Shown here: piece after piece, positions 1 to 64,000 of the stretch
Position numbering within the stretch: position 1 is the first letter of the stretch
How the letters are laid out: each line of letters opens with the position of its first letter
Source: Gammaproteobacteria bacterium
Lineage (GTDB): Bacteria; Pseudomonadota; Gammaproteobacteria; SZUA-229
Length of the DNA stretch: 64,000 bases
Direction: 5' to 3'
Assembly: GCA_029881035.1 (NCBI GenBank)
Contig: JAOUNI010000004.1
Location: 7,924-71,923, forward strand
The notes under the pieces: generated by a model
Told to the model about the DNA's origin: nothing
Seen by the model: only the letters and a program-made list of their open reading frames with translations
Database searches by the model: none
Program-made: the position numbers and the translations under genes

Positions 1-789
1 GAAATGGGTACTCATGATGTTTGGCAAAGTTGGCGATAACAGCACCAAGTACCATCGAGGCAATTAAAAAAGATACGTTAAACCAGAGCGCCAGTCCACC
101 ACAGACAAAAACCAGTCCCAGGGCTTCCATTAATATAGGCTGCCCGGGCTTAATTCTTCCTGTTAAATAGGCTGATGGCAGGCCAAGCAATATGCCAAGA
201 AGAATCGCGCCGGTAATTTCTTTGGTCACTGATAGTAGTGGTGATAGATTGTCAGCATGCCCGTTAAATGTAGATACCAGTGCGATGCCGATAGCAAACA
301 ACATCAGGGCCCAGATATCATCAAGTGCAACAATAGAAAGCAGCATATTCTGGAATGGTGTTTTATCGTCAGATTCCATGACAACATCGAGAACAGCAGC
401 AGGCGCTGTGGCTGAGGCAAAGCAGCCTAATAAAATGGCGATTTCTTTTGCTGTGCCTAGCCAGATCAAGCCCAGGGTAACGATGATAGTTGTGATTATG
501 GCGGTGCTAAGGGAGATCCAGAGTACTTTACCTGCTGAGCATCTCAGGGAGTCCATGGTAAGTTTTCCACCTAGTAGAAAGCCGACCATAAGCAATGCCA
601 TATTGGCAAGAGTTTCAAAAAGATCAAAAAATACCGTTGGAATAATATCGAGCATTTCTTTGCCGATAATTATGCCAAATATTAATAGAAGAGTGACACG
701 CGGTAAAAAGGTGATGCGGCCAAGATGAGAAGTTACCAGGCCAAGTAGAAGAATGCCGCCAAGGGTTAAAAGAAACTGGGATGATTGCA
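1..789 (-). CDS. Cation:proton antiporter-like membrane protein, truncated at the window edge. The start codon is at 787-789 and only the N-terminal part lies in the window.
   Basis: I translated the minus strand by hand from ATG (complement of 787-789). The product reads MQSSQFLLTLGGILLLGLVTSHLGRITFLPRVTLLLIFGIIIGKEMLD... and stays open and hydrophobic to position 1. The N-terminus resembles Na+/H+ exchanger (CPA) family proteins. It is absent from the ORF track because it is edge-truncated, and the antisense ORF 192..728 is listed there instead. Confidence 0.5.
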
Positions 790-852
790 TGTTGAATTTT
801 GCCAATCAGTATCGGCGGTTAATTTCTGTGTTAAAAACATGGTAATACCTGC

Positions 853-3309
853 TTATGTTTTAATCGTCTGCAAAATATTGTTGCGCATTTCTTTACTTAA
901 TAACAATCGTGCGCGGCGGTCTACTTTCAGGAAGGCTTCATTGTATTCCAGATGTTCGTCATCAATGGATTTGAGGTAGTCGGAGTGGATCAGCGTTTCT
1001 ATGAAGTTTGAGATCAGGCGACGATCTGAAAAATCAGGTGCATTTAGTTCGTAGATCATAGCGATACGTTGTGCCATCAGGAAGCAGCTGTTTTCAAGTT
1101 CCGATCGAGGTACTTTTTTCTGGCCATCGCGTAATAGTATTGAAACGGTCAGGTAATAAACTTCGAGTACGGGTGAAATGGTTCTGGCCAGCATGTTCAG
1201 ATGCATATAGGTTGGGTTACCGGAGGCTGGCCGAGTATATACATCTAGCTGTTCGTTTTTTATTAGCAGTTCATGATGCGCCATAGCGTCGAGCATGATG
1301 GTGACAATATCAGCGAGCTCGTGTTCTTCCCAGATTAGGAATAGTTCGGCTTTAACATATGGGTAAGCCAGCGAGATGATGTTGATAATTTCTTCTCGGG
1401 TGTGGGTGCGCATGTTCAGGAAGCAACAGGCGATGAGCGAAGGCATCGCCATCAGATGCAAGATGTTGTTTCTGTAATAGGTCATTGAGATGGATTGTTT
1501 TGCATCTAGAAAAATAATATCACCCAGATCATGGTGGCGCCGCTGAATCATTTTGAGCTTTTCTGCATATTTAATTTGTTCTTTGCCATTTAGTTCGGTG
1601 ATGGTTATATCTTTTGAGAAATTCAGCGAACGAATTAATTGTTTGTAGATATCAATAGTTTGAGCTAGCGCTCTTTCATCAATATGTTGTTTGGGCGTTG
1701 AAAGTAAAGCGGTGGCAATGAGATTTGTTGGATTAACAGCAGTGGCACGATTAATGTTTCGACTTATAGTCTGCGCAAGATGTCGAATGCAGTCTCTTAA
1801 CCACTTCGGACGAGTATTGTCGTTATAGGCTTCTTTATCCCAGTTCGGATGTTTTTCATGCAGCAGTTGATCAAGAATAATCGGCTCCCCAAAACTGGTA
1901 TATACCTTGCCGAAGTTGCCACGGATTTTAAAAATAGATGTAATAGTGGTGATGAGAGTTTCAGATTTTTTGTCCTGGCCTAATAGTTCAGCCTGATAGG
2001 CTTTGCTTTCCATGAGTTTTTCGTAACCAATATAAACAGGAATAAATGCAATAGGTAGTTTTCGTTCTTTAAGAAAGGCGCGTACGGTCATGGAGAGCAT
2101 GCCGGGCATGGGTTTTAATAAACGTCCTGTGCGACTGCGCCCGCCTTCAATAAAATACTCAATGGGCATGCCGGTGGCTAACAGGGTTGAAATATATTCG
2201 AACATCAGGGTTGAATAAAGCTCGTTACCACGGAAGCTCCGGCGTATAAAAAAAGCACCCGCGCCCCGAAGTATGGAGCCTATGACAGGCATGTTTAGGT
2301 TTTTACCGGCCGCAATGTAAGGAATGGCCAGTCCCTCACGGTGAATTACGTAGGACAATAACAAATAATCGATATGGCTACGATGACAGGGCACATAGAC
2401 CAGTTCATGAGTGTGTGAGAGTACGCCGAGTTCTTCACTGTTGCTGACTTCAATACCAGAATAAAATTTGTTCCAGAACGTGGTTAGTAGTCGCTGTAAA
2501 ATTGAAATAGTAATGTTAGTGCAGTCAGCGACTATTTCGTAGAGATAACGTTGTGCCTGTAGAGAGGCTTTGTATTCGCTGATGCCATCTTCGCTGCAGC
2601 GTTTATTAATGGCCGTCTTAACGTTGGGTTTGAGTAACAAATCACGAACCAGCGTACGGCGATGTGAGATATCAGGCCCAAGGGTGGCAGTTTTGATTAT
2701 TTTTTGATGATTAGATAACAGTGCTTGCAGTGAATCGATCACTTCGTCGTTAGTTTTATCATTGAAGTCCGAAGCTTTGATGGTAATGGCTTTGGAGAAA
2801 TTGAGCAGAGTATCGCGGCCATGAAAAAGTATGGTTAGTAACTTACGGCTGGGACCCATCGCCCAGGCATCAGCGAATAACATATCCAGCCAGTTTTTTT
2901 GCTTGGCGACGGGGCGACCCCAGAAGACGGAAACAGGGACGAATTGTAATTGGTCTTCGGGGTGATCACGTAATAGTTCGACAATGCCACGAATCATGCG
3001 CGAGCGCTTGGGTTGTTTTTTTAGCCACGCTTTAAAGGGTTGGCGTGGTGCAATGGTGTAAACCGAGTGCCAGCGTTCCAGGTAAGGTGAGGCAATAGGG
3101 TCAAGCGGTGAGGTAAGGCCGAGGCGTGAGCATTCCTGATTAAGTACCAGTAGACTGGACCAGGCACGGTCATCCAGTACATAGACTACAGGCCATTCCG
3201 GGTTAATACCAAGAGCATCAATGATCTCTGGTCTGCTACGTACTTTTATTACTGAGCCTAATACTCGACCAGCAATTGAGTTAAAAAAACGCCTGATACG
3301 CATCATCAC
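853..3309 (-). CDS. plsB: Glycerol-3-phosphate O-acyltransferase PlsB
   Basis: 818 aa, the length of PlsB. It contains the acyltransferase HX4D motif (VPCHRSHIDYLLL) and the downstream FIEGGRSRTGRLL block typical of PlsB. Confidence 0.9.
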   Translation of the reverse strand: MMMRIRRFFNSIAGRVLGSVIKVRSRPEIIDALGINPEWPVVYVLDDRAWSSLLVLNQECSRLGLTSPLDPIASPYLERWHSVYTIAPRQPFKAWLKKQPKRSRMIRGIVELLRDHPEDQLQFVPVSVFWGRPVAKQKNWLDMLFADAWAMGPSRKLLTILFHGRDTLLNFSKAITIKASDFNDKTNDEVIDSLQALLSNHQKIIKTATLGPDISHRRTLVRDLLLKPNVKTAINKRCSEDGISEYKASLQAQRYLYEIVADCTNITISILQRLLTTFWNKFYSGIEVSNSEELGVLSHTHELVYVPCHRSHIDYLLLSYVIHREGLAIPYIAAGKNLNMPVIGSILRGAGAFFIRRSFRGNELYSTLMFEYISTLLATGMPIEYFIEGGRSRTGRLLKPMPGMLSMTVRAFLKERKLPIAFIPVYIGYEKLMESKAYQAELLGQDKKSETLITTITSIFKIRGNFGKVYTSFGEPIILDQLLHEKHPNWDKEAYNDNTRPKWLRDCIRHLAQTISRNINRATAVNPTNLIATALLSTPKQHIDERALAQTIDIYKQLIRSLNFSKDITITELNGKEQIKYAEKLKMIQRRHHDLGDIIFLDAKQSISMTYYRNNILHLMAMPSLIACCFLNMRTHTREEIINIISLAYPYVKAELFLIWEEHELADIVTIMLDAMAHHELLIKNEQLDVYTRPASGNPTYMHLNMLARTISPVLEVYYLTVSILLRDGQKKVPRSELENSCFLMAQRIAMIYELNAPDFSDRRLISNFIETLIHSDYLKSIDDEHLEYNEAFLKVDRRARLLLSKEMRNNILQTIKT

Positions 3310-3405
3310 AAAAAATCCATATATTAATCAATATTTGGGATAACCATAGCACGATGGCATATGGTGTCTAGCCCGAAAAGGGCAATTTTAAAGATTTATA
3401 ATGCA

Positions 3406-4899
3406 TCATAAATGCTGCTGAATGGGTAGTAGTGAATAGATAATTTTGGCGATGCGCTGCCATAGGTTACGAGCTGGTTGTAAGGTAATGATTTCGTCTT
3501 TGCTCTGCCAGATAAGTTTGCCCCGTTCATTGTATTTAACCTGCCAGAATTTACCTCTATCGAGATCTTCAATAAAGGCCTTCTGTACGGCACTTGTAAG
3601 GTCGGCATTGTGAACGAACAGACCAATCTCGGTATTAAGACATTCAGATCTTGGGTCGAGGTTAAGAGAGCCGACATAGACAGAATCATCATCATAGATA
3701 ATCGACTTCGCGTGCAAGCTTAGGTAGTCAATATTAATGGTCGAGGCTGAATAAGTGGAATGGTATTTCGGTTCAGCCCTAAATTCAAATAGCTCTACGC
3801 CCATAATAAGTAATTGATGACGATAACGTTCGTACCCAGTAAAAACAGGGGTGACATCTATGGACGCCAGTGAATTGGTCAGTACGCGAATATGTACACC
3901 ATTGTTGAGCAATGTTTGTAACGATGCGATGAGAGCTTTACTGGGTATGAAGTAGGCGCTGATAATAGTCAGTTGATTTTTTGTTTGAATGTTTTTTTGA
4001 TAAAGATCATGTGCCATATGATTTTTTTCGATGGAACTGGTATTTGGGATATCATAAAAAATCTGTGCTTTAGCAGCGATTAAATTATTTTTTAATTCTG
4101 GATTGTTGAGTAGATCATTTTTGACAGCATCAATGCGACGAATTGACTGTTGTGATAAAACTAAATTGTTGTTAAGGCGTTTCAACATATAACGGTAATT
4201 AATGCGGCGGGGACGGAATGCGATTAGACGTCGAGCAGTTTTTGATTGTGAGCTGTTCCAGAAGAGGTCAAAGCTGTCAGAAAGTTTCTTGACAGCAACG
4301 CCAGAGACAAGTAAATCAAGATCACGAAATACAAAGGATTTGTTAAGGCCAAAAAATTCGTCACCAATGTTACGTCCACCAATAATTGATGATACATTGT
4401 CAGCAATAAGTAACTTATTATGCATGCGATGATTGAGACGATTTAGGTTCCAGAGTAATTCAAAAGTTTGAAAGAACCGGCTTGACCAACGTCTTTTGAA
4501 TGGATTAAAAATACGCACTTCAATATTATTATGGCGATTAAGTGTAGCAATACGGCGATCTGTGCCTAGGGTATGAATATCATCAAGCAATAGCCGTACC
4601 CGTACACCACGGTCTGCAGCTTCAATTAGTTTACTGATTAGCCACTGGCCTGAAACGTCGGTATGCCAGCTATAGTATTGTGCATCGATACTATATTTCG
4701 CCTGTTCAATCAGCGCGATACGCCATGCGAGGGCTTCATCGTTTTTGTGCAGGGCGAGAAATTTAGCAGGGTATTCGGAAAGAGGTGTTTGCTGGTCGAT
4801 ATTGGTTTCTGTAATGCCAAAGAGCTGCGCCAGTGGTGCAGAGTAATCTGGTGGTATGGCATAGCTGGAATTTTGTTTTATAGGTAAGCGCATAGTCAT
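3406..4899 (-). CDS. Phospholipase D family protein (cardiolipin-synthase-like) with two HKD motifs
   Basis: Two HxK(x)4D-type motifs are present (HNKLLIADN and HAKSIIYDDD) in a 497-aa protein. The overlapping 99-aa ORF 3396..3695 is discounted. Confidence 0.7.
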   Translation of the reverse strand: MTMRLPIKQNSSYAIPPDYSAPLAQLFGITETNIDQQTPLSEYPAKFLALHKNDEALAWRIALIEQAKYSIDAQYYSWHTDVSGQWLISKLIEAADRGVRVRLLLDDIHTLGTDRRIATLNRHNNIEVRIFNPFKRRWSSRFFQTFELLWNLNRLNHRMHNKLLIADNVSSIIGGRNIGDEFFGLNKSFVFRDLDLLVSGVAVKKLSDSFDLFWNSSQSKTARRLIAFRPRRINYRYMLKRLNNNLVLSQQSIRRIDAVKNDLLNNPELKNNLIAAKAQIFYDIPNTSSIEKNHMAHDLYQKNIQTKNQLTIISAYFIPSKALIASLQTLLNNGVHIRVLTNSLASIDVTPVFTGYERYRHQLLIMGVELFEFRAEPKYHSTYSASTINIDYLSLHAKSIIYDDDSVYVGSLNLDPRSECLNTEIGLFVHNADLTSAVQKAFIEDLDRGKFWQVKYNERGKLIWQSKDEIITLQPARNLWQRIAKIIYSLLPIQQHL

Positions 4900-5002
4900 A
4901 GATTAGTACAAATAGGCACAGCAGATGTAAGAATAAGATAATCGGAAGAGAGTATATCGACGGGCTTAAGACATAAGCACTGTTTAAATAAAACCAAGTA
5001 TA

Positions 5003-5434
5003 TTAACTGGCAGTAAATACATCCGGCAGCTTTTTAGTCAGCCGCGATTTAATCTCTTCGACATTTTTATTCTGATAAGCCTGTTTGCCATCAGCACCCC
5101 AGACAACCCCAGGCCAGCAATAGTCATCAACATGTCGTCCGACAATATGAATATGCATTTGATTGACGATATTACCGATGGCAGCAATATTAAGTTTGTC
5201 GACAGCAAAGTTTTGTTTCATGTGATTAGAAATAATGTTAATTTCTTCCAGTAACTCAAGTTGCTGATCATGGGGTAGTTCATAAATTTCAGTAGCCACG
5301 GTATCCGGTACCAGAATAAACCAGGGCACCAGAGAATTATTGAGGAGTAATAATTGACTGGTTTTAAGCTGGCCAAGCACGAAGCAATCATTGGCGAGTC
5401 GAGGATCAAGCTTTAAGATTTGTGAAGTGTTCAT
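5003..5434 (-). CDS. HIT-family hydrolase
   Basis: The histidine-triad motif NQMHIHIVGR (HxHxHxx) lies near the C-terminus of a 143-aa protein. Confidence 0.75.
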   Translation of the reverse strand: MNTSQILKLDPRLANDCFVLGQLKTSQLLLLNNSLVPWFILVPDTVATEIYELPHDQQLELLEEINIISNHMKQNFAVDKLNIAAIGNIVNQMHIHIVGRHVDDYCWPGVVWGADGKQAYQNKNVEEIKSRLTKKLPDVFTAS

Positions 5435-5736
5435 TGAAGATCTTTTATAGGTTGAACCAGAACCCAGGGTTTAACCACAACAGCCCAGACAGTGGCATCG
5501 TTGTTATACCATTCTTTAGCTTGTTGATCAGGCACTAGCATTAATAGTTGTTCCTGCATCCATTTTTCAACCATGGCTTTGTTATCGTTTATAAAACAGG
5601 TTGCGACCTCGATCAGATCTAACTCAGCAGAAACGTAAACAGCCATACCGCTGGCAAAAAAGTATTGCAGTTCATGCCAGGCAATTTTAGAAGTTTCTCC
5701 GACAAGCTGTTGTTTGACATGATCTATATCAGTCAT
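5431..5736 (-). CDS. Hypothetical protein (small, conserved-looking)
   Basis: 101-aa ORF. It overlaps the stop of the upstream gene and its own stop overlaps the HIT gene start by 4 nt, which suggests an operon. No recognisable motif. Confidence 0.4.
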   Translation of the reverse strand: MTDIDHVKQQLVGETSKIAWHELQYFFASGMAVYVSAELDLIEVATCFINDNKAMVEKWMQEQLLMLVPDQQAKEWYNNDATVWAVVVKPWVLVQPIKDLQ

Positions 5737-6134
5737 GATTGTTGGCCAAGTTTATAGGCTTCGATTAAAGCTGTTTTAAGTACCGGTTCAGTATCCAGGT
5801 CATCGATGGATAAAATGCTGCGAGCGACACCGGATACGGCCTCAATAACATTTTGTTCGTGTAAGGCCCGTTCAAAAGCATCAATGTTAAATGTGCCTTC
5901 ACTAAGGAAAGATTTTGCCAGTCCTTTAGCGTCGGAGAAAACCAGATTTTCTGCCTGCAATATTTCATATTCATAAGAATAAAGATCAATGTTATTGCTC
6001 CTTGCTAACTGAGGGTAGAGAGACTGCAGGTCATTTTTTGATTGTATGTGGGCATCTAGATCTATGACCATGGAGGGAGAAAGCTTTTGACCTTTAAAAA
6101 AGAATTCTACGCTAATGACAATGCTATTTTTCAT
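5733..6134 (-). CDS. Hypothetical protein
   Basis: 133-aa ORF in a tail-to-head arrangement with the two downstream genes. Coding-like composition. No motif recognised. Confidence 0.4.
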   Translation of the reverse strand: MKNSIVISVEFFFKGQKLSPSMVIDLDAHIQSKNDLQSLYPQLARSNNIDLYSYEYEILQAENLVFSDAKGLAKSFLSEGTFNIDAFERALHEQNVIEAVSGVARSILSIDDLDTEPVLKTALIEAYKLGQQS

Positions 6135-6180
6135 AAGTTTTATTTATATAGTAAAGACAGATTAATTATTATTTTTGAAA

Positions 6181-7638
6181 TTATACATTCAGAATCTTCA
6201 TCACTGGTTCATTTAAATCAGGATTATCACTAAATCCTGAAACCAGTAATACGGTATTACCTGTTTTTGTCAGTTTGCATTGTCTGGCGATAGAGATACT
6301 TAATTGTTTCCAGTCATGCGTATCATCTTCATTGGCATTGATTGGGATAACGCCCCAGTGCAATGCCAGCTTACGACAAATATGGACATAGGGCGAAACG
6401 CCAAGCAGGGGTGAAGTGGGTCGGCTTGCAGCCAGGATTTGTGCAGTCGTGCCAGTCATTGTTGGCACAACGATACCTTGAAGCTGTAAATCATGAGCTA
6501 ATGATGTGACTGCATAAGAAACAGCTTTTCGTATGGAAAGCTTTGCACCTTTATTTTGATTATTGTCGCGACCACCAAAGTTGTTGTTTTGCCATTGGTG
6601 TGCCTCAATTTCGCGCAGCACACAATTCATTGTTTTTACCGCGTCGATGGGATATTTTCCAACGGCGGTTTCGCCCGAAAGCATGACGGCATCGGTGCCT
6701 AAAAGTGCAGCGTTGGCCACATCGCCAACTTCTGCACGTGTAGGTCGTGAGTGCTCGATCATGGATTCGAGCATTTGTGTAGCGACAATAACTGGACGGT
6801 TTAGATGACGTGCTTTGTGAATTAAATCTTTCTGGATAAGTGGTACCTGTTCGGCAGGAAGTTCAATGCCCAGATCACCACGGGCAACCATAATTCCATA
6901 GGACACACTTAGAATATCATCGATATTAGTAATAGCTTCAGGTTTTTCAATTTTTGCAATTATGGGTATTTGGTTGCCGTTTTTTTGCATGTAGGTATCT
7001 AAAACATGAATATCTTTTTTGTTACGGACGAAACTTAAAGCGACAAAATCGGCGCCCAGCTCCATAGCGAGTTTAACGTCTTTTTTATCCTTGGCCGTGA
7101 AACTTGAAACCGATACTTTCGAGTCAGGTAAATTTATCCCCTTATTATCTTTCAGTATGCCGCCGTGAATAACTTTGCAGCTAATATTCTGGCCACTGAC
7201 TTTTTCGACGCGCAATTCAAGGTTGCCGTCATCAAGAAGAATGCGTTCACCTTTTTTTACGTCTTTGTAGAGATTGGTGTATTGTGATGTTATTAATCCT
7301 GCTTCACCCATGGTTGCACTACAGCTAATCGATACGGTAGAGTTTTTCTTTAATGTGATCTCGCCGGTTTTGAATCTACCGGTACGAATTTTCGGGCCGC
7401 ATAAATCCATAAGAATGGCGATATGTTCATTCAGGCGGTTGGCTGTATCTCTAACTAGCTGGAAAGCAGCGCGATGTTCATCGTGGCTACCATGGGACAT
7501 ATTCAACCTGAAAACATTGACGCCTGCTTTAATCAGCTTTTCCAGCATTTTTGTGCTGGTAGAAGCAGGGCCCAATGTGGCGATAATTTTGGTTCGACGC
7601 CAATGTAAGGAAATATTTTTTGATTGCTTATTAGTCAT
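6181..7638 (-). CDS. pyk: Pyruvate kinase
   Basis: 485 aa with the N-terminal KIIATLGPAS motif, the MSHGS block, and an MVARGDLG-type loop typical of pyruvate kinase. Confidence 0.9.
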   Translation of the reverse strand: MTNKQSKNISLHWRRTKIIATLGPASTSTKMLEKLIKAGVNVFRLNMSHGSHDEHRAAFQLVRDTANRLNEHIAILMDLCGPKIRTGRFKTGEITLKKNSTVSISCSATMGEAGLITSQYTNLYKDVKKGERILLDDGNLELRVEKVSGQNISCKVIHGGILKDNKGINLPDSKVSVSSFTAKDKKDVKLAMELGADFVALSFVRNKKDIHVLDTYMQKNGNQIPIIAKIEKPEAITNIDDILSVSYGIMVARGDLGIELPAEQVPLIQKDLIHKARHLNRPVIVATQMLESMIEHSRPTRAEVGDVANAALLGTDAVMLSGETAVGKYPIDAVKTMNCVLREIEAHQWQNNNFGGRDNNQNKGAKLSIRKAVSYAVTSLAHDLQLQGIVVPTMTGTTAQILAASRPTSPLLGVSPYVHICRKLALHWGVIPINANEDDTHDWKQLSISIARQCKLTKTGNTVLLVSGFSDNPDLNEPVMKILNV

Positions 7639-7739
7639 CTCAGTTTCCCTGTGCAGAGAATGTGTTTGGTGAGAGAATATACCATTAACTTAACCATGAT
7701 AAGAGTATAAAGAAATAGGCATTTGTTGTTATGCTGGAC

Positions 7740-9059
7740 TTAATCCAGCTGTTCAAGCTTCCTGTATAAAGTGCGTTCACTTACACCGAGTTTTTTTGCC
7801 AGTTCCGTCTTATTATCAATACGCTGTATAGCCCATTCTAAATAACGTTTTTCCAGTTCTTTTAGGCTAATTAAATCTGAAAAACAGGCTTTATCATTGT
7901 TATCAGTTTCAATGATACATTCATCAGGTAGATGATGGCTTTCTATAATATCGCCATCAGCCATCAAAGTGGCGCGTTGTACAATATTACATAGCTCGCG
8001 AATATTTCCCGGGAAAGGATATTGCTGAAGTTGTTGCAAAGCCGATTCAGACATGCTCATTTCTAAATCAGGGTAAAACCGCTTTAGCATGGATTCAACT
8101 AATAAAGGAATATCTTCTGTTCGTTCTCTTAATGCAGGTAGATGTAGCGGAAAGGCGCTGATGCGGTAATAAAGATCTTTTCTAAATTCACCTTTATCAA
8201 CCATCACACTTAAATTTCTATGCGTAGCAGAGACCAAACGAAAGTTGGCTTTTAAAGATTCTATGCCACCGACCCGTCTGAATGAGCCGGTCTCCATTAA
8301 GCGTAATAACTTTGTTTGTAAATTGAGTGGAATATCGCCGGTTTCGTCTAAAAATAATGTGCCACCACTGGCGGCTTCAACCAGGCCGATTTTACGAGAT
8401 TGTGCGCCAGTGAAAGAACCTTTTTCATGTCCAAACAATTCGCTTTCAAATAATGTTTCAGTCAGGCCTGAACAGTCTACTGCTACGAATGGGCCTTTGG
8501 CCCGACGGCTGGCTTTGTGAATGGCTTCAGCTACCAGCTCTTTGCCTGTGCCTGATTCGCCCTGAAGTAAAACACTGACATCACTACAGGCTACCCTCTG
8601 CACCATTTCAATAACGGTATTAAAAGCAATCGAGCGCCCCACCAGGCCTTCAGCTTGTGGTCTGGTGCTGGCACATTTAACCGAGGCCATGGTTTCCAGA
8701 AAAAACTTGATCTCACCATTTTCATCATGGATGGGGCTGAGTTGGACATCTACGTGTTCTTCGCCAAATTCGGTATGGTGGACGTGTAAGGAACGTTGTG
8801 CGGTGTTGCTTTCAAGACAGAGTTTTAACGGACAGGTCTCGCCTTCCTGGTCACAGGATTTTTTATAATGATGTGATATTTCGTAACAGTGGCTCTTCCC
8901 ATCCACTTTAAAACCATATTGTTTTTGATAGGCCTCATTGGCAGCCACAATGATGTAATCCCTGCCCATTAATATTGCTGGATTACTATAGCTATTGAGC
9001 AGATCATCGATAAATTTGCCATCATCAAGGCACTTTTTCAAAGTTTCTTCTGGGGACAT
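7740..9059 (-). CDS. Sigma-54-dependent transcriptional activator with an N-terminal sensory (PAS-like, Cys-rich) domain. Candidate sulfide-responsive regulator of the divergent sqr gene.
   Basis: AAA+ sigma-54 interaction domain is present (GESGTGKE Walker A, GAFTGA-like FTGA loop, [10 protein letters not shown]) together with a C-terminal HTH. It is divergent from sqr across a sigma-54 promoter. Confidence 0.8.
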
Positions 9060-9095
9060 AAGTTAGTTGATCCTGTTGATGGCTAATTTAGTATT

Positions 9096-9131
9096 GTCAT
9101 TTATGACAAAGAATCTTGTCATAAATGACGT
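9096..9131. promoter_or_regulatory. Two TGTCA-N4-TGACA-type inverted repeats (TGTCATTTATGACA at 9096-9109 and TGTCATAAATGACg at 9118-9131). Candidate upstream activator sites for the adjacent sigma-54 regulator.
   Basis: Read directly from the sequence. They lie ~100-130 bp upstream of the sigma-54 promoter at 9227-9241, the usual position of enhancer sites. Confidence 0.45.
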
Positions 9132-9226
9132 ATTTGTCATAGTGTTTCTGTATATTTCATTTCCGATTTGGTTCCAGTAAAAAATAAATAACCATATCCT
9201 ATTGTTTTCATTGTTGTTTCAAGAGC

Positions 9227-9242
9227 TGGCCTGAGCCTTGCT
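9227..9242 (+). promoter_or_regulatory. Sigma-54 (-24/-12) promoter for sqr
   Basis: TGGCCTG-AGCC-TTGCT matches the consensus TGGCACG-N4-TTGC with exact GG/GC spacing. It sits ~40 nt upstream of the sqr ATG at 9281. Confidence 0.6.
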
Positions 9243-9280
9243 TAAAGGACATGACTAAATAATATTGATGAGGAAAAAGC

Positions 9281-10552
9281 ATGGCACATATCGTAATAAT
9301 AGGAGCAGGGGTAGGCGGCTTACCCTGTGCTTATGAAATGAGGGAAACTCTGGATAAAGAACATCAGATCTCCGTTATTAATGAACGGGACCATTTTCAA
9401 TTTACGCCCTCAAATCCCTGGGTGGCTGTTGGCTGGCGTACCCAGAAAAATATATCTGTTGCCCTATCGCCGGTGCTGGCTAAAAAAGGCATTAACTTTA
9501 TTCAGGATCGTGTAATTAAGATTGATGCTGAAAATAATACGCTGCAATTAAAAGATGGTAATGCAGTTAAGTATGACTATCTGGTGATTACCACAGGCCC
9601 TAGACTGGCTTTTGAAGAAGTGCCGGGTTCTGGTCCTGAAGGCTTCACGACATCCATTTGCACCACCGAACATGCGGTGGATGCCCTCGACGATTTCAAT
9701 AAACTGATTGAGAATCCGGGTCCTGTAATTATTGGTGCTATGCCTTTTGCCAGTTGTTTTGGTCCTGCTTATGAATTTGCCTTTATTCTTGATTGTGTTC
9801 TGCGTAAAAAACGCATGCGCAGTAAAGTACCAATGACATTTGTAACTTCAGAGCCGTATATTGGCCATCTGGGTCTAGGTGGAGTCGGTGACTCCAGAGG
9901 AATGCTGGAAAGTGATTTGCGTAAGCACCATATAAAATTCATCACAAATGCAAAAACGACCAAAGTTGAAGATGGTATGATGTTCGTTGATGAAATGGAT
10001 GATGCTGGTAATATTAAAAAACAACATGAGCTGCCTTTTAATTACTCAATGATGCTACCGGCATTTAAAGGTGTTGATGCTGTTGCTGAGGTTGAAGGAT
10101 TGTGTAACCCGCGTGGCTTTGTTTTGATTGATGAATACCAGCGCAATCCAAAATATCTGAATATTTATTCCGCTGGTGTATGTGTTGCGATTCCTCCAGT
10201 TGAAGCCACACCAGTGCCAACCGGCGCACCTAAAACGGGTTATATGATTGAATCTATGGCAACTGCGATTGTGCATAATATTGCTCATGAACTGGTTGGT
10301 GAAGAACCGGAAAAATGTGGTACCTGGAATGCTATTTGTCTGGCTGACATGGGTGACACCGGTGCTGCATTCGTGGCACTACCACAAATTCCTCCACGTA
10401 ATGTAACCTGGTTCAAAAAAGGAAAATGGGTGCATCAGGCAAAAATTGGTTTTGAAAAATACTTCATACGTAAGATGAAAAAAGGAAGCACAGATCCTAT
10501 GTACGAGCGCTTTATTCTTAAAATGCTGGGAATTAATAAACTGGAAAAGTAA
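9281..10552 (+). CDS. sqr: Sulfide:quinone oxidoreductase (type I SQR, FAD-dependent)
   Basis: 423 aa with an N-terminal IIGAGVGG FAD-binding fingerprint. Long colinear blocks (FQFTPSNPWVAVGW, GPAYEFA, TSEPYIGHLG, MLPAFKGV, EGLCNPRGFVLIDE, APKTGYMIESM, FEKYFIRKMK) match my recollection of characterised bacterial SQRs. Confidence 0.85.
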   Translation: MAHIVIIGAGVGGLPCAYEMRETLDKEHQISVINERDHFQFTPSNPWVAVGWRTQKNISVALSPVLAKKGINFIQDRVIKIDAENNTLQLKDGNAVKYDYLVITTGPRLAFEEVPGSGPEGFTTSICTTEHAVDALDDFNKLIENPGPVIIGAMPFASCFGPAYEFAFILDCVLRKKRMRSKVPMTFVTSEPYIGHLGLGGVGDSRGMLESDLRKHHIKFITNAKTTKVEDGMMFVDEMDDAGNIKKQHELPFNYSMMLPAFKGVDAVAEVEGLCNPRGFVLIDEYQRNPKYLNIYSAGVCVAIPPVEATPVPTGAPKTGYMIESMATAIVHNIAHELVGEEPEKCGTWNAICLADMGDTGAAFVALPQIPPRNVTWFKKGKWVHQAKIGFEKYFIRKMKKGSTDPMYERFILKMLGINKLEK

Positions 10553-10698
10553 AAAACTGGATTTGCCTGGCAATAAAAAGATAAAAAACCTATATAACAG
10601 ACAGGGATGTCAAAAACTGCATTTCAATTTGTAGTCGATTCCCGTAAAGTTACAGGGGGGTACGGTAATCTATAGTCCATTTAGTAATAAACAATTCT

Positions 10699-11088
10699 AT
10701 GAGAAGTATAAAAGCCATTGCTGCAGGTAGTTTATTTATTATTATTATTATTCTGTTAATGCAGCTGGCTTATATTTTTATAGCGGTAGCTTATAATGCC
10801 CTGGCAAAAGACTACCCATTGTTAAATGATATTGCGGGCTCATTTAGATACCTTATTGGCATACCAATATTTATGGTGATTATGTTTTTCGGCGGTTACA
10901 TTACCGCCGATATTGCTAGAGAAAAAGTACTGCTGCATTGTTTTGTTGTGGGTTTAATTACGGTTAGCGGTATGGTTATTCCAACACTGGAAAATGCAAA
11001 TATAACCTTGATGGGCTTCATGGTGTTTGTGCTTTCAATAGTGGCAACGACGTTTGGTGGTTGGTATTGGCAAAGAAGTAATAAATGA
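10699..11088 (+). CDS. Hypothetical small membrane protein (3-4 predicted TM helices)
   Basis: 129-aa ORF that is strongly hydrophobic. No motif recognised. Confidence 0.4.
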   Translation: MRSIKAIAAGSLFIIIIILLMQLAYIFIAVAYNALAKDYPLLNDIAGSFRYLIGIPIFMVIMFFGGYITADIAREKVLLHCFVVGLITVSGMVIPTLENANITLMGFMVFVLSIVATTFGGWYWQRSNK

Positions 11089-11128
11089 AAGGACGGGTAA
11101 TGCCGGGACTAAGGGAGTGTGTGAGAAA

Positions 11129-11440
11129 TCAATAATGAACAGCTAGCCAGATTGTTTCAATATTTGGCGCAGTCCATTCGACTTGGTGTTTTTTGTGCGC
11201 AGAAATATTAATAAAATCACCTGCTTTCAGTTTAATAGAGGGCTCATCTGCAAATGATAGTATCGCTTCGCCCTGTAAAACAATAACCCATTCGTTGTTG
11301 TTCTGATCGTACCAGCCAGAGTCAGTGGAATGATGGCCTTTTGAGATAATGCGCTCAATTCGTACGCCATTACCTTCAGCAAGTCGTTCAAATACTTCCG
11401 CTTCAAGATTTTCGGGAATAGCATCGAATATATTATTCAT
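11129..11440 (-). CDS. Cupin-domain protein
   Basis: 103 aa with a two-His cupin-like block (KGHHSTDSGW ... SAHKKHQVEW). Confidence 0.5.
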   Translation of the reverse strand: MNNIFDAIPENLEAEVFERLAEGNGVRIERIISKGHHSTDSGWYDQNNNEWVIVLQGEAILSFADEPSIKLKAGDFINISAHKKHQVEWTAPNIETIWLAVHY

Positions 11441-11499
11441 AAGATTTCAGCACTTTATGATTCTGGATTATAGAAAAGGCGCGTTTCTATAAATGTGAT

Positions 11500-11976
11500 T
11501 TATTTCTGTACTGCTTCTATACCTTCATCGATTGCTTTAATGACTAAAGTGGTCAGTTCACGTGCTACTGGTTCAGCATCGCTACCAATCGCAATTGAGT
11601 CTGGCCGTACAAAGTTGATAGAGGTCTGGCCATTACGCTGAATTAGTGTGATATGTAACGGGCACAGCGCAGTCATGCGCACATCTTTGTTGCTGATCTC
11701 ATTTGCATACCATGCATTACAGAAGACCATCGATTTAATATGATCAAGTTTGTTACGGTTATAATTGTCGCCCCAGCGTTCTGTAAAATTAGCTAGATTA
11801 GAACCAATGTCTGGTTGAAAGACAACAAACAGTCGGTTGTTTTCTAGCGAATCGTGTACATTTTGGTAAATTGTATCGAAATCGCCTTGAACCGATGCGG
11901 TATATACCGGTGAGTCAGCATAGATCTCAAAGTTAAAAAAGAGCGCAACAATGAAAGCGAATAAAAATTTGTGCAT
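11500..11976 (-). CDS. Hypothetical secreted protein
   Basis: 158 aa with an N-terminal signal-peptide-like segment (MHKFLFAFIVALFFNFEIYA). Confidence 0.4.
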   Translation of the reverse strand: MHKFLFAFIVALFFNFEIYADSPVYTASVQGDFDTIYQNVHDSLENNRLFVVFQPDIGSNLANFTERWGDNYNRNKLDHIKSMVFCNAWYANEISNKDVRMTALCPLHITLIQRNGQTSINFVRPDSIAIGSDAEPVARELTTLVIKAIDEGIEAVQK

Positions 11977-12010
11977 GTGGCCTGCCTGATTTGAATATAG
12001 TCAGTCCAGT

Positions 12011-12592
12011 TTATCGATACTGTTGTAGCGTTGACATGAAATACTGGCGGTAATACATGGCGGCACTGAGGCCGTTGGCGGTGATGTCAATAATTTTCCA
12101 GTTTTTACCCTGTAGCTTCATACGAAAATCCAGTCGATCAGGCATCTGTTTTGTGCCAATAAGCATCATGGAAACATTAGCTTCGTCGCGTCCGCGATAT
12201 TGTGCACGCTTGAGGTTCGCGCGGATTGAGCTGGCATTATAGTTGCCAAGATGTGTACTTAGACTGTTGAGAAAAGTTTTTTTGACAGAGTTTTCCAGTT
12301 CTTTCATGTTTTCGGCGTTCATGCGTCGTGCATAGGGGCCTGCTATCCAGTAAGTCATCTGGTCGAAAGCAAAGTGAGGAATGATCTCGTTTTCAATAAA
12401 TCCGCGTAGTAATTCTGGATTAGTATTTTTTTTGTTGGTACTGAAAGCCTGGAGTTTTTCTAAAGCGCTCTGGATAGTTTGTAGTGGGCTTTCGATGGTC
12501 TGTTTTGGTGGAGCGTAGTAGCCATTAAAGGCCTGTACAGAACTGGTCATGGTTAGTAACAGAACAAATAACAGAGATAAATGACGTTTCAT
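12011..12592 (-). CDS. MlaC/Ttg2D-family periplasmic lipid-binding protein (orphan, not in an mla operon)
   Basis: Signal peptide is present. The C-terminal block LDFRMKLQGKNWKIIDITANGLSAAMYYRQ parallels the MlaC block LDFQWRK..NWQAYDMIAEGVSM. Length is ~190 aa, similar to MlaC. Confidence 0.5.
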   Translation of the reverse strand: MKRHLSLLFVLLLTMTSSVQAFNGYYAPPKQTIESPLQTIQSALEKLQAFSTNKKNTNPELLRGFIENEIIPHFAFDQMTYWIAGPYARRMNAENMKELENSVKKTFLNSLSTHLGNYNASSIRANLKRAQYRGRDEANVSMMLIGTKQMPDRLDFRMKLQGKNWKIIDITANGLSAAMYYRQYFMSTLQQYR

Positions 12593-12787
12593 AAAGATTC
12601 TCCTTGTGTGGTTGTAACGGGATGAATGCAGATGGCCTCTATTTAGTGTGTTTTGAGCCGTGTGCTAATCATAACAGGAAAGAAAGGACCAGCAATAGCA
12701 CTACAGTATGACTAATTGGTATTGTCTAAAGCCAGGCATGCATTGGTTTAGATTATGCATTTGTAGGAAGTAAAAATGAGCGACTTA

Positions 12788-13186
12788 TTAAGTGCTCTTC
12801 TGGAGCCACTGAATGGCTTCATTTTCTTTTGTGAATATACTTATGTGCTTACAGCTATTTTGTGACAGAGATCTGTATACTTTATACATTCTGGCAAGAA
12901 AATAAGCCTTATTTGAGCCAACGACAATGGCTAGTTTGCGGCCGATTTCATTGTGGTCGGTGCTGGACGCTATTTTTCCAATATTTATTAAGCCATTCGT
13001 GGTTAGTTTAATATTGGTTATTTCTTTCAGGTTAACTAATTCGTTGTAGTTAATATAATCAGGATGGTACTGGATATCATCCTGGTATTTTTTTAGGGCT
13101 TCAATAAAATCGATATCCTGAGCTTCGCCTTGCCATGTAGTGATGATCAGTCTGGCATCATTATCTATATGATGTTGAGCAGGCAT
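12788..13186 (-). CDS. Hypothetical protein
   Basis: 132-aa ORF. No motif recognised. Confidence 0.35.
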   Translation of the reverse strand: MPAQHHIDNDARLIITTWQGEAQDIDFIEALKKYQDDIQYHPDYINYNELVNLKEITNIKLTTNGLINIGKIASSTDHNEIGRKLAIVVGSNKAYFLARMYKVYRSLSQNSCKHISIFTKENEAIQWLQKST

Positions 13187-13253
13187 GGCGTGTCTGGAAT
13201 ATATAAAGTTTAATTAATATAGGATAAAAAATGCAGTCCTGATTGCCTTTTAT

Positions 13254-14453
13254 TTATAACGCTTCAGTATCGGGATCAAAAATGTCTTCAACAACCACGA
13301 CCTTAGGTTTTGGGTAATAGTTAAATTCGGTCGCTGATGCAATGGTGTATGCGCCCATTTTTTTGCCAACAAGAATGTCTCCAATCTGTAGATCGGGTAA
13401 CTCTATATCTTCTGCGACTACATCAATGCTGTCACAGGTGGGCCCGGCTAATACACTGGACAAGAATTCACCGGTGGGATCAAAGGGCTTCAATGGTGCT
13501 AGTGGGTAGGTAGCATGATCAAACATCTGGCCACTAAATCCCCCATAAACACCATCATCAAGGTAGTACCAGGTTTTTGCACCACGTTTTGCCTTACCAA
13601 CAATAGAGACAACCTCAATCATTGAGGGGGCAGAGATAAAACGACCGGGCTCAGCAAAAACTTCGATGCCTTCGGGTAATTCAGCTAATGCTTCCAGCAA
13701 TGGCGCGCAAAAGTCGTCAATAGGTAATACTGCTTCCTGATAAGAAACAGGAAAGCTGCCGCCAATATCCAGAAACTTCCATTTGACGCTGTTCATTACT
13801 TTCATCGCAGCAATACTGGCGCGAATTGCATTTGCCTGTGTCATTGGTGATAAAGATTGTGAGCCAACATGGAAGGACAGGCCTATCACTTCAATATTAT
13901 TTTGCTGAGCAAATTCAACCAGTAATGGCAATTCTTCCAGCGCACAACCAAATTTACGTGATAAATCGACAACGGCCTGTTTGCTGCGGAAGCTTACCCT
14001 AATAATAATTTCCGCCTGTCCGGCATAAGGGATAAATTTTTTAAGTTCATCCATGTTATCAACAACCATGCGGTTGCAGCCGAATTCCAGCGCACGCTTA
14101 ATTTCTTTGTCTTTTTTAATGGGATGGGTATGAATGCACTGATCACCGGTAATGCCGAGTGATTCAACCAGTTCTACTTCACCAATCGTCGCCAGATCAA
14201 AATTACTGCCCAGAGATTTTAGGCGTTTGATTAATGATGGATGCGATAATGATTTTAAAGCATAAAACAGTTTTACCCCTGGCAAGGCGGCTTGCAGCAA
14301 CTTATATTGATAATCAACTTCACTTAAATCGAGCACCATGAAAGGTGTTTCGTGTTTTTCCACCAGCTCTTCTAAACTGGCACGGTCAAACTCTTCCAGC
14401 ACATCGGGATGTGACTCTTCGGCAAAACGTTCAACAATAGTTTGCTTGACCAT
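13254..14453 (-). CDS. Fold-type-III PLP-dependent decarboxylase (ornithine/lysine decarboxylase-like). The probable start is 14453; the ORF track extends it to 14522.
   Basis: The architecture is ODC/DapDC-like (alanine-racemase-like barrel), with LFYALKSLSHPSLI containing the PLP-binding Lys, HVGSQ, and the C-terminal GAYT motif. An internal ATG at 14451-14453 is preceded by GGGAGA, whereas the track start at 14522 has no RBS. Confidence 0.75.
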   Translation of the reverse strand: MVKQTIVERFAEESHPDVLEEFDRASLEELVEKHETPFMVLDLSEVDYQYKLLQAALPGVKLFYALKSLSHPSLIKRLKSLGSNFDLATIGEVELVESLGITGDQCIHTHPIKKDKEIKRALEFGCNRMVVDNMDELKKFIPYAGQAEIIIRVSFRSKQAVVDLSRKFGCALEELPLLVEFAQQNNIEVIGLSFHVGSQSLSPMTQANAIRASIAAMKVMNSVKWKFLDIGGSFPVSYQEAVLPIDDFCAPLLEALAELPEGIEVFAEPGRFISAPSMIEVVSIVGKAKRGAKTWYYLDDGVYGGFSGQMFDHATYPLAPLKPFDPTGEFLSSVLAGPTCDSIDVVAEDIELPDLQIGDILVGKKMGAYTIASATEFNYYPKPKVVVVEDIFDPDTEAL

Positions 14454-14704
14454 TATTCTGTGTCTCCCAGAATAGATTGCGGCAGGTGAAAACAGGCCTG
14501 ATGCAGTGGTGTGTAAAAACACGTTTATTATACTGATTAATGTTAAACGTGACTCAAGGTTGTGAGTGGCGCATTATTGCTAATATTCTGGATAATGTCT
14601 AACGGAAATATCAGGGATAAATTGATATTATCAATGGGACAAAACTTAAGGATAAGAGCTAGATAGATGGGCAGAGAGCTAGCCGCTCCCCACCCATAGA
14701 ATCA

Positions 14705-15781
14705 TTATTTAATCTTGATCTCGGTCCACAGCTTGTTCAACAGGCGGCGCTGTTTGGCATCGCTGGCTTCGATGGTTTCCAGGGTAGCCAGCGTGGCGGC
14801 ATCGGGGAAAATGGCCTTCTGCTGTTTGATGGTCGCATCAATAAATTCAGCCGCCGCCGCATTCGGATTACCGGCGCCGATTTCGTTGGTCAGGGCCGCC
14901 GCATTTTTGCCGTCGAGCATGAAGTTGATGAACTGATGTGCCAGCTTTTTGTTTTTGGCATCTTTCGGAATCACCATGTTGTCCAGCGCCAGTACCGCGC
15001 CCTGTTTCGGCAGTACGAAGTTGACATTGAAGTCACGGTCAGCGGCATCGGCATCGGCACGTGCCTGCACCATGTCGCTGGAGTAACCATGCGCGACCCA
15101 GATGTTGCCGACGGTCAGCTCCTTAATATAGCTGGATGAATTGAACGCTGCCCAGTAAGGTTTGGCGGCCATGATCACCTGCTGTGCTTCGCGCAGGTGT
15201 TTTTCATCGCGGTCATTGACCGAGTAGCCGAGGTATTTCAGCGCCGCACCGAACAGTTCTTCGGCATCGTCCATGACCGTGACCTTGCCTTTGAGTTTCT
15301 CCAGCACTTTGGGATCAAAGATCACCGACCAGTCGTCCGGGCTGATGCCCAGCTTCGCCAGTTGCTGTTCGTTATAGCCGACCAGCGTGGTGGTGAAAGC
15401 GTAAGGCACCGAGTAGGTGTTGGCCGGATCATAACTGCGGTTGAGGAAGCCGGGATCGCTGTTTTTGAAGTTAGGCAGCTGGTTCTTATCGAGCGACAGT
15501 AAAAATTTCTGCTTGATCAGTGCCTGTACCGCATTCTGTGTCGGCACGACCACGTCGTAACCACTGGCACCGGCCAGCAACTTGGCCATCATCTCTTCGG
15601 TGCTGGAATAGTAGTCCTGCACCAGCTGGCAGTTGCAGCTTTTTTCGAAAGCGGCGACGGTGTCCTGTGCAATGTAATCGTTCCAGTTGAACAGGTGTAA
15701 CTGCGTAGCAGCCGTCGCCAGCGGTGTTACAGCCATAAACACGATAGAAGCCAGTAGTCTTTTCATCAATAGAGTCCTCAA
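14705..15781 (-). CDS. potF: Putrescine/spermidine ABC transporter periplasmic binding protein
   Basis: 358 aa with a signal peptide. It has PotD/PotF-type motifs and sits in a conserved operon with the permease and ATPase genes downstream. Confidence 0.85.
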   Translation of the reverse strand: MRTLLMKRLLASIVFMAVTPLATAATQLHLFNWNDYIAQDTVAAFEKSCNCQLVQDYYSSTEEMMAKLLAGASGYDVVVPTQNAVQALIKQKFLLSLDKNQLPNFKNSDPGFLNRSYDPANTYSVPYAFTTTLVGYNEQQLAKLGISPDDWSVIFDPKVLEKLKGKVTVMDDAEELFGAALKYLGYSVNDRDEKHLREAQQVIMAAKPYWAAFNSSSYIKELTVGNIWVAHGYSSDMVQARADADAADRDFNVNFVLPKQGAVLALDNMVIPKDAKNKKLAHQFINFMLDGKNAAALTNEIGAGNPNAAAAEFIDATIKQQKAIFPDAATLATLETIEASDAKQRRLLNKLWTEIKIK

Positions 15782-15792
15782 CAGGGCAAAAT

Positions 15793-16563
15793 TTAACTAC
15801 GCAAGGCGCCGGGGGAAAGCCGTGCGACCAGCGTAATCAGTATCAGGGTTAACAACATTAACAGGGTAGATATTGCATTAACCTCCGGGGTGACTGCAAT
15901 CTTCACCATCGAATATATTTGCAGCGGCAGGGTCGAGCTGCCGACGCCGGCGACGAAGAAGGTAATGACGAAATCGTCAATCGACAGGGTGAAGGCCATC
16001 AGCGCGCCGGCGATAATGCCCGGTGCCAGCAGGGGCAGGGTGATTTTTCGGAAACACTGCCACGGCGTCGCGCCCAGATCGCGCGCCGCCTCGGTCAGCG
16101 AGCGGTCGATGCTCGACATGCGTGCCTGCACCGACAGCGCAACGAAGCCGATGCAGAAAGTAATGTGCGCCAGCGTGATTGAAATCAGTCCCAGGCTCAT
16201 ATTAAGCATGATGAAAAACAGCAGCAGGCTCACGCCCATTAGAATGTCGGGCATGGCGATCGGTGCCAGCACCAGACCTGGTAATACCTTTAATCGATAT
16301 TTGTACATAGCCATGCCCGCGAGCGTGCCCAGTACGGTGGCGATCATGGCACTGCTGGTAGCAATGATTAGCGAATTGCCCGCTGCGGTCAGCATCTCAC
16401 GGTTGTGGAACAGCTTGTCGTACCACTTGAAGGTGAAGCCGACCCATTCGGCATTGAGCTTCGAGTCGTTGAACGAGTAAATGACAACAATCAGCAGTGG
16501 CAGATAAAGGAAAGCATAAACGGCCAGCGCGGAAAGTTTGAGCGCGCGATTTTTCTGGCTCAT
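15793..16563 (-). CDS. potI: Polyamine ABC transporter permease
   Basis: 256 aa, 6 TM helices, with the EAA-like loop of an ABC permease. Confidence 0.8.
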   Translation of the reverse strand: MSQKNRALKLSALAVYAFLYLPLLIVVIYSFNDSKLNAEWVGFTFKWYDKLFHNREMLTAAGNSLIIATSSAMIATVLGTLAGMAMYKYRLKVLPGLVLAPIAMPDILMGVSLLLFFIMLNMSLGLISITLAHITFCIGFVALSVQARMSSIDRSLTEAARDLGATPWQCFRKITLPLLAPGIIAGALMAFTLSIDDFVITFFVAGVGSSTLPLQIYSMVKIAVTPEVNAISTLLMLLTLILITLVARLSPGALRS

Positions 16564-17456
16564 CGCGTCTGCCCCGCCTGTTGGCCGAACTTCGCCCCCA
16601 GCAACACCGCCAGTACGGCGGCGACGGTGAGTACCATCGACAGCACACTGCCAAAGGGCCAGTCACGCGATTCGACAAACTGCTGTTTGATGACGTTGGC
16701 GATCATGATGCCGTCGGTGCCACCGAGCAGGTCGGGAATGGCGAACATGCCCAGCACCGGGATAAAGACCAGGATCGAGCCGGCATACACCCCCGGCAGC
16801 GAGATCGGCCAGGTGATCTTCCAGAACCGGCGCCAGCGGGTCGCGCCCAGGTCCTGCGCGGCATCGAGCAGGGCCGGGTCGTGTTTTTCCAGATTGGCAT
16901 AGAGCGGCAGCACCATAAACGGCAGGTGTACATACACCAGGCAGACGATGACCGCGGTGGGGCTGTACATCAGGCTGATCGGTGCCAGGCCGAATATGTC
17001 GAGCAGCGAATTGATCATATGGGTGAGCGCGCCGCTGGGGCTGAAGATAATCATCCAGGCGTAGATGCGCACCAGAAAGTTGCTCCAGAACGGCAGAATC
17101 ACAAGCAACAGCAACAGGTCGCGGTGTTTGCGCGGGCTGCGGGCAATCATCAGCGCCAGCGGATAGCCGAGCAGGATACAGAGCAGGGTGGTGAGCACCG
17201 CATAACCGATGGATTTTGCAAACAGCCGCAGGTAGATATCGGTTTCAAACAGGCGTTGCCAGTTTTCAAGCGTTAGATCGAACGCCAGCTTGCCTTCCTC
17301 GTAGGAATACCACGGCGCCAGGCCGCCATATTCTCCGGCGTAACGAAACGAAGCGAACAGCATGATCACCGTCGGCACCGCGAAGAAGATCAGCAGGTAG
17401 CTCATCGGCGGCAGGGTGAGCAGGCGTTGCTGCCAGTGTTTCGTCTGCATCAGCAA
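16560..17456 (-). CDS. potH: Polyamine ABC transporter permease
   Basis: 298 aa. ABC permease with ALLDAAQDLGATRWRRFWKITWP (EAA motif). Its start overlaps potI by 4 nt. Confidence 0.8.
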   Translation of the reverse strand: MLMQTKHWQQRLLTLPPMSYLLIFFAVPTVIMLFASFRYAGEYGGLAPWYSYEEGKLAFDLTLENWQRLFETDIYLRLFAKSIGYAVLTTLLCILLGYPLALMIARSPRKHRDLLLLLVILPFWSNFLVRIYAWMIIFSPSGALTHMINSLLDIFGLAPISLMYSPTAVIVCLVYVHLPFMVLPLYANLEKHDPALLDAAQDLGATRWRRFWKITWPISLPGVYAGSILVFIPVLGMFAIPDLLGGTDGIMIANVIKQQFVESRDWPFGSVLSMVLTVAAVLAVLLGAKFGQQAGQTR

Positions 17457-18542
17457 CTAGTCCATCACCAGATGGCCGGCCTCAAAGCCCCAGGCTACTT
17501 CGACCTGGTCGCCGACCTCAAAGAAACGCGCCCGGCCGGCAGAGGAGTTGGCCAGCAAAGCTTCCACCAGCATGCCGTTGGCCAGCTCGACTTTGTACAC
17601 CGTGACATCGCCCAGATAGAGCATGTCGTGCACTACACCTTTTAAATGCACCTCGCCCTCGTCCTGAGTGAGCGTGCTGGAAATGCGAATTTTTTCCGGT
17701 CGTAGCGTCAGCGTGCAGGCCATGCCGGCTTCGATCGTGGCATTGGGTGGTATCACGGTTTGTACCGGTCCCAGACCTTTGAGCTCAACCCTTACCCGGT
17801 CATTCTGGATCTGCTCAACGGTGCCCGCCAGCAGATTGCACTGGCCGATAAAGTCAGCGACAAAGCGGCTGTTGGGGTAACTGTACAGGCGCGAAGGCTC
17901 ATCAATCTGGGCGATAGTGCCATGGTTCATCACTGCAATCCGGTGCGACAGCGCGAGCGCCTCGCCCTGATCGTGGGTGACGTAAATGAAGGTAATGCCA
18001 ATTTCCTGCTGTAGCTTGATCAGCTCCAGTTGCATCTGCTCGCGCAGCTTGGCGTCCAGCGCCGACAGCGGTTCATCAAGCAGCAACAGGCGCGGTCGAT
18101 TGACCAGCGCGCGGGCGATAGCGATACGCTGTTTCTGTCCGCCCGACAAAGCCTCTGGATAATGTTTGCCCTTGTCCGGCAGGCTGACATCTTCTAGCGC
18201 CTCGGCAACACGCTGATCGATTTCATCAGGCTTGCAGCCGACCATGCGTAGTGGAAAGGCAATGTTGTCGGCCACCGTCATATGCGGGAACAGCGCGTAG
18301 TTCTGGAAGATGGTGTGCAGCGGCCGCCGCTCCGGCGGTGTGGCGATGATGCTTTTACCGTCGAGAAGAATATCGCCGCCATCGGGCTGATCAAAGCCGG
18401 CAATAAGTCGTAGCAGCGTGGTTTTACCGCAGCCGGAAGGGCCTAACAGGGTGAAGAATTCGCCCGCTTCAATGCTCAGGCTGACCTTGTCCAGCGCCGT
18501 GAAGCTGTCAAAATTACGCGTAATTTCTTTGATTTCTAGCAA
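17457..18542 (-). CDS. potG: Polyamine ABC transporter ATP-binding protein
   Basis: Walker A GPSGCGKTT, ABC signature LSGGQKQR, Walker B LLLLDEP, and a C-terminal TOBE-like domain. Confidence 0.85.
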   Translation of the reverse strand: MLEIKEITRNFDSFTALDKVSLSIEAGEFFTLLGPSGCGKTTLLRLIAGFDQPDGGDILLDGKSIIATPPERRPLHTIFQNYALFPHMTVADNIAFPLRMVGCKPDEIDQRVAEALEDVSLPDKGKHYPEALSGGQKQRIAIARALVNRPRLLLLDEPLSALDAKLREQMQLELIKLQQEIGITFIYVTHDQGEALALSHRIAVMNHGTIAQIDEPSRLYSYPNSRFVADFIGQCNLLAGTVEQIQNDRVRVELKGLGPVQTVIPPNATIEAGMACTLTLRPEKIRISSTLTQDEGEVHLKGVVHDMLYLGDVTVYKVELANGMLVEALLANSSAGRARFFEVGDQVEVAWGFEAGHLVMD

Positions 18543-19437
18543 CTGAAATGCATCTCCAGAGTTGCGGTTGTCGATTGAGTATCTGCCAATTTCAGGCTAA
18601 GTGAAAGTGCCCTGAAAATTTTGCGTATTTTTCATCCTCAGTCGCCTGCGGTCAATGGGAATTTTGTGATAGATAATAAGGATATATATGGTGATCGGGA
18701 AGGATTTATTTTAGAGAAGCTTTATAAATTTCGGCCAGATGAGGCCGGTTGTTCAGTGTTAGTTGGAACAGCTGTTGGTTGATTTTTAACCATCCGAGAA
18801 TCGGCCTTGTGTATCTCGTGAGTCTGTCGGTGTTATGGGTGAATATTTTATAAATCGTCGATGTTGCTTACATAAGTTTGAATATATAAAGCAAACGTTA
18901 TTTTTGTGTAAAAAATATCGACATAAAATAAGGCTATTTACGCTAAATACGCCATTAAATGTCGATAATATTTACATAGGTTTAATTTTAGTAAATAAGA
19001 TTATGATCCAGGTTCTCTATAAGTTGTTGTTTTTGTTGTATTTTGAAGATTATATGGGATGTTGGCATGAAACTGGCATTGTTACTAGGGTCTAAAATAG
19101 TCAATGAGCAATATTCTGTTTTTGAGGTAGTGATTTGGTTTCATAAATTGCTAGTGGATACAAAAAAATTAAAGGAGATTTTAAATGCAACACTCAAAAA
19201 AATCGGTAGATGATAATTTCAGGAAGCTTATGACGGCGGTCATTGTTTTATCATTGCTAGTATTTGCGTTGTTTGGTTTTGCGCCATCAGCTTAAATAGT
19301 TCTATTTCAATGATGAGAACTATGTTTAGTTCCAACTAAATCGGTAAATCAAGGCTTATGACCTTGGATATGCTATAACTAAGTCCAGCTTTATCTGATT
19401 AAGTAATTATCCCGGATGTGGTCGGGAGCCCAAACCA

Positions 19438-20325
19438 ATGCTCGATGTCTACAAAACTTTTTATAATTTCAAAGAACAGCCATTCAGGTTAAGTCCGGAC
19501 TGTCGTTTTTGTTTTAGTCACCCGAGCTATGCAAATGCCAAATCGTATTTGAAATATGCCATTTTAGAAGGTGAAGGTTTTGTTGCAATAACGGGTGAAC
19601 CAGGTACAGGTAAAACTACACTGATAGCTACATTACTGGCAGAGCTTGATAAAGGGCGCGTTCAGGTGGCAACCCTGGCGAATGTGCAGGTTAATTCTGT
19701 TAATCTTTTGAGTATGGTACTAGAGGAATTTGGGCTGCAGCCAGGTGATCATAGCCAAACGAATCCTCTATCAACATTGAAACAGTTTTTGATTCAACAA
19801 TATAAAAATGGTCGACGCTGTATTTTAATTGTTGATGAAGCACAAGGCTTATCAGTCGATTCTTTGGAAGAGCTAAGATTAATCTCCAATCTCCAGCATA
19901 ATAATAGTTTATTGTTACAGGTGTTCCTTGTTGGGCAGGAACCTTTAATGGACATAATTCGCACCCCAGGTCTAGAGCAGCTGCATCAGCGCTTTATAGC
20001 TACGTCGCACCTTGAAGCACTTGGGTTAGCAGAAACAGGGGACTACATAGAGCATAGATTACGTAAGGTGGGCTGGGATAATGACCCTGTTCTCACTGAA
20101 GAAGCGATGAATCTTATTTATAAATTCAGTGGCGGTATACCTCGCCGAATTAATTTAATTTGTCATCGATTGTTTTTGCATGGTGGTTTAAAACAAAAGC
20201 ATAAGTTAGTCGGTGCAGATGTTTTGCATATTGTGGTTGAGTTGCATAAGGAAGGATTGCTGGCACCGAGAATGCGCGAAGAATTCGGTGATTATGTAGG
20301 TAATTTAAAATTCATATCCAGTTAG
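19438..20325 (+). CDS. XrtA/PEP-CTERM system-associated AAA ATPase (GspA/ExeA-like)
   Basis: N-terminal FxxQPF motif (FKEQPFRL) followed by Walker A GEPGTGKTT, in the ExeA-like architecture. It is the first gene of the exosortase locus. Confidence 0.75.
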   Translation: MLDVYKTFYNFKEQPFRLSPDCRFCFSHPSYANAKSYLKYAILEGEGFVAITGEPGTGKTTLIATLLAELDKGRVQVATLANVQVNSVNLLSMVLEEFGLQPGDHSQTNPLSTLKQFLIQQYKNGRRCILIVDEAQGLSVDSLEELRLISNLQHNNSLLLQVFLVGQEPLMDIIRTPGLEQLHQRFIATSHLEALGLAETGDYIEHRLRKVGWDNDPVLTEEAMNLIYKFSGGIPRRINLICHRLFLHGGLKQKHKLVGADVLHIVVELHKEGLLAPRMREEFGDYVGNLKFISS

Positions 20326-20390
20326 TGCAATAACGTCTGTATAGGCTGAGCTCAGCGATAGTTGAATAAGATAGAGCGCCTCGCAGAGTA

Positions 20391-21380
20391 ATGTATAACG
20401 TGTTGTTTAGGCCGAATTTTTGTTATAAAGACTCTGCGCTACTTGTAGCTCTGGTGGTTATTGTTTTTGTGCTGTTGTTTGGAAAGCTACCAGATAGCAA
20501 CCTGTTTTGGCGAGAGCTGCAGAATTCAGGTCACACTCTCCTGTTCATCCCGATAGCAGTATTTATTTTATTGCTGCTGCAAGATGCGAGTAAAGTTTTT
20601 TGGCAAAATCCATTTAAACTCTATATGGCAGCATGTCTTATCAGTTTATTGATAGGCATAATTATTGAGCTAATTCAGTTGATAATGAGCCGTGATGCCA
20701 GTTTAATAGATGTTGTGCGCGATTTGACAGGTATCATTGTAGGGCTTGGATTGCGTGCAAGTGTTGATCCTGAACTTCTAACATATAGAATGAAAGCAGG
20801 AAAAAAAATGGCAACTAGAATTGTTATGTTGTCCTTTTTTGTATTTGCAGTCAGCATGTCTCCACTGGCTTTAATATCAGCATCTTATCTGCAGCGAGAG
20901 ATTGCTTTCCCTGTTATTGTCGATTTGACGGCAAATTGGATGCAGCCTTTTCTCAGGTTAAACAATGCAGTGATAGATTTGCCGGAAAGTAGTGAAGAAA
21001 TTCGAATAGATAAAGAAGGTCAACTAACGCGTGTTGAGTTTAAGCGCGGAATCTATCCAGGTGTTTCAATTATTGAAACATTTCCTGACTGGTCAGCATA
21101 TAGGGTGCTTACAATAATAGTTTATTCGAAACTTATGCAGCCGTTTGAGCTTATTTTGAGAATTCATGATGATCAGCATAATGATGATTATTCTGATCGT
21201 TTCAATTCAGAGCTAGCTATTAATGAAGGCGTAAACTATTTTCATATTCTTTTGGAGGATATAGAGAAGGCGCCTTTAAATAGGGAGATGAATATGACGC
21301 AAATAAAAGGGGTAACATTGTTTTCAGCGCTGCCAGCTGATGGTCTGCAGTTTTATGTAGGTGCTATGCGTCTTGAATGA
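20391..21380 (+). CDS. VanZ-like membrane protein with a ~190-aa C-terminal domain of unknown function
   Basis: N-terminal TM helices carry VanZ-like conserved residues (GHTLLF ... IIELIQLIMSRDASLIDVVRDLTGIIVG). The C-terminal half has no recognisable motif. Confidence 0.45.
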   Translation: MYNVLFRPNFCYKDSALLVALVVIVFVLLFGKLPDSNLFWRELQNSGHTLLFIPIAVFILLLLQDASKVFWQNPFKLYMAACLISLLIGIIIELIQLIMSRDASLIDVVRDLTGIIVGLGLRASVDPELLTYRMKAGKKMATRIVMLSFFVFAVSMSPLALISASYLQREIAFPVIVDLTANWMQPFLRLNNAVIDLPESSEEIRIDKEGQLTRVEFKRGIYPGVSIIETFPDWSAYRVLTIIVYSKLMQPFELILRIHDDQHNDDYSDRFNSELAINEGVNYFHILLEDIEKAPLNREMNMTQIKGVTLFSALPADGLQFYVGAMRLE

Positions 21381-21430
21381 ATACAAAAATACCAATGTAA
21401 TGAACAAACAGTGGTTCACCAATTTAGTCA

Positions 21431-22720
21431 ATGGGATATAACATGTTAAAAATAGAAGATGCAAAAGTAGGGATTATTGGGTTAGGTTATGTCGGGCTTC
21501 CATTGGCCGTTGAGTTTGGCAAATTAATGCCAACGGTTGGTTTTGATATTAATACCGCACGTATTGCCGAGCTGAAATCTGGCAAAGACAGTACACTAGA
21601 GATGGATGCAATAGAGTTATCAGAATCGTTATATTTGAGCTACAGTGATCAGCTTGAGGAACTTAAGACGTGTAATGTTTACATTGTCACTGTGCCGACG
21701 CCTATTGATCGCTATAAGCGTCCAGATTTAACACCACTAGAGTCAGCCAGTAGAATGCTCGGCGAAGTAATAGGTGTGGATGATGTAACTATTTTTGAGT
21801 CAACCGTGTATCCTGGAGCAACCGAAGAAGTGTGTGTGCCTATCATAGAATCGGTATCTGGCCTTATATTCAATAAAGACTTTTATGTGGGTTACAGTCC
21901 AGAACGTATAAATCCGGGAGATAAAGAGCATCGCGTTTCTAACATTCTAAAAATAACATCAGGCTCAACACCGGAAGCTGCTGATTTTGTCGACACGTTG
22001 TATAAAAAAATCATAAAGGCCGGTACCTATAAAACCAGCAGTATTCGTGTGGCAGAAGCCGCTAAGGCCATAGAAAACACACAACGTGATGTAAATATAG
22101 CTCTGGTCAATGAGTTGGCACTGATATTTAACCGTCTGGATATAGATACCGCGGAGGTGCTGGAAGCCGCAGGCACAAAGTGGAATTTTCTGCCTTTCCG
22201 CCCAGGCCTGGTCGGTGGACATTGCATAGGTATTGATCCCTATTACCTCACGCATAAGGCGCAGGAAATTGGATATCATCCCGAAGTTATTCTGGCCGGA
22301 CGAAGGATTAATGACAGTATGGGCATCTACGTTGCTGGGCAAGTGTTAAAGACGATGAATAAAGCGCGGCTTCAGATTTGTGATGCGCGGGTGCTGATAA
22401 TGGGGTTGACGTTCAAAGAAAACTGCCCAGATATACGTAACACTCGCGTCATCGATGTGATTGACGAGCTGAAATTATCTAATACCATCGTTGATGTGTA
22501 TGATCCGTGGGTGGATCCAGCAGAAGTTGATCATGAGTATAATGTTAATCTTGTCGATGAGCCTGAGGCAGGTGTTTATGATGCTATTGTACTGGCGGTA
22601 GCGCATCAGCGGTTTCGAGACCTTGGGGTGGATGGGATACGTGCTTTTGGGAAACCTGAATGTATATTGTACGATGTCAAACATGTGCTGCCCGCGGTTG
22701 ATGTTGATGGTCGATTATAA
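21431..22720 (+). CDS. Nucleotide-sugar dehydrogenase (UDP-N-acetyl-D-glucosamine/mannosamine 6-dehydrogenase type, WbpA/TviB-like). The start may be 21443.
   Basis: N-terminal GxGYVG Rossmann motif ([11 protein letters not shown]) and the catalytic Cys block GGHCIGIDP typical of the UDP-glucose/GDP-mannose dehydrogenase family. Confidence 0.85.
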
Positions 22721-22916
22721 AAATGGCTTCAATTATCTAGTTGATATAATAGCTAGTAATATTACACCTACAAAATATAAGAATATGTTGTGATACTAAA
22801 TTTCTTTCTAATCAGTTAATATCATATATTGTTCACAATAGATTTAACTTAATAAGCTCTCGCCATTGCCAGTGGTGGGCTGCTATCAATAGATAGAAGT
22901 ACTTCAGGGACAGTTC

Positions 22917-24338
22917 ATGGGAACAGTTAGATTTTTCCGCCATTCTACCCGGTTGTTTCGTTATCACGTTCCTACCGAATTCGTGCTGCTTGCATTCATT
23001 GAATTTTTAGCTTTAATGTTGTCGCTCTATCTAGCACTCGAACTACGCTTTTTGGGTGACGATTGGGAGAGATCCATCGGCGCATTTTTGCCCAGAGCCT
23101 TTTTGTATGCTGTGGTAATGCAATTGAGTCTGGTGGCATTTGGGGTATATCAGCGGCAGGCGGGGCGATTTTTTGAAGCCCTGATATTACGTATTGCTAG
23201 CGGATTATTACTGGGATTGATCCCACTAGGCGTTAGTTTTTATTTTGCGCCTACGTTGTTCCTTGGTCGTGGCGTAATAGCGCTTACAGTACTTATTAGT
23301 TTTATCTTCATTTCCCTCATTCGCCTGTACTTTAGAAGAGTCGTTAAAGAACGCAACATGTGGTCACGGGTTCTGGTGCTTGGTTCAGGTGAAAATGCTA
23401 ATTTGGTGAGAAAGGCGCAGAAGGAAGGGGAGTTGAAAGGACTTAATATTGTTGGTTATGTATCGCTGCCAGGAGACAAGCTATGTGAGCTTGAAACAGA
23501 ATGCATTACGTTGGATAAACAACTGGTGCAATATGTTCAGGAGAAAGATATTGATGAAATTGTGCTGGCAATGGATGATCGTCGAACCGCAGAAATCCCG
23601 CCCAGAGACCTGCTTGACTGCAAAATGAGCGGCATAGATATACTCGACATGGTTACCTTTTTTGAAAGAAGAACAGGAAAAATTCGGCTTGATATGATGA
23701 GTCCAAGCTGGTTGTATCTTTCTGATGGCTTTTATGAGAGTACATTCCGAAGTTTAGGTAAGCGTATTTTTGATGTAGCGATCGTGTTGACTTTTCTTCC
23801 TGTGGCGCTGCCTTTGATGCTGCTGGTATCGATAGCTGTTTTTGTTGAAAGTCATGGGAGAGGATCTATAATTTATAGTCAAACACGTGTTAAACAGCAT
23901 GGTGAGCCCTTTCAGATTTACAAGTTTCGTAGCATGGTCAGTGATGCAGAAAAGGATGGTGTTGCACGTTGGGCTTCTAAGAATGATGTACGCATTACTC
24001 GTGTGGGTTCAATACTACGTAAGGGAAGGCTGGATGAATTACCCCAGCTTTTTAATGTACTAAAGGGAGATATGAGCTTTGTAGGGCCTCGACCCGAACG
24101 CCCGGAATTCGTTGAAAAATTAGCTGAAAAAATACCCTATTACGAAGAGCGACACCGAGTGAAGCCAGGGCTAACCGGCTGGGCGCAAATTTCTTACGCT
24201 TACGGCGATACAGAAAAAGATAGCCTTGAGAAGCTGCAATATGATCTTTATTATGTAAAAAATTACAGTATCTTCCTTGATTTGTTGATTTTATTGCAAA
24301 CGGTTGAAGTGGTCATGCTGGGTAAGGGTGCACAATAA
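22917..24338 (+). CDS. Polyprenyl-phosphate glycosyl-1-phosphate transferase (EpsB/WbaP-like priming sugar transferase)
   Basis: N-terminal TM helices and a central CoA-binding-like domain, followed by the bacterial sugar transferase C-terminal domain (KFRSM ... DELPQLFNVLKGDMSFVGPRPE). Confidence 0.8.
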   Translation: MGTVRFFRHSTRLFRYHVPTEFVLLAFIEFLALMLSLYLALELRFLGDDWERSIGAFLPRAFLYAVVMQLSLVAFGVYQRQAGRFFEALILRIASGLLLGLIPLGVSFYFAPTLFLGRGVIALTVLISFIFISLIRLYFRRVVKERNMWSRVLVLGSGENANLVRKAQKEGELKGLNIVGYVSLPGDKLCELETECITLDKQLVQYVQEKDIDEIVLAMDDRRTAEIPPRDLLDCKMSGIDILDMVTFFERRTGKIRLDMMSPSWLYLSDGFYESTFRSLGKRIFDVAIVLTFLPVALPLMLLVSIAVFVESHGRGSIIYSQTRVKQHGEPFQIYKFRSMVSDAEKDGVARWASKNDVRITRVGSILRKGRLDELPQLFNVLKGDMSFVGPRPERPEFVEKLAEKIPYYEERHRVKPGLTGWAQISYAYGDTEKDSLEKLQYDLYYVKNYSIFLDLLILLQTVEVVMLGKGAQ

Positions 24339-24462
24339 CTAGTTATATTTATTATTGATCGGTGTAGAATCAATCAATATAATTTGAGTTGAAAGGCTAT
24401 GTTTTGTATGCAAGTATTTTGATATGAGACAGAAGTTTGATGCATATCAGTAGATAGAGGGG

Positions 24463-24864
24463 TTGCGGATGATGTTTCGGAATTTTGTGAGAACGGGTTA
24501 TACAAAAAGTCTGGTTGTCATATTTGTGGCGCAGCTGTCTGCTTGTGGGGGTGGAGGTGGTGATTCTGCGCCTCCTGCTTCGACCCTACCTGGCCAAGCA
24601 TCTGTGACCTGGGCAAAGCCTGCGTTCAGAGAAGATGGCACTGATTTACCCGTAGGTGAAATTGGAGGCTACCGCGTTTATTATGGCACTACACCAGGAG
24701 ATTACCAAAGGGAAATTGAAATTCCTAGTGACGGTACGGCTAATGGGATGGTTACTGTGAAGAACCTTCCTGTAGGAAATACCTACTATTTTGTTGTTAC
24801 TACTTACGATACAGAAGGACGTGAAAGTTTGTATTCATCACCAGAGGTTGAAATAAAGATTTAA
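24463..24864 (+). CDS. Small lipoprotein with a Gly-rich linker and a beta-rich (fibronectin-III-like) domain
   Basis: The lipobox LSAC is followed by GGGGGD and a beta-strand-rich ~90-aa domain. It is convergent with the PEP-CTERM gene. Confidence 0.5.
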   Translation: MRMMFRNFVRTGYTKSLVVIFVAQLSACGGGGGDSAPPASTLPGQASVTWAKPAFREDGTDLPVGEIGGYRVYYGTTPGDYQREIEIPSDGTANGMVTVKNLPVGNTYYFVVTTYDTEGRESLYSSPEVEIKI

Positions 24865-24894
24865 CAGCAAGCAGAAGAGTTATTTTTGGTAATA

Positions 24895-24923
24895 AAAAAC
24901 CCGCTATTAAGGCGGGTTTTTTA
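24895..24923. terminator. Bidirectional rho-independent terminator
   Basis: Hairpin CCCGC-tattaag-GCGGG is flanked by an A-run on one side and a T-run on the other. It lies between convergent genes. Confidence 0.6.
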
Positions 24924-24942
24924 TTATGTGACTATTTAATTA

Positions 24943-25686
24943 TCAGCTAGTCTTCATGAGTTTACGTAGGCTCAATCCAATAAGGCCTGCACCTAACAAG
25001 GCCAAAATGCCTGGTTCTGGAATAGTCCACTCTGCATCGTGTGAATAAGGTGCCACGCTATTAACAAGAAATTTATTTGTAGTTAAATTTGTCGGATCCC
25101 ACTGGGCGCCAGTAACAGTAAACAGGTCAAAATGGAGTCCTACTACATCTTCAAGTATTGAATTTATGGTTATGTCGAAAGACTCAGTATATCCGGAGCC
25201 TGTGTCTGTATTTCCGGGTTCCGTATTCCCAATAGTGCTGATAGCGCCATCGAACTGGAATTCATAGATTTCAAAATAGGTGTCAAAAATTGAATGTGAA
25301 GCGATGCTATTGGGGTCTTGAACCGGTGGGGTGCCGTATCCAGAGCTTACCAGTGAGGCACCACTAATTGAAATATCGAATCCATCAATATTGCCTATAT
25401 CAGGCATAGTAGCCACTGTCAGGTATGCATAACGACTACTGGCGCCAGCACTGTCCCAGGCAAAAGAGCCTTTAGGGTTAGTGCAGCCTGTTGCACCTGA
25501 TTCACAGTTAGCATATGCAAACAGCTCAAAGGTATTCGTACCTGAAACAACCCATGTGTCAGGTGTGCCACCACTGTAGTTCCAGTTAGCTGAACCGTCG
25601 CCGCCAAGCTGCAGACTCGGCAAAGCGTTAACAGTCACAGCACAAGTTGAAAATATAGATATTAATAATAATTGTAATAACTTCAT
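24943..25686 (-). CDS. PEP-CTERM sorting-domain protein (secreted)
   Basis: Signal peptide is present. The C-terminus IPEPGILALLGAGLIGLSLRKLMKTS matches the PEP motif + TM helix + basic tail of the PEP-CTERM signal. Confidence 0.85.
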   Translation of the reverse strand: MKLLQLLLISIFSTCAVTVNALPSLQLGGDGSANWNYSGGTPDTWVVSGTNTFELFAYANCESGATGCTNPKGSFAWDSAGASSRYAYLTVATMPDIGNIDGFDISISGASLVSSGYGTPPVQDPNSIASHSIFDTYFEIYEFQFDGAISTIGNTEPGNTDTGSGYTESFDITINSILEDVVGLHFDLFTVTGAQWDPTNLTTNKFLVNSVAPYSHDAEWTIPEPGILALLGAGLIGLSLRKLMKTS

Positions 25687-25758
25687 GTCAAATCTCCTAT
25701 ATAAGTCTCAGTTGAAACGTCATTGAAAGCACGTTCAAGTATTCTTACTTAATTGAAA

Positions 25759-25773
25759 GCAATATATATGCCA
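25759..25773 (-). promoter_or_regulatory. Sigma-54 promoter for the PEP-CTERM gene 24943..25686
   Basis: Minus strand reads TGGCATA-TATA-TTGC with correct GG-N10-GC spacing. It is ~73 nt upstream of the ATG. Confidence 0.5.
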
Positions 25774-25889
25774 ATCATAGTTATAAAAAAAGATTACTGA
25801 TAATTATGTTTATTTTCAATAGATTATATTTATTTGTCTTGTAAGAGCAAAATCTTTTTTATCAAGATTAGAGAGGTTTTATTTAAAAT

Positions 25890-25906
25890 TGTAAATATTA
25901 GTGACA
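25890..25906 (+). promoter_or_regulatory. Candidate enhancer or PEP-CTERM-box motif copy A (TGTAAATATTAGTGACA)
   Basis: One of five related 17-mers found only upstream of PEP-CTERM gene promoters in this window. It is 117-133 bp upstream of the -24 element. Confidence 0.4.
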
Positions 25907-26176
25907 GGCTCAGCGGGCTTTATGCAGATAATTAAAAAATGAGAGTTAATAGTTTATGTCTATATTGAAAAATAAATGCGATAAAACAAGTTGTTATGTG
26001 TGTATTGTATGGGACAAATAGGTTTCTAAAGTTAGTCAGTTAGTTGATAGTATTTTATACATTAGATTATGAATTATTTACATAAGATGGATGGATAGAA
26101 GAGCTAATTAGTTCTATATCAATCAATATGTTATTGATGAATATATTGCAAATAGGTTCAAGTTTATTAGTAAAAC

Positions 26177-26193
26177 TGTAAATAATAGTGACA
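26177..26193 (+). promoter_or_regulatory. Candidate enhancer or PEP-CTERM-box motif copy B (TGTAAATAATAGTGACA)
   Basis: 16 of 17 positions are identical to copy A. It lies in the same AT-rich intergenic region between the PEP-CTERM gene and prsK. Confidence 0.35.
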
Positions 26194-26254
26194 CAAGATG
26201 TTAATGCTGCTATACAAGGATACATACTGTTAATTTGGATATAAATAAAAAATC

Positions 26255-28297
26255 ATGAACATGGGTTTGTATAGTTATCTTGGTGCCGCTATCGCCTACG
26301 GTTTTTTTACGCTGTTATTGTTTTTTAGTTGGCGAGGTAGTCTACAGGGTAAGTTGCTTACCATCGTTATCACAATCAGCACAATTTGGGCCGTTTTGGC
26401 AGTTGAAATTGCAATAGAAAATACCGATCAGGTGCAGATCTATCAGGTTTTTGAGGTCATGCGTTATATGGCCTGGTATATTTTTCTGCTTAAGTTATTT
26501 GATGTAGCTGTATCTCATGGAAGCGGTTACCAGAGATTCATAAGGTGGGCCTTGCCACTGAGTGTGTGTTTTGCTGTATTGGTTATGTTGAGTGAAACAT
26601 ATGTGGAACCAGGTCTTTCTGTTCTGAGTATTACTGGCCATGTGATCATGGCTCTTATTGGCCTGGCAATAATTGAGCAATTGTTTCGTAATACGTCGGT
26701 GCGACATCGATGGGCTATTAAATATCTATTTATAGGCGCGGGTTTTATATTTGCGTTTGATTTTTATTTTTATACAGATGCTTTGCTGTTTCGTGGTATT
26801 GATGCTGATCTGTGGGAAGCTCGGGGCATCATCAATGTGGTAGTAGTCCCTCTTTTGGCAATTTCAGCAGTTCGAAATAAAAGCTGGTCACTAAATATTT
26901 TTGTTTCTCGGGACATTGTCCTAAATACTACGGCAATTTTTGTTGGTGGTGTGTATTTACTGGTGATGGCGGGTGCTGGATATTATCTAAGAGAGTTCGG
27001 AGGAAGTTGGAGCAGAATAGGACAAGTATTGATCATATCTTTGTCAGTAGTACTGCTTGCATCAGTACTATCTTCAAGTATGTTGCGCGCAAAAATTAAA
27101 GTTTTTTTAAGCAAACATTTTTATAAAAATAAGTATGATTACCGTATTGAATGGCTGGGTTTGACTGAGAAGCTGAGTAGTAAGGCACAGAGTAAGGAGC
27201 GTTATAAGGTTGTAATTGAGGCTCTCGCTAATATTATTGATGCACGTGCAGGTTTGCTTTGGATAAGTGATGGCAAGGACGGATATAAAAATGTAGCTGC
27301 CTGGCAGACAATTTTAATCGATGAGGTCGAGCCAGTTAACGGTTCACTGGTTAGTTTTTTCCAGAGTAAGGGGTTCATTATTAACATTAGTGAGCTTGAT
27401 TTACACCCGGATGAATATGAAGGCTTAGTGTTACCTGAATGGTTGGCAGGAGTGAGGCAACCATGGCTGGTATTACCGCTACAGGGTCTGGAATCATTAA
27501 TGGGTTTTATTGTGTTGGCTAATCCATTGATAATTAGGCCAATTAACTGGGAAGATCGAGATTTGTTGATGACAGTAGGTAAACAGGTTTCCAGTTACCT
27601 GACGGTGTTAATGACATCCGATGAACTGGCGGAAGCTAAGCAGTTTGAAGTGTTTACCCGTTTATCAGCATACATGGTGCACGATTTAAAAAATGTTGTT
27701 TCTGAACTTGAAATGATATCAAGCAATTCTAAAAAACACATGGGCAATCCGGAGTTTATTGAGGATGCTTTTGATACGGTTGAAAATGCTGCAGGAGATA
27801 TAAAACGATTGCTGGAGCAATTACGAAATAAACAGGCTCAAGTAGAGAAAAAAAGTATTATTAATTTAGCTGTGTTGCTGCAGGAAGTCGTTAATAATAA
27901 ACAGGGTAAGTATCCACAGCCACATCTTAAGATAGCGTGTGAAACATGTGCTGTAGCGGTAGAGAAAAATCGGCTGATAAATGTACTGGCACATTTGATA
28001 GATAATGCACAGCAGGCCACTGAAGATGATGGTTATATTGATGTAACGGTATTGAATAATGAAACAATGTGTATTGTTGAAATAAAAGATAATGGTCATG
28101 GCATGGACGCAGACTTTATCAGAGATCGACTGTTTAAGCCTTTTGATACGACCAAAGGTAATGCAGGAATGGGAATAGGAATGTATGAAAGCAAGGAGTA
28201 CATGCAGCAACTCGGAGGTGATATACGTGTTAAGAGTGAAGCAGGAAAAGGGACTACAATTTCACTATATATTCCTGCAGACACTGAAGGGAAATAG
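26255..28297 (+). CDS. prsK: XrtA/PEP-CTERM system histidine kinase PrsK
   Basis: Multi-TM N-terminus and a central GAF-like domain. It carries a HisKA H-box (MVHDLKN) and HATPase_c N/G1/G2 boxes (DNAQQAT, DNGHGMD, GNAGMGIGMY). prsR lies immediately downstream. Confidence 0.85.
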   Translation: MNMGLYSYLGAAIAYGFFTLLLFFSWRGSLQGKLLTIVITISTIWAVLAVEIAIENTDQVQIYQVFEVMRYMAWYIFLLKLFDVAVSHGSGYQRFIRWALPLSVCFAVLVMLSETYVEPGLSVLSITGHVIMALIGLAIIEQLFRNTSVRHRWAIKYLFIGAGFIFAFDFYFYTDALLFRGIDADLWEARGIINVVVVPLLAISAVRNKSWSLNIFVSRDIVLNTTAIFVGGVYLLVMAGAGYYLREFGGSWSRIGQVLIISLSVVLLASVLSSSMLRAKIKVFLSKHFYKNKYDYRIEWLGLTEKLSSKAQSKERYKVVIEALANIIDARAGLLWISDGKDGYKNVAAWQTILIDEVEPVNGSLVSFFQSKGFIINISELDLHPDEYEGLVLPEWLAGVRQPWLVLPLQGLESLMGFIVLANPLIIRPINWEDRDLLMTVGKQVSSYLTVLMTSDELAEAKQFEVFTRLSAYMVHDLKNVVSELEMISSNSKKHMGNPEFIEDAFDTVENAAGDIKRLLEQLRNKQAQVEKKSIINLAVLLQEVVNNKQGKYPQPHLKIACETCAVAVEKNRLINVLAHLIDNAQQATEDDGYIDVTVLNNETMCIVEIKDNGHGMDADFIRDRLFKPFDTTKGNAGMGIGMYESKEYMQQLGGDIRVKSEAGKGTTISLYIPADTEGK

Positions 28298-28357
28298 ATG
28301 GTTGCAGGCATTTAATCTCAACTTAATTTGATAGTTTTAAGGATTTAAATTTCAGTT

Positions 28358-29722
28358 ATGACGGACAAAAAATTAAAGCCACTGATAGTGGTTGAAGATA
28401 ATCCAGGTATACAGAAGCAGCTTAAGTGGGCTTTTGAAGGCTATCAGGTATATATCGCGGGTGACAGGGCTTCAGCTGTGAAGTTGCTAAAGCAGCACAA
28501 GTCACCAGTGGTAACGTTAGATTTAGGATTGCCACCCGATCCGGCGAATGCCAGTGAGGGCCTGACTGCACTTGATGAAATTCTCAACATTGCACCACAT
28601 ACAAAAGTGATTGTAGTAACAGGCAATGATGATAGACAGAATGCTTTGAGGGCAATTGCACTGGGTGCGTATGATTTTTATCAAAAGCCTGTTGATCCTG
28701 AAATGCTTAGTTTGATAGTGGACCGGGCTTATAGATTGTATGAACTAGAAGAAGAAAACCGACAATTAGTTACGCAAGGTTCAGTTTCTGCATTGGATGG
28801 AATTATTGGTGCAAGTCAAAAAATGCTTGCTGCCTGTCGTATGGTAGAAAAAGTGGGGCCTTCAGAGGCTACTGCACTAGTGATCGGTGAAAGTGGCACA
28901 GGTAAAGAGTTGATTGCGAGAGCGCTACATCAGTTGAGTCCACGTGCCAAGGGCACATTTGTTGCTCTGAATTGTGCGGCCATTCCAGATAATCTACTCG
29001 AAAGTGAACTATTTGGTTACGAAAAAGGTGCTTTTACAGGCGCAGTGAAACAGACGCCTGGCAGGATTGAAGTGGCAAATGGAGGCACGATTTTTCTTGA
29101 TGAGATTGGTGATATGCCTATGCCGCTACAGGCTAAGATGCTGCGTTTTTTGCAGGAGCGTGTTATTGAACGTATTGGTGGTCGCGACACAATAGCAGTC
29201 GATGTGCGGATAATTTGTGCAACACATCGCAATTTAGGACAGTCAATAGAAGAGGGGTTATTTCGGGAAGATTTGTATTACCGCATTAGTGAAATTACAA
29301 TTGAAGCGCCACCATTGAGAGAACGTGAAAGCGATAAACTTTTGCTGGCACAAACTTTTCTGGACAAATTTAGCCAGAGTAGTGGCCGAAGTTTTCGCGG
29401 TTTTACGGATGGCGCAAGAGAGCAGATAGAAGCCTATGCGTGGCCCGGTAATGTGCGTGAACTGGAGAATAAAATAAAAAGAGCTGTAGTGTTGGCCGAG
29501 GGTAAAAGAATCTCTTCAGAGGATCTAGGTTTTGTTGAAAGAATTAAACCTTTGTCACTTGATCTTCGTGAGGCCAGAGAAGATGCTGAGCGTCAGGTTA
29601 TACAGCGTGCATTGGAGATACACGGAAATAATGTAACACACGCATCAGAATCCATGGGCATCAGTCGCCCATCTTTATATAAACTGGTTAAAAAATTAGG
29701 GATGCCGGAGCCGGGAAAATAG
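28358..29722 (+). CDS. prsR: PEP-CTERM-box response regulator PrsR (sigma-54-dependent, NtrC family)
   Basis: Receiver domain (phospho-accepting Asp in VVTLDLG), AAA+ sigma-54 domain ([24 protein letters not shown]), and a C-terminal Fis-type HTH. Confidence 0.85.
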   Translation: MTDKKLKPLIVVEDNPGIQKQLKWAFEGYQVYIAGDRASAVKLLKQHKSPVVTLDLGLPPDPANASEGLTALDEILNIAPHTKVIVVTGNDDRQNALRAIALGAYDFYQKPVDPEMLSLIVDRAYRLYELEEENRQLVTQGSVSALDGIIGASQKMLAACRMVEKVGPSEATALVIGESGTGKELIARALHQLSPRAKGTFVALNCAAIPDNLLESELFGYEKGAFTGAVKQTPGRIEVANGGTIFLDEIGDMPMPLQAKMLRFLQERVIERIGGRDTIAVDVRIICATHRNLGQSIEEGLFREDLYYRISEITIEAPPLRERESDKLLLAQTFLDKFSQSSGRSFRGFTDGAREQIEAYAWPGNVRELENKIKRAVVLAEGKRISSEDLGFVERIKPLSLDLREAREDAERQVIQRALEIHGNNVTHASESMGISRPSLYKLVKKLGMPEPGK

Positions 29723-31263
29723 TGATAAAAGAGCAAACAAAAAATACATGGAGGTTTGCTGGTCCGTTGATGCTAGTGATGTTAATGATAACGCTGGTGC
29801 TTTATCAACATACCGCCTTATATCTCATCAGTTTATGGAATCAACTTGATGCCGGAGAATACGCGCATGGATATCTGGTATTAGCAATCAGCATTTATTT
29901 AATATTTAACCATAAACAAGAATTATCTACGTTAACACCTCATCCCGAATATCGAGCTTTATTGGTGGTGTTTGGTGCAAGTATGTTGTGGATGGTGGCT
30001 GCATTGGTTAATGTGGAAATGTTGCAGGCGGTGGCATTTCTTATTCTGGTGTTGGCCATTGTTTGGTCAGTGTTAGGAAATCAAGTAATCCGGTTGTTAG
30101 CATTCCCAATTTTATTTATCGCATTTGCAATTCCTATATGGTTTCCATTGTCACCGACTCTGCAAAATATAACTGCCGATGTTGTGTTTGGTGCTATACG
30201 AGTGCTTAGTGTTCCGGCATTTCGTCAGGATAATATGATTATACTGCCAGCCGGAACATTATCGATCGAAGAGGCATGTAGCGGTTTACGTTACCTGCTG
30301 GCAGCACTGACGTTAGGCACACTTTATGCCTACATGAATTATTTCAGTTTACGTGCACGATTGGTTGTTGTGTTAGTGGCGGCGGGTTCAGCGGTGTTAG
30401 CCAATATGCTGCGAGTGTTTATCGTCGTTTATTTGGGTTATACGACAGAAATGCAACACCCACTGGTTGCTGACCACTTAAGTCTGGGCTGGTATTTGTT
30501 TGCTGGTCTTGTGACTATTTTATTATTTGTTGATTCACAGTTACATAAAAAATATTTGTTTATGGAATCAGATGAGCTGGTGATGCCTAATGACATAAAA
30601 AAAAATATAGATCGGAAAATATATCCATATTACATAGCGTATGCCGTTTTAACAGGTATGTTGATATGTGTTGCTCCTCTAGTTGTGTATCAGGCCAGTA
30701 CACCGTCTGTGAGCGAGGAAGAGAAATATGGACCAGTATTACCACAAGAGGCAGGGGTTTGGCTGTCAACATTAGATAATAGTGATAACTGGAGCCCTGT
30801 TTATCACGGCGCTATAAACCAGAAACAGATATATGAAATGAGTAATAACAAAGTCATATTGTATATGGGTTATTATCCAGTACAAAAACAAGGTGAAGAA
30901 CTGATCAACGATCTTAATCACATTAGCACTAAAGATGGGTGGCGTTCCGTTTATCCGAGGCCACTAATACAGCAAATAGAGGATAAATTGATACTTGAGC
31001 AGGTGCTGGATAATGGCGAGAAAGAACAGCGTTTAGTATGGTTTTGGTATAACGTTGCAGGAACAGTCACAACGAATAAGTATGAAGCGAAATTTTTACA
31101 GGTACTTGGTTTGTTGACTGGTAAAACCTGGGCTTACATAGCAGCTGTTGCTGTAGATAAGAATGATGATGTTGATATAAGCAGGCGGATCTTAAAAGAT
31201 TTTATAGGATCAATAGAAGAACCAATAAAAAGTGAGATTGAACGAATCACCGTCCATCACTAA
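29722..31263 (+). CDS. xrtA: Exosortase A (XrtA) fused to an EpsI-family C-terminal domain
   Basis: 8-TM N-terminal region carries the exosortase catalytic Cys (SIEEACSG), conserved Arg (ANMLRVF) and His. A ~200-aa soluble C-terminal extension (EpsI-like) follows. The GTG start overlaps the prsR TAG by 1 nt. Confidence 0.85.
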   Translation: MIKEQTKNTWRFAGPLMLVMLMITLVLYQHTALYLISLWNQLDAGEYAHGYLVLAISIYLIFNHKQELSTLTPHPEYRALLVVFGASMLWMVAALVNVEMLQAVAFLILVLAIVWSVLGNQVIRLLAFPILFIAFAIPIWFPLSPTLQNITADVVFGAIRVLSVPAFRQDNMIILPAGTLSIEEACSGLRYLLAALTLGTLYAYMNYFSLRARLVVVLVAAGSAVLANMLRVFIVVYLGYTTEMQHPLVADHLSLGWYLFAGLVTILLFVDSQLHKKYLFMESDELVMPNDIKKNIDRKIYPYYIAYAVLTGMLICVAPLVVYQASTPSVSEEEKYGPVLPQEAGVWLSTLDNSDNWSPVYHGAINQKQIYEMSNNKVILYMGYYPVQKQGEELINDLNHISTKDGWRSVYPRPLIQQIEDKLILEQVLDNGEKEQRLVWFWYNVAGTVTTNKYEAKFLQVLGLLTGKTWAYIAAVAVDKNDDVDISRRILKDFIGSIEEPIKSEIERITVHH

Positions 31264-31330
31264 ATGTATTGTTTTGATTTTTTAAGTAAATGTATAAATA
31301 CGATAATGAGAAAGATAATAAGGAGAAGTT

Positions 31331-34144
31331 ATGAATATCAAGATAAAAACACTGATCCGAATAAATAGAGTTCTTCTGATCGCAGTCACAATAGCACTTT
31401 TAGGTTGTTCCCCCGAGGTTAGCGATGAGCAGATGGTCCAGACGGCTAGAACATATATCGATAAAAATCAATTGCGTGAAGCAGCGTTGGAACTGAAAAA
31501 TGTGCTACAAAGGAATTCTGATAATGCAGAGGCGCGTTATCTTCTAGGTATTATTAATCTTGATATAGGCGATGCAGCCTCAGCGGAAAAAGAGTTTAGG
31601 CGTGCTGCTAGTGCTGGCTGGCAAGAAGGGCTTGCTCGTGTTGGTCAGGCCAGAGCGATGATTAATAGCAAGGCGTTTCAGAAACTGATCGATGAAATTG
31701 AAATCAAGAATGATTATCCCGCTAATATACGTGCTGACCTCTATGCTTTGCATGCACTGGCACAGGCAGGTCTTGGTAATATAGTTGAGTCCATAGAAAC
31801 ACTAAATAAAGCTTCTGAAATTGATGCAAATGCATTTCATGTTTTGAAGTCATCTATTCAAATATACCTGGCAAACAATGATATGGTGAGGGCTAAGGAT
31901 AGCTTAAAAATGGCATTAATAACATACGGAGAAAATCTGGAAATTTTGTTGCTGAGTGCGGCTATAGCTATAGAGGATAAGGATTATGTGGGAGCATCGG
32001 AAACCTACAAAAAGATCATTGAACAAGAGCCCGATAAATTGGTCACTATTTATGGAAGACGTGCCCGTTTGGCATTGGCGCGTTTTGAAATACTGAATAA
32101 AGAATTTGATAAAGCGAAACTGACATTACAACCGCTATTTAAGCAGAGTGAGGGTGATCCGGAAACCAATTTTGTTGGTGGCTTACTTGCGTTTGAGCAA
32201 GGGGATCTGAGTCTTGCTGAAGAGCGACTTCTTTCTGTTCTTAAAGTAGCTCCAAACCACGCACCAACGCAGTTGTTATTTGGTACGGTCAGTTATGCTC
32301 AGCAAGATTATGAACAAGCAGTTTATTATATTGCTAAATATGTCAGTGTTGCACCAGAAAATCTGGGTGCTCGTAAACTGTTGGGGCGTGCTTATATACA
32401 AATGGGCCAAAATAATGAAGCGCAGGCTGCATTACAGCCGGGCTTAAAAAATAGTAGTGAAGATGCAGAGTTATTGGCACTGGTTAGCTTTTCACAATTA
32501 CAGGGAGGTGATATAGCATCAGGAATTGCTGGTTTGGAGAAAGCCGTTAAAGTCGAACCAGAGAGCATTGTTTTAAGAAACGAGTTAGCCAGAGCTTATA
32601 TTTCTGCCGGTGAGACTGAAAATGCTATCAGGGAATTAAACACTATTCTTGTCAAAGATGGTGATAAACAACAGGCTGAAATTTTATTAATATCTGCACA
32701 TATAAAAGCAGAACATTATGACAAGGCCATTGATGTTGTGCTGGATATGCTTAAAAAAAGCCCTGATAACCCGGCAGTGCTTGCTCTGGCAGGTAATGTA
32801 TTTGTGGTGAGCAATGACAGGCCAGAGGCACGTAAATATTTTAATAAAGCATTGGAGATCAAACCGGACTATATGCCTGCGTCCATGTTGCTGGCAAGGC
32901 TGGAAGAAATTGAGGAGCATCCTGCTGAAGCTGAGTCGTTATATAAAAAACTAGCGGATAAGAATTTAGAAGATATCTCTCCTATGATGGCGCTTGCGCG
33001 TCTGGCAGAGACACAAAAGCAACCACAAAAAATGGTTGAGTGGTTGGAAAAGGCTCGTAAAACGGCACCTAATGAAATCAAACCACGTAAAATTTTGGCT
33101 GAATATTATTTACGAGAAAATCAATTGGACAAGGTCGCTCAGTTGATCACTGAAGCAATAAAGATTGCACCTCGTGATAATGCGCTGCTGCTTTTAGAAG
33201 CAAGATTGCAGATAGCCCAAGGCCAGAATAATAAAGCGTTGCCGATACTTAATGAGCTTGTTACCAAGGTCCCTGATTCAGTGTTAGCGCGTACCATGTT
33301 AGGTGAAACCTATCTCAAACTTGGCCAACTATCAGATGCCCGCAGACAAGTAAGCATTGTTTTAGAAAAACAGGCTTATTATGCACCAGCCCTGTTATTA
33401 ATGGCCGGAATTGAACTGCGAGCGGGCAACTATGATCAAGTGCTGAATTATGCGATGCAAGTTCAGAAAGTTTGGGTTGACTCATACATGGGTGCTGATG
33501 CATACATGGGGTATGAACTTGCTGGAGATGCTTATATACAAAAGAAAAACTATGCCAATGCCAAAGTTAATTATGAACAGGCATGGCAACGTAAACAGTC
33601 ATCCGAGTTAGCAATCAAACTTTCTGACGTATTAGTTCGTTCTGGCGAGTTTGACACGGCAACAAAACCCTTGCTTGCCTGGTTAAGCAGTCATCCTGAT
33701 GAGGTTCGCGTGCTCCAATTTTTGGGCTCAACGTATCAAAACATGAAACAGAATAAGGAAGCCATTAAAGCCTATGAGAAAGTGTTAACAATTCAGGTAG
33801 ACAACTTAGTCGCACTCAACAACCTCGCCTGGTTATATTCACTGGCAAATAATCCTAAATCACTTGAGTTGGCGGAAAGAGCGTACAACGCAAACTCCAG
33901 CGATGCCAGTATACAGGATACCTATGGTTGGGTATTAGTGCAGCAAGGCCAGACAGATAAGGGGCTTGGCTTATTAGAGCAGGTCATGAAATCTTTGCCG
34001 GGAGTGCCAGAAGTTCAGTATCACTACGCGGTCGCTTTGATGAAATCCGGGGAGGAAATCAAGGGCCGTCAAATACTCGGCAAGTTACTTAGCAGTGGCA
34101 AGTCATTTGAAGGCCGCGACTCAGCTGAGAAGATTATGAATTAG
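31331..34144 (+). CDS. prsT: PEP-CTERM system TPR-repeat lipoprotein PrsT
   Basis: 937 aa with lipobox LLGC. The whole length is composed of TPR repeats. Its position downstream of xrtA is typical. Confidence 0.85.
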   Translation: MNIKIKTLIRINRVLLIAVTIALLGCSPEVSDEQMVQTARTYIDKNQLREAALELKNVLQRNSDNAEARYLLGIINLDIGDAASAEKEFRRAASAGWQEGLARVGQARAMINSKAFQKLIDEIEIKNDYPANIRADLYALHALAQAGLGNIVESIETLNKASEIDANAFHVLKSSIQIYLANNDMVRAKDSLKMALITYGENLEILLLSAAIAIEDKDYVGASETYKKIIEQEPDKLVTIYGRRARLALARFEILNKEFDKAKLTLQPLFKQSEGDPETNFVGGLLAFEQGDLSLAEERLLSVLKVAPNHAPTQLLFGTVSYAQQDYEQAVYYIAKYVSVAPENLGARKLLGRAYIQMGQNNEAQAALQPGLKNSSEDAELLALVSFSQLQGGDIASGIAGLEKAVKVEPESIVLRNELARAYISAGETENAIRELNTILVKDGDKQQAEILLISAHIKAEHYDKAIDVVLDMLKKSPDNPAVLALAGNVFVVSNDRPEARKYFNKALEIKPDYMPASMLLARLEEIEEHPAEAESLYKKLADKNLEDISPMMALARLAETQKQPQKMVEWLEKARKTAPNEIKPRKILAEYYLRENQLDKVAQLITEAIKIAPRDNALLLLEARLQIAQGQNNKALPILNELVTKVPDSVLARTMLGETYLKLGQLSDARRQVSIVLEKQAYYAPALLLMAGIELRAGNYDQVLNYAMQVQKVWVDSYMGADAYMGYELAGDAYIQKKNYANAKVNYEQAWQRKQSSELAIKLSDVLVRSGEFDTATKPLLAWLSSHPDEVRVLQFLGSTYQNMKQNKEAIKAYEKVLTIQVDNLVALNNLAWLYSLANNPKSLELAERAYNANSSDASIQDTYGWVLVQQGQTDKGLGLLEQVMKSLPGVPEVQYHYAVALMKSGEEIKGRQILGKLLSSGKSFEGRDSAEKIMN

Positions 34145-34174
34145 TGGTCAGGCTCTACTTAAAAAATGCAAAAA

Positions 34175-34201
34175 AAAACCGCGCATTGCGCGGTTTTTTT
34201 A
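34175..34201. terminator. Bidirectional rho-independent terminator
   Basis: A8-CCGCGC-att-GCGCGG-T7, between the convergent prsT and PEP-CTERM genes. Confidence 0.65.
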
Positions 34202-34219
34202 TATGGCTTTTAGTTAGAC

Positions 34220-34801
34220 TTAAGCTGTTTTACGCAATTTACGTGACACACCAAAACCGATAAGGCCAACACCTAGCAATAAAGCTAGGCCTGGCTCTGG
34301 AACGGCAGAAGAAGAAAAAGAGAACCTATTTCCAGAGAAGTCCCAATTTCCGTAAGTATCTGCATATCCATCAATAGACATAAAACCATTTCCTTCTAAT
34401 AAAATTGTGCTTGTACCTTTTACCAAGGTAGTAACAGAGTTCATAGTGAAAGAATAAGTTAACCCTGAATAGTTAAATGACCACAATGGTGTTCCTGAAG
34501 CAAGTGGAGAAAACTGAAAATCGAAGAAATCAACACCTGTGTTTTCAGTGCCTGCAAAGCTACCAGTACCCTCTACAACATTTTGATCAAAACCATTATC
34601 ACCAGCGGTAAATGAGATACCAGTAGAGGCTGCTAGAGTAGTGCTATTCCACAGGCTATCAACACTTGTCCAATATGCATTAGTTTCACTACTAAAAGCG
34701 ATCCCCCCAACTATTGGGGTAGTAGGCATAACTATCGCAGAAGCAACGCTTGATATAGCGAATATGCTTGCAGTTAATAATAATTGTCTTAATGTTTTCA
34801 T
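34220..34801 (-). CDS. PEP-CTERM sorting-domain protein
   Basis: Signal peptide is present. C-terminus VPEPGLALLLGVGLIGFGVSRKLRKTA. Confidence 0.85.
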   Translation of the reverse strand: MKTLRQLLLTASIFAISSVASAIVMPTTPIVGGIAFSSETNAYWTSVDSLWNSTTLAASTGISFTAGDNGFDQNVVEGTGSFAGTENTGVDFFDFQFSPLASGTPLWSFNYSGLTYSFTMNSVTTLVKGTSTILLEGNGFMSIDGYADTYGNWDFSGNRFSFSSSAVPEPGLALLLGVGLIGFGVSRKLRKTA

Positions 34802-34885
34802 TTTAATTTCCCTGATTAGTTAAAAGTTAATATTGTCTCAAGCCGATTATTCAAATCATCAACATGATCCTTTGATGTATGTAAT

Positions 34886-34900
34886 GCAATTGACATGCCA
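34886..34900 (-). promoter_or_regulatory. Sigma-54 promoter for the PEP-CTERM gene 34220..34801
   Basis: Minus strand reads TGGCATG-TCAA-TTGC, a near-perfect match to TGGCACG-N4-TTGC. It is ~85 nt upstream of the ATG. Confidence 0.55.
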
Positions 34901-34963
34901 ACTCACCAAGTTATTGATATTACGAGATAAAGTATTATCTGGGGTTGCTTATTGATAGAGAAT

Positions 34964-34980
34964 TGTAATCTATAGTGACA
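34964..34980 (+). promoter_or_regulatory. Candidate enhancer or PEP-CTERM-box motif copy C (TGTAATCTATAGTGACA)
   Basis: Related 17-mer, 64-80 bp upstream of the -24 element at 34900. Confidence 0.4.
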
Positions 34981-35072
34981 CTAAAACACCTGAAATAACA
35001 AAACATGGGTTCTGATTTTGATCTATAGTCCATTAAGTCAATACAAAACAAAGAGTTATATTTTTTTTAAAA

Positions 35073-35089
35073 TGTAAAAAAAAGTGACG
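35073..35089 (+). promoter_or_regulatory. Candidate motif copy D (TGTAAAAAAAAGTGACG)
   Basis: 13/17 match to copy A with the same TGTAA..GTGAC ends. It is the second copy in the same divergent intergenic region. Confidence 0.3.
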
Positions 35090-35280
35090 TCTAATAAATT
35101 AATGTAGTTATTAAAAACACAGGATAAACACATTAGCGTCAACTATAATGTGCGGTAACAAGGAGTAAAGGATCGTTTTTTTAGGATCAGAAAAACAACA
35201 GGATAGTGTTTTTAGCGGGATTAGTTATGCTTTCCACCATCAATACACCACAATGATGTCATCAATAATTAGCTACTTTA

Positions 35281-36813
35281 ATGAATGAACAATTAACGGA
35301 AATCTATAGTTACTTACATGGCATGTGGCGTTACCGCTGGGCGGCGCTCGTGGTAGCGTGGGTTGTTGCATTGGCCGGATGGCTGTATGTGATTGCTATG
35401 CCAAACCAGTACAATGCACAGGCGGTGGTTTACATCGACACTTCATCAGTAATGAAGCCATTGTTAAAGGGGTTGGCACCTGAAACAGATTCTTATGATG
35501 AGATTAAAGTGATGTCTCGAGTGCTTTTGAGTCGGGATAACTTGCTATCAGTGATACGTGAAACTGATATGGACCTGAAGATTGACAGTCCAGAGTCCAG
35601 AGAAAACCTTGTTGAAGAATTGGCGAGGACAATTGTGCTAAAAGGTGGTGGCAGTGAAAAAAAATGGGAAGCCAAAAGTAACATTTATGAAATCAGCTAT
35701 CAGGCTACATCAGCAGAACGTGCTTACCAGGTTGTCTCGAAGTTATTGAATACGATGATCGAAGGTACACTGAACTCAACTCGTACTGATACGATAACAG
35801 TGCAAAAATTTCTTGATACCCAGATATCAGAGCATGAGCAACGTCTTACACTGGCAGAGCAACAATTGGCAGACTTTAAGAAGGCAAATGTTGGTTTTAT
35901 GCCTGATGAAAAAGGTGGTTACTATATGCGTCTGCAACGTGCGCAGGATGCAGTAGAGAGTACGCGTTCTGCATTGAGACTGGCAGAGAGAAGGCATATA
36001 GAATTGAATAAGCAGCTTAAAGGTGAAAAGCCTATGTTAGGTCGTGATAGCTATGGATCAGCGACTGCAAATAAAATTCATCAATACCAGGAGCAGCTAA
36101 ATATTCTGTTGAATCAATTTACCGAACAACATCCCGATGTACAGGCGCTTCGTTCGGCAATAGCTGATCTGGAGTCTAATCACAATACGCCGGCCAGTGT
36201 TGAAGCTGCTGGTGGTAGTAGTGAAGCGACGGAATTTAACCCTGTCTATCAGGATATGAGAGTTGAGTTAAGCAAAGCTGCGGTTGAGGTTGAAACGTTA
36301 AAGGCTCAGTTGGTCGATTATGAGCGGCAGGTGCAAAAACTAACAGACTCGATTGATGTAATTCCAGAAGTGGAAGCTAAACTTTCTAAGCTGAACCGTG
36401 ATTACGAAGTGACCCGTGAGCGTTATCTGGATCTTGTCGAGCGCAGGGAGGCTGCAAAGCTTGCCCAAAGTGCTGACCAGAGTGCCAATGATGTTACTTT
36501 CCGTATTATTGAGCCCCCAATTGTGCCTATCCGAGCATCTGGGCCAGAGCGTTTGTTGCTGATGACAGGTGTATTATTTGCCGCATTAGCAGCAGGTCTG
36601 GGTTGGAGTTTTCTGCAATACCAATTGCAACCAACCTATATTAATTTGCAGCAAGTCAGGCTTGGAACAGGATTGCCTGTTCTGGGCTCTGTTAGTTTAT
36701 ATTTGACGCCCGAGCACAGGAAAAAACGACGATTGCAACTGGCCTCTTTTTTATCTGCCACGGTTCTTCTTATCTGTGCCTATGGCGGCACCATCTATAG
36801 TGTATTGTCATGA
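35281..36813 (+). CDS. epsF: PEP-CTERM-locus polysaccharide chain-length determinant (Wzz/PCP-like, EpsF type)
   Basis: N-terminal TM helix, a long periplasmic coiled-coil region, and a C-terminal TM helix. The stop overlaps the start of the downstream kinase gene (ATGA). Confidence 0.8.
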   Translation: MNEQLTEIYSYLHGMWRYRWAALVVAWVVALAGWLYVIAMPNQYNAQAVVYIDTSSVMKPLLKGLAPETDSYDEIKVMSRVLLSRDNLLSVIRETDMDLKIDSPESRENLVEELARTIVLKGGGSEKKWEAKSNIYEISYQATSAERAYQVVSKLLNTMIEGTLNSTRTDTITVQKFLDTQISEHEQRLTLAEQQLADFKKANVGFMPDEKGGYYMRLQRAQDAVESTRSALRLAERRHIELNKQLKGEKPMLGRDSYGSATANKIHQYQEQLNILLNQFTEQHPDVQALRSAIADLESNHNTPASVEAAGGSSEATEFNPVYQDMRVELSKAAVEVETLKAQLVDYERQVQKLTDSIDVIPEVEAKLSKLNRDYEVTRERYLDLVERREAAKLAQSADQSANDVTFRIIEPPIVPIRASGPERLLLMTGVLFAALAAGLGWSFLQYQLQPTYINLQQVRLGTGLPVLGSVSLYLTPEHRKKRRLQLASFLSATVLLICAYGGTIYSVLS

Positions 36814-37685
36814 GTAAAAAAGAGAAAGAGAGTGAACCAGCAACAATAGCGAGTCTAATGGCATCAAGAGCTGTTACTAATAGTGGTGATAGTGACTTTT
36901 TTTTACCTAAGAATGTGTCACATGGAAATTTAAAATCAGCATCGAAAGCACCATTGAGTGTTGCTGTAGAGAGTCGTTTGAGGGACGCGAATATGCTGGT
37001 TTCGGGAAGTCAGCTGGGAGAGCGTTTTTCAGATGAATATCGTAGAATTAAGCGTCCATTACTGGCAAATGCATTTGGTAAAACGGCTTCGCTAGTTGAG
37101 CAGGGAAACCTTATTTTGGTCACCAGCTCGATTCCTGGTGAAGGAAAAACGCATACTGCCGCCAATCTTGCCCTGTCAATGGCGCAGGAGAAAGATCATA
37201 CGGTGTTGTTGGTTGATTGTGATGTCAATAAACATGGCATTACTCGACTATTTGGCCTTACTGATAAGCCAGGTCTGGTTGATGTGCTTGAAAGTGATAG
37301 TTTATCTATAGGTGATGTAATGTTACGTACGGATATTCCGGAGTTAAGCATAATCAGCGCGGGTAAAGGTAATGAATATGTAACTGAAATGCTGGCTAGT
37401 CAGAAAATGTTTGATTTTGTGTCTGAACTTGCTTCTCGGTATGATGACCGCGTCATTATTTTTGACGGACCACCGCTTTTACCAACGCCACAAACTCAGG
37501 TTTTAGCAGGTTTGGTAGGGCAAATAGTTTTTGTTATTGAGGCGGGAAAAACCCCTCAAATGCTGGTTAGGGAGGCGTTGGAAATGATCCCCAGAGAAAA
37601 AGCCACCAACCTGGTGGTGAACAAAAGTGAGGGCATGTCTGATCGCGGTGGTTATTATTATGGTTACTACGGCTCAGAGAGCTAA
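36810..37685 (+). CDS. epsG: Exopolysaccharide-associated BY-kinase (tyrosine autokinase, EpsG type)
   Basis: Walker A GEGKT, Walker A' and Walker B (VLLVDCD, IIFDGPP), and a C-terminal Tyr-rich tail (GGYYYGYYGSES). Confidence 0.8.
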   Translation: MSKKEKESEPATIASLMASRAVTNSGDSDFFLPKNVSHGNLKSASKAPLSVAVESRLRDANMLVSGSQLGERFSDEYRRIKRPLLANAFGKTASLVEQGNLILVTSSIPGEGKTHTAANLALSMAQEKDHTVLLVDCDVNKHGITRLFGLTDKPGLVDVLESDSLSIGDVMLRTDIPELSIISAGKGNEYVTEMLASQKMFDFVSELASRYDDRVIIFDGPPLLPTPQTQVLAGLVGQIVFVIEAGKTPQMLVREALEMIPREKATNLVVNKSEGMSDRGGYYYGYYGSES

Positions 37686-37711
37686 AATACTTCCTGTAGG
37701 GCAACCCTAAG

Positions 37712-38572
37712 ATGGTAATTCAGAATGCTTTGACCGTCGATGTTGAAGACTATTTTCACGTTTCTGCTTTTGCAAAAAGTATTAATCAGCAGGATTGGGA
37801 TAAATATCCTCTGCGAGTAGGAAATAATACACGCCGATTGCTGGATCTGTTTGACGAATACGAGGTAAAAGCTACCTTTTTTGTATTGGGCTGGGTCGCG
37901 GAACGCGCGCGTGATCTTGTTAAGGAGATCGCCAATAGAGGGCACGAGGTTGCTTGCCACGGTTACAGTCATCAGTTGGTCTACAATCAGAGCCCGGAAG
38001 TATTTCGCGAAGAAACATTTCGTTCAAAACATCTGCTCGAAGATATAGCTCAAACGCCGATACGTGGTTACCGTGCGGCGAGTTATTCAATTACCAGTCG
38101 TTCGCTTTGGGCATTGGATATTCTTGCTGAAGCCGGCTTTGACTACGATTCCAGTATTTTTCCAGTTAGACATGATCGATATGGTATTCCAGATGCACCA
38201 GAGTTTCCTTATCGCATGAAAACGCAAGATGGTCATTTGCTGGTAGAATTTCCACTCTCGACTGCAAAGTTGTTCCAGTACCGATTGCCTGTAGCAGGTG
38301 GCGGTTATTTTCGACTTTATCCTTATGCGATAACAAAGGCAGGTTTGTCGCAAATTAATCGAAGGCAGCAACCCTTTATATTTTATTTGCACCCCTGGGA
38401 GATTGATCCTGATCAGCCAAGAATATCAGCAAAATGGTTTTCCCGTTTTCGGCATTATAATAATCTTGGTAAATGCGAAGCGCGGTTACATCATCTTTTG
38501 TCAGATTTTAAATTTGGAACAAGTGAAAGTGTTTTAACATCACTTGGGCTGATAAATCGTATCGAACAATAA
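37712..38572 (+). CDS. XrtA-locus polysaccharide deacetylase (NodB homology domain)
   Basis: TVDVEDYFH ... HGYSH ... PWE motifs of the carbohydrate esterase family 4 / PEP-CTERM deacetylase subfamily. Confidence 0.85.
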   Translation: MVIQNALTVDVEDYFHVSAFAKSINQQDWDKYPLRVGNNTRRLLDLFDEYEVKATFFVLGWVAERARDLVKEIANRGHEVACHGYSHQLVYNQSPEVFREETFRSKHLLEDIAQTPIRGYRAASYSITSRSLWALDILAEAGFDYDSSIFPVRHDRYGIPDAPEFPYRMKTQDGHLLVEFPLSTAKLFQYRLPVAGGGYFRLYPYAITKAGLSQINRRQQPFIFYLHPWEIDPDQPRISAKWFSRFRHYNNLGKCEARLHHLLSDFKFGTSESVLTSLGLINRIEQ

Positions 38573-38592
38573 AGCCTAAACAGGAGAACCCT

Positions 38593-39723
38593 TTGCCCGA
38601 TTACCGTGCTGAATCCTGTACAATAAAAAACATAAGCGATTTAAAACAGGAATGGATCAATCTTCAGGAACGTGCGGATTGTTCTTACTTTCAGTCATGG
38701 GGCTGGGTAGGTACGTGGCTAGAGCACGTAGTAGATGATTTTGAGCCTACATTAATAAAAATATGGCACAACGACTTACTTGTGGGCATGGGCGTATTTG
38801 TGACCAAACAAGTGACACGCCGCGGCGTCATCCATTCTAACACCATGTTTCTCAATGAATATCCTTTTGATGGTCGAAATATGGCTATTGAATACAATGG
38901 TTTGTTGGTTGATAAAATGCACAGGCAAGCTGTTTACCAGCAGGCCATAGAGCATTTGCTTAGTACAAAGTACGATGTTGATGAGTTCTTTTTTAGTGGT
39001 TTATGTGAAGGCGAGGACGTAAAACTACTTAAGGATAGTCATGTTGATGACAAAATCTCTTTAAATGTTTTGGAGATATCATCCGCATGGTCAGTAGATC
39101 TGGACACTTTTGAGCCAGAGATCAGTGCCTTTCTGGAGACATTAAGTAAAAACAGAAGAGCTCAGATCCGGCGTTCAATGCAGCTTTATGAAAACCAGGG
39201 TGGCTTGCAGATTAATGAAGCACAAACAATGGATGATGCTTTGGTCTGGTTCGATGAATTAAAAAAGTTACATACAAATCACTGGGTGAACAAAGGTCAG
39301 CCGGGCTCATTTGCGAATCCGAGGTGGGAAGCCTTTCATAGGGCTTTGATACAAAATCGTTTTCATACTGGCGAAATACAGTTGTTGAAAGCGAGTAATG
39401 AAACGTTGGCAATTGGGTATCTGTATAATTTTGTCTGGCGAAAACGTGTCTATGTGTTACAGACGGGGTTTAGTGATTCATTAGACAAAAAATTAATGCC
39501 AGGCTATGTGACGCACGTGCTAGCTATTGTGTATAACAAAGTAAAAGGCATGTCTGTGTATGATTTGATGCACGGAGATTCGCTTTATAAAAGGTTGTTG
39601 TGTAACCAGAGCCACACACTTATCTGGATGGTATTACAAAGGCGGCAGCTAAGATTTGAGGTAGAAAAAGTGGCTGTTGATGTGATAAGAGGCTTCAGAA
39701 AAATGATCCGTTTCGGGCATTGA
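38593..39723 (+). CDS. FemAB-family (GNAT fold) protein, PEP-CTERM-system-associated
   Basis: 376 aa. The sequence resembles the FemAB-related family found in XrtA loci and is colinear with the C-terminal ~340 aa of ORF 45071..46504. Confidence 0.7.
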   Translation: MPDYRAESCTIKNISDLKQEWINLQERADCSYFQSWGWVGTWLEHVVDDFEPTLIKIWHNDLLVGMGVFVTKQVTRRGVIHSNTMFLNEYPFDGRNMAIEYNGLLVDKMHRQAVYQQAIEHLLSTKYDVDEFFFSGLCEGEDVKLLKDSHVDDKISLNVLEISSAWSVDLDTFEPEISAFLETLSKNRRAQIRRSMQLYENQGGLQINEAQTMDDALVWFDELKKLHTNHWVNKGQPGSFANPRWEAFHRALIQNRFHTGEIQLLKASNETLAIGYLYNFVWRKRVYVLQTGFSDSLDKKLMPGYVTHVLAIVYNKVKGMSVYDLMHGDSLYKRLLCNQSHTLIWMVLQRRQLRFEVEKVAVDVIRGFRKMIRFGH

Positions 39724-39953
39724 TAGTAGCGGAAAACATAATGTAAATGGGCATACTTTGGATGTGCCCAGTGAATATGAGTTGTATTTGCAGCACCAAT
39801 AATGAGCCAATATTTTACCTGTCATGATATTTAACAGTTTCAGTGCATGTGCGATGTGTTTTATAACCTTATGTTTTTACGAGAAATAATCTATGCATAT
39901 ATATAGATCAGCTTGTTTGAGTATGATCAACTGAAATTTAGGCTCAATTAGGC

Positions 39954-39970
39954 GTCACAAACTTTTACAG
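39954..39970 (-). promoter_or_regulatory. Candidate motif copy E (minus-strand TGTAAAAGTTTGTGACG)
   Basis: 13/17 match. Its orientation relative to the downstream gene is the same as for copies A and C. It is 65-81 bp upstream of the -24 element at 40035. Confidence 0.35.
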
Positions 39971-40034
39971 CAAGGACCGTGTCAACATTAGCAGCAAAAC
40001 TGTAACATATTGATTAATAGCGGATAATGCTAAA

Positions 40035-40049
40035 TGGCATGTAATTTGC
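40035..40049 (+). promoter_or_regulatory. Sigma-54 promoter for the PEP-CTERM-like gene 40110..40730
   Basis: TGGCATG-TAAT-TTGC with exact spacing, ~60 nt upstream of the ATG. AAGGAG RBS at 40098-40103. Confidence 0.55.
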
Positions 40050-40109
40050 TTGTTATATGGTAATCCCAGTATATGGGCTAATTTCGGAAATAAATGAAGG
40101 AGAAAGAAA

Positions 40110-40730
40110 ATGATAAAAAAATTAATCGGGGCTACGGTCCTGGGATTGATGGCGTTAGGAACCTCAATGACAGCAAATGCGATAGCAGTAACAGATGTTC
40201 AGGATTATTCGAACAATGTTGCGGGTGAATATTTCGTAGATGTTGATGCTAATAAATACAACAGCCCATATTATCGTTGGTTTAATCAAGACTGGGGCTG
40301 GACTCATAATGCCATCGCTGGAACATTTACATCGATATCGCTTGATATTTCAGCATTTGATGTAGATTGGCCTTCTGAGCTAGACATGATTTCAGTCTGG
40401 GATGGCGCCACATGGGCGACCCTAGGTGATTTATCTGGCGGAAGCGATATTTGGTCTTTCACTAGTTTTGATTTAAGTGGATTTGCATGGGCTGAAGCTC
40501 AAGTTAATGCTGGTCTTCAGGTTAGAGTAGATATTGATTCTGGAAATACCTCCGGTTTTAACAATTGGGCGCTCACACTTGCTAAAGCCACATTATCCGT
40601 TGATGGCGGAAGTCAGACTTGTGTTCCTCAACCAGGTGTACCTTGTGTTTCTGCTGCAGAACCTGCAAGTCTTGCTTTAATTGGTTTAGGTTTGGTTGGT
40701 TTTGGTGTAGCACGTCGACGTAAAGCCTAG
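40110..40730 (+). CDS. PEP-CTERM-type sorting-domain protein with a variant AEP motif
   Basis: Signal peptide is present. The C-terminus SAAEPASLALIGLGLVGFGVARRRKA has the Gly-rich TM helix and Arg-rich tail of the PEP-CTERM signal, but with A-E-P in place of P-E-P. Confidence 0.75.
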   Translation: MIKKLIGATVLGLMALGTSMTANAIAVTDVQDYSNNVAGEYFVDVDANKYNSPYYRWFNQDWGWTHNAIAGTFTSISLDISAFDVDWPSELDMISVWDGATWATLGDLSGGSDIWSFTSFDLSGFAWAEAQVNAGLQVRVDIDSGNTSGFNNWALTLAKATLSVDGGSQTCVPQPGVPCVSAAEPASLALIGLGLVGFGVARRRKA

Positions 40731-40761
40731 TAATAGTTAGTATTTGCACTATCTAGTCGAA

Positions 40762-40790
40762 AAAGCCCCTCTTTTGAGGGGCTTTTTTTA
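40762..40790. terminator. Bidirectional rho-independent terminator
   Basis: AAAAA-GCCCCTC-tttt-GAGGGGC-TTTTTTT, between convergent genes. Confidence 0.7.
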
Positions 40791-40966
40791 TCTAATAAGA
40801 CTTCTGATTCGTTACTCTTAAATAGCCCGTGGCAAAAAGGGATGTATTCCCATCATTCGCCACGCTACCCAGAGAGCTGCAAGTTAACTCAAGAACGAGT
40901 TATTCATCCTGGCTAGCGTAGATGCTGCATTAGGTTCCCGACTTGAGAGTGGGAATATACTAATCA

Positions 40967-43765
40967 CTATAGCTGTATCAGTAATTTATTGGCCTCTTCT
41001 CTGCCTTGAAAAGGCACATTGTTCTCAAGAATTTTTTCCAGTATTTGCTTCGCTTTGTTTTTCTGGCCGGTTTCGACAAGCGCAACTGCAAAGTGATAGT
41101 TAACTTCGCGATTAGAAGATAACTTTGATGCTGCGGATTCCAGTACTACCAGAGCCGACTCTGCACGGCCAGCTTTTACCAGCAACCAGCCATAGGTATC
41201 CTGTATAGCCGGGTTATCAGGTGCAAGCTTATTGGCCTTGACCGCCATATCTAATGCTTCTGGTTTGCCTTTTAGGTAATACAGCCAGGCCAGATCATTG
41301 AGCACGACAGGATGGTCTGGCTGTTTTTTCAGTATTCTTTCGTATTCGGTCATGGCTTCATCTTGCAGGCCGTCTGCCAGTTGTGAGGACGCTAGGACAA
41401 AACGGGTCGAATGGTCATTAGGATTTTTCTCCAGCCAGTTGTGAAGAGCACTGTAGCCAGCGGCAGGCTGTTTTAGCGCCCTGTGCGCCCTGTTGATACG
41501 AACTACGATCTCGCTATTGTCAGAATCCTGCTCCGATGCCAAGAGATAAGCCGTAATCGCTTTGCTGGCATTATTTTGCGACATCAGTACATCGCCTTCG
41601 AGCAGATAGCCCGCGGCCTTTCCTGCTTGCGTTGTTTTTAGTTTTCGCACGATCAACATGGCTGCATCAAGATCACCGGTGGCTAGTTCTAGATTCCCCA
41701 AGGCCTGTCTAGCTTTGAGATGGTCAGGTTCCAGCTCGAGCGTTTTGTGAAGTGATTTTCGGGCGCCTGTAGCATCGCGGACTTTGGCTCTGACAAGAGC
41801 AAGGTAATAATGAGCATCAGGCAACGAAGGTGCAACATCAATAAGTTTTTTGATCGTTGCTTCGGCATCTGGGCTGCTAGAAGCGAACTGTGCTTTGATG
41901 AGTGCTATCAAGCCTCTGGGTAATTTTGGCGAGATTTTTTCGACTTCTTTTGCATAAGTCAGGGCTTCTTTTATTTTACCGATCCTAAGATAGTAATCTG
42001 ATAATGCTAGACGTGGATAGATCGCAGAAGCATCCGATTTTCTCGCTTTTTCTAGTAGCTCAATGGCCTCATTAACTTTACCTTCTTTATCCAGCAGGTA
42101 AGCTAGGGAGGTCAGCGCATCGGCTTGGTCAGGTTGCAATTTCAATACCTTCTCGTAGTGCTGGCGAGCTGAGACAGTATCGCCATCAACAACATCAAGA
42201 CTAGCGAGAGACAGTATTGATAATATGAAGTCAGGTTTGATATCCAGGGCATTTCGGAAACTGTTTCTTGCAGCACTGCGATTATTTTTACCTTTATAGG
42301 CCAGGCCTTCCATATGTGGTGGTAAAGGGCTGTCTGGTACTTGTACGGCAAGTTGTTTTGCCATTTCAATTGCTTTGTCAAATTCCGATGCGCGCAGATG
42401 AATCATAATAAGGTCAGTCGCCGCTTGGCCAGACTTGTCGCCCTTTTTTAGCGCGAGCTCAAGTAATTCGATGGCCTTGTCGGACTCGCCCATTGTTACA
42501 TAAGCCTTGACGAGCTCACTGCGAATACCGGCATTATCTGGGGAAGTATTAGCCGCATCTTTAAGATTTTTCAGTCCTGATACTTCGTCGCCACCTTTAA
42601 TCTTCGCTATGCCAAGCAATGTAAGCAATTCTGAGCTGTCATCTGTTCTGGATGCAGCAAACTCAAATCGTTCTTGCGCTTCATTATACTGTCCCATTGA
42701 CAGATAAATTTTACCCAGTGCCTGTTGAGCATCGAGGTTTCCGGGCCTGGCGGCAGTCGCCTTTTCCAGATAGTAGGCGGCCTGATTGTTGTTTTGCAGT
42801 AGGTAGTACAGGTTTGCTGATAATAGAAGGCCCCCATAGTGATTGGGTTCTTCTTTGAAGACTTTCAATAAATAATCTTTCGCAACATCATATTCTCCTT
42901 GTTTGAAAGCTATTATGCTCCTGTAATAATTAAGTTCTGGATCGAAACTAAAATGAATAAGTGCAGGGTTAAGTGCTTCCAAAGCTTTCTCTGTTTGATT
43001 TTGCATTAGGCGCACTTTACTTTGGCCCAGTCGTGCCAAACGTTCCCATCCGCTGACAATTTTTGGTGGATCGAGATCAATCACTTTCTGAAAGCAGTCG
43101 TCAGTGGTTGCAAAGTCCTTTTTGGTCAATGAGCGTTCGGCTTTCAATAGCCACAGATCCTGATTATCGGGATATAGCTCAATTGCATGATCGAGAATAT
43201 TATCGGCAGATTCTTCTTTGTCATGTTTTAGCTGTAGCCTGGTTCGGCTCTGCAACACCCACAGCGCATCTTTGTCGAAAGTTTCAGCTGTGATAGTGGT
43301 GCCCTCGGAGTCTTTCCATTTGCCTAGCGCCTGTTCTGCAGATGACCACAGCCCCAGTAGATTGGCCTTAACGCCGTTTGGGTAGTTGTCCTTGATAGGG
43401 ATATCATCAAGAACAGACCTGAATTCGCCTTGCCTGAATAATACTTCTGCAAGCATTAACTGGGTAGCCGCCTCGTCCCAGCCTGCTTCCAGCGCACGGC
43501 GGAAATTCTTTTCAGCGCCAGCAGCATCACCCATTTCAAGACTAATCTTGCCCAGAAGGAAGCGGGCCTCCGCATTCTGTGCATTTTTTACGAGCACATT
43601 TTTAAGTTCTATGCCGGCAGCATTCAGGTCACGTGACTGGTAATACTCCATGGCCTTGTCGATACCTTCCTGTTCACTCATGCCACCACAGGCAGCCAGA
43701 TGAGCTACAAACCAGGCAAGTAGCATATTTCTAGTAAGAATTGTGACTGTGTTTATAATTGACAT
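40967..43765 (-). CDS. Second PrsT-like TPR-repeat lipoprotein (paralog). The probable start is 43765; the ORF track's TTG start is at 43813.
   Basis: ~930 aa of TPR repeats. Lipobox LAACG follows the internal Met. GGAG lies 8 nt upstream of the ATG at 43763-43765. Confidence 0.75.
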   Translation of the reverse strand: MSIINTVTILTRNMLLAWFVAHLAACGGMSEQEGIDKAMEYYQSRDLNAAGIELKNVLVKNAQNAEARFLLGKISLEMGDAAGAEKNFRRALEAGWDEAATQLMLAEVLFRQGEFRSVLDDIPIKDNYPNGVKANLLGLWSSAEQALGKWKDSEGTTITAETFDKDALWVLQSRTRLQLKHDKEESADNILDHAIELYPDNQDLWLLKAERSLTKKDFATTDDCFQKVIDLDPPKIVSGWERLARLGQSKVRLMQNQTEKALEALNPALIHFSFDPELNYYRSIIAFKQGEYDVAKDYLLKVFKEEPNHYGGLLLSANLYYLLQNNNQAAYYLEKATAARPGNLDAQQALGKIYLSMGQYNEAQERFEFAASRTDDSSELLTLLGIAKIKGGDEVSGLKNLKDAANTSPDNAGIRSELVKAYVTMGESDKAIELLELALKKGDKSGQAATDLIMIHLRASEFDKAIEMAKQLAVQVPDSPLPPHMEGLAYKGKNNRSAARNSFRNALDIKPDFILSILSLASLDVVDGDTVSARQHYEKVLKLQPDQADALTSLAYLLDKEGKVNEAIELLEKARKSDASAIYPRLALSDYYLRIGKIKEALTYAKEVEKISPKLPRGLIALIKAQFASSSPDAEATIKKLIDVAPSLPDAHYYLALVRAKVRDATGARKSLHKTLELEPDHLKARQALGNLELATGDLDAAMLIVRKLKTTQAGKAAGYLLEGDVLMSQNNASKAITAYLLASEQDSDNSEIVVRINRAHRALKQPAAGYSALHNWLEKNPNDHSTRFVLASSQLADGLQDEAMTEYERILKKQPDHPVVLNDLAWLYYLKGKPEALDMAVKANKLAPDNPAIQDTYGWLLVKAGRAESALVVLESAASKLSSNREVNYHFAVALVETGQKNKAKQILEKILENNVPFQGREEANKLLIQL

Positions 43766-44005
43766 ATTTAACTCCATAAAAAATGCGTCTTGAATCATTT
43801 CTAAAAAATTCAATGTTAAAAAGTGGTGCTGATTTATCTAACGATTATTTGTAAGGGAACCCTGTATAGTCTTTAAAATGCCATCTCCCAAAGATATCCT
43901 AATCGATTAGATGAACTCCTATAACCCTGCAACATACCATAACTTATAGCAGCAGGCCCTATTTTATCGTGAGTTTAACTACCTAATGTTCAGTGCGCAC
44001 TTGTC

Positions 44006-45037
44006 TTAAATCTGACTGTGACTAAATAAATAATTGTGATTGGCTCGTTCAATCCAACTGCAATACTGAATAAAGTCAGTCATATTATCAGGTAGTTCAA
44101 AACGTGGTAGACAGTAAAGCAATGCTGCAGAATTATTATCTACAGAACCGGGGAGTGTAGCTACCGCGCCAATAAAGCTTTCTTTTTTAAGAATATTTAT
44201 TTCCCTTGGACCAAAATCCAGAACCCTGCCAGTAGGATAACAAAATACCTTAAGTGGGTTTGATAGTTCGCTTTCTAGAATCTTCCATGAGCCGATGATT
44301 TCTTCTTCTGCTGATTTTTTGTTTAGCTTTGAGAGGATGCGATGCGTCATTGAATGTGGCGCGAACCTGATTCCCTTGCTTTCAAGTTCACGCGCCATTT
44401 CCCAATTCAAAGATTTATAAGGGTTGGGTGCGGTTATAGGAAGTTGGACGTCAGCGGCATCAGCAAGGTTATTTATTATCTCTGGAATAGATTCTGAGTT
44501 CATTTCTTTAATGACATTTCGGATTTCTTCTCGAGCATTACGGCGGTTATTTTTATTTCCGAGTATCATGTTTAGTATTTCATCTTCAAACTTTAAAACA
44601 ACATGATTTTTATTTGTATTGTCGATAATCCATGATACTTGAGCATCCCAGGGCCATAGAATCTGATCAAGTAGACCTGTAATGATAAAAAAAGTTAAAG
44701 GACAGTTAAATTCAAGGAAGATAGGTGCGGCTATCTCTGCTTGTTCTAAAAAACCATCATCCATGGTGAATGACACCGATTTTTTTGGTAGAGTTATCTG
44801 ATTGTTTAGTGATCCGATAATGTCTTCAAGCGATACAAATGTGTAGTCTTTATCTTTTAAATATCTCAGGCAGCGACGAAGGTGATCTGGTGAAATGCCA
44901 CTATTAGACTGGCCTTCCACTTTTATGCGGTGGATCATAAATATAGGAATACCGTGACCGAGAAATGAAGTTGCAATCGCAGAAACAGGAGCGCTTGCTA
45001 ATAGGGGAACGAATAGTTTTTTTAGAAGTTTTTTCAT
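44006..45037 (-). CDS. Polysaccharide deacetylase family protein (NodB domain)
   Basis: Signal peptide is present, with the FTMDDG catalytic motif 1 and H-containing motifs downstream. Confidence 0.7.
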   Translation of the reverse strand: MKKLLKKLFVPLLASAPVSAIATSFLGHGIPIFMIHRIKVEGQSNSGISPDHLRRCLRYLKDKDYTFVSLEDIIGSLNNQITLPKKSVSFTMDDGFLEQAEIAAPIFLEFNCPLTFFIITGLLDQILWPWDAQVSWIIDNTNKNHVVLKFEDEILNMILGNKNNRRNAREEIRNVIKEMNSESIPEIINNLADAADVQLPITAPNPYKSLNWEMARELESKGIRFAPHSMTHRILSKLNKKSAEEEIIGSWKILESELSNPLKVFCYPTGRVLDFGPREINILKKESFIGAVATLPGSVDNNSAALLYCLPRFELPDNMTDFIQYCSWIERANHNYLFSHSQI

Positions 45038-45070
45038 CGGCTTATTTGAGTGTGTATAGTTGGGTTACAT

Positions 45071-46504
45071 TCAAGGAATATTTTTTACTATGAATGGCCC
45101 TAACCATTGAGCAAGTTTTACAGGTAATCTTTTCCATATATTAACAATGAGCGCATATTTAGGGTTTGATGGATTGAGCGATGGGAGTTGGTTTGTATTG
45201 CCAAGCCAATAGTGCCAATATAGTTGCTTTGGTTGAGCGCCCCATTGTCTTTTAAATAGATAAGTGCCTGTATTTTTACTTGAGCGGCCAAAATCAAAAT
45301 GATTGTAGCCTTGGTTAACGGTAAATTTCAAAACTTCCCAGTATAGTAGCATATTCATACTGTGCTGATTATAGTCGCGAATAGTAGATGCGAGCGGGAT
45401 TTCCATTCCGTTGCCATGACAAAGTAACAAGCCAGCTGATACAGGTTTGTTGTTGAGGCGTATAACTATAATGTGGCTGTTATCTGGAAAACTAGTAAGA
45501 ATATTTTCAATGAGTTGTTTGCTGTGTGCAGGAGAACCAAGGTCGCGCATATTACGGGAATAAACTTTGTAAAAGTCATCCAGGTATTTTTTTCCGCCAA
45601 TAAGTACTTTCGGTGTTAGTTGTTGCGGCCGTTTTATCTGCGCACGTAGTTTTGCAGTGAAGCTGGCCCAGAGCGCCTCTTCAGAATTGGGTAACGCTAG
45701 GATCATATTAACTTTGTGAGATTGTACTGGGAGGCCATCCCGTGGAATATCGTCGCGGTACTCGGTATGATCGATACCTAGACGAGCCGCTTCTTCATTG
45801 GCGGCTTTCATAAGCTTATGTTCAATCAGCGGGTGGTCTGCAATGGCACCGCCACGTTGAAAGAAAGGCATAGAAACTAATATGTCACCAAATAGTCGGC
45901 TCTTGAGTCGAACCATTGGCAGAACACCCACGATTTCCTTATTTTTGTCACAGGCGAATAAATAATGACTGTCAATGGAGTACGTTTTGCGAAGTATATC
46001 TCGCCAATGAGTTAGGTGATGAATGCTGGCTGCGGGCTGTTTTGAAACGTAATCATTCCACGCGTTTTCTTCATTATCAAGCAGGCAGATGGTGATCGTG
46101 TCTAGATCAACTTCAGAAATAGTATGCCTGCTGCTTGATGATGTTATCACTGGTTTCGTTATAGACTGGTCTTTGTTATTACCAATAATAAAAAAATCTA
46201 GAATTTGATTTTCAATAATCCCTATTTTTACTTCCAGTTGCTTACGCTCAGAACTTTGCTGTTTCATGGCGTGCATCAGTTCATTTGTTGGGAGGTTGAT
46301 TTTTTTGGCCTCACCAATTTTCCGAGATATGATTTTCGTTTGAATTTGTATCTCTAGAGTTTGTTTTTTTAATAACTGCAGCTGATTCCATAGTTCGCCG
46401 AGTTTTAATCTTTCATCTGATCCAGTATCTGGATATTGTGAAGAAAATAATGCAACAGGGTTTAATAAAATCTGGTTCTTTAGTTTGGCCTGATTTTGAC
46501 TCAT
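45071..46504 (-). CDS. FemAB-family protein with an N-terminal coiled-coil extension resembling the seryl-tRNA synthetase tRNA-binding arm
   Basis: The C-terminal ~340 aa are colinear with the FemAB-related ORF 38593..39723. In the N-terminal ~130 aa, KLGELWNQLQLLKKQTLEIQIQTKIISRKIGEAK lines up residue-for-residue (same 34-aa spacing) with E. coli SerRS [34 protein letters not shown]. Confidence 0.7.
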   Translation of the reverse strand: MSQNQAKLKNQILLNPVALFSSQYPDTGSDERLKLGELWNQLQLLKKQTLEIQIQTKIISRKIGEAKKINLPTNELMHAMKQQSSERKQLEVKIGIIENQILDFFIIGNNKDQSITKPVITSSSSRHTISEVDLDTITICLLDNEENAWNDYVSKQPAASIHHLTHWRDILRKTYSIDSHYLFACDKNKEIVGVLPMVRLKSRLFGDILVSMPFFQRGGAIADHPLIEHKLMKAANEEAARLGIDHTEYRDDIPRDGLPVQSHKVNMILALPNSEEALWASFTAKLRAQIKRPQQLTPKVLIGGKKYLDDFYKVYSRNMRDLGSPAHSKQLIENILTSFPDNSHIIVIRLNNKPVSAGLLLCHGNGMEIPLASTIRDYNQHSMNMLLYWEVLKFTVNQGYNHFDFGRSSKNTGTYLFKRQWGAQPKQLYWHYWLGNTNQLPSLNPSNPKYALIVNIWKRLPVKLAQWLGPFIVKNIP

Positions 46505-46512
46505 GCGTTAAC

Positions 46513-47550
46513 CTACATCCATCCTGAAATACGTGCGAGAAAAGATATTCTGTCATTAGCGATGTCTTCATGAATTCCAATACGGCGCAATAGGTTGGTA
46601 TTAGTTGTTATAGAATTCCAACCGGTTTCAGTTGAAACGCTACCTTCATACTGTTGTTGTACTAGCTCTAATGCTTTGGAAGAGTAATCTCCATTTGGGA
46701 AGCAAAAAGTTTTTACAGAAAATCCTGTTTTATTTTCAATATGTTGTTTGCTGGCGATAATTTCATATTCAAGCACATTGTTATTAGTCTCATTATTGAG
46801 ACGGATATGGTTGCAGGTGTGGCTGCCAGCTTCAACCAGCCCGGAATCATTCATTTCAGAGAGTTGTTGCCAATTAAGCAATGAAGGCTCGTTATTGTAT
46901 TTATGTAATTTTAATGCGTCTTCGATTTTATCAAGGCGCATGTGAATCTCGTGGTCGGGTAATGTTTTTGTGTTGGCAATTAGTTCGCTAAGCTCTTCCT
47001 GAGTCGGTGCTACAGTAGTGAACTGATAGCTTACAGAAGGGCTTTTTATCCATTCTAGTGATGGGTGCGACCAGTGGCCTGGATGATCTATTGCGATGGA
47101 TGTAATTATAAGTGCAAGGCGTTCTGGCCAGAAACGTTTGTTGGTGTCGATCATGTCAGAGACCAGAAAGATCGTAGCGGGCACCTCAAGCTCGCGTAAT
47201 ATCGGAAAAGCAAATTCATAGTTGTCTGCCCAGCCATCGTCGAAGGTAATTGCACAAGCAAGGGAGGGAAGTTTGTCGCCGTTGTTTTTTTTAGTTATCC
47301 AGTCAGAGAGCTTAACAATTTCAAAATATTCTTTAAGTATATTGAGATGTAATCTGAAAGACTCAGGTGAAACAATCATGCCTGGTTCTTCAGAAAGTGC
47401 ACGCTGGTCGTCGATGGGCAGAATCCGATGATACATCAGTATTAGAAATTGAGGTTCATCAGTCGTTCTTGTGTGTCTGCCAAACGAGGCTGCAAGGTGC
47501 TGCAGAGTGCGCTTGATGATGTATTTAACAGGGTTGGAACGGAGTGTCAT
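46513..47550 (-). CDS. Polysaccharide deacetylase family protein (NodB domain)
   Basis: ITFDDGW motif 1, followed by typical downstream His motifs. Confidence 0.7.
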
Positions 47551-47628
47551 ATTGATTAGCTGTTATGGGCTGGTTTGCGACTGTCATCTATTGTAATGTG
47601 TTCGCCTTCAGAACGAAAATATGAATTA

Positions 47629-48732
47629 ATGAAAACTATTCTGCATACCATTGATACTACCGGCCCTGGTGGGGCTGAAACTGTATTTATAGATCTCGCA
47701 AGCAATTTGCCTCAGGAGAAATACCGAGCTGTGATTGTAATTCGTGGCAAAGGCTGGGTCTATGATGAGCTCTGTCGGCGTGGCATGCGCCCCATCCTTC
47801 TGGATGCTAAAGGGTCATTCAACTGGCGATATTTGAAGGCATTAGTCTCCCTAGTTCGCCGTGAAAAAATTGATTTGATTCAGTCGCACTTGCTGGGTTC
47901 GAATGTTTATTGTGCACTGGCGGGTCTAATTACCCGAAAACCCGTCGTGGCCACTTTTCATGGTGCCGTGGATATAGGTAGTAAAGAGAGGCTGATGTGG
48001 TTGAAGTTTGGCGCTATCAATATGGGAGCCAGTTCAATTGTGGCGGTTTCAGATAGTCTTAGAGAGAATATTATTAAGCGAACGCCACTACGGAACAGTA
48101 AAACAAGTGTGATATACAACGGTATCAATACTGCTGATTTCATGCGCCCAACTTCAGATGCTCTACGCAAGCAAATGGGCTGGAATAAAAAAGATATTAT
48201 CATTGGTAGCCTGGGTAATATTCGTCCAGCCAAGGCTTATGATGTTTTATTACGATCTGCAGCATTGCTGAAAGATCATATGCTCAACTTCCGTTTTGTT
48301 ATCGCTGGCCAGGGCAAAGGACGTTTGTTTGAGGATTTACTCAAACTGAAAGACGATCTGTGTCTTGGTGATAGAGTTCTTTTCCTCGGCTTCAATGATG
48401 ATCCAGCCGATTTTTTGTCTAATCTTGATTTGTTCCTGTTATCTTCTACTTCCGAAGGATTTTCCATCGCAACCATACAGGCGATGGCGGCTGGATTGCC
48501 CGTGGTAGCGACCCGCAGTGGAGGACCACAGGAAATTATCACGCATGAAAAGAATGGATGGCTGGTTGACCCAGATAATCCACAGCTAATCGCTGAGGCA
48601 TTGGACAGGCTGACGGCAGATCAGGAGCTAAGTGAATGCCTGGCAAAAGCGGGGCAAAAGCACGCATTTAGTGCTTTTGATGTGAAAAATATGGTTGGTG
48701 CTTATGAAGCGATCTATGAAGCATATACGTAG
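47629..48732 (+). CDS. Glycosyltransferase family 4. The start is probably the ATG at 47629; the ORF track gives 47575.
   Basis: The N-terminal GPGGAE and C-terminal E-x7-E region (SSTSEGFSIATIQAMAAGLPVVAT) are typical of GT4. Confidence 0.8.
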   Translation: MKTILHTIDTTGPGGAETVFIDLASNLPQEKYRAVIVIRGKGWVYDELCRRGMRPILLDAKGSFNWRYLKALVSLVRREKIDLIQSHLLGSNVYCALAGLITRKPVVATFHGAVDIGSKERLMWLKFGAINMGASSIVAVSDSLRENIIKRTPLRNSKTSVIYNGINTADFMRPTSDALRKQMGWNKKDIIIGSLGNIRPAKAYDVLLRSAALLKDHMLNFRFVIAGQGKGRLFEDLLKLKDDLCLGDRVLFLGFNDDPADFLSNLDLFLLSSTSEGFSIATIQAMAAGLPVVATRSGGPQEIITHEKNGWLVDPDNPQLIAEALDRLTADQELSECLAKAGQKHAFSAFDVKNMVGAYEAIYEAYT

Positions 48733-48769
48733 ATATGTAATCCATCGGCAATAACTACTTTTTTAGTCG

Positions 48770-49942
48770 TCACTTTTTTAGGTCTTTTAGATATTGTTTC
48801 AGTTCCCACCAGAAAGGCCCTAGATCACCCAAACGATTGACTTCATGCCTTGTTTTAAATGGCCTTGGTAATAGAAAATGTAGTACCGCCCGAGACTTAT
48901 CCATAAAAGAAAATTCTTTATCTCGAAGCGTCAGGTATAAACAATCCAAATCGCCCAAAATCCATCGTAGGCGCTTGCCTCTTTTATAAGATTTGAGAGG
49001 TGTTATTTTTTCACCGCAGGATATCTGATATAACAACCAGGGAAAATCGACGCCAGCATCAATAGCCAGCTGTAATGACCCCCAGAAACGTGTATTGATC
49101 TCCATTAGGTAAGGAGTACCAACGTTCGATACTTTAAACTCCACCATAGCTATACCATGCCAGCCAACATGACCAAGCAAGGCCTGAGTATAAGATAGTA
49201 ACTTTGAATTCACCGCGGTACTTTCAGAAAGGACACTGACACCCCCTCTGGGTGGTTTCTCTCGTAAACGTTTATGAGCGAAAAACGCCAAAGGCTTTCC
49301 TTTATCGTAAAGTGCGAATATACCTTCACCCTTGCCCGGAACACATTCTTGCAGCATAAATGGATGTGAACGAAATGCAGGATCGTTTTTAAGTATATCA
49401 GTAGCTGCATCAACAGTGCCTGCAAAACTGACAGTGGTATGCAACCATTCTCCCTGATATTCAAGCCAAGATTTGCCGGGTTTGAGAACCAGAGGATAAT
49501 TTAGCATGTGTAGCTCAACAGGCAGATTTTCAGGAGAGGCCGCATACCAGGTATTGGGTATGGGTATGTCGAGAGAGTCTGCCAGGTGCATAAGAGCATA
49601 CTTATTAGCAAGTGCATCAACGGTATTGATATCTGGAAAAGGTAGAGTAACGCCGGGTAATGCGTGCTGATGGTTAAGTAACAAGTTAGTTGTTAGCTCG
49701 GTCATCGGGAAAACGATATTAATATTTTCCTTTTTGCATAATTCGGCAATAGCAAAAATAAATTGTTCAGGGTGTAGGCGTGGTGAAGGGTATGAAAAAT
49801 ATTGCTTCGAGTAGCGCGAACAGCCCGACAGAGTTGTCTGTGAATCATCAGCAGTTATTATCGAAACACCACGACTACCTAGTGAGCGCGTTACCGCCAA
49901 AGCGGAGCGCTGGTTAGCATCTAGAATAAGTACGGTTTTCAT
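48770..49942 (-). CDS. ATP-grasp domain enzyme (carboxylate-amine ligase type)
   Basis: Pre-ATP-grasp N-terminus. Central LVLKPGKSW ... LQECVPG ... and the catalytic loop EINTRFWGS (E-x-N) are typical of the ATP-grasp fold. Confidence 0.7.
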   Translation of the reverse strand: MKTVLILDANQRSALAVTRSLGSRGVSIITADDSQTTLSGCSRYSKQYFSYPSPRLHPEQFIFAIAELCKKENINIVFPMTELTTNLLLNHQHALPGVTLPFPDINTVDALANKYALMHLADSLDIPIPNTWYAASPENLPVELHMLNYPLVLKPGKSWLEYQGEWLHTTVSFAGTVDAATDILKNDPAFRSHPFMLQECVPGKGEGIFALYDKGKPLAFFAHKRLREKPPRGGVSVLSESTAVNSKLLSYTQALLGHVGWHGIAMVEFKVSNVGTPYLMEINTRFWGSLQLAIDAGVDFPWLLYQISCGEKITPLKSYKRGKRLRWILGDLDCLYLTLRDKEFSFMDKSRAVLHFLLPRPFKTRHEVNRLGDLGPFWWELKQYLKDLKK

Positions 49943-50042
49943 GTAGAATGTATTCGTTCATAGTTATTTAGCAAGAAATTCATAGGATTATATCCGTTTC
50001 CAATGCGTTGCCAGAAACAAATTTGCCATAAAAAGGATTATC

Positions 50043-50609
50043 GTGAATAAAAATCGATGGCTAGCCAATCATTACGGATCACGCCGAGGCTTTGTGTTCA
50101 CCTTCTGGTATCGGTTTCTTTATCTATTAGGTAACTATCACGCTTATCGTCAGGTTGAATGGCGCTCAATTGAAAGGCTGGTGTTCATTTGTAAAGGAAA
50201 TATCTGTAGAAGCGCTTATGCCGAAGCGGTAGCTCGTTCATTGGGTATTAATGCAATATCCTGTGGACTTGATACTATCGAGGACGCACCTGCAAATGAG
50301 GCTGCGATTAGTGCGGGAAAGCAACTGGGCGTTAATCTTGAAAGCCATTCGACAAGTCCAATAATGTACCAGGTACTTAAGAAAACAGACTTGTTAATTG
50401 CCATGGAACCTTGGCAAGTTGAGTTTTTGGAAAAGAATTTGTCTAGAAAGCATTCATGTACATTATTAGGACTGTGGTCACAACCAGTATTACCGCACAT
50501 TCAAGATCCATATGGGTCATCCCCGGAATATTTTGAGAAATGTTTCATATACATACAAAACTCAGTTAATGAACTTGCCAGGAAGATAAATGAAAAATCA
50601 GGCAATTGA
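50043..50609 (+). CDS. Low-molecular-weight protein-tyrosine phosphatase
   Basis: P-loop ICKGNICRS (CX4CR(S/T)) and the DPY general-acid motif (IQDPYGS). Confidence 0.8.
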   Translation: MNKNRWLANHYGSRRGFVFTFWYRFLYLLGNYHAYRQVEWRSIERLVFICKGNICRSAYAEAVARSLGINAISCGLDTIEDAPANEAAISAGKQLGVNLESHSTSPIMYQVLKKTDLLIAMEPWQVEFLEKNLSRKHSCTLLGLWSQPVLPHIQDPYGSSPEYFEKCFIYIQNSVNELARKINEKSGN

Positions 50610-51918
50610 ATTGGCGGATTTATACGCATTTAAACTGGGATGTCTGTGGCGTGCGCTTAAAGCAGAGCACCTTTCTTTGTGGATGTTGTGTATATACTTT
50701 TTCCTCGAATATGTGCGCCCGCAAGATTTATACCCTGTGCTAGACATATTGCCATGGACGCAGGTTTTTTTAATTGCCACGATAGTGACTGCATTTTTTG
50801 ATCATTCTGTGCGTTGGGTGAGTAATGCAGAGAATAAACTTCTCATACTGTTTTTGATAATTGCAACTTTATCGGGTATTTTTGCGTTTATGCCAGGTCG
50901 ATCGCTTAAATATTGGGATGTTCTTGGTGGATGGGCAATTGCATATTTTCTTGTTATCAATATTGTAAATACTGAAAAAAGACTGATATTGTTTTTATTG
51001 GCTTACAGTCTGTTTAATTTTAATATGGCGCAACATGGATCGCTAACATGGATTATGCGTGGATTTTCTTTTGCTGATTTTGGGCTGTTAGGATCTCCCG
51101 GCTATTTTAGGAACTCAGGTGAATATGCTGTTCAAATGCTAATTTTTGGATCATTGGCAATCTCTATTGTTGTTTCATTAAAAGGTTATTGGGGGCAGTA
51201 TAAAAAATGGTTTTTTTATTTATGTGCGGCTACTGGTTATATGGCAGTGATGGGTGCTAGTTCTCGTGGTTCACAAATCGGCCTGGCAGTAATAAGCGTA
51301 TGGTTTTTACTTAAACAGGAGGGCGGGTTTAAAGGCTTGTTTGTTTTGCTTGTTGCGGTGGCTTTTTTGTATTATTTATTGCCTGACAAGCAGTTGTTAC
51401 GTTTTCAGGAAATAGGAGAGGATGAAAATTCATTGCAGCGTTTAACATACTACATCCATGGGATAAATGAAGTTATACCTAAACACCCCATTTTAGGGGT
51501 TGGATATCAGAACTGGCTACCGTATCTAAATTTTACTGTTCCAGAAGGGATGGGGCCAATGCAAAAAAATCAGGATCCTCATAATATTTATATTCAGGCA
51601 GCTGCAGAACTAGGGTTATTTGGTTTTTTAGTTTTTATTCTGCTAATAGTCTTTGCATTCAAAAATAATGCGCAAACAAGGCTGTTAGCAAAAAAAATAG
51701 ATAATAATTTTTATTTTAATCTCAGTTATGGCTTAGATGCTGGGTTAATCGGCTATCTGATAGCAGGAAGTTTTGTCACAATATTATATTACCCCTTTTT
51801 CTGGGTGCAAATATCAATGATTGTTATGCTTAATAATGTAATGAAAAGGGTATATATTTCCAACGATAGTACTATGTACAAAAAAAGGCTAGAAACAGGT
51901 GTGAAAAGGAACTTTTAA
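50590..51918 (+). CDS. O-antigen ligase-like (Wzy_C) membrane protein. Putative polysaccharide polymerase/ligase of the exosortase locus.
   Basis: Ten or more TM helices with a large periplasmic loop, matching a Wzy_C-type architecture. Its start overlaps the upstream gene by 20 nt. Confidence 0.65.
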   Translation: MKNQAIELADLYAFKLGCLWRALKAEHLSLWMLCIYFFLEYVRPQDLYPVLDILPWTQVFLIATIVTAFFDHSVRWVSNAENKLLILFLIIATLSGIFAFMPGRSLKYWDVLGGWAIAYFLVINIVNTEKRLILFLLAYSLFNFNMAQHGSLTWIMRGFSFADFGLLGSPGYFRNSGEYAVQMLIFGSLAISIVVSLKGYWGQYKKWFFYLCAATGYMAVMGASSRGSQIGLAVISVWFLLKQEGGFKGLFVLLVAVAFLYYLLPDKQLLRFQEIGEDENSLQRLTYYIHGINEVIPKHPILGVGYQNWLPYLNFTVPEGMGPMQKNQDPHNIYIQAAAELGLFGFLVFILLIVFAFKNNAQTRLLAKKIDNNFYFNLSYGLDAGLIGYLIAGSFVTILYYPFFWVQISMIVMLNNVMKRVYISNDSTMYKKRLETGVKRNF

Positions 51919-51953
51919 TGCTGATAACGACGAATTAAGAAAGGAATAGATAT

Positions 51954-53540
51954 ATGTTGTTTAATTCCTATAGTTTCATTTTTCTTTTTTTACCTATAAC
52001 ATTGTCCGTTTTTTTTCTTACGGCCAGAATAGGTCGGGAGGCGGCGATAACCTGGTTGGTACTGGCCTCGTTATTTTTTTATGGCTGGTGGAATTCGATA
52101 TATCTAATATTGATCATGATATCAATGTTCGTTAATTTTTACATTGGCAATGTAATAAGTTCGAATTACAAAGAAAATAAAATCAAAAAATCAAAAATAT
52201 ATTTATTGTTGGGGTTATTTTTTAATCTTGGTATATTGGCCTATTATAAATATGCAGGATTTATTGTTTATAACATAAATGCCTTTTCGGCGGATCAGAT
52301 TAGTATAACTGAAATAGTATTGCCCCTGGCTATCTCATTTTTTACTTTTCAGCAGGTTGCATATCTAGTTGATGCTTCACGGGGAATTGCGCAAGAATAC
52401 CGATTTTCACATTATGCTTTATTTGTGACTTTTTTCCCGCAGTTGATCGCTGGGCCGATCGTTCATCATAAAGAAATGTTGCCGCAATTCATGCAGAGTG
52501 AAACCCTAAAACCACAGTTCGAAAATATAGCTATTGGATTGACGATATTTTTTATTGGTTTGTGTAAAAAAGTTGTTTTTGCAGATGGTGCTGCTCAGTA
52601 TTCGAGCCCGATATTTGAAGCTGCGAGTACAGGGTCGACGCTAACATTTTTAGAAGCCTGGGGTGGTGTTTTAGCATATACCATGCAATTATATTTTGAT
52701 TTTTCTGGTTATTCTGATATGGCCATAGGGGCGGCTAGACTATTTGGTATCCGTTTACCTCTTAATTTTTTCTCACCCTATAAGTCTACTAGTATTATTG
52801 AGTTTTGGAGACGCTGGCATATAACATTGTCACGGTTTTTGCGAGATTATTTATACTTCTCCATGGGAGGAAATCGTCGAGGTAAATTGCGTCGGTATGT
52901 TAATTTATTTACTACCATGTTGCTAGGTGGCTTGTGGCACGGAGCTGGTTGGACGTTTGTAGTATGGGGTGCATTACATGGTTTCTATTTAGTTGTTAAC
53001 CATGCATGGCATCGTTTTCGTGATGTATCGGGTGTGAGTGGAAGCCGGTGCCCTAAAATAAGTAAGTTTGTAGCATGGTTGGTAACGTTTTTATCAGTAG
53101 TGATTGGCTGGGTGTTTTTCCGTGCCAGTGATTTTGATAGTGCTATTGCTATTTTAAAGGGCATGGCAGGCATTAATGGACTTGCAATACCAAACGGAAT
53201 TTTGGCGAGACTGGGTGAGGCTGGAGTGTGGTTGCAAGGAATTGGTGTGGGTACAAGTCTTGGTGGGGGTTCAACTCTGATATTGACCTATCTTTGGATC
53301 ATGGTACTTTTGTTTGTGACATTAGTGCTACCTAATACTCAACAGATTATGTCAAAGTTTTCTCCTGTGTTATCTGAATATAAGTCTGACCCTATTTATT
53401 CAATTAGCATAGGAAGAAACTTTGAAATGATACTATTATGGCGACCAACCGTTATGTGGTCAATGATAATTGCGATGATAGCAACATTAGGTGTTCTTGC
53501 ACTTACCAGCGTATCTGAATTTTTATATTTTCAATTCTAA
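51954..53540 (+). CDS. MBOAT-family membrane-bound O-acyltransferase (AlgI/DltB-like)
   Basis: Multi-TM protein. The conserved His lies in the WHGAGW..VWGALHG region characteristic of MBOAT. Confidence 0.8.
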   Translation: MLFNSYSFIFLFLPITLSVFFLTARIGREAAITWLVLASLFFYGWWNSIYLILIMISMFVNFYIGNVISSNYKENKIKKSKIYLLLGLFFNLGILAYYKYAGFIVYNINAFSADQISITEIVLPLAISFFTFQQVAYLVDASRGIAQEYRFSHYALFVTFFPQLIAGPIVHHKEMLPQFMQSETLKPQFENIAIGLTIFFIGLCKKVVFADGAAQYSSPIFEAASTGSTLTFLEAWGGVLAYTMQLYFDFSGYSDMAIGAARLFGIRLPLNFFSPYKSTSIIEFWRRWHITLSRFLRDYLYFSMGGNRRGKLRRYVNLFTTMLLGGLWHGAGWTFVVWGALHGFYLVVNHAWHRFRDVSGVSGSRCPKISKFVAWLVTFLSVVIGWVFFRASDFDSAIAILKGMAGINGLAIPNGILARLGEAGVWLQGIGVGTSLGGGSTLILTYLWIMVLLFVTLVLPNTQQIMSKFSPVLSEYKSDPIYSISIGRNFEMILLWRPTVMWSMIIAMIATLGVLALTSVSEFLYFQF

Positions 53541-54806
53541 ATGACAACAAAAAAAAATAATTTTAGGAAGTATGTTGTTGTAATGGCATTTATATTTTTG
53601 ATATTTCTTGGTATTTCGGTGGTTATTAATTATTTAGTTGACCCATATGGATTGTTTGATTCAAAAAGAGTTAATGGCTTTAATCAGCTTAAGCCAAAAG
53701 CAACACGACACGTTCGTGTAACTAAACCATATCTTGTAGATGTATTTAATCCACGATCAATAATTGCTGGCAATTCGCGTCCTGAAATAGGCCTAGATCC
53801 AGAAAATAGTTGCTGGCCAGAAAGTTATCGGCCAGTTTTTAATTTGAGCGTGCCAGGTTCAAGTGTGTATATGGCTGCTCGTTATATTCAACATGCTATT
53901 GCTGGAAATGAAATAAAACAAGTTTTTTGGGGGTTAGATTTTAATGATTTTTTAAATGATGTGGCAAGAAATGAAAGCGTGGTGACCTGGCCGCCTGTTG
54001 AAGAAACATTTGAGGAACGGTTAAGGGTTAGGGCCGATGGTAGTAATAATGATATATATTACTGGAGTAAAATTAAAGATCAGTTAACTTTTTTATTTTC
54101 ACTTGATGCACTTGCGGATAGTTTTAATACAATAGTCCGACAATCAAACGAGCGCACACCAACAATCCGGCGTGATGGTTATAATCCAGCTAAAGACTTT
54201 CTGGATATTATTGCATTGGAAGGTCAAGGTTTGATTTTTAGGCAGACCAATATAAATACATCAGCAATGTTCAATAAGCCCGAGCGTACATTATTCACAA
54301 ATAATAATACTTCGCTGCAGTTTGAAAGTGTACGACAACTATTAAAATTTTCTCAAAAAAATAATGTAAATGTAGTGTTATTTATTAATCCATATCATTC
54401 AGATTATTTGGAGACTATTGAAATAGCGGGACTTTGGGAACATTTTTTATTATGGAAGAAACAGCTAACGTATTTGGCAGCGGAATTTGCTGTGCCCTTA
54501 TGGGATTTTAGTAGCTATAATGAACTAACTAATATTCAGCCACCTGTGATTGGTGATAATAAAAGCATATTGCGCTGGTTTTGGGAGCCGGCCCATTACC
54601 GTAAGGAGTATGGTGATTTGATATTGAGCCAGATGCTGAATGGTGCATGTGACAATAGCGATGTAATGCTCTCGGGGCAATTGCTTAAACCGGAAAAACT
54701 GGATGACTATATTATTAAATTAAATGAAGGTTTAAATTACTATAAGGATATACACGCAGAAGCAATAGAGCGTCTTCTCAACATAGTCCAGTTAAGAAAT
54801 AATTAA
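53541..54806 (+). CDS. Periplasmic partner of the MBOAT (AlgJ/AlgX/DltD-like, N-terminally anchored)
   Basis: It starts immediately after the MBOAT stop and has a single N-terminal TM anchor and a large periplasmic domain. The call rests on gene context and architecture, since no strong motif was recognised. Confidence 0.45.
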   Translation: MTTKKNNFRKYVVVMAFIFLIFLGISVVINYLVDPYGLFDSKRVNGFNQLKPKATRHVRVTKPYLVDVFNPRSIIAGNSRPEIGLDPENSCWPESYRPVFNLSVPGSSVYMAARYIQHAIAGNEIKQVFWGLDFNDFLNDVARNESVVTWPPVEETFEERLRVRADGSNNDIYYWSKIKDQLTFLFSLDALADSFNTIVRQSNERTPTIRRDGYNPAKDFLDIIALEGQGLIFRQTNINTSAMFNKPERTLFTNNNTSLQFESVRQLLKFSQKNNVNVVLFINPYHSDYLETIEIAGLWEHFLLWKKQLTYLAAEFAVPLWDFSSYNELTNIQPPVIGDNKSILRWFWEPAHYRKEYGDLILSQMLNGACDNSDVMLSGQLLKPEKLDDYIIKLNEGLNYYKDIHAEAIERLLNIVQLRNN

Positions 54807-54827
54807 TTTGCTCTTTATTCCACCAAA

Positions 54828-56117
54828 TCAGTTGGTGGTGAGCGGTGGTATTGGTGGATATACATTAGCGTGATCAGAGATTTTTGCACCGATTTTATTG
54901 TCGGAGGCGATTTCAAAATCATCAATATAGATTTGACCGATTGTATGGCTTACATGTTGGAAATTTCCCCAGAATGAAGCGCGTTCAACAACTGGCAATT
55001 TCATTTTAATAATTTCTACAATGGGTGTAGCGCCATCGGTATCCTCTTTGCCGGATTCAGAAATCCAGAGACGGTATTCACCATCATTATTGTATGTTTT
55101 ACCTGATGTGTCGGCTTGATCTAAAGTCGCGGCTAAGAATTCTTCCTCAATGTAATACCATTTGCCGCGTTCAAAATTTAACCCTTCGGGCATATCAGAA
55201 GGATTCGGTCCGGGTTGATAAACTGTAGTTTTTCCATCAGGTTTAATGTTAGTAGTAATTGTTTCGACATTGAAAGTGATAACCAATGGGACTACAGGGT
55301 ATTTGTCACCAAACCCTGTTGCATCGAAGTACATCTGAGTTAAGTTTGCATAATCATTAATGTTTGACGACCAGTAACGAAGTTTCATATTTGCTGGCTT
55401 TGCCATATCCATTCTCATGTAGAAACGCCGGTATATAGATTGTCCTGGAGCTTGTGTTCCAACAACATTCTCAAGGGAGTTGATTAATATGTTGCAGTCA
55501 TCTCGCTGGTTTACGTTGCTTGTGAAATTGCCATCAACCCCGCACTGCCTTGCTATGTAGATGTTATCGTTGGCATTAAAAATAGCGGGATCTTTGTTAA
55601 TTCCAGGGTTGAGCAGCTTAACTATTAATTTGTCATTGGTGGCGTTTTCATCTTCTACGGAAATAATTTCCCATTTGGAAAAGCCTTTCGTCTCATTGTA
55701 TAGTAATCTACCTTTTTTGGCTGCAGGACCTTTGTTTGCTGAAAGAGTTAAGTCCTCTTGTGTGTCGGTAACGAAATATTTGTCACCACCAGGAGCAGCA
55801 TTGGAGTTGTGTAGTAACAGCTTTCCTCCACAGGTATTGCATCTGCCGTTACGTCCATTAGGGTTAAGCTTTAAACTAGATGTTCCGCTGTGAGCAATAG
55901 TGTTTGTGAGTTCATATAAATTCCCAGGAGAAGTTGCGGTAGCCATTCGTGCAGGTAGAGCCCACACAGGTAAAGGGGTATCGATAGGGTCAGGTAAACC
56001 TGACTCAAAATCTAACTTAAATAAAGGTGCAGAGTAAGTATTAGTGGCTGAGACGGCTATTATGATACCTAAAAGACTAAATCGAGTCCAAAAGATGGGA
56101 GATGTGTTTATGGTCAT
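54828..56117 (-). CDS. Secreted hypothetical protein (candidate polysaccharide-active enzyme)
   Basis: 429 aa with an N-terminal signal peptide. The protein is beta-rich and Asn/Gly-rich. No motif recognised. Confidence 0.4.
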   Translation of the reverse strand: MTINTSPIFWTRFSLLGIIIAVSATNTYSAPLFKLDFESGLPDPIDTPLPVWALPARMATATSPGNLYELTNTIAHSGTSSLKLNPNGRNGRCNTCGGKLLLHNSNAAPGGDKYFVTDTQEDLTLSANKGPAAKKGRLLYNETKGFSKWEIISVEDENATNDKLIVKLLNPGINKDPAIFNANDNIYIARQCGVDGNFTSNVNQRDDCNILINSLENVVGTQAPGQSIYRRFYMRMDMAKPANMKLRYWSSNINDYANLTQMYFDATGFGDKYPVVPLVITFNVETITTNIKPDGKTTVYQPGPNPSDMPEGLNFERGKWYYIEEEFLAATLDQADTSGKTYNNDGEYRLWISESGKEDTDGATPIVEIIKMKLPVVERASFWGNFQHVSHTIGQIYIDDFEIASDNKIGAKISDHANVYPPIPPLTTN

Positions 56118-56270
56118 ATAGTTAACTCTTGAGTGGCATCACCAAAGTGTGAATATTTAAGACTAGGGCTTTGACTGAATTATACGTACTGATTATATAT
56201 CCAATTTTGAAATTGCGCATGTATAAATAAAAAACATATTGAGCATCGTGTAACTAGTTGAAATTACATA

Positions 56271-57374
56271 CTATTTAGTACCAGATGATTTGAAAGGATT
56301 TAGAGGATGTTTTTTGAGGCTGAGGCTTCTTTTCTCAATAACAAGCCATGAAGTCACAGCAAGTAGTGTGGTGATAATCAATGCATAAATAGCATAATCA
56401 AGACTCTCAGTATAACCAAGATAAATCATAAAATTTACAATTGGCATATGATATATGTATGTGCCATAGGAAATATCATTGCCTTTTAATAGTGTTTTAC
56501 TTAGTCCTGCAAATGAATACGAAAAAGAAAAAGCTGTGGACACTAATATAAGAAAAACAATAGGATTGATATTGTTGCCTAGTGCGATTTTATATGTTTG
56601 GCTTAAGTACCCTACTATGCAATATATAATGAACAGATGTATAAATTTATTGGCTAATAGCTTGTAAAAAAATGTAAAATTTTTCTGTGCTAATACACCA
56701 AATAGAAACATATAAAACCAGGGTAAAAAAGATACCCGAAACAATTTGTACAGAACATTATTATGATATTCATCAGGGATGTACGCGTATATTCGGTTTA
56801 TAAACAAAAAGAAGATGATAAGCAATATTAGCTTTAGATTATGTTTTTCAGTATCTAATAATTTAAAAAAAGAGTAAATAACAGGTACTAGAATATAAAA
56901 TTGAATCTCTACAGTAATCGTCCAAAGGCTGCCATTTAAAACTCCGTCACCATATGCTCTCATGAAGTCAGGGTTGTAAAATTGCAAAATTGAAGTCTTA
57001 GCAAAATACAGTGCCAGCCAGTCAATTGCACTGGCATTTGTTGTTACTAAGTAACCGCTTACATAAATAAGTATAAAAGAAAATGATACGCAGATAATTA
57101 GACCAGGATAGAGGCGCAGTATTCGATTTTGAAAATATTCAACAAGTTTGTGGTTACTTTCGTAAGATTTGCTAATTAAGAATCCACTAATGAAGAAAAA
57201 GATAGGCACGCCTGGAAACATCTGGGAGAAGTGTAGAAAATTTTTTAATACCATAGGCGGGTGAACGTGTAACATTTCCACACTATGGTTGACTGCCACC
57301 TGAAGGGCAGCAATTAATCGCAGTAAATCGAAGTTATTGATTTTATAGGTTTTGTTATTGATACCGTTCATCAT
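56271..57374 (-). CDS. Acyltransferase family 3 (OafA/YrhL-like) integral membrane O-acyltransferase
   Basis: The N-terminus FDLLRLIAALQVAVNH matches the acyltransferase-3 signature. ~10 TM helices. Confidence 0.75.
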   Translation of the reverse strand: MMNGINNKTYKINNFDLLRLIAALQVAVNHSVEMLHVHPPMVLKNFLHFSQMFPGVPIFFFISGFLISKSYESNHKLVEYFQNRILRLYPGLIICVSFSFILIYVSGYLVTTNASAIDWLALYFAKTSILQFYNPDFMRAYGDGVLNGSLWTITVEIQFYILVPVIYSFFKLLDTEKHNLKLILLIIFFLFINRIYAYIPDEYHNNVLYKLFRVSFLPWFYMFLFGVLAQKNFTFFYKLLANKFIHLFIIYCIVGYLSQTYKIALGNNINPIVFLILVSTAFSFSYSFAGLSKTLLKGNDISYGTYIYHMPIVNFMIYLGYTESLDYAIYALIITTLLAVTSWLVIEKRSLSLKKHPLNPFKSSGTK

Positions 57375-57585
57375 AGAAACAGGTGCCTGTTTGGTTACTT
57401 GGATAGTGAGGTCAAATCACTGTATTATTATAGATCTTTATATAAGTTTATTGGCAAGTAATGGTATGTCACTCATATCTTTATAGTTAATTGAGCTGCA
57501 ATGTGTTATAAATCGCAGTAGTTATACTACTGTATCAACTTAACTTGTATCGGTAGTTAGTATCTGTGATGAATTAAGAAGTCGT

Positions 57586-58341
57586 ATGTCAATTATTCAA
57601 CTTTTACCGCATGATGTGCGACGAGCGTTGTTCGCTATTGTAAGAAGATCAGAATTTTCCCGTATGCAAGATATGAGGAAAAATTCAAGGGGTGAGTATT
57701 CTTTTAAGCCTTTTGATGATACCAAAACAATATTTGTGCATATTCCTAAAGCTGCGGGAGTCTCAGTTTGCAAAAGCCTTTATGGTAATCTTGCAGGCGA
57801 GCATTCTTCGATTAATTATTATCAATATGTATTTTCAAAAAATGATTTTAGTCGTTATTTTAAATTTACTTTCGTTCGTAATCCTTGGGACCGGCTTTAC
57901 TCTGCATATACCTTTTTAAAAAAAGGGGGCTTTAATAAGCAAGATGAAAAATGGGCGATTGAAAACCTATCCCGATTTACTAGTTTTGAGCAGTTTGTAA
58001 TGGAGTGGGTTGTTGCGGAAAATATACATAAATATATACATTTCGTGCCACAAACAGAACTATTGATTTTTCCCGGCACCAATACAGTCGCAGTTGATTT
58101 TGTAGGATTTTTTGAAAATTTAGAGAATGATTTTGATTACGTTGCAAAAAAGATCAATAAGAATATTTCACTTCCCCATTTAAATAAAACGGATAATAAG
58201 CTTTTAGGGTATGTGCAAAAATATAACAGTATCATGATTGATGTCGTAGAGAAAGTGTACAAGGCTGACATTGATACATTTGGTTACTCTTTTGATAACT
58301 CAACGCTTGTGCAGCAACTAGCAAGGCGCTCGAGAGAGTAG
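57586..58341 (+). CDS. Sulfotransferase-family protein
   Basis: 5'-PSB-like loop HIPKAAGVS and 3'-PB-like motif FVRNPWDRLYSAY (RNPxxRxxS), as in carbohydrate sulfotransferases. Confidence 0.6.
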   Translation: MSIIQLLPHDVRRALFAIVRRSEFSRMQDMRKNSRGEYSFKPFDDTKTIFVHIPKAAGVSVCKSLYGNLAGEHSSINYYQYVFSKNDFSRYFKFTFVRNPWDRLYSAYTFLKKGGFNKQDEKWAIENLSRFTSFEQFVMEWVVAENIHKYIHFVPQTELLIFPGTNTVAVDFVGFFENLENDFDYVAKKINKNISLPHLNKTDNKLLGYVQKYNSIMIDVVEKVYKADIDTFGYSFDNSTLVQQLARRSRE

Positions 58342-58489
58342 TTTGATGCTGCGTTTAAACCTAGTGTTGAATTTGTACTTTCATATGCGCTTAATAAAAA
58401 TAAAATCTTCTGTTTTTGACACCTAGCAATCGCAATTGAGAGACAGTATTAAATAGCATGAAAACAGTTAAGCGAATTGAAAAGCGAGG

Positions 58490-59113
58490 ATGACGTTAGT
58501 GAAAAAATCTAAACCCCTCCCCAAAGTATTTGGAATTGGATTGAATAAAACAGGCACAACCACGTTAGGCGAGTGTGGAAAAATACTTGGGTATCGATGC
58601 ACAAGCTGTGATAGAGCGTTACTTAAAGAAGTTGTTTTGAAAAATGACTTTACTCTTATAAAAAACACGGTGGATCAGTTTGATTTATTTGAAGATTGGC
58701 CCTGGCCTTTGATTTATAGAGAGCTTGATCAAATGTACCCGGGTAGTAAATTTATCCTGACAACACGAAAATCTGAAGATGTATGGATTGATAGCATCAA
58801 AAGTTATTCTATGAAGACATCCCCGATAAAACATTGCCGAAAGCTTGCGTACGGGTTTAGCTTCCCGCATAAGCATGAGCAGCAATATCTGGATTTTTAT
58901 AGGAAACACAACGATAATGTTCGTGATTACTTTAGTGGTCGAAGTAGTGATTTTATTGAATTATGCTGGGAAAATGGCGATGATTTTGAGAAGCTGAGTA
59001 ACTTCCTAGAATGCAATAATCCTGAAGTCCCCCTGCCTCATGCTAATAAGGGTATAGATAATCAAGTTAGCAAGAGTCGACTATTTATGAATAGGCTATT
59101 AAGTTTTTTCTAA
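58490..59113 (+). CDS. Sulfotransferase-family protein (second)
   Basis: PAPS-binding P-loop-like GLNKTGTTT and a downstream TTRKSEDVWIDS block. GAGG RBS immediately upstream of the ATG. Confidence 0.6.
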   Translation: MTLVKKSKPLPKVFGIGLNKTGTTTLGECGKILGYRCTSCDRALLKEVVLKNDFTLIKNTVDQFDLFEDWPWPLIYRELDQMYPGSKFILTTRKSEDVWIDSIKSYSMKTSPIKHCRKLAYGFSFPHKHEQQYLDFYRKHNDNVRDYFSGRSSDFIELCWENGDDFEKLSNFLECNNPEVPLPHANKGIDNQVSKSRLFMNRLLSFF

Positions 59114-59328
59114 CTTAGAATATATATTATCTGCCATGTAGATGACTATGCTTGCGGACTGATTAAACAATTTAATCAATAATCTACGTATTTGACGTAT
59201 GATGGTGTTGCATCTAAAAAACTTAAAAGTCATGGTGAGTAGGCATGTTATGGATGAATTTTAACGAATATATGGGATTTGTAGTATATGCATTACGTTC
59301 TAGTGTTATTTCAATAAAGCAATAAACT

Positions 59329-60480
59329 ATGAAAAGTTTTCACAATATATTATTAGTTGCTAACTACGTATCAGATGTAGGCTATTCATGGCATTTAATG
59401 GAAGGTTTCTGGGCAGCCATTGCGAATAGATTTTCTACAGATAATAGAAAAGTTTATCTTGTATTCCCTGAAATTAACGAAATTTCACCAATTCTAAAGG
59501 ATGCTCCATTAGAAATTTGTGAGTTAGATTTTTCGTTGACGCTAGGTGCAAATAACAGCCTTGTAAAAAGATTTATTGAATCAAACAAGATAGGGTATAT
59601 CTATATCACAGCATACCCATATTATCACTTAAAATATATGGCGCTGAAGCGTTGGGGAGTTAAGAAAATAGTTCATCACGACCACTCGCCTGGCGAACGT
59701 GCCAAAATAAAAGGAGTAAAGCGATTAGCAAAAAAAGTTATCTTAAGTGCCCCCGGGGTTACTTGTGACTTATATATAGGCGTTTCTAAATTTGTTAGAG
59801 ACAGATTAATATCAAATGGTTGTCTCCCCCCATCTAAATGTAAATATATATTAAATGGCATATACCCTAGCAATGTTCCTACTGGTAGGTCAGACTATTC
59901 ACGCAAAGAATTTAATATCCCCATAGATGATATAGTAATCGTAACTACAGGGAGAGCAAGTTATTATAAAGGTATAGACTTTATAATTAACTGTGCAAAC
60001 TATTTAATTAACACGGAATGTTTTAATAATGTGAGCTTTTTATTTTGTGGTGACGGTCCAGATAAAAGTAAATTTATTGAACTAGTAAATGAACTAGGAA
60101 TAAGTAAAAAGTTTATTTTTGCTGGATACCGAAGAGATATCCCTAATATTTTAAAATCTTGTGATATTGCGTTTCATGCTTCAGAGGGAGAGGCGTTTTC
60201 ACTCTCTATACTAGAATATATGGATTCTGGTTGTGTTACGGTTGTTCCTGATAATTGCGGGAATAATGAAGCTGTCGTTCATAATAAAAATGGATTTCTA
60301 TATCCAACTAAAGATCTTCAAGTGGCAGTTAATATTCTTAAGAAATTAATAAACGACGCTGCGTTACGAGAAGAAATTGCCAGCACAGCTCAGAAAGATG
60401 TTAAATTATTTTTTGATATAAATCGTACCGAAAAAGAACTTGTTGAAATGCTGGTACCAGTCTTCAATGCTACTGATTAG
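59329..60480 (+). CDS. Glycosyltransferase family 4
   Basis: C-terminal GT4 E-x7-E region (ASEGEAFSLSILEYMDSGCVTVV). Confidence 0.8.
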   Translation: MKSFHNILLVANYVSDVGYSWHLMEGFWAAIANRFSTDNRKVYLVFPEINEISPILKDAPLEICELDFSLTLGANNSLVKRFIESNKIGYIYITAYPYYHLKYMALKRWGVKKIVHHDHSPGERAKIKGVKRLAKKVILSAPGVTCDLYIGVSKFVRDRLISNGCLPPSKCKYILNGIYPSNVPTGRSDYSRKEFNIPIDDIVIVTTGRASYYKGIDFIINCANYLINTECFNNVSFLFCGDGPDKSKFIELVNELGISKKFIFAGYRRDIPNILKSCDIAFHASEGEAFSLSILEYMDSGCVTVVPDNCGNNEAVVHNKNGFLYPTKDLQVAVNILKKLINDAALREEIASTAQKDVKLFFDINRTEKELVEMLVPVFNATD

Positions 60481-60540
60481 CAACACACGTAAGATATTTA
60501 GATGTATCTATAAGAGGAATTTTTATGACGGCGGATAATA

Positions 60541-61296
60541 ATGAGAAAAGAATTAGAAGAATATTTTCGTGAGATTCTTAAGAGCGACGCAACGGAAGAC
60601 AAAGAGGGAGCTCTTTCCTGGAGAATGTCTTGCTATGATTCCGGACAAGATATTGTCAACTATGTTGAAAATAATCACTTTCCACTTAAGCATAAAACGG
60701 TACTTGATTCTGCTTGCGCCTGGGGGAGTCATATTCTTTCATTTGGAGCAGCAGGAGCAGAAGTGTTTTGTGCAGACTTGAATGACCACTGTTATGATAA
60801 ATTACAGGATTTCGCTAAACAACAAAAAATAAGTCTCAAGATAAAACAGGCGAACTGTGAAACACTGCCATTTGATGATTGTTCGTTTGACCTGATACTT
60901 GGACTAGAGCTAATAGAGCATATTGAATCACCACAGAAATATGCATTTGAAGTCTCAAGATTGCTGCGTAAAGGAGGGATTTGCATTGTTACAACCCCCT
61001 CGAGATGGAAGTCAGTGTACTGGGGTGAGCCGCATTATAATATAAAGGGGCTTACACTTCTGCCATTCGTGACACAAAGATTTGTGGCAACTCATATATT
61101 TAGAAAAAAGTATCCTTTTCCAATTACACGTCAATATAACACCGCCAGCGCAGTTATGCAGCCATTTCTAAATGCTGGGCTTAGTGGCACGTCAAAAATT
61201 AACGGTATAATTGCAAAAAAGACCAAAAATATTCCATTATTAAACAATATAGCTAAAGAGTTACTCTGGGATTTCATAGTATTTGAAAAAAAATGA
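60541..61296 (+). CDS. Class I SAM-dependent methyltransferase
   Basis: Motif I (VLDSACAWG) and an acidic motif II (DLILGLE), with the LLRKGGICIV motif III. Confidence 0.7.
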   Translation: MRKELEEYFREILKSDATEDKEGALSWRMSCYDSGQDIVNYVENNHFPLKHKTVLDSACAWGSHILSFGAAGAEVFCADLNDHCYDKLQDFAKQQKISLKIKQANCETLPFDDCSFDLILGLELIEHIESPQKYAFEVSRLLRKGGICIVTTPSRWKSVYWGEPHYNIKGLTLLPFVTQRFVATHIFRKKYPFPITRQYNTASAVMQPFLNAGLSGTSKINGIIAKKTKNIPLLNNIAKELLWDFIVFEKK

Positions 61297-61677
61297 AATT
61301 GATCAATTTTCTGCATCTAGTGACCCTTGTGGCTCTAAAGTATAGATATAATTGAGACGTGTGCGTAAAGAGGTTTTTGACTAATGCTTAGTATATAATC
61401 TTTGAGAATGCTATTTCTCCCATACACTAAAATGATTTGATTATTAGGAATTCTAGATGTTGTTCATAGCATGGATTGTTCCAGATATACTGCCTGTTAG
61501 CCGTGCTATTACACATGATGATACTAGTTTCATTTATCAGAAAGATGATGTGGCGATAGTTGAGAAGTAAATATAGACACTTAAAAACTGACGCAGAATG
61601 ACAGAGTGGAAGCGAGTAAATATTCGAAATTATTGGCGGTTGTAATCTATAGACTGGACGAATGCGCATAGGGCTAT

Positions 61678-62667
61678 ATGGCAGAACCTATTAATGCTTA
61701 TAATTTGTATGATAGCGACATGAATAAACTCAAAATTAGCTTTATTATCCCTGCCTATAATGAAGAAGCACGTATTAAAACAACAATAGAAGAAATATTG
61801 AAATCGATTCCCGAAGGTTTTGATGCAGAAATTATTGTGGTGGATCATGGTTCGCAAGATAAGACGCGGGAGATTGTTAGTGAAATGTCCGTTCCAGTTA
61901 TGTTACATCCTGGTGGGACGATAGCAAGCTTACGAAATTTTGGCGTTAAACATGCTGTTGGCGATATTTTAGTTTTTGTTGATGCGGATGTGTTGTTGAC
62001 GGAGAGCTGGATGCATAGGTTTCAAGAGATTGCCCCATCATTGGCTTCAGGTAAGCAAATATTAACGGGATCTTGGGTAAGTGTGCCGGTGAATCCAAAC
62101 TGGATTGAAAAGAATTGGTTTAAACCTCTTCAAAAAGGTTCAAATACTCACATTAACAGTGGTCATATGATTATTTCAAAAAAATTATTTGATAAGATCG
62201 GCGGTTTTAATGAAGAGCTTGAAACAGGTGAGGATTTTGAAATATCTATGCGTGCCAAGTCGTTTGGACTTGATATTGTCGATGATGTACAACTGGTGGC
62301 GGTGCATGAAGGTTATCCACAGAATATTAAAGAATTTTTTCTTCGTGAGTTGTGGCATGGTAAAGGAGATGCATATACATTGTATTCACTTGTAACATCA
62401 AAGGTGGCTGTAGTAAGTTTGTTTTTTTTATGTTTGCATTTAATGTTTCTACATACATTTCTTTTCTCTGAAAAGATAATCTTACAGGCGTTTATCGCAG
62501 CAGCAATTTTTTTGATTGTTATGTTAGTGACAATTGCAAAATATAGATGTGCGACATTAAAAGAAATAATATGCAATATGTTTTTATATTATATCTATTT
62601 TTGGGCGAGGTCATTTTCATTAATGACATTATTTAGTAGAAAGAAACCAGTGAAACGAGAACGATAA
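61678..62667 (+). CDS. Glycosyltransferase family 2 with C-terminal TM helices. A likelier start is the ATG at 61720 (MNKLKISFIIPAYNEE).
   Basis: The N-terminal ISFIIPAYNEE and DAD (VFVDADV) motifs are typical of GT2. A hydrophobic C-terminal tail is present. Confidence 0.75.
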   Translation: MAEPINAYNLYDSDMNKLKISFIIPAYNEEARIKTTIEEILKSIPEGFDAEIIVVDHGSQDKTREIVSEMSVPVMLHPGGTIASLRNFGVKHAVGDILVFVDADVLLTESWMHRFQEIAPSLASGKQILTGSWVSVPVNPNWIEKNWFKPLQKGSNTHINSGHMIISKKLFDKIGGFNEELETGEDFEISMRAKSFGLDIVDDVQLVAVHEGYPQNIKEFFLRELWHGKGDAYTLYSLVTSKVAVVSLFFLCLHLMFLHTFLFSEKIILQAFIAAAIFLIVMLVTIAKYRCATLKEIICNMFLYYIYFWARSFSLMTLFSRKKPVKRER

Positions 62668-62713
62668 TGCATAGTTATTTGTTTATTTGTTGTGGAAATA
62701 GAAATTAACTTCT

Positions 62714-64000
62714 ATGTGTGGTATCGCAGGATTAATTGATCGTCATTCCAATATTGAAATACTAGCGAAAAAAGGAAGAGCGATGATGAAGATGCTTTAT
62801 CATCGTGGCCCTGACGGTGGGGATATATGGCTTGATGCTGCGAAAGGTATCGTCTTAAGCCATAGACGACTTGCGATACAAGATCTTTCTGATTACGGCA
62901 AACAACCTATGTTGTCTGCATCAAAGAGATATTGCGTGGTGTTTAATGGTGAGATATATAATTTTAAGGAGATTGCCTCTGATTTAAGCAAGCGTGGCCA
63001 TCAGTTTTCAGGCCAATCGGACACAGAAGTTCTGTTGTCCGCGATCGAAGAGTGGGGTCTTGTGGAAGCCGTTAAAAAATTTAACGGCATGTTTGCCTTT
63101 GCGCTTTGGGATCTAAAGAATAATAGTCTTCATTTATGCCGGGATCGGTTGGGTGAAAAGCCGCTGTATTATGGTTGGTTGGGCGAGATATTTTATTTTG
63201 CATCAGAATTAAAGGCAATTAATGCGGTTGTTGAAAAGAGTCAACTGGAGATTGATCTCACGGGGCTGTCTGATTTTTTTAAGTATGGGTATATAACAGC
63301 GCCAAATTCGATCTATAAACATCTCTATAAATTAGTACCGGGAACTATATTAACCATTCCTGCATTTACTTCAGAAGCAAAAAACCAGTTTTCATCATAC
63401 CCTGATACAGCGGCAATCAGCCCTATTACTTATTGGAGTGTTCATGGTTCTGCAAATAGCGGGCTTTCAAATTTAATCCAAAGTAAAGATGAAGCCATAG
63501 AGCAACTTGATGATGTTTTGCATCGTTCGGTTCGCCGACAAATGATTTCTGACGTGAAGATCGGTACATTTCTATCAGGCGGTATCGATTCAACAGTCGT
63601 GTCTGCGATCGCGCAGCATGAGAGTAATGAGAGAGTACGAACATATACCATTGGCTTTAGTGAAAAAGAATATGATGAATCTGCTTATGCAGAAAAAATA
63701 GCAAAACATCTTGGTACTGATCATCTGACGATGAGAGTACTGCCTGAAGATGTCCTCAATGTTGTGCCAGATCTGGCCACAATATACGATGAACCCTTTG
63801 CTGATTCTTCTCAGATACCATCTTATCTGGTCTCGAAGCTGGCGCGGGAACATGTAACAGTCTGCCTATCTGGTGATGGTGGTGATGAGCTTTTTGCAGG
63901 ATACAATCGTTATTATTGGACACAATCCTTGTGGAAGAAAATGTCGATACTTCCTTACCCGGTGAGACGGGTGGTAGGAGCAATATTGTCGACGCCTACC
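62714..64000 (+). CDS. Asparagine synthetase (glutamine-hydrolysing)-like amidotransferase, exosortase-locus-associated. It runs off the 3' edge.
   Basis: Translation from the ATG at 62714 gives MCGIAG... with the class-II glutamine amidotransferase N-terminal Cys, then the asparagine-synthase PP-loop SGGIDS. It is absent from the ORF track because it is edge-truncated. Confidence 0.85.
   Translation, partial: MCGIAGLIDRHSNIEILAKKGRAMMKMLYHRGPDGGDIWLDAAKGIVLSHRRLAIQDLSDYGKQPMLSASKRYCVVFNGEIYNFKEIASDLSKRGHQFSGQSDTEVLLSAIEEWGLVEAVKKFNGMFAFALWDLKNNSLHLCRDRLGEKPLYYGWLGEIFYFASELKAINAVVEKSQLEIDLTGLSDFFKYGYITAPNSIYKHLYKLVPGTILTIPAFTSEAKNQFSSYPDTAAISPITYWSVHGSANSGLSNLIQSKDEAIEQLDDVLHRSVRRQMISDVKIGTFLSGGIDSTVVSAIAQHESNERVRTYTIGFSEKEYDESAYAEKIAKHLGTDHLTMRVLPEDVLNVVPDLATIYDEPFADSSQIPSYLVSKLAREHVTVCLSGDGGDELFAGYNRYYWTQSLWKKMSILPYPVRRVVGAILSTPT

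Follow-up and report, generated by a model that had tools for sequence, protein, structure and literature searches.

FisR of Cupriavidus pinatubonensis JMP134 was reported by Li et al. in 2017 (Mol Microbiol 105:373), a study in which its third sensing cysteine is reportedly Cys71. For CpFisR, later papers that cite this study describe three conserved cysteines (PMC9495516, PMC9774590) and a tetrasulfide formed between Cys53 and Cys64 (PMC9495516), and another such paper describes a FisR ATPase activity that rises with sulfide-derived sulfur (PMC12170894). The Acinetobacter baumannii FisR (A1S_1707) is a sigma-54 activator transcribed divergently from pdo1-sqr-tauE-hsd, an sqr-containing operon induced by sulfide, and it functions without the Cupriavidus-type cysteines, which are missing from its regulatory domain (PMC7315123); the sensing chemistry gathered under the name FisR is therefore not uniform. 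SqrR/BigR (ArsR family) and CstR (CsoR family) likewise sense sulfane sulfur by forming cysteine polysulfide bridges and regulate sqr and pdo genes accordingly (PMC12170894, PMC13467558). These proteins are sigma-70 repressors with unrelated folds, whereas sigma-54 activation from an upstream enhancer is predicted for the locus described here. Finally, Desulfovibrio vulgaris OrpR combines a PAS-AAA+-HTH architecture with three gating PAS cysteines at a similar position, the two features by which we liken it to our regulator, but it is a redox-potential sensor with a [4Fe-4S] cluster, and its targets are the orp operons (PMC8359166).

We analyzed a 64,000-nucleotide stretch (the window) from an uncultured gammaproteobacterium of low GC content (41%), a host that sets the locus apart from its Cupriavidus counterpart. 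A regulator of 439 residues, a fisR-like sigma-54-dependent enhancer-binding protein with a PAS - AAA+ - HTH_8 arrangement, is encoded on the minus strand (7740-9059), and a type I sulfide:quinone oxidoreductase (SQR) of 423 residues is encoded divergently on the plus strand (9281-10552). The 221-nt gap between them contains a sigma-54 promoter and, further upstream, several TGNCA half-sites in an array. A first-pass annotation of the same DNA had placed a sigma-54 activator divergent from sqr, and we found both reading frames at exactly the coordinates it gave, with domains that agree. A two-gene, FisR-type sulfide-response module is probably what explains the locus, which is a further example, well built and ordinary, of a known circuit.

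The PAS sensory (R) domain of the regulator spans residues 22-125 (8685..8996, minus strand; PF08448 PAS_4, E 5.5e-9) and is followed by the sigma-54 interaction AAA+ domain at residues 139-305 (8145..8645, minus strand; PF00158 Sigma54_activat, E 2e-66), an AAA_lid_14 at residues 311-387 of the same minus-strand gene (Pfam) and a Fis-type HTH_8 DNA-binding domain at residues 399-437 (7749..7865, minus strand; PF02954, E 8.7e-9). The AAA+ domain carries Walker A (GESGTGKE) and Walker B (LFLDE) motifs, and its GAFTGA loop reads GSFTGA, in contrast to the GAFTGA of Cupriavidus. This succession of a regulatory domain, a sigma-54 AAA+ domain and a Fis-type HTH is that of the FisR family, including the R(PAS)-AAA+-HTH order of Cupriavidus FisR, and the AlphaFold2 model of the full-length protein (pLDDT 87.7) agrees with the layout. 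Foldseek searches with this model matched nothing beyond AAA+ cores from enhancer-binding proteins, among them FleQ and NtrC1, and a PAS-only model (pLDDT 90) retrieved only generic PAS/LOV folds with a TM of about 0.7. We rejected a generic NtrC-type or NifA-type identity because the NCBIfam equivalog hits fall far under their cutoffs and are confined to the AAA+ region.

Homology to FisR extends beyond the AAA+ core. BLASTP aligned 425 residues of the regulator with a C. metallidurans CH34 protein at 52% identity, starting at residue 21 and spanning the PAS domain, and a PAS-only tblastn search returned a Cupriavidus match at 43% identity (E 7e-27). The sensory domain is thus homologous to that of a regulator of a pdo-sqr operon, as the CH34 orthologue is divergent from PDO - type II SQR with TauE downstream; Paraburkholderia orthologues detected in the PAS-only scan adjoin MBL(PDO) - DUF442-SQR - TauE. 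In those genomes the target is a pdo - type II sqr operon that includes tauE or has it nearby, whereas here it is a lone type I SQR.

Homologues were collected with a full-length search, an exhaustive HMMER search and a PAS-motif genome scan. These replaced a word-indexed search with the N-terminal 143 residues alone, which returned one fragment and was dropped as insensitive. The FisR-type family so defined comprises about 600 sites in species-representative genomes, and the relatives of our regulator occur in sulfur oxidizers (Thioalkalispiraceae, Thiohalomonas, Thiohalophilus, Thermithiobacillus, Sulfuriferula and Chromatiaceae). The divergent type I sqr is kept by every relative that shares at least 73% identity and has a contig extending far enough, and the regulator-sqr pair is found together in differing genomic neighborhoods.

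The first-pass annotation had described the N-terminus of the regulator as cysteine-rich, and six cysteines indeed lie within its first 130 residues (C10, C58, C69, C76, C81 and C129). Three of them form the triad C58-x10-C69-x6-C76 (8832..8888 on the minus strand, from the translation), which encloses H63 and reproduces the C-x10-C-x6-C spacing of Cupriavidus FisR. C58, C69 and C76 are invariant among 119 relatives of 55-88% identity and align with C53, C64 and C71 of the C. metallidurans orthologue; the match to the published FisR is made through this congeneric protein, the residue numbering of which coincides with that of C. pinatubonensis FisR. The same alignment places the three conserved regulatory-domain cysteines of the FisR family in our regulator, which thereby differs from the A. 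baumannii protein. The FisR-type reading of the first-pass annotation is supported by the 52% full-length identity to C. metallidurans and by sensing cysteines that are both aligned and invariant, and these sequence relationships place the regulator in the Cupriavidus, cysteine-bearing FisR lineage.

The 119 relatives also share four invariant histidines near the triad (H63, H92, H94 and H102), a feature that the published cysteine-crosslink model, as we read the alignment, does not explain. A protein of the same architecture could instead hold a metal or Fe-S cofactor on the cysteine triad, with or without histidines, and report redox state, oxygen or metal-bound sulfide. Seven invariant potential ligands in about 45 residues (C58, H63, C69, C76, H92, H94 and H102) would suit such a site, and OrpR provides a precedent with its redox-sensitive [4Fe-4S] cluster held by PAS residues C52, C61 and C65 (PMC8359166). 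The PAS fold resembles cofactor-binding DosP and NifL, at a generic level only. Genomic context points the same way: many family members adjoin cydAB, ccoG-like or Rieske genes and have no gene for sulfide oxidation directly beside them, and multihaem cytochromes are also among the respiratory genes paired with the family, the signal of which could thus be broader than sulfide. Set against these observations, the cysteines of Cupriavidus FisR were reported to become bridged by sulfur when the protein was treated with sulfane sulfur, and sulfide induces its regulon (PMC9495516, PMC9774590, PMC12170894). Moreover, the cysteine spacing is 11/7 here and 9/4 in OrpR, and the substrate of the target enzyme is sulfide itself. 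We therefore consider a cofactor-based sensor unlikely. We also regard as unlikely the wider proposal that the triad belongs to an invariant Cys3-His4 set that binds a metal or Fe-S center, with a chemistry differing from thiol crosslinking, and that the family acts as a master switch of sulfide-tolerant respiration (sqr, pdo, cytochrome bd, ccoG-like and Rieske genes) through one TGNCA-N4-TGNCA operator.

The assignment of the sqr product to type I, made in the first-pass annotation, holds: the protein matches the SQR of Acidithiobacillus ferrooxidans (3SZ0/3T2Z) with an E value of 1.1e-168 in an end-to-end alignment (residues 2-422 against 5-428). More distant are the SQRs of Aquifex (E 4.9e-114) and Acidianus (3H8I, E 4.8e-23) and human type II SQOR (E 1.9e-14), and with 113.8 bits the protein falls below the NCBIfam type III cutoff of 525. 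Type I representatives are hence closer than those of types II, III or V, the types of the compared structures being assigned after the classification of Marcia et al. 2010. The FAD motif IIGAGVGG (GxGxxG type) occupies residues 5-12, and C127 (SICT), C159 (ASCFGP) and C353 (AICLADMG) align in the 3SZ0 comparison with the redox-active C128, C160 and C356 of the A. ferrooxidans enzyme, and are its catalytic-site cysteines' counterparts. The FAD motif and the three redox-active cysteines are common to the solved type I SQRs of A. ferrooxidans (3T2Z, 3SZ0) and Aquifex aeolicus (3HYV), from which the sequence reveals no structural or biochemical difference. On this evidence the product is a type I sulfide:quinone oxidoreductase, and sulfide-dependent quinone reduction is predicted. 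A Shine-Dalgarno sequence, GAGGA (9270..9274, plus strand), can be read 6 nt before the sqr ATG.

What the enzyme is for is a separate matter. The first-pass annotation had spoken of a detoxification regulon beside housekeeping genes. The flanking genes are indeed housekeeping or unrelated (pyruvate kinase, DUF2288, HIT, cupin, DUF302 and MlaC), whereas detoxification remains an assumption, since energy conservation could just as well be the role of a type I SQR. The circuit may accordingly be as we describe it and yet provide a sulfur-oxidizing lithotroph with a substrate-induced type I SQR that feeds the quinone pool, a purpose to which we give somewhat less than an even chance. The closest solved SQR homologues, from A. 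ferrooxidans and Aquifex, belong to chemolithotrophs, the regulator relatives come from sulfur oxidizers, and the detoxification partners pdo and tauE are absent from the window; conversely, sox, dsr, fcc and other lithotrophy genes were not found in the 64 kb either, and detoxification and energy roles can coexist. The pdo- and tauE-like genes that the first-pass annotation had proposed to seek downstream did not appear: when the whole window was searched by tblastn with PDO, type II SQR, TauE, rhodanese, MBL-like, CydA and Tll0287, none of them gave a match at E 1e-3 or better. Nor did scanning all six frames for the RpoN box locate an rpoN in the window. A terminator scan, the sole hit of which was the palindrome pair itself, detected no intrinsic terminator downstream of sqr. 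A 129-residue membrane protein encoded after sqr (10699-11088), with no family match, was considered as part of the module and excluded because its synteny is limited to three close relatives.

The divergent sulfide-oxidation gene is preceded by a -24/-12 promoter, TGGCCTGAGCCTTGCT (9227..9242, plus strand), which ends 38 nt before the ATG. Its GG (9228-9229) and GC (9240-9241) doublets are arranged as GG-N10-GC, its -12 box is TTGCT, and 10 of 12 specified positions match the consensus TGGCACG-N4-TTGCW that we used for scoring. The promoter had been called perfect; its presence and doublet spacing stand, but TGGCCTG departs from TGGCACG at two positions, which makes that word too strong. Across the 64-kb window, TGGC-N7-TTGCW occurs five times where 1.8 occurrences are expected, and four of the five are correctly oriented 38-84 nt 5' of a start codon. 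Three PEP-CTERM genes within the window carry near-consensus -24/-12 elements, and a PrsR enhancer-binding protein is also encoded there, both in keeping with sigma-54 use by this organism. The sqr promoter is retained as TGGCCTGA[AG]C[CA]TTGC in five close relatives and is conserved in the related loci L005-L010, with 75-94% identity across the six relatives compared. The doublet spacing, the gene downstream and candidate activator sites within the 80-150 nt expected further upstream together describe a sigma-54 promoter.

These candidate sites form an array of five TGNCA half-sites (9095-9139) comprising three upstream activating sequences (UAS), centered about 95-125 nt upstream of the promoter. 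Site 1, TGTCATTTATGACA (9095..9108), is a perfect palindrome that starts 132 nt upstream of the T of TGGC; site 2, TGTCATAAATGACG (9117..9130), lies at -110 and has one mismatch; and site 3, TGACGTATTTGTCA (9126..9139), lies at -101 and has a half-site in common with site 2. The first-pass annotation had listed two TGTCA-N4-TGACA palindromes at enhancer distance, of which the position and the first site are confirmed, whereas the second is imperfect; the overlapping third site, which is better conserved, had been missed. The only copy of the strict form TGNCAWWWWTGNCA in the 64 kb is the one here. In Cupriavidus, TGNCA-type half-sites likewise lie upstream of a -24/-12 promoter serving a divergent sulfide-oxidation gene, but that region has TGCCA repeats at other spacings in place of TGNCA-N4-TGNCA at -132/-110/-101.

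The phasing of the array is conserved along with its motif. Site 1 is found at exactly -132 in L005, L006, L007, L008, L010 and L081 and at -131 in L012, a site at -110 recurs in L005, L006 and L007, and sites at -101 are present in L005, L006, L007, L008 and L081, so that the distances of 132, 110 and 101 nt are kept in up to seven other loci. The 87-nt spacer between the palindromes and the promoter is merely 28-44% identical. Throughout the family, TGNCA-N4-TGNCA is found in 43 of 67 intergenic regions, against 0.3 expected from shuffles (>100-fold enrichment). A further block, TTGTTTTCATT (9202..9212), is conserved between the UAS and the promoter in an eight-locus alignment and is possibly a site for a DNA-bending protein; the strict IHF consensus has no match in the intergenic region, this block included.

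If the motifs had arisen by chance, an ordinary sigma-70 promoter would drive sqr and the adjacent activator would control other genes. The region holds 10 sigma-70-like hexamers, close to the 8.0 that chance would give, and the -24 box is off consensus. We nevertheless find this explanation highly improbable, given that promoter and palindromes persist, at exactly the same spacing, beside so divergent a spacer, that the palindrome motif is so strongly enriched in the family and that regulator and sqr move jointly among genomic neighborhoods. The divergent gene, promoter and candidate activator sites characteristic of FisR are thus conserved in related loci, and at this level of comparison across species the structural elements of the circuit, none of which is missing here, show themselves to be under selection.

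For the FisR-type module, we infer by homology the response to sulfide, the cysteine chemistry, the gating of the ATPase, the dependence on rpoN and the binding of DNA at the palindromes. An oligomer of the regulator would occupy the half-site array at 9095-9139, approximately 100-130 nt upstream of the promoter at 9227-9242. Sulfane sulfur derived from incoming sulfide, as persulfide or polysulfide, would react with C58, C69 and C76 to produce di- or tetrasulfide links, and the linked PAS cysteines would lift the inhibition that the PAS domain exerts on the AAA+ ATPase. Through its GSFTGA loop and DNA looping, the ATPase would then remodel the closed sigma-54 holoenzyme complex and allow sqr transcription. 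The type I SQR would convert sulfide into sulfane sulfur and pass the electrons to quinone, and its action may clear sulfide while reinforcing the signal until sulfide is exhausted.

The locus adds an environmental gammaproteobacterial case to a regulator class characterized in Cupriavidus and Acinetobacter, and its architecture suggests that a lone type I SQR can be under FisR-type control. Together, the 221-nt control region and the regulator might be used as a compact expression part that sulfide induces. The family-wide operator motif and the strictly phased enhancer-promoter geometry allow regulons to be predicted in hundreds of genomes, and the cytochrome bd, ccoG-like and Rieske target operons suggest that the sensor may rewire respiration under sulfide.

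The regulator–sqr locus is a FisR-type sigma-54 circuit, a known kind, comprising two divergent genes whose coordinates agree exactly with those of the first-pass annotation: a minus-strand regulator gene (7740-9059, 439 aa) and sqr on the plus strand (9281-10552, 423 aa), separated by 221 nt. Pfam searches place in the regulator a PAS fold at residues 22-125, a sigma-54 interaction AAA+ domain at 139-305 (E 2e-66), an AAA lid and, at 399-437, a Fis-type HTH. The Walker A (GESGTGKE) and Walker B (LFLDE) motifs are both intact, the loop contacting sigma-54 reads GSFTGA, and AF2 modelled it confidently, with a pLDDT of 87.7 for the full-length protein and 90 for the PAS domain alone. The plus-strand product is predicted to be a type I SQR, and it aligns best, and over its whole length, with the Acidithiobacillus ferrooxidans sulfide:quinone reductase of known crystal structure (E 1.1e-168), followed by the Aquifex enzyme (E 4.9e-114) and, much more weakly, by Acidianus SQR (4.8e-23) and human SQOR (1.9e-14). 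The FAD motif is present and C127, C159 and C353 lie opposite the redox cysteines of the A. ferrooxidans enzyme.

An identical regulator occurs in a 'Gammaproteobacteria bacterium' MAG, and more than 100 full-length relatives share 55-88% identity with it. In an alignment of 119 full-length relatives, seven PAS-domain residues are invariant (C58, C69, C76, H63, H92, H94 and H102 in 119/119) and H64, C81 and H95 are conserved in most; this Cys/His region (residues 58-102) is encoded at 8757-8888 on the minus strand. The PAS motif PCD[QL][AE]GExCP has at least 600 matches in species-representative genomes, and an exhaustive HMMER search yielded 283 clusters at 50% identity with E 1e-10 or better. 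Some hits come from Paraburkholderia loci, where genes for an MBL-fold persulfide dioxygenase (PDO), a DUF442-SQR fusion and TauE are divergent from the regulator gene; a further copy, on the C. metallidurans CH34 chromid, is transcribed divergently from PDO and type II SQR genes that are followed downstream by TauE. Numbered from its MDRPTT start, the C. metallidurans orthologue has C53, C64 and C71 aligned with C58, C69 and C76 of the window protein, to which it is 52% identical from residue 21 to the end. Publications on C. pinatubonensis FisR (CpFisR) number its cysteines in the same way. This identity and the aligned cysteine triad place the window protein, as judged from sequence, in the Cupriavidus-type FisR lineage, and thereby support its original designation as a FisR-type regulator.

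According to published accounts, the three conserved cysteines are the sensing residues of CpFisR (PMC9774590), a Cys53-Cys64 tetrasulfide forms upon sulfane-sulfur treatment (PMC9495516), and the response is increased ATPase activity (PMC12170894); a same-named A. baumannii protein lacks the CpFisR cysteines (PMC7315123). The published model invokes cysteines only and leaves the invariant histidines beside the triad unexplained. They suggest that the domain has either a metal or cofactor site not recognised so far or a catalytic function in persulfide chemistry. OrpR, a PAS-AAA+-HTH activator in which three cysteines of the PAS domain hold a [4Fe-4S] cluster (PMC8359166), provides a precedent for a cofactor-based sensor, and a PAS domain reading its signal through a metal or an iron-sulfur centre is accordingly conceivable, if unlikely. 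Foldseek searches with the PAS model returned the generic PAS fold only.

Upstream of sqr, a putative sigma-54 -24/-12 promoter lies at 9227-9242 on the plus strand (TGGCCTGAGCCTTGCT); its obligatory GG and GC doublets are separated by 10 nt, and its -12 box is good. Described initially as perfect, the element is there, but its -24 part, TGGCCTG, departs from the consensus TGGCACG, so that we regard it as good rather than perfect. Between its end and the ATG are 38 nt, which contain a GAGGA Shine-Dalgarno sequence. The pattern TGGC-N7-TTGCW occurs five times in the 64-kb window (1.8 expected), and four of these five matches lie directly upstream of genes in the correct orientation.

Two TGTCA-N4-TGACA palindromes had been proposed as upstream sites; that at 9095-9108 (TGTCATTTATGACA) is indeed perfect, but that at 9117-9130 (TGTCATAAATGACG) carries one mismatch. 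A third site at 9126-9139 (TGACGTATTTGTCA) shares a half-site with the second, giving five TGNCA pentamers in the region, and the strict motif TGNCAWWWWTGNCA occurs in the 64-kb window solely in this operator region. The palindromes start exactly 132, 110 and 101 nt from the T of TGGC, distances shared by as many as seven other loci, one of them with a regulator of just 56% identity. Among loci, identity reaches 75-94% in the promoter and 58-73% in the operator block, whereas the 87-nt spacer separating the two has an ungapped identity of just 28-44%, which is near random. Among close relatives, the intergenic regions align in three stretches, namely the palindromes, a short block TTGTTTTYATT and the promoter, TGGCCTGA[AG]C[CA]TTGC, and align poorly elsewhere. 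Family-wide, 43 of the 67 divergent intergenic regions contain TGNCA-N4-TGNCA, against 0.3 in shuffled controls, and an array of TGCCA/TGGCA half-sites likewise precedes C. metallidurans pdo. That promoter and palindromes arose by chance is, given these comparative data, effectively excluded. Conservation, spacing and enrichment together provide strong comparative evidence that the palindromes are the activator's binding sites, and the exact spacing kept across a diverged spacer shows, at the level of sequence comparison, that the helical phase between palindromes and promoter is important. A weak sigma-70-like match (ATGACA-18-GACAAT, 9/12) lies on the regulator's strand at 9093-9122, overlapping sites 1 and 2, where it would permit the regulator gene to be autoregulated; matches of this kind are about as frequent as chance predicts in the surrounding AT-rich region.

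We called and clustered ORFs in 84 comparative loci. Every relative with 73% identity or more and a contig that extends across the region carries a divergent type I sqr. The pair has differing neighbourhoods in different genomes, and the unit therefore consists of the two genes and their 221-nt control region. Pyruvate kinase, DUF2288, HIT, PlsB and cardiolipin-synthase-like genes flank it on one side, and genes for a small membrane protein, cupin, DUF302, MlaC, a decarboxylase and an ABC transporter on the other. The pdo/tauE-like genes that the first-pass annotation had suggested seeking downstream are missing: PDO, TauE, rhodanese, type II SQR and cytochrome bd genes are absent from the entire 64-kb window. 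No intrinsic terminator was detected 3' of sqr. The stretch 10699-11976 encodes a 129-aa multi-pass membrane protein without a family match, a Nif11-type cupin (103 aa) and a DUF302 protein; synteny with sqr is confined to the closest relatives (membrane protein in L007, L008 and L010, cupin in L007 and L008, DUF302 in L007).

The locus thus stands as first described, with minor corrections and its interpretation supported. Its anatomy, conservation and orthology are directly observed, and it differs from characterised FisR systems in targeting a lone type I sqr and in its environmental gammaproteobacterial host. The proposed sqr circuit is upheld, but its assignment to sulfide detoxification was assumed: substrate-induced energy conservation is indicated equally by type I SQRs and by the taxa with close regulator relatives, and we give it somewhat less than an even chance.

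The FisR mechanism is probably the right model for the locus and the best supported. The activator would be bound constitutively at the upstream sites; sulfane sulfur derived from sulfide would modify the cysteine triad, freeing the AAA+ ring from PAS inhibition, and the ring, driven by ATP hydrolysis, would remodel the sigma-54 holoenzyme and switch sqr on. We infer signal, chemistry and rpoN dependence by homology. rpoN is absent from the 64-kb window. The organism plainly appears to use sigma-54, since near-consensus -24/-12 elements (TGGCAT-N5-TTGCW) at 25758-25773(-), 34885-34900(-) and 40035-40050(+) precede by 60-84 nt three small PEP-CTERM protein genes at 24943-25686(-), 34220-34801(-) and 40110-40730(+), with their cognate pair, the kinase PrsK (26255-28297) and the sigma-54 activator PrsR (28358-29722), encoded nearby. 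They belong to an XrtA/PEP-CTERM exosortase locus (24943-43813) that includes XrtA (29722-31263), two PrsT TPR lipoproteins and a chain-length determinant, and that looks like a PrsR/sigma-54 regulon seen within a single window.

Other family members face different genes. Sixteen related loci pair the regulator with a divergent cytochrome bd operon (CydA, CydB, YbgE/YbgT), as in L003 (Thermithiobacillus plumbiphilus, 1-5830), L017-L019, L024, L036, L049, L057, L062-L064, L068, L075 and L080; several operons add an MBL-like protein, rhodanese, truncated globin and SQR-like flavoprotein, with a -24/-12 promoter in front. This arrangement suggests that sulfide-insensitive respiration may be under direct FisR-type control; our literature search found no paper tying FisR directly to cytochrome bd operons. 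Many of these operons begin with a gene for a ~220-240-aa protein (e.g. L036 7152-7874(-), L003 5165-5830(-)) that BLAST-clusters with true MBL-fold persulfide dioxygenases, has no Pfam match and apparently lacks the HxHxDH metal motif, and that may be a degenerate PDO-like protein. A CcoG/FixG-like ferredoxin gene (Fer4_18 and FixG_C) is divergent from the regulator in 29 loci, including those of Rhodocyclaceae (Azonexus, Dechloromonas; L025-L034, L039, L043, L047-L051, L054, L056, L066, L069, L072, L076), several of which, such as L030, L039, L047, L054, L056 and L066, have a conserved AGGCYTGCTTNATGCA-like element (GG-N10-GC) 60-70 nt upstream. A Rieske (PetA-like) gene is the partner in 10 further loci. 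An obvious paired target is not found for every member: in Thiohalomonas denitrificans (L001, 4819-8402), a full-length member of 59% identity is flanked by Ku/LigD and by an unannotated 358-aa gene that overlaps its stop codon, with no sulfide or respiratory gene nearby.

The greater interest of the circuit lies at the family level, in the common operator, the strict enhancer-promoter phasing, the unexplained invariant histidines and the alternative target operons. These targets (cydAB with rhodanese and globin, ccoG-like, Rieske and Tll0287-like genes) suggest that the family may have a wider role in sulfide-adapted respiration.

What the first reader, a model, noticed from the sequence alone, without database searches (positions are those of the whole stretch)
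25759..40049. A recurrent 17-nt motif plus sigma-54 promoters upstream of all three PEP-CTERM genes may be the PrsR (PEP-CTERM-box) regulon signature
Each PEP-CTERM gene (24943-25686, 34220-34801, 40110-40730) is preceded, at 60-85 nt, by a near-consensus -24/-12 element: TGGCATA-N4-TTGC, TGGCATG-N4-TTGC and TGGCATG-N4-TTGC. Each also has one or two copies of an imperfect-dyad 17-mer 65-290 bp further upstream: TGTAAATATTAGTGACA, TGTAAATAATAGTGACA, TGTAATCTATAGTGACA, TGTAAAAAAAAGTGACG and TGTAAAAGTTTGTGACG. The nearest copy is 64-81 bp upstream of two of the three -24 elements and 117-133 bp upstream of the third. All copies share one orientation relative to the downstream gene. This is the architecture expected for an enhancer bound by the NtrC-family regulator PrsR, encoded at 28358-29722. 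The motif is absent from the housekeeping half of the window and differs from the TGTCA-N4-TGACA repeats at the sqr promoter.
Basis: seen in the sequence. Interest (0 to 1): 0.7.

Follow-up and report, generated by a model that had tools for sequence, protein, structure and literature searches.

The report
Known PrsR enhancer boxes, sigma-54 promoters
The repeated 17-base motif and the sigma-54 promoters in front of the three PEP-CTERM genes are real, but they are new instances of the "PEP-CTERM box" regulatory signature published in 2006, so this is a sound rediscovery rather than a new system.

Summary
TGTAA-N6-GTGAC occurs 5 times in 64 kb against 0.12 expected. All five copies are intergenic and all point towards a PEP-CTERM gene. 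Each gene also has a near-consensus -24/-12 element 60-84 nt before its ATG.

Read in gene orientation the motif is YGTCAC-N5-WTTACA. That matches the 17-nt "motif 1 ending in TTTACA + ~63-nt spacer + sigma-54 motif 2" that Haft et al. (2006) described and tied to PrsK/PrsR/PrsT. A weight matrix built only from other species recovers all five sites.

One is a second copy for gene 3. Three form a cluster with a sigma-54-like promoter in front of the XrtA-associated polysaccharide operon.

Two incremental points appear to be unreported in the paper that described the box. The box-to-promoter distance is quantised with an 11.1-bp period (about 52, 63, 74, 85 nt). The spacers are strongly enriched in IHF consensus sites.

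PrsR binding to the motif itself remains untested anywhere.

The parts
25890..25906 (-). PEP-CTERM box, proximal copy for PEP-CTERM gene 1 (TGTCACTAATATTTACA). It lies 116 nt upstream of TGGCA.
   Evidence: 12.7-13.2 bits with the cross-species matrix.
26177..26193 (-). PEP-CTERM box, distal copy (TGTCACTATTATTTACA). It lies 287 bp upstream of the proximal copy and 61 nt upstream of the prsK ATG on the other strand.
   Evidence: A box-like near-palindrome sits at a similar place (77 nt from prsK) in the closest relative, L002.
25759..25773 (-). Sigma-54 -24/-12 element TGGCATATATATTGC for PEP-CTERM gene 1, 72 nt before the ATG.
24943..25686 (-). PEP-CTERM gene 1 (247 aa; choice-of-anchor N domain plus PEP-CTERM tail).
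26255..28297 (+). prsK, the XrtA/PEP-CTERM system histidine kinase.
   Evidence: TIGR02916, 718 bits, cut-off 300.
28358..29722 (+). prsR, an NtrC-type sigma-54 activator. It has a receiver domain with a candidate acceptor Asp, Walker [15 protein letters not shown] and a C-terminal HTH.
   Evidence: TIGR02915, 693 bits, cut-off 503.
34964..34980 (-). PEP-CTERM box, proximal copy for gene 2 (TGTCACTATAGATTACA), 63 nt upstream of TGGCA.
35073..35089 (-). PEP-CTERM box, distal copy for gene 2 (CGTCACTTTTTTTTACA), 109 bp upstream of the proximal copy.
34907..34919 (-). IHF-consensus site TATCAATAACTTG in the spacer of gene 2.
34886..34900 (-). Sigma-54 -24/-12 element TGGCATGTCAATTGC for gene 2, 84 nt before the ATG.
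34220..34801 (-). PEP-CTERM gene 2 (193 aa).
39820..39836 (+). Degenerate distal box for gene 3 (TGTCATGATATTTAACA), 133 bp upstream of the proximal copy.
   Evidence: 13.4-13.9 bits.
39953..39969 (+). PEP-CTERM box, proximal copy for gene 3 (CGTCACAAACTTTTACA), 65 nt upstream of TGGCA.
40003..40015 (-). IHF-consensus site AATCAATATGTTA in the spacer of gene 3.
40035..40049 (+). Sigma-54 -24/-12 element TGGCATGTAATTTGC for gene 3, 60 nt before the ATG.
40110..40730 (+). PEP-CTERM gene 3 (206 aa; the tail has AEP instead of PEP).
18856..18976 (.).
19063..19078 (+). Sigma-54-like element TGGCATGAAACTGGCA. GG-N10-GC is kept, but the -12 region is TGGC rather than TTGC. It lies 86 nt after the last box and 106 nt before a 36-aa ORF with a strong Shine-Dalgarno sequence.
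   Evidence: It exists in this window only; no cross-species support was found.
19185..24338 (+). Putative additional target operon: a 36-aa membrane ORF, an ATPase resembling the XrtA-associated ATPase (TIGR03015, 295 bits, below the 324.5 cut-off), a VanZ-like protein, a TviB-like dehydrogenase and a TIGR03013 XrtA-system priming glycosyltransferase.

Best explanation
These are sigma-54 promoters with upstream enhancer sites (PEP-CTERM boxes) for the NtrC-type response regulator PrsR, which is encoded in the same locus.

Proposed mechanism:
1. The membrane kinase PrsK senses an unknown signal and phosphorylates PrsR.
2. PrsR binds the asymmetric 17-bp dyad TGTC(R)-N7-TTACA. One copy lies about 63 nt, or further whole helical turns, upstream of the -24 element. 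Usually a second copy lies about 100-130 bp further upstream.
3. The AT-rich spacer bends, often with an IHF site, and brings the PrsR oligomer to the closed sigma-54 holoenzyme complex.
4. ATP hydrolysis by PrsR opens the promoter, and the PEP-CTERM gene is transcribed.

In this organism the same signature also precedes the XrtA-associated polysaccharide operon.

Shown here: the sites, their statistics, their cross-species conservation, their phasing, and the PrsK/PrsR/PrsT genes.

Shown by others: RpoN and PrsK/PrsR dependence of a PEP-CTERM gene in Zoogloea, RpoN1 dependence of pepA in Aquincola, and in-vitro enrichment of PEP-CTERM promoter regions by the D. vulgaris PrsR orthologue.

Inferred: that PrsR contacts this exact motif, that IHF is involved, and that any of this operates in this uncultured bacterium.
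For: Statistics in the window:
- 5 exact sites against 0.12 expected.
- With a matrix built only from other species, 10 hits of at least 12 bits against 1.14 expected. Nine of them are intergenic and lie next to a sigma-54-type site.

The three promoter regions are not duplicates of each other. Nothing aligns outside the motifs.

Match to the published composite element is shown.

PrsR has every feature of a sigma-54 activator.

Cross-species evidence: in 80 PrsR loci from other Proteobacteria, a box followed by 50-97 nt and then TGGCAC-N5-TTGC precedes PEP-CTERM ORFs. In the closest relative (L002, PrsR 75% identical), a non-orthologous PEP-CTERM gene occupies the same position next to prsK and also carries a GTCAC-type box.

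In the pooled, de-duplicated set of box/promoter pairs from those loci with a 50-80 nt gap, 39 of 80 are followed by an ORF with a PEP-CTERM-like tail. Many of the remaining 41 are truncated contigs or VPLPA-type tails.

Spacing: the gaps are quantised with an 11.1-bp period. R = 0.81, n = 54 (51 independent spacer clusters), Monte Carlo P < 5e-4 in each of two independent sets. The window gaps of 63, 65, 86 and 116 nt lie 0, +2, +0.8 and -2.5 nt from the preferred values.

IHF: 16 of 56 spacers have an exact IHF consensus against about 0.5 expected. None occur in reversed spacers or in flanking regions. Two of the 16 are in this window.

Literature:
- PMC3333781: DAP-chip in D. vulgaris.
- PMC9850573: pepA is RpoN1-dependent and a 'previously predicted enhancer sequence' is present upstream.
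- PMC9012009: PEP-CTERM genes are regulated by RpoN and PrsK-PrsR in Zoogloea.
Against: - No experiment anywhere has shown PrsR contacting this motif. PMC3333781 states that no binding-site motif was validated for this regulator.
- The source is a metagenome contig, so a genome-wide count in the same organism could not be made.
- Gene 1's nearest full box is 116 nt from the promoter. That is outside the 32-92 nt range published in 2006 and 2.5 nt off the preferred phase.
- The promoter in front of the polysaccharide operon has a non-consensus -12 region (TGGC). It has no counterpart in other species, where the ATPase gene lies inside an operon.
- In Zoogloea, exopolysaccharide synthesis was unaffected in prsK and prsR mutants.
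- The window encodes a second sigma-54 activator, at 7740-9059.
Confidence: 0.85

Rival explanations
1. The boxes are enhancer or operator sites for a regulator other than PrsR. Candidates are the second sigma-54 activator encoded at 7740-9059, or a CRP/FNR-like protein that recognises a TGT...ACA dyad.
For: A second activator with a GSFTGA motif is in the window. The box has a TGT-N11-ACA outline that loosely resembles other dyads. No direct PrsR-motif binding data exist.
Against: The second activator sits divergently from an SQR-like gene. That intergenic region has its own TTGTCAT-N4-ATGACA palindromes and its own promoter, TGGCCTGAGCCTTGC. It scores well below the PrsR cut-off (302 against 503 bits).

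The box consensus across species is asymmetric (TGTCG...TTTACA) and its spacing does not fit CRP (TGTGA-N6-TCACA). It was found in loci selected only for carrying PrsR. It has the PrsK/PrsR/PrsT phylogenetic profile. The D. vulgaris PrsR orthologue pulled down the predicted PEP-CTERM targets.
Confidence: 0.08
2. The recurrence is not functional. It is either chance in AT-rich intergenic DNA or a relic of duplicated promoter regions carried along with paralogous PEP-CTERM genes.
For: The window is 41% G+C and the intergenic regions are more AT-rich. The GTCAC form of the left half is nearly specific to this lineage, with only 2 exact hits in 1.36 Mb of other PrsR loci.
Against: None of 100 dinucleotide-preserving shuffles reach 5 hits. 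The upstream regions do not align outside the motifs. The three PEP-CTERM proteins are different families. An independent cross-species matrix finds the same sites. The same GTCAC form precedes PEP-CTERM genes in many unrelated metagenome contigs of 36-74% G+C, at helically phased distances.
Confidence: 0.02
3. This is an additional role rather than an exclusive rival. The distal copy at 26177-26193 serves mainly the divergent prsK-prsR-xrtA-prsT operon as an autoregulation site, not gene 1. Its GTGACA end would then form a -35-like hexamer 17 nt before TATACA.
For: It is only 61 nt from the prsK ATG and 404 nt from gene 1's -24 element. The closest relative has a box-like near-palindrome, TGTAATTATTTATTACA, 77 nt from its prsK.
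Against: The promoter scan lists no sigma-70-type site on the prsK strand there, and the number of sites found does not exceed shuffles. No sigma-54 element precedes prsK. Across the 80 PrsR loci there is no consistent box in front of prsK.
Confidence: 0.2

Closest known systems
PEP-CTERM box: motif 1 + sigma-54 motif 2 of Haft, Paulsen, Ward & Selengut 2006 (PMC1569441)
   Same: A 17-nt motif ending in TTTACA that is sometimes repeated. The spacer is about 63 nt and is followed by a -24/-12 element about 70 nt before the ATG. It precedes single PEP-CTERM genes with large upstream regions, in a proteobacterium that encodes PrsK, PrsR and PrsT.
   Different: The left half here is mostly GTCAC rather than the commoner GTCG(A/G). 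One promoter has a 116-nt spacer, beyond the published maximum of 92 nt. A three-box cluster precedes a polysaccharide operon. The 2006 paper does not mention the 11-bp phasing or the IHF sites.
DVUA0057 (PrsR orthologue) regulon of Desulfovibrio vulgaris Hildenborough, mapped by DAP-chip (Rajeev et al. 2011, PMC3333781)
   Same: A sigma-54-dependent response regulator whose purified form enriched the upstream regions of the five predicted PEP-CTERM genes.
   Different: It is plasmid-encoded in a deltaproteobacterium. No motif was validated there, and no experiment exists for the present organism.
RpoN / PrsK-PrsR control of the PEP-CTERM gene pepA in Zoogloea resiniphila and Aquincola tertiaricarbonis (PMC9850573; PMC9012009, which summarises Gao et al. 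2018)
   Same: PEP-CTERM gene transcription depends on sigma-54, and in Zoogloea on PrsK/PrsR. The predicted enhancer is present upstream of the mapped promoter.
   Different: In Zoogloea, exopolysaccharide synthesis did not depend on prsK or prsR. Here a box cluster with a sigma-54-like promoter precedes a polysaccharide operon.
NifA upstream activator sequence (TGT-N10-ACA) at nif promoters, with IHF between the UAS and the promoter and face-of-helix dependence. This comparison rests on my own knowledge (Buck and colleagues, late 1980s) and was not checked here.
   Same: It is a TGT...ACA dyad for a sigma-54 activator roughly 100 bp upstream, with an IHF-bent spacer and a requirement for the correct helical face. 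That is the way the PEP-CTERM box appears to work.
   Different: The regulator family, the dyad spacing (N11 here) and the asymmetry of the half-sites all differ. This is a resemblance in mechanism, not membership.

Membership tests
PEP-CTERM box composite element (Haft et al. 2006) | 17-nt motif 1 whose 3' end is TTTACA | tested here: met
   Six of the nine window boxes end in TTTACA. The other three end in ATTACA, CTTACA and TTAACA. The paper's logo figure is not held, so the comparison uses the text description and a consensus I derived from other species.
PEP-CTERM box composite element (Haft et al. 2006) | Spacer of 62.8 +/- 10.6 nt (range 32-92) between the most 3' motif 1 and motif 2 | tested here: met
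   The gaps are 63 and 65 nt for genes 2 and 3, and 86 nt for the operon promoter. Gene 1 has 116 nt, which is outside the published range but near a whole number of helical turns.
PEP-CTERM box composite element (Haft et al. 2006) | Motif 2 fits the sigma-54 -24(GG)/-12(GC) consensus and lies about 71 nt (23-221) before the start codon | tested here: met
   TGGCAT-N5-TTGC occurs at 72, 84 and 60 nt from the three ATGs.
PEP-CTERM box composite element (Haft et al. 2006) | Located upstream of PEP-CTERM genes with large non-coding upstream regions, never inside coding sequence | tested here: met
   The intergenic regions are 568, 479 and 386 nt. All nine boxes are intergenic. The only matrix hit inside a gene (52127) lacks TGT and has no promoter nearby. 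[quoted passage not shown]
PEP-CTERM box composite element (Haft et al. 2006) | Occurs in a proteobacterium that encodes PrsK, PrsR and PrsT | tested here: met
   TIGR02916, TIGR02915 and two TIGR02917 proteins all score above their cut-offs. The nearest relatives are uncultured Gammaproteobacteria.
PEP-CTERM box composite element (Haft et al. 2006) | Sites are recognised by a model built from other genomes' sites | tested here: met
PEP-CTERM box composite element (Haft et al. 2006) | Bound by PrsR; transcription depends on PrsR and sigma-54 | not testable with these tools
   Only indirect literature evidence from other species is available.
PrsR, PEP-CTERM-box response regulator (TIGR02915; NtrC-type enhancer-binding protein) | Receiver domain, AAA+ sigma-54 interaction domain with GAFTGA, Fis-type HTH, and a score above the family cut-off | tested here: met
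   693 bits against a cut-off of 503. [24 protein letters not shown] and a C-terminal HTH are seen in the translation. Pfam hits are Response_reg, Sigma54_activat and HTH_8.
CRP-type site (TGTGA-N6-TCACA) | Symmetric 16-bp dyad with 6-nt spacing | tested here: not met
   The boxes read TGTAA-N6-GTGAC. The half-sites are unlike each other, and the cross-species consensus is asymmetric.
The sqr-promoter repeats in this window (TGTCA-N4-TGACA) | 14-bp palindrome next to the second sigma-54 activator and the SQR-like gene | tested here: not met
   The repeats at 9094-9150 are palindromes with N4 spacing. No PEP-CTERM box contains the TGACA half at that spacing.

The most novel reading that the evidence does not exclude
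PEP-CTERM promoters are a rigid, helically phased enhancer architecture, not a loose 'motif about 63 nt upstream'.
- The proximal PrsR box sits only at whole helical turns from the -24 element: about 52, 63, 74, 85, 96 nt, with an 11.1-bp period.
- An IHF site occupies the spacer.
- A second box often lies 9-12 turns further upstream.

In this bacterium the same regulator would also drive the XrtA-associated polysaccharide operon through a three-box cluster. This differs from Zoogloea, where polysaccharide synthesis does not depend on PrsR.

The phasing and the IHF enrichment look solid statistically. What is uncertain is whether they are truly unreported and whether control of the operon is real.
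Probability: 0.5. Interest if true: 0.4.

Novelty: new member of a known kind. Interest (0 to 1): 0.25.

Why it matters
The result shows that reading sequence alone can recover a genuine regulon signature. It also extends the 2006 prediction to an uncultured gammaproteobacterium.

The practical value is modest. The box plus the sigma-54 site is a reliable DNA-level marker of exosortase-substrate genes in metagenomes. The strict 11-bp spacing and the IHF sites give clear, cheap experiments for a system in which regulator-DNA binding has never been demonstrated and the signal sensed by PrsK is unknown. Examples are +5 versus +11 bp spacer insertions and tests in ihf mutants.

If the polysaccharide operon really is under PrsR here, matrix protein and matrix polysaccharide would be co-regulated in this lineage.

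Tried and rejected
- **N7 pattern.** It is a miscount; N6 is correct.
- **Extra sigma-54-like site at 12232.** It lies inside a gene on the other strand and was rejected as chance.
- **Matrix hit at 52127.** It lies inside ORF 51954-53540 with no promoter nearby and was rejected as chance.
- **Genome-wide count in the source organism.** This was not possible. The window comes from an 81.5-kb ENA metagenome contig.
- **Cross-species support for the promoter in front of the ATPase/polysaccharide operon.** In 12 other loci the ATPase homologue is preceded by coding sequence, not by an intergenic region with boxes. There is therefore no support, but also no contradiction.
- **Autoregulation of prsK through the distal box.** No convincing promoter was found on that strand. 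There is no consistent box in front of prsK in 80 loci. It is kept only as a low-confidence side hypothesis.
- **Phasing of the second box relative to the first.** This is suggestive only: P = 0.011 at a fixed 11.1 bp, and not significant when the period is scanned.
- **Published motif alignment.** I looked for it to compare directly, but no supplementary files are held.
- **NCBIfam matches.** None was found for the 36-aa ORF at 19185-19295, for 24463-24864 or for 38593-39723.

Full report
**1. The observation**

TGTAA-N6-GTGAC finds exactly the five listed sites, at 25890, 26177, 34964, 35073 (+ strand) and 39954 (- strand). The expectation is 0.12, and no shuffle out of 100 reaches five.

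TGGCA-N6-TTGC finds the three claimed -24/-12 elements, at 25759-25773 (-), 34886-34900 (-) and 40035-40049 (+). It also finds one further hit at 12232. That hit lies inside a gene on the opposite strand and is taken as chance.

The sequence itself confirms the distances. The -12 GC lies 72, 84 and 60 nt from the three ATGs. The gaps from the end of the box to TGGCA are 116, 63 and 65 nt. All copies have the same orientation relative to the gene.

The three upstream regions do not align with each other outside the motifs. The recurrence is therefore not a by-product of duplicated DNA.

**2. The genes**

NCBIfam gives the following:
- PrsK: TIGR02916, 718 bits.
- PrsR: TIGR02915, 693 bits against a cut-off of 503.
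- An XrtA exosortase fused to EpsI.
- PrsT.
- The XrtA-system chain-length determinant, tyrosine kinase and deacetylase.

A second PrsT lies at 40967-43813. The three small genes end in PEP-CTERM-type tails. Gene 3 has AEP in place of PEP.

PrsR has a receiver domain, [14 protein letters not shown] and a C-terminal helix-turn-helix.

The window is part of an 81.5-kb ENA metagenome contig. The closest PrsR proteins in GTDB genomes are 75% identical and come from uncultured Gammaproteobacteria.

**3. What it is**

Read in the direction of the gene, the motif is YGTCAC-N5-WTTACA. Haft et al. 2006 (PMC1569441) described the same composite element:
- A 17-nt 'motif 1' whose 3' end is TTTACA and which is sometimes repeated.
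- A spacer of 62.8 +/- 10.6 nt (range 32-92).
- A 17-nt sigma-54 'motif 2' about 71 nt before the start codon.

They found it upstream of 99 of 167 proteobacterial PEP-CTERM genes. Its phylogenetic profile led them to PrsK, PrsR and PrsT. The NCBIfam name of PrsR, 'PEP-CTERM-box response regulator', comes from this work.

**4. Independent tests**

(a) *Cross-species sites.* I fetched 80 PrsR loci from other species, found ORFs with PEP-CTERM tails and read their upstream regions. They carry TGTC(G/A)-N6/7-TTTACA followed by TGGCAC-N5-TTGC.

(b) *Cross-species matrix.* A weight matrix built from 22 of those foreign sites, using none from the window, was scanned over the window. It gives 10 hits of at least 12 bits against 1.14 expected.

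It matched 108 stretches.
- With a strict rule, 28 of the 80 listed loci are followed by an ORF with a PEP-CTERM tail.
- I then pooled and de-duplicated the box/promoter pairs from all metagenome loci held and used a better rule for recognising tails. Of the 80 pairs with a 50-80 nt gap, 39 are followed by such an ORF.
- Many of the other 41 are truncated contigs or VPLPA-type tails.
- Nine of these 80 pairs sit at off-phase distances (see section 6). None of the nine has such an ORF. This puts the chance background at roughly 17 of 80.

(d) *The closest relative.* In L002 a non-orthologous PEP-CTERM gene occupies the same place next to prsK and also has a GTCAC-type box. The exact GTCAC form is otherwise rare in the PrsR loci, with 2 hits in 1.36 Mb. 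It is a lineage-level preference within the known motif.

**5.

The foreign matrix also finds four other intergenic sites.
- One is a degenerate second copy for gene 3, at 39820-39836.
- Three form a cluster at 18856-18976 and are of the canonical TGTCGAT type. One of them is inverted and is the best-scoring site in the window.

Eighty-six nt after the last box of the cluster lies TGGCATGAAACTGGCA. It keeps GG-N10-GC, but the -12 region is TGGC. Next comes a 36-aa ORF with a strong ribosome-binding site. After that come an ATPase resembling the XrtA-associated ATPase, a VanZ-like gene, a TviB-like dehydrogenase and the TIGR03013 priming glycosyltransferase.

This suggests that the PrsR regulon here includes a polysaccharide operon. 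The idea has no cross-species support, because in other genomes the ATPase gene lies inside an operon. It also contrasts with Zoogloea, where polysaccharide synthesis was unaffected in prsK and prsR mutants (PMC9012009).

**6. Mechanistic details that emerged**

*Helical phasing.* For promoters outside the window that precede a PEP-CTERM-type ORF, the gap between the box and TGGCA takes only these values: 50-54, 61-65, 72-75, 84, 88 and 95 nt. None fall in between.
- The best period is 11.1 bp, with a Rayleigh R of 0.81.
- This holds for 51 independent spacer clusters.
- It holds separately in the PrsR-locus set and in the metagenome set, with Monte Carlo P < 5e-4 in each.
- The window's gaps of 63, 65, 86 and 116 nt lie 0, +2, +0.8 and -2.5 nt from the preferred values.

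*IHF sites.* The spacers are AT-rich: 34% G+C against 52% for the loci. Sixteen of 56 spacers carry an exact IHF consensus (WATCAANNNNTTR) against about 0.5 expected. None occur in reversed spacers or in flanking DNA. Two of the 16 are in this window, at 34907-34919 and 40003-40015.

*Second box.* A second box usually lies 98-133 bp upstream of the first. Its phasing is only suggestive.

The 2006 paper mentions neither phasing nor IHF. I did not search the wider literature for either point. Both features are what is expected of a short, protein-bent loop between an enhancer-binding protein and the sigma-54 holoenzyme. From my own knowledge, this is how NifA and its TGT-N10-ACA sites work.

**7. 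Rivals**

*A second sigma-54 activator.* One is encoded at 7740-9059. It sits next to an SQR-like gene, with its own N4 palindromes and its own promoter, and it scores far below the PrsR cut-off.

*Chance or duplication.* These are excluded.

*Autoregulation.* The distal box 61 nt from prsK may play a role in autoregulation. This remains a weak side hypothesis.

**8. State of knowledge**

- Sigma-54 dependence of a PEP-CTERM gene has been shown in Aquincola. The authors there note the 'previously predicted enhancer sequence' and call for more experiments (PMC9850573).
- Regulation by RpoN and PrsK-PrsR is reported for Zoogloea.

Direct contact between PrsR and the 17-mer is therefore still an inference everywhere.

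**9. Verdict**

The finding is a new set of instances of a known, published regulatory signature in an uncultured gammaproteobacterium, so its interest is low.

The incremental points are the lineage-specific GTCAC half-site, a possible extension of the regulon to a polysaccharide operon, and the 11-bp phasing with IHF sites. They make the system more directly testable.

Noticed in passing
window 18856-19078: Three canonical PEP-CTERM boxes (one of them inverted) and a sigma-54-like element, TGGCATGAAACTGGCA, lie in the 900-bp gap before a 36-aa ORF and the polysaccharide operon that resembles the XrtA-associated one.
   Followed up: partly
window 39820-39836: A degenerate second box (TGTCATGATATTTAACA) lies 133 bp upstream of the box of PEP-CTERM gene 3. 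Every PEP-CTERM gene here therefore has two copies.
   Followed up: yes
loci L002-L189 and the window (box-to-TGGCA gaps): The distance from the box to the -24 element is quantised with an 11.1-bp period (about 52, 63, 74, 85, 96 nt). No PEP-CTERM promoter falls in between. The 2006 paper does not mention this.
   Followed up: yes
window 34907-34919, 40003-40015, 26121-26133; spacers in other loci: Exact IHF consensus sites are about 30-fold enriched in the spacers between box and promoter (16 of 56 spacers). The identical 13-mer AATCAATATGTTA occurs twice in the window.
   Followed up: yes
window 7740-10552: A second sigma-54 activator (439 aa, GSFTGA, no receiver-domain match) is divergent from an SQR-like gene. 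The intergenic region has TTGTCAT-N4-ATGACA repeats (9094-9150) and a TGGCCTGAGCCTTGC promoter (9227-9241). It is a separate regulon, probably sulfide-responsive.
   Followed up: partly
window 40967-43813 (-): A second full-length PrsT paralogue (TIGR02917, 667 bits) lies just downstream of PEP-CTERM gene 3.
   Followed up: no
window 19185-19295 (+): A 36-aa ORF (MQHSKKSVDDNFRKLMTAVIVLSLLVFALFGFAPSA) with a strong Shine-Dalgarno sequence and one hydrophobic helix is the first ORF after the sigma-54-like promoter. It has no family match, and no homologue was found in the fetched loci.
   Followed up: partly
L090, L094, L167; L005, L040, L101; L130, L143: Recurrent genes without a PEP-CTERM tail follow the box plus a sigma-54 promoter in metagenome and genome loci. 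They are a membrane histidine kinase of about 490 aa, Tat-signal proteins of about 210-250 aa, and a 901-aa response-regulator/GspE-like ATPase.
   Followed up: no
L097, L105, L110, L111, L115, L127, L139, L159, L160, L168: The same composite signature precedes genes whose tails read VPLPAAAWLF... (VPLPA-CTERM type) rather than PEP. The box is therefore not restricted to classical PEP-CTERM substrates.
   Followed up: no
window 25857-25873 (- strand): A half-box (AAGATTTTGCTCTTACA: the TTACA end only, with no TGTC) lies 66 nt upstream of gene 1's TGGCA. That is about the canonical distance, while the full box lies at 116 nt. It could be a weak proximal site or chance.
   Followed up: no
window 12232-12246 and 52127-52143: A sigma-54-like match and a box-like match each lie inside a coding region, with no partner element nearby. 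Both are taken as chance.
   Followed up: yes

Follow-up and report, generated by a model that had tools for sequence, protein, structure and literature searches.

A conserved candidate amino-sugar editing module in an XrtA/PEP-CTERM exopolysaccharide locus of an uncultured gammaproteobacterium

The MshA-MshB-MshC and BshA-BshB-BshC pathways run from a glycosyltransferase through a deacetylase to acylation of the amine, and the E. faecium D-aspartate ligase Aslfm is an ATP-grasp amide ligase acting on peptidoglycan. A glycosyltransferase followed by a deacetylase also produces GlcN-PG (GpgS-GpgD, PMC12713373), and in C. jejuni an ATP-grasp domain converts capsular glucuronate to the amide (Cj1438C amidoligase, PMC11800379). 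Among FemX-fold enzymes, the catalytic residue of FemX is Lys305, and Orf11 uses Gly-tRNA to attach glycine to the streptothrisamine amino sugar (PMC12945691). In canonical XrtA loci of the Rubrivivax, Thauera, Rhodoferax and Zoogloea type, a TIGR03006 deacetylase gene is followed by a TIGR03019 FemAB gene, an order documented previously (PMC3684757) and also present in loci L019, L023, L026 and L032 of this study. Our literature search found no functional (biochemical or genetic) data on TIGR03006, on TIGR03019, or on the G1 protein and the ATP-grasp family described below.

We analysed a 64,000-nucleotide stretch of DNA (the window) from an uncultured gammaproteobacterium. The locus was assigned to the XrtA type because it encodes the defining XrtA-EpsI exosortase fusion (29722..31263, + strand; TIGR03109, 238.7 bits against a cut-off of 208; TIGR02914). 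The models for XrtA, PrsK, PrsR, PrsT, TIGR03007, TIGR03018, TIGR03006, TIGR03019 and TIGR03013 all scored above cut-off. The XrtA-system chain-length determinant (35281-36813, +; TIGR03007, 497 bits, above cut-off) and tyrosine autokinase (36810-37685, +; TIGR03018, 243 bits, above cut-off) lie directly upstream of the deacetylase gene D1 and of G1, on the same strand. A TviB-type UDP-N-acetylglucosamine C-6 dehydrogenase (21431..22720, +; NF011729, 623 bits, cut-off 592), in which all three UDPG_MGDP_dh domains were found, predicts that the polymer contains a 2-acetamido-uronic (N-acetyl-amino-uronic) sugar, and such a sugar would leave both an amine and a carboxylate open to modification. 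No tRNA genes were found in the window.

The window shares with canonical XrtA loci the exosortase, PrsK, PrsR, PrsT, chain-length determinant, tyrosine kinase, priming transferase, amidotransferase, D1 and the core of the FemAB-type protein F2. In contrast to those loci, D1 and F2 lie apart on opposite strands, with G1 in the canonical F2 position; F2 has acquired a SerRS-type arm and stands between two PgaB-like CE4 deacetylase genes, D2 and D3; and a GT4/ATP-grasp/LMW-PTP/Wzy_C block is attached. The D1-G1 and D2-F2-D3 modules are separated by genes for a PEP-CTERM protein (40110-40730, +; PF07589) and a second PrsT TPR protein (40967-43813, -; TIGR02917, 667 bits), an insert missing from this position in L001, L002, L006, L007, L024 and L038.

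D1 (37712..38572, +; TIGR03006, 411 bits, cut-off 276; PF01522, PF11959) is the canonical CE4 deacetylase of the XrtA system, includes DUF3473 and carries the motifs DVED and HGYSH. D2 (44006..45037, -; PF01522) and D3 (46513..47550, -; PF01522, 80 bits) belong to the PgaB/IcaB-like CE4 branch. D2 has an insertion within its NodB domain and the motifs MDD, HSMTH and CYPTG; D3 has TFDD, HTCNH and CFPNG, and its PDB sequence matches were PgaB, IcaB and Bacillus deacetylases. The metal-binding and catalytic Asp-Asp (Asp-x-Glu-Asp in D1) and His-x3-4-His motifs are intact in all three. The genes form tight operons (intergenic gaps of 20, 8 and 33 bp), and in D3-F2-D2 the first gene is D3 and the last D2.

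Gene calls and domain matches placed the deacetylases, FemAB-type proteins, GT4, ATP-grasp enzyme and amidotransferase (from 62714) where the sequence-only reading had put them. Its claim of a duplicated deacetylase-FemAB pair was not borne out. G1 and F2 showed no significant similarity (BLASTP E 0.26; hhalign probability 1%), sequence comparison found no similarity between D1 and D3, and D1 and D2 gave a single 53-residue match (21% identity, E 0.001). D2 and D3 are old paralogues, 26% identical to each other but 45-77% identical to their own orthologues in other loci. The canonical TIGR03006/TIGR03019 pair is in fact split between the two supposed pairs, D1 standing beside G1 and F2 beside D2 and D3. 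NCBIfam held no model for G1, for D2/D3 or for the window's ATP-grasp family.

The resemblance of D2 and D3 to periplasmic PgaB/IcaB and the hydrophobic N-terminus of D2 count against a cytoplasmic site of deacetylation. They would fit a scheme in which deacetylation by the CE4 enzymes follows export, as with PgaB, IcaB and PelA, and gives a partly de-N-acetylated, cationic free-amine polymer, while the FemX-fold and ATP-grasp genes serve an unrelated step; the best matches of D2 and D3 are indeed PgaB/IcaB N-deacetylases, and the D2 N-terminus is basic and then hydrophobic. However, no signal peptide was found on D1 or D3, and the D2 N-terminus is conserved in sequence among orthologues, contains Arg and parallels the non-hydrophobic N-terminus of D3. 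The tight D3-F2-D2 operon includes a predicted cytoplasmic tRNA-using enzyme, and co-inheritance in ATP-grasp-seeded loci is strict. We therefore consider action after export quite improbable.

The F2 gene (45071-46504, -; TIGR03019, 345 bits, cut-off 260; PF02388) encodes the canonical XrtA FemAB protein, whose core (residues 137-477; 45071..46096, -; TIGR03019, PF02388) is an XrtA-associated FemAB/FemX-fold aminoacyl-transferase domain pair. The best 26 Foldseek matches of F2 were all aminoacyl-tRNA-dependent transferases, the closest solved folds being W. viridescens FemX (E 7.5e-17), Sba18/Sbb17 (solved in complex with streptothrisamine), S. aureus FemX and FemA, and MprF. The F2 family profile matched W. 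viridescens FemX at E 1.8e-7, and in the sequence-profile alignment the invariant F416-K417 of F2 fell onto F304-K305 of FemX. F2 thus resembles FemX, FemABX and MurM in its double-GNAT fold, in a Phe-Lys dyad on FemX Lys305 and, we infer, in an aminoacyl-tRNA donor (PMC12945691); it differs from them in its Gram-negative host and exopolysaccharide context, and is only 10-15% identical to them. F2 does not preserve Tyr254 of FemX, the residue altered in entry 1xf8. F2 and G1 both count Orf11/Sbb17/Sba18 among their best structural matches, and aminoacylation of a free sugar amine, established for that FemX-fold group (PMC12945691), is predicted for F2. Unlike F2, those enzymes belong to Streptomyces secondary metabolism, use a glycine donor and a small-molecule acceptor, and have no arm.

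The N-terminal arm of F2 (residues 1-105; 46190..46504, -) was delineated by an AF2 model, a PDB profile search and PF02403. The model showed a helical hairpin of residues 28-67 and 73-104 (40 and 32 residues, pLDDT ~90). A profile built from 23 arm sequences gave six SerRS chains as its best PDB matches (E 3.8e-7 to 1.2e-5), in alignments covering SerRS residues ~22-98, while the best non-SerRS match had an E of 4.5e-3. PF02403 was matched by 23/23 arm sequences (best 1.5e-10; the window's own 2.6e-4, which at 21.6 bits lies below the Pfam gathering threshold of 28.2), and 79 of the best 120 F2 homologues carried a precomputed PF02403 match. The hairpin has the same length as the SerRS arm and shares its motif S-K/R-x-I-G-x-A-K, with S59, I62 and G63 invariant. 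Judged by sequence, the arm is homologous to the tRNA-binding arm of seryl-tRNA synthetase, but it is fused to a transferase rather than a synthetase core, and its tRNA binding is predicted. These results suggest that an amino acid, probably serine, is attached to sugar amines.

The S. aureus FemA arm is an insertion inside a domain, whereas that of F2 is N-terminal and sequence-homologous to SerRS. FemA's coiled-coil arms resemble the SerRS arm although FemA uses Gly-tRNA, so the F2 arm does not prove serine. The glycine specificity of FemA would also suit a tRNA-dependent F2 whose arm is a general-purpose coiled coil for contacts with tRNA or protein, with an amino acid other than serine or an acceptor outside the exopolysaccharide: a lipid (as for MprF), a peptidoglycan precursor or a PEP-CTERM protein. 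The F2 fold search also found MprF and aminoacyl-PG synthases, and weak coiled-coil matches to unrelated proteins ranked below SerRS. The SerRS matches were, however, ~1000-fold better than those to other coiled coils and spanned the whole arm, including the conserved S-x-x-I-G-x-A-K motif, and sugar deacetylases, GT4 and Wzy_C surrounded F2 in all loci examined. We regard this alternative as doubtful, though deserving of real weight.

G1 (38593..39723, +; PF13480, 75.9 bits), annotated 'CelD/BcsL-like', is a tandem-GNAT protein of FemX-type fold. It had no NCBIfam match, is not a TIGR03019 member and matched PF13480 as its sole family. Its AF2 model (pLDDT 90) gave FemX, FemA and Sba18/Sbb17 as top fold matches, FemX being the best, and its 22 secondary-structure elements follow the same order as those of the F2 core. 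On the models, this would place the invariant Y332-K333 of G1 in the helix holding F416-K417 of F2. Homologues numbered 473, of which the best 120 are at least 48% identical.

No sequence-level link of G1 to FemX or F2 was found, and for that reason the donor of G1 could be acyl-CoA. Extended to F2 and/or G1, this would make them acyl-CoA-dependent GNAT N-acyltransferases that swap acyl groups on de-N-acetylated sugars, with no amino acid involved. Pfam places both proteins in PF13480, 'Acetyltransferase (GNAT) domain', the JGI name for G1 homologues is 'CelD/BcsL family acetyltransferase', and lower-ranked fold matches include tandem-GNAT N-acetyltransferases as well as a glucosamine N-acetyltransferase. 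Nevertheless, the best fold matches of both are aminoacyl-tRNA-dependent enzymes, F2 bears both the SerRS-type arm and the Lys305-aligned dyad, and the Q/R-x-x-G-x-G/A CoA-binding motif was not seen after the relevant strand in either protein. Acyl-CoA dependence is accordingly unlikely in our view.

The GT4 glycosyltransferase gene (47575..48732, +; PF00534, PF13439; sub-threshold TIGR03088) is divergent from D3 across a 24-bp gap, and its product resembles BshA and MshA at sub-threshold scores. The order that we propose, GlcNAc addition, cytoplasmic deacetylation and an amine acylated or exposed, follows that of the Msh, Bsh and GpgS-GpgD systems. The window's deacetylases are CE4 enzymes, in contrast to the LmbE-type enzymes of Msh/Bsh; the ligation chemistry also differs, and the product is presumed to be a polymer.

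The adjacent gene (48770..49942, -; PF15632, 42 bits, cut-off 29.1) encodes a predicted ATP-grasp carboxylate-amine ligase, with weaker matches to PF21360 (24.2 bits, below the cut-off of 27) and, sub-threshold, PRK06849. Homologues are 61-77% identical, and the motif E280-x-N282-x-R284 is invariant together with many further residues. The ATP-grasp fold and this nucleotide/Mg motif are shared with Cj1438C and Aslfm, and, as for Cj1438C, the gene sits in a polysaccharide locus that is also predicted to make a uronic sugar (PMC11800379). The window's enzyme is, however, of the PF15632/PRK06849-like subfamily, not TupA-like, and it matched neither characterised ligase models nor solved ligase structures above the generic level. 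The remaining members of the conserved module are a LMW phosphotyrosine phosphatase (50043-50609, +; PF01451) and a Wzy_C-domain polymerase/ligase-like membrane protein (50590-51918, +; PF04932, sub-threshold TIGR03097).

Dozens of environmental loci share the block D1-G1 / D2-F2-D3 / GT4 / ATP-grasp / LMW-PTP / Wzy_C, and isolate HdN1 has related layouts. We assessed co-inheritance in 18 ATP-grasp-seeded metagenome loci with flanks of 5 kb or more on each side. A D2/D3-type CE4 gene was present in 18/18, LMW-PTP in 18/18 and Wzy_C in 17/18; GT4 adjoined the ATP-grasp gene in 17/18, and an F2 match reaching into the N-terminal extension was found in 15/18. Of all partners of the ATP-grasp gene, D3 was conserved most widely. 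In the arm-profile test, 19/21 F2-bearing ATP-grasp-seeded loci scored as armed. In F2-seeded genome loci, which are not phylogenetically independent, arm and ATP-grasp gene co-occurred (8/2/3/11, Fisher p = 0.011). Against the coupling, the three related loci L028, L030 and L036 combine an ATP-grasp gene with an arm-less F2, and in L002 the F2 is armed but the 10 kb around it contain no ATP-grasp gene.

The alternating strands, and the PrsT/PEP-CTERM insert that parts the two halves in the window, could be read as an accidental mosaic of exopolysaccharide genes with no functional coupling. This is effectively refuted by synteny, the gene set and order persisting down to 40-50% protein identity in dozens of loci from varied lineages and habitats, and we give it almost no credence. 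The same recurrence bears on the earlier description of the arrangement as unusual, which is true against the textbook XrtA layout only. The AsnB-like amidotransferase (62714..64000, +; TIGR03108, 412 bits, 424/628 model positions), whose gene runs past the window end, had been counted as part of the module; this enzyme belongs to the canonical XrtA set, and only 5/18 loci have its gene within 10 kb of the ATP-grasp gene, so it is not specifically tied to the module.

Shorn of duplication, rarity and the AsnB link, the pathway proposed in the sequence-only reading (deacetylation, tRNA-dependent aminoacylation, ATP-dependent amide ligation) emerged strengthened. The FemX fold, Lys305-aligned dyad and SerRS-type arm of F2, the FemX-type fold of G1, the TviB-type dehydrogenase and the co-inheritance of ATP-grasp with CE4, GT4 and F2 are all consistent with it. 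On balance, and with some reserve, we favour a cytoplasmic 'amino-sugar editing' module within the XrtA/PEP-CTERM exopolysaccharide locus, most likely combining cytoplasmic de-N-acetylation, tRNA-dependent N-aminoacylation (probably with serine) and ATP-dependent amide ligation. GT4 and the TviB-type dehydrogenase would supply N-acetylated amino or amino-uronic sugars on nucleotide- or lipid-linked precursors, from which the CE4 metallo-deacetylases D1, D3 and probably D2 would remove N-acetyl groups. F2 would then hold a tRNA through the arm borrowed from seryl-tRNA synthetase and move an aminoacyl group (seryl from Ser-tRNA(Ser) being the likeliest) to the freed sugar amine, and G1, paired with D1, may carry out a further N-acylation at a different position. 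The ATP-grasp enzyme might form another amide bond, either on the carboxylate of the uronate or as an extension of the aminoacyl stub. This conserved, uncharacterised module is a recurrent variant of the XrtA/PEP-CTERM locus.

The window, taken from a contig of an uncultured 'Gammaproteobacteria bacterium' MAG, opens with housekeeping genes (1-13 kb); a single large XrtA/PEP-CTERM exopolysaccharide (EPS) locus starts at about 19.4 kb and fills the rest of the window. The exosortase XrtA scored 238.7 bits against TIGR03109 (cut-off 208), the PrsK/PrsR regulators scored above cut-off (TIGR02916: 718 bits, cut-off 300; TIGR02915: 693 bits, cut-off 503), and PrsT was found in two copies (TIGR02917: 625 and 667 bits, cut-off 312). 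PEP-CTERM proteins with a PF07589 or TIGR02595 match were encoded at 24943-25686 and 40110-40730. A third candidate (34220-34801) gave only sub-threshold matches to PEP-CTERM subfamilies, and its sequence could be read as a C-terminal PEP motif, a hydrophobic stretch and a basic tail. Both signature XrtA proteins were present at non-adjacent positions, namely the deacetylase D1 (37712-38572, plus strand; TIGR03006: 411 bits, cut-off 276) and the FemAB protein F2 (45071-46504, minus strand; TIGR03019: 345 bits, cut-off 260). The locus also contained an XrtA-type ATPase-like gene scoring below threshold (TIGR03015: 294.7 bits, cut-off 324.5), a TviB-type UDP-GlcNAc 6-dehydrogenase and a TIGR03013 priming transferase. 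The profile scores above cut-off assign the locus to the XrtA/PEP-CTERM exopolysaccharide system. The deacetylase-FemAB region is preceded by PrsK, PrsR, XrtA-EpsI, PrsT, and then a chain-length determinant and a tyrosine kinase; it is followed by an LMW-PTP (50043-50609), Wzy_C (50590-51918, plus strand), an MBOAT protein, an acyltransferase, two sulfotransferases, more glycosyltransferases, a methyltransferase and the XrtA amidotransferase. No tRNA gene dedicated to the locus was found in the window, and promoter and terminator scans over 37-51 kb returned counts at chance level and were uninformative.

All genes named in the sequence-only reading were present with the coordinates and superfamilies it had given. 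It had further proposed that one deacetylase-FemAB pair was duplicated, and here the pairwise comparisons led to a different result. D1 is the canonical XrtA deacetylase and carries DUF3473, while its neighbor G1 (38593-39723, plus strand) matched PF13480 only and no NCBIfam model. No similarity was detected between G1 and F2 (BLASTP E 0.26; hhalign probability 1%) or between D1 and the third deacetylase D3 (46513-47550, minus strand), and D1 shared a single short local match (E 0.001) with the second deacetylase D2 (44006-45037, minus strand). D2 and D3 were 26% identical to each other, whereas each was 45-77% identical to its own orthologues in other loci, which places the D2/D3 split before the divergence of these lineages. 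A recent duplication of one pair was therefore rejected on the BLASTP and hhalign tests together with the orthologue and paralogue identities. Instead, the canonical D1/F2 pair has been split apart and each member now has a new partner, and the short intergenic gaps of 20 bp (D1-G1), 8 bp (D3-F2) and 33 bp (F2-D2) indicate two operons.

All three deacetylases matched the CE4 NodB domain (PF01522) above threshold and retained the Asp-Asp and His-x3-4-His motifs (D1: DVED/HGYSH; D2: MDD/HSMTH; D3: FDD/HTCNH). D2 and D3 are not of the same CE4 branch as D1, being PgaB/IcaB-like with an insertion within the NodB domain. Both fell short of the equivalog level for PgaB (TIGR03938: 88 and 43 bits, cut-off 322) and for IcaB (TIGR03933: 43 and 29 bits, cut-off 248), indicating by profile score that they are relatives, and not members, of these families. 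No signal peptide was found on D1 or D3. The hydrophobic N-terminus of D2 by itself resembles a Sec signal peptide, but it is conserved in sequence, contains an internal Arg and parallels the N-terminus of D3.

The TIGR03019 model spans only residues 148-477 of F2, and arm-less F2 orthologues in canonical loci have 342-368 residues. An alignment of 45 homologues showed the N-terminal extension of F2 to be conserved, and S59, I62 and G63 were invariant. In the AlphaFold2 (AF2) model (mean pLDDT 89), it forms a hairpin arm of two helices (residues 28-67 and 73-104; pLDDT about 90), followed by a disordered linker (residues 106-123) and a double-GNAT core. We built a profile from 23 N-extensions and searched it against all PDB sequences. 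The top matches were six seryl-tRNA synthetases (SerRS; E 3.8e-7 to 1.2e-5), and the best unrelated coiled coil reached 4.5e-3. On SerRS, the aligned region was the tRNA-binding arm (residues about 22-98), and the S-K/R-x-I-G-x-A-K motif was part of the match. Similarly, the Pfam family Seryl_tRNA_N (PF02403) matched 23/23 arm sequences (best 1.5e-10), while other families matched at most three sequences each. The window's own arm scored 2.6e-4 and 21.6 bits, under the gathering threshold of 28.2, and by our own count a precomputed PF02403 match was present in 79 of the best 120 F2 homologues. These results assign the arm, by profile similarity, to the Seryl-tRNA synthetase N-terminal domain at the family level.

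The core of F2 was compared with the PDB using Foldseek, and the 26 best matches were all aminoacyl-tRNA-dependent transferases. FemX of W. viridescens led the list (E 7.5e-17; target-normalised TM 0.73), and the others included Sba18/Sbb17 (solved in complex with streptothrisamine), S. aureus FemX and FemA, and MprF. F2 also matched PF02388 (37.5 bits, cut-off 24), and its family profile retrieved FemX at E 1.8e-7, with F416-K417, both invariant in 45 sequences, aligned on F304-K305. Lys305 is the catalytic residue of FemX (PMC12945691). FemX Tyr254, the residue mutated in entry 1xf8, was not conserved in F2, which would fit a different acceptor. F2 is thus a member of the TIGR03019 and FemABX families by sequence, fold and catalytic dyad, and the homology of its arm to the tRNA-binding arm of SerRS lends indirect support to an aminoacyl-tRNA as its putative donor.

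G1 belongs to a family without a curated model and matched neither PF02388 nor TIGR03019. Its AF2 model (pLDDT 90) had FemX of W. viridescens as its top six fold matches (E 5.8e-14; TM 0.64 and 0.70), with FemA and Sba18/Sbb17 next, so that a double-GNAT FemX fold is predicted for G1. A sequence link from G1 to FemX or F2 was not recovered by hhalign, by a PDB profile search or by unfiltered hmmsearch against a FemX fragment. The 22 secondary-structure elements of G1 are ordered one-to-one as in the F2 core, which places Y332-K333 in the helix equivalent to the one that holds F416-K417 in F2. Y332-K333 is invariant in G1, its equivalence to F416-K417 being drawn solely from the order of these elements. 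The connection of G1 to FemX and F2 is one of modeled fold and topology alone.

The ATP-grasp protein (48770-49942, minus strand) matched the ATP-grasp domain PF15632 (42 bits, cut-off 29.1), as in ATP-grasp carboxylate-amine ligases. The predicted Mg/ATP ligands E267, E280, N282 and R284 were invariant among its homologues, with an E-x-N-x-R motif, and the protein was unusually conserved (61-77% identity over the best 120 matches). It belongs to a family without a curated model. It could not be placed among characterised glycan or peptidoglycan ligases with known substrates, as it matched only generic models below threshold (PRK06849: 88 bits, cut-off 406; PRK12767). The nearest solved relative was 2pn1, an unassigned 'CPS large subunit-like' protein (E 8.7e-9). 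Assigning a substrate from solved relatives was given up, since the matches were generic (for example biotin carboxylase, RimK, VanA and PurT). In the protein search, the best match to the window's ATP-grasp protein was 77% identical rather than 100%, whereas G1 and F2 from the same contig were found at 100%; this may reflect pre-filtering of candidates, or the source record may carry a different gene call.

The sequence-only reading had called the arrangement unusual, and this was overstated, as the same gene order recurs in many loci. A genome scan seeded with F2 yielded 34 loci forming a graded series (loci are cited by their L handles from the genome and metagenome scans). The canonical D1-F2(-AsnB) layout was found in L019, L023, L026 and L032. 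In L016, L018, L028, L030 and L036 the layout was intermediate: D1 and F2 were adjacent, and D3, a GT4 glycosyltransferase, ATP-grasp, LMW-PTP and Wzy_C lay nearby. The window-like order of D1-G1, D2-F2-D3, GT4 (47575-48732, plus strand, in the window), ATP-grasp, LMW-PTP and Wzy_C was found in L001, L006, L007, L012, L024 and L038, as well as in L037, where an intact D3 gene is missing, and in L002, which has no ATP-grasp gene. The neighborhood comparison gave the same gene order around G1 homologues and around ATP-grasp homologues. Among F2-seeded genome loci with usable flanks, arm and ATP-grasp gene were both present in 8, with the arm only in 2, the ATP-grasp gene only in 3 and neither in 11 (Fisher p = 0.011, for loci that are not phylogenetically independent).

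When metagenomes were scanned independently with the ATP-grasp protein as seed, 80 loci were returned, at identities down to 40%. Counts were made on the 18 ATP-grasp-seeded loci with at least 5 kb on both sides. D2/D3-type CE4 and LMW-PTP genes were each present in 18/18, GT4 and Wzy_C each in 17/18, an F2 match reaching into the N-terminal extension in 15/18, D1 in 10/18 and G1 in 4/18. The AsnB-like amidotransferase, which had been grouped with these genes as a pathway partner, lay within 10 kb of the ATP-grasp gene in just 5/18 loci; it was rejected as a module-specific partner on this count and is better regarded as belonging to XrtA loci in general. The genes of the module are inherited together and widely distributed; among environmental Gammaproteobacteria and related Pseudomonadota the module is both conserved and abundant.

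Several individual loci merit description. L018 belongs to the cultured gamma proteobacterium HdN1 (FP929140.1, 661753-683060) and has the most compact form of the module, with D1 and armed F2 side by side and ATP-grasp and D3 immediately downstream in convergent orientation. Its F2 orthologue is at about 671.6-673.1 kb, and the isolate offers a practical experimental system. In L001 (GCA_016712635.1, JADJQS010000006.1), which is otherwise window-like, the F2 orthologue (12171-13694) seems truncated or frameshifted: the tblastn match ends at query residue 412 and the interval has no called gene. Where the SerRS-type arm would be expected, L020 and L027 (Candidatus Tenderia and a related MAG) instead have a reading frame upstream of F2 that is open for about 600 codons and encodes an unrelated signal-peptide-like stretch, which may represent another fusion or only an open upstream frame.

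Other features of the window lie around the module. The two PrsT copies are full-length TPR lipoprotein paralogues (31331-34144, plus strand; 40967-43813, minus strand), both far above the TIGR02917 cut-off, and the second is inserted together with a PEP-CTERM gene between D1-G1 and D2-F2-D3, an insert missing in most related loci. Just upstream of the EPS locus, 13254-18542 is a compositional island (GC 0.49-0.58, compared with about 0.40 elsewhere) in which a PotABCD-like ABC transporter (binding protein, two permeases and ATPase) adjoins an Orn/DAP/Arg-type PLP decarboxylase; these may be horizontally acquired genes for polyamine uptake and synthesis. The interval 51954-61296 carries a large set of decoration genes, among them the MBOAT protein (DltB/AlgI-like), which is followed by an unannotated 421-aa protein without a Pfam match, together with Acyl_transf_3, sulfotransferases at 57586-58341 and 58490-59113, and a SAM methyltransferase. 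From this gene content, an O-acylated, sulfated and methylated polymer is predicted. A 429-aa protein with an apparent signal peptide (54828-56117, minus strand) had no Pfam or NCBIfam match, and its homologues (u429) occur beside Wzy_C in L006, L030, L036, L041 and L110.

The proposal of the sequence-only reading that these enzymes decorate the polymer with amino acids is supported in part, minus the duplication and a module-specific role for AsnB; it has become more precise and can be tested. We lean slightly towards a general scheme in which a sugar of this EPS is de-N-acetylated and then aminoacylated in a tRNA-dependent step. The TviB-type dehydrogenase, which scored above its equivalog cut-off, would supply UDP-GlcNAcA or an epimer, a sugar offering both an N-acetyl group and a carboxylate. 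GT4 would add the N-acetylated sugar, and the CE4 enzymes, predicted to be cytoplasmic, would then free its amine, in an order that has a precedent in the formation of GlcN-PG by a glycosyltransferase followed by a deacetylase (PMC12713373). The SerRS-derived arm of F2 would dock a class-II tRNA, most simply tRNA(Ser), and F2 would N-aminoacylate the sugar; acylation of an amino sugar from Gly-tRNA provides a precedent (PMC12945691). Serine specifically as the transferred amino acid is a tentative assignment, which we would put at somewhat below even chances. G1, paired with D1, would perform a second N-acylation, and the ATP-grasp enzyme would form a further amide, with either the carboxylate of the uronate or the aminoacyl stub as its site; a capsule in which glucuronate is amidated by an ATP-grasp domain provides a precedent (PMC11800379). 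The AsnB-like enzyme (62714 onwards) may amidate uronates.

An extension of this scheme by analogy, which we consider improbable, is that the armed FemX-type enzyme, the CE4 enzymes and the ATP-grasp enzyme build a short aminoacyl or peptidyl stem on a lipid-linked amino-uronic sugar, and that the stem amine is the XrtA acceptor for cleaved PEP-CTERM proteins. Such a stem would begin with serine from Ser-tRNA(Ser) on the EPS repeat unit, and would parallel, in Gram-negative bacteria, the cross-bridge that Fem enzymes build as the sortase acceptor; the XrtA-sortase analogy itself has been drawn before (PMC1569441). The literature found does not identify the molecule that receives PEP-CTERM proteins from exosortase. 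If true, the stem would account for the presence of a FemAB homologue and a deacetylase among the signature genes of XrtA loci.

For the XrtA deacetylase (TIGR03006) and FemAB (TIGR03019) genes, functional information in the searchable literature did not go beyond gene lists, and we found no description of a SerRS-type arm on a FemAB protein or of the present module. The deacetylase and FemAB protein are signature components of exosortase (XrtA) loci, and XrtA systems are the basis on which wastewater and sediment bacteria form flocs and biofilms. With the SerRS-derived arm, a vague FemAB annotation becomes a precise hypothesis, in which a de-N-acetylated sugar is N-serylated from Ser-tRNA(Ser). 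The smallest gene set for a reconstitution is given by the CE4/GT4/ATP-grasp block, whose genes are strictly co-inherited. Because the cultured HdN1 carries an armed F2 next to ATP-grasp and D3, the hypothesis is directly testable. Confirmation would make this the first bacterial exopolysaccharide shown to be aminoacylated in a tRNA-dependent way.
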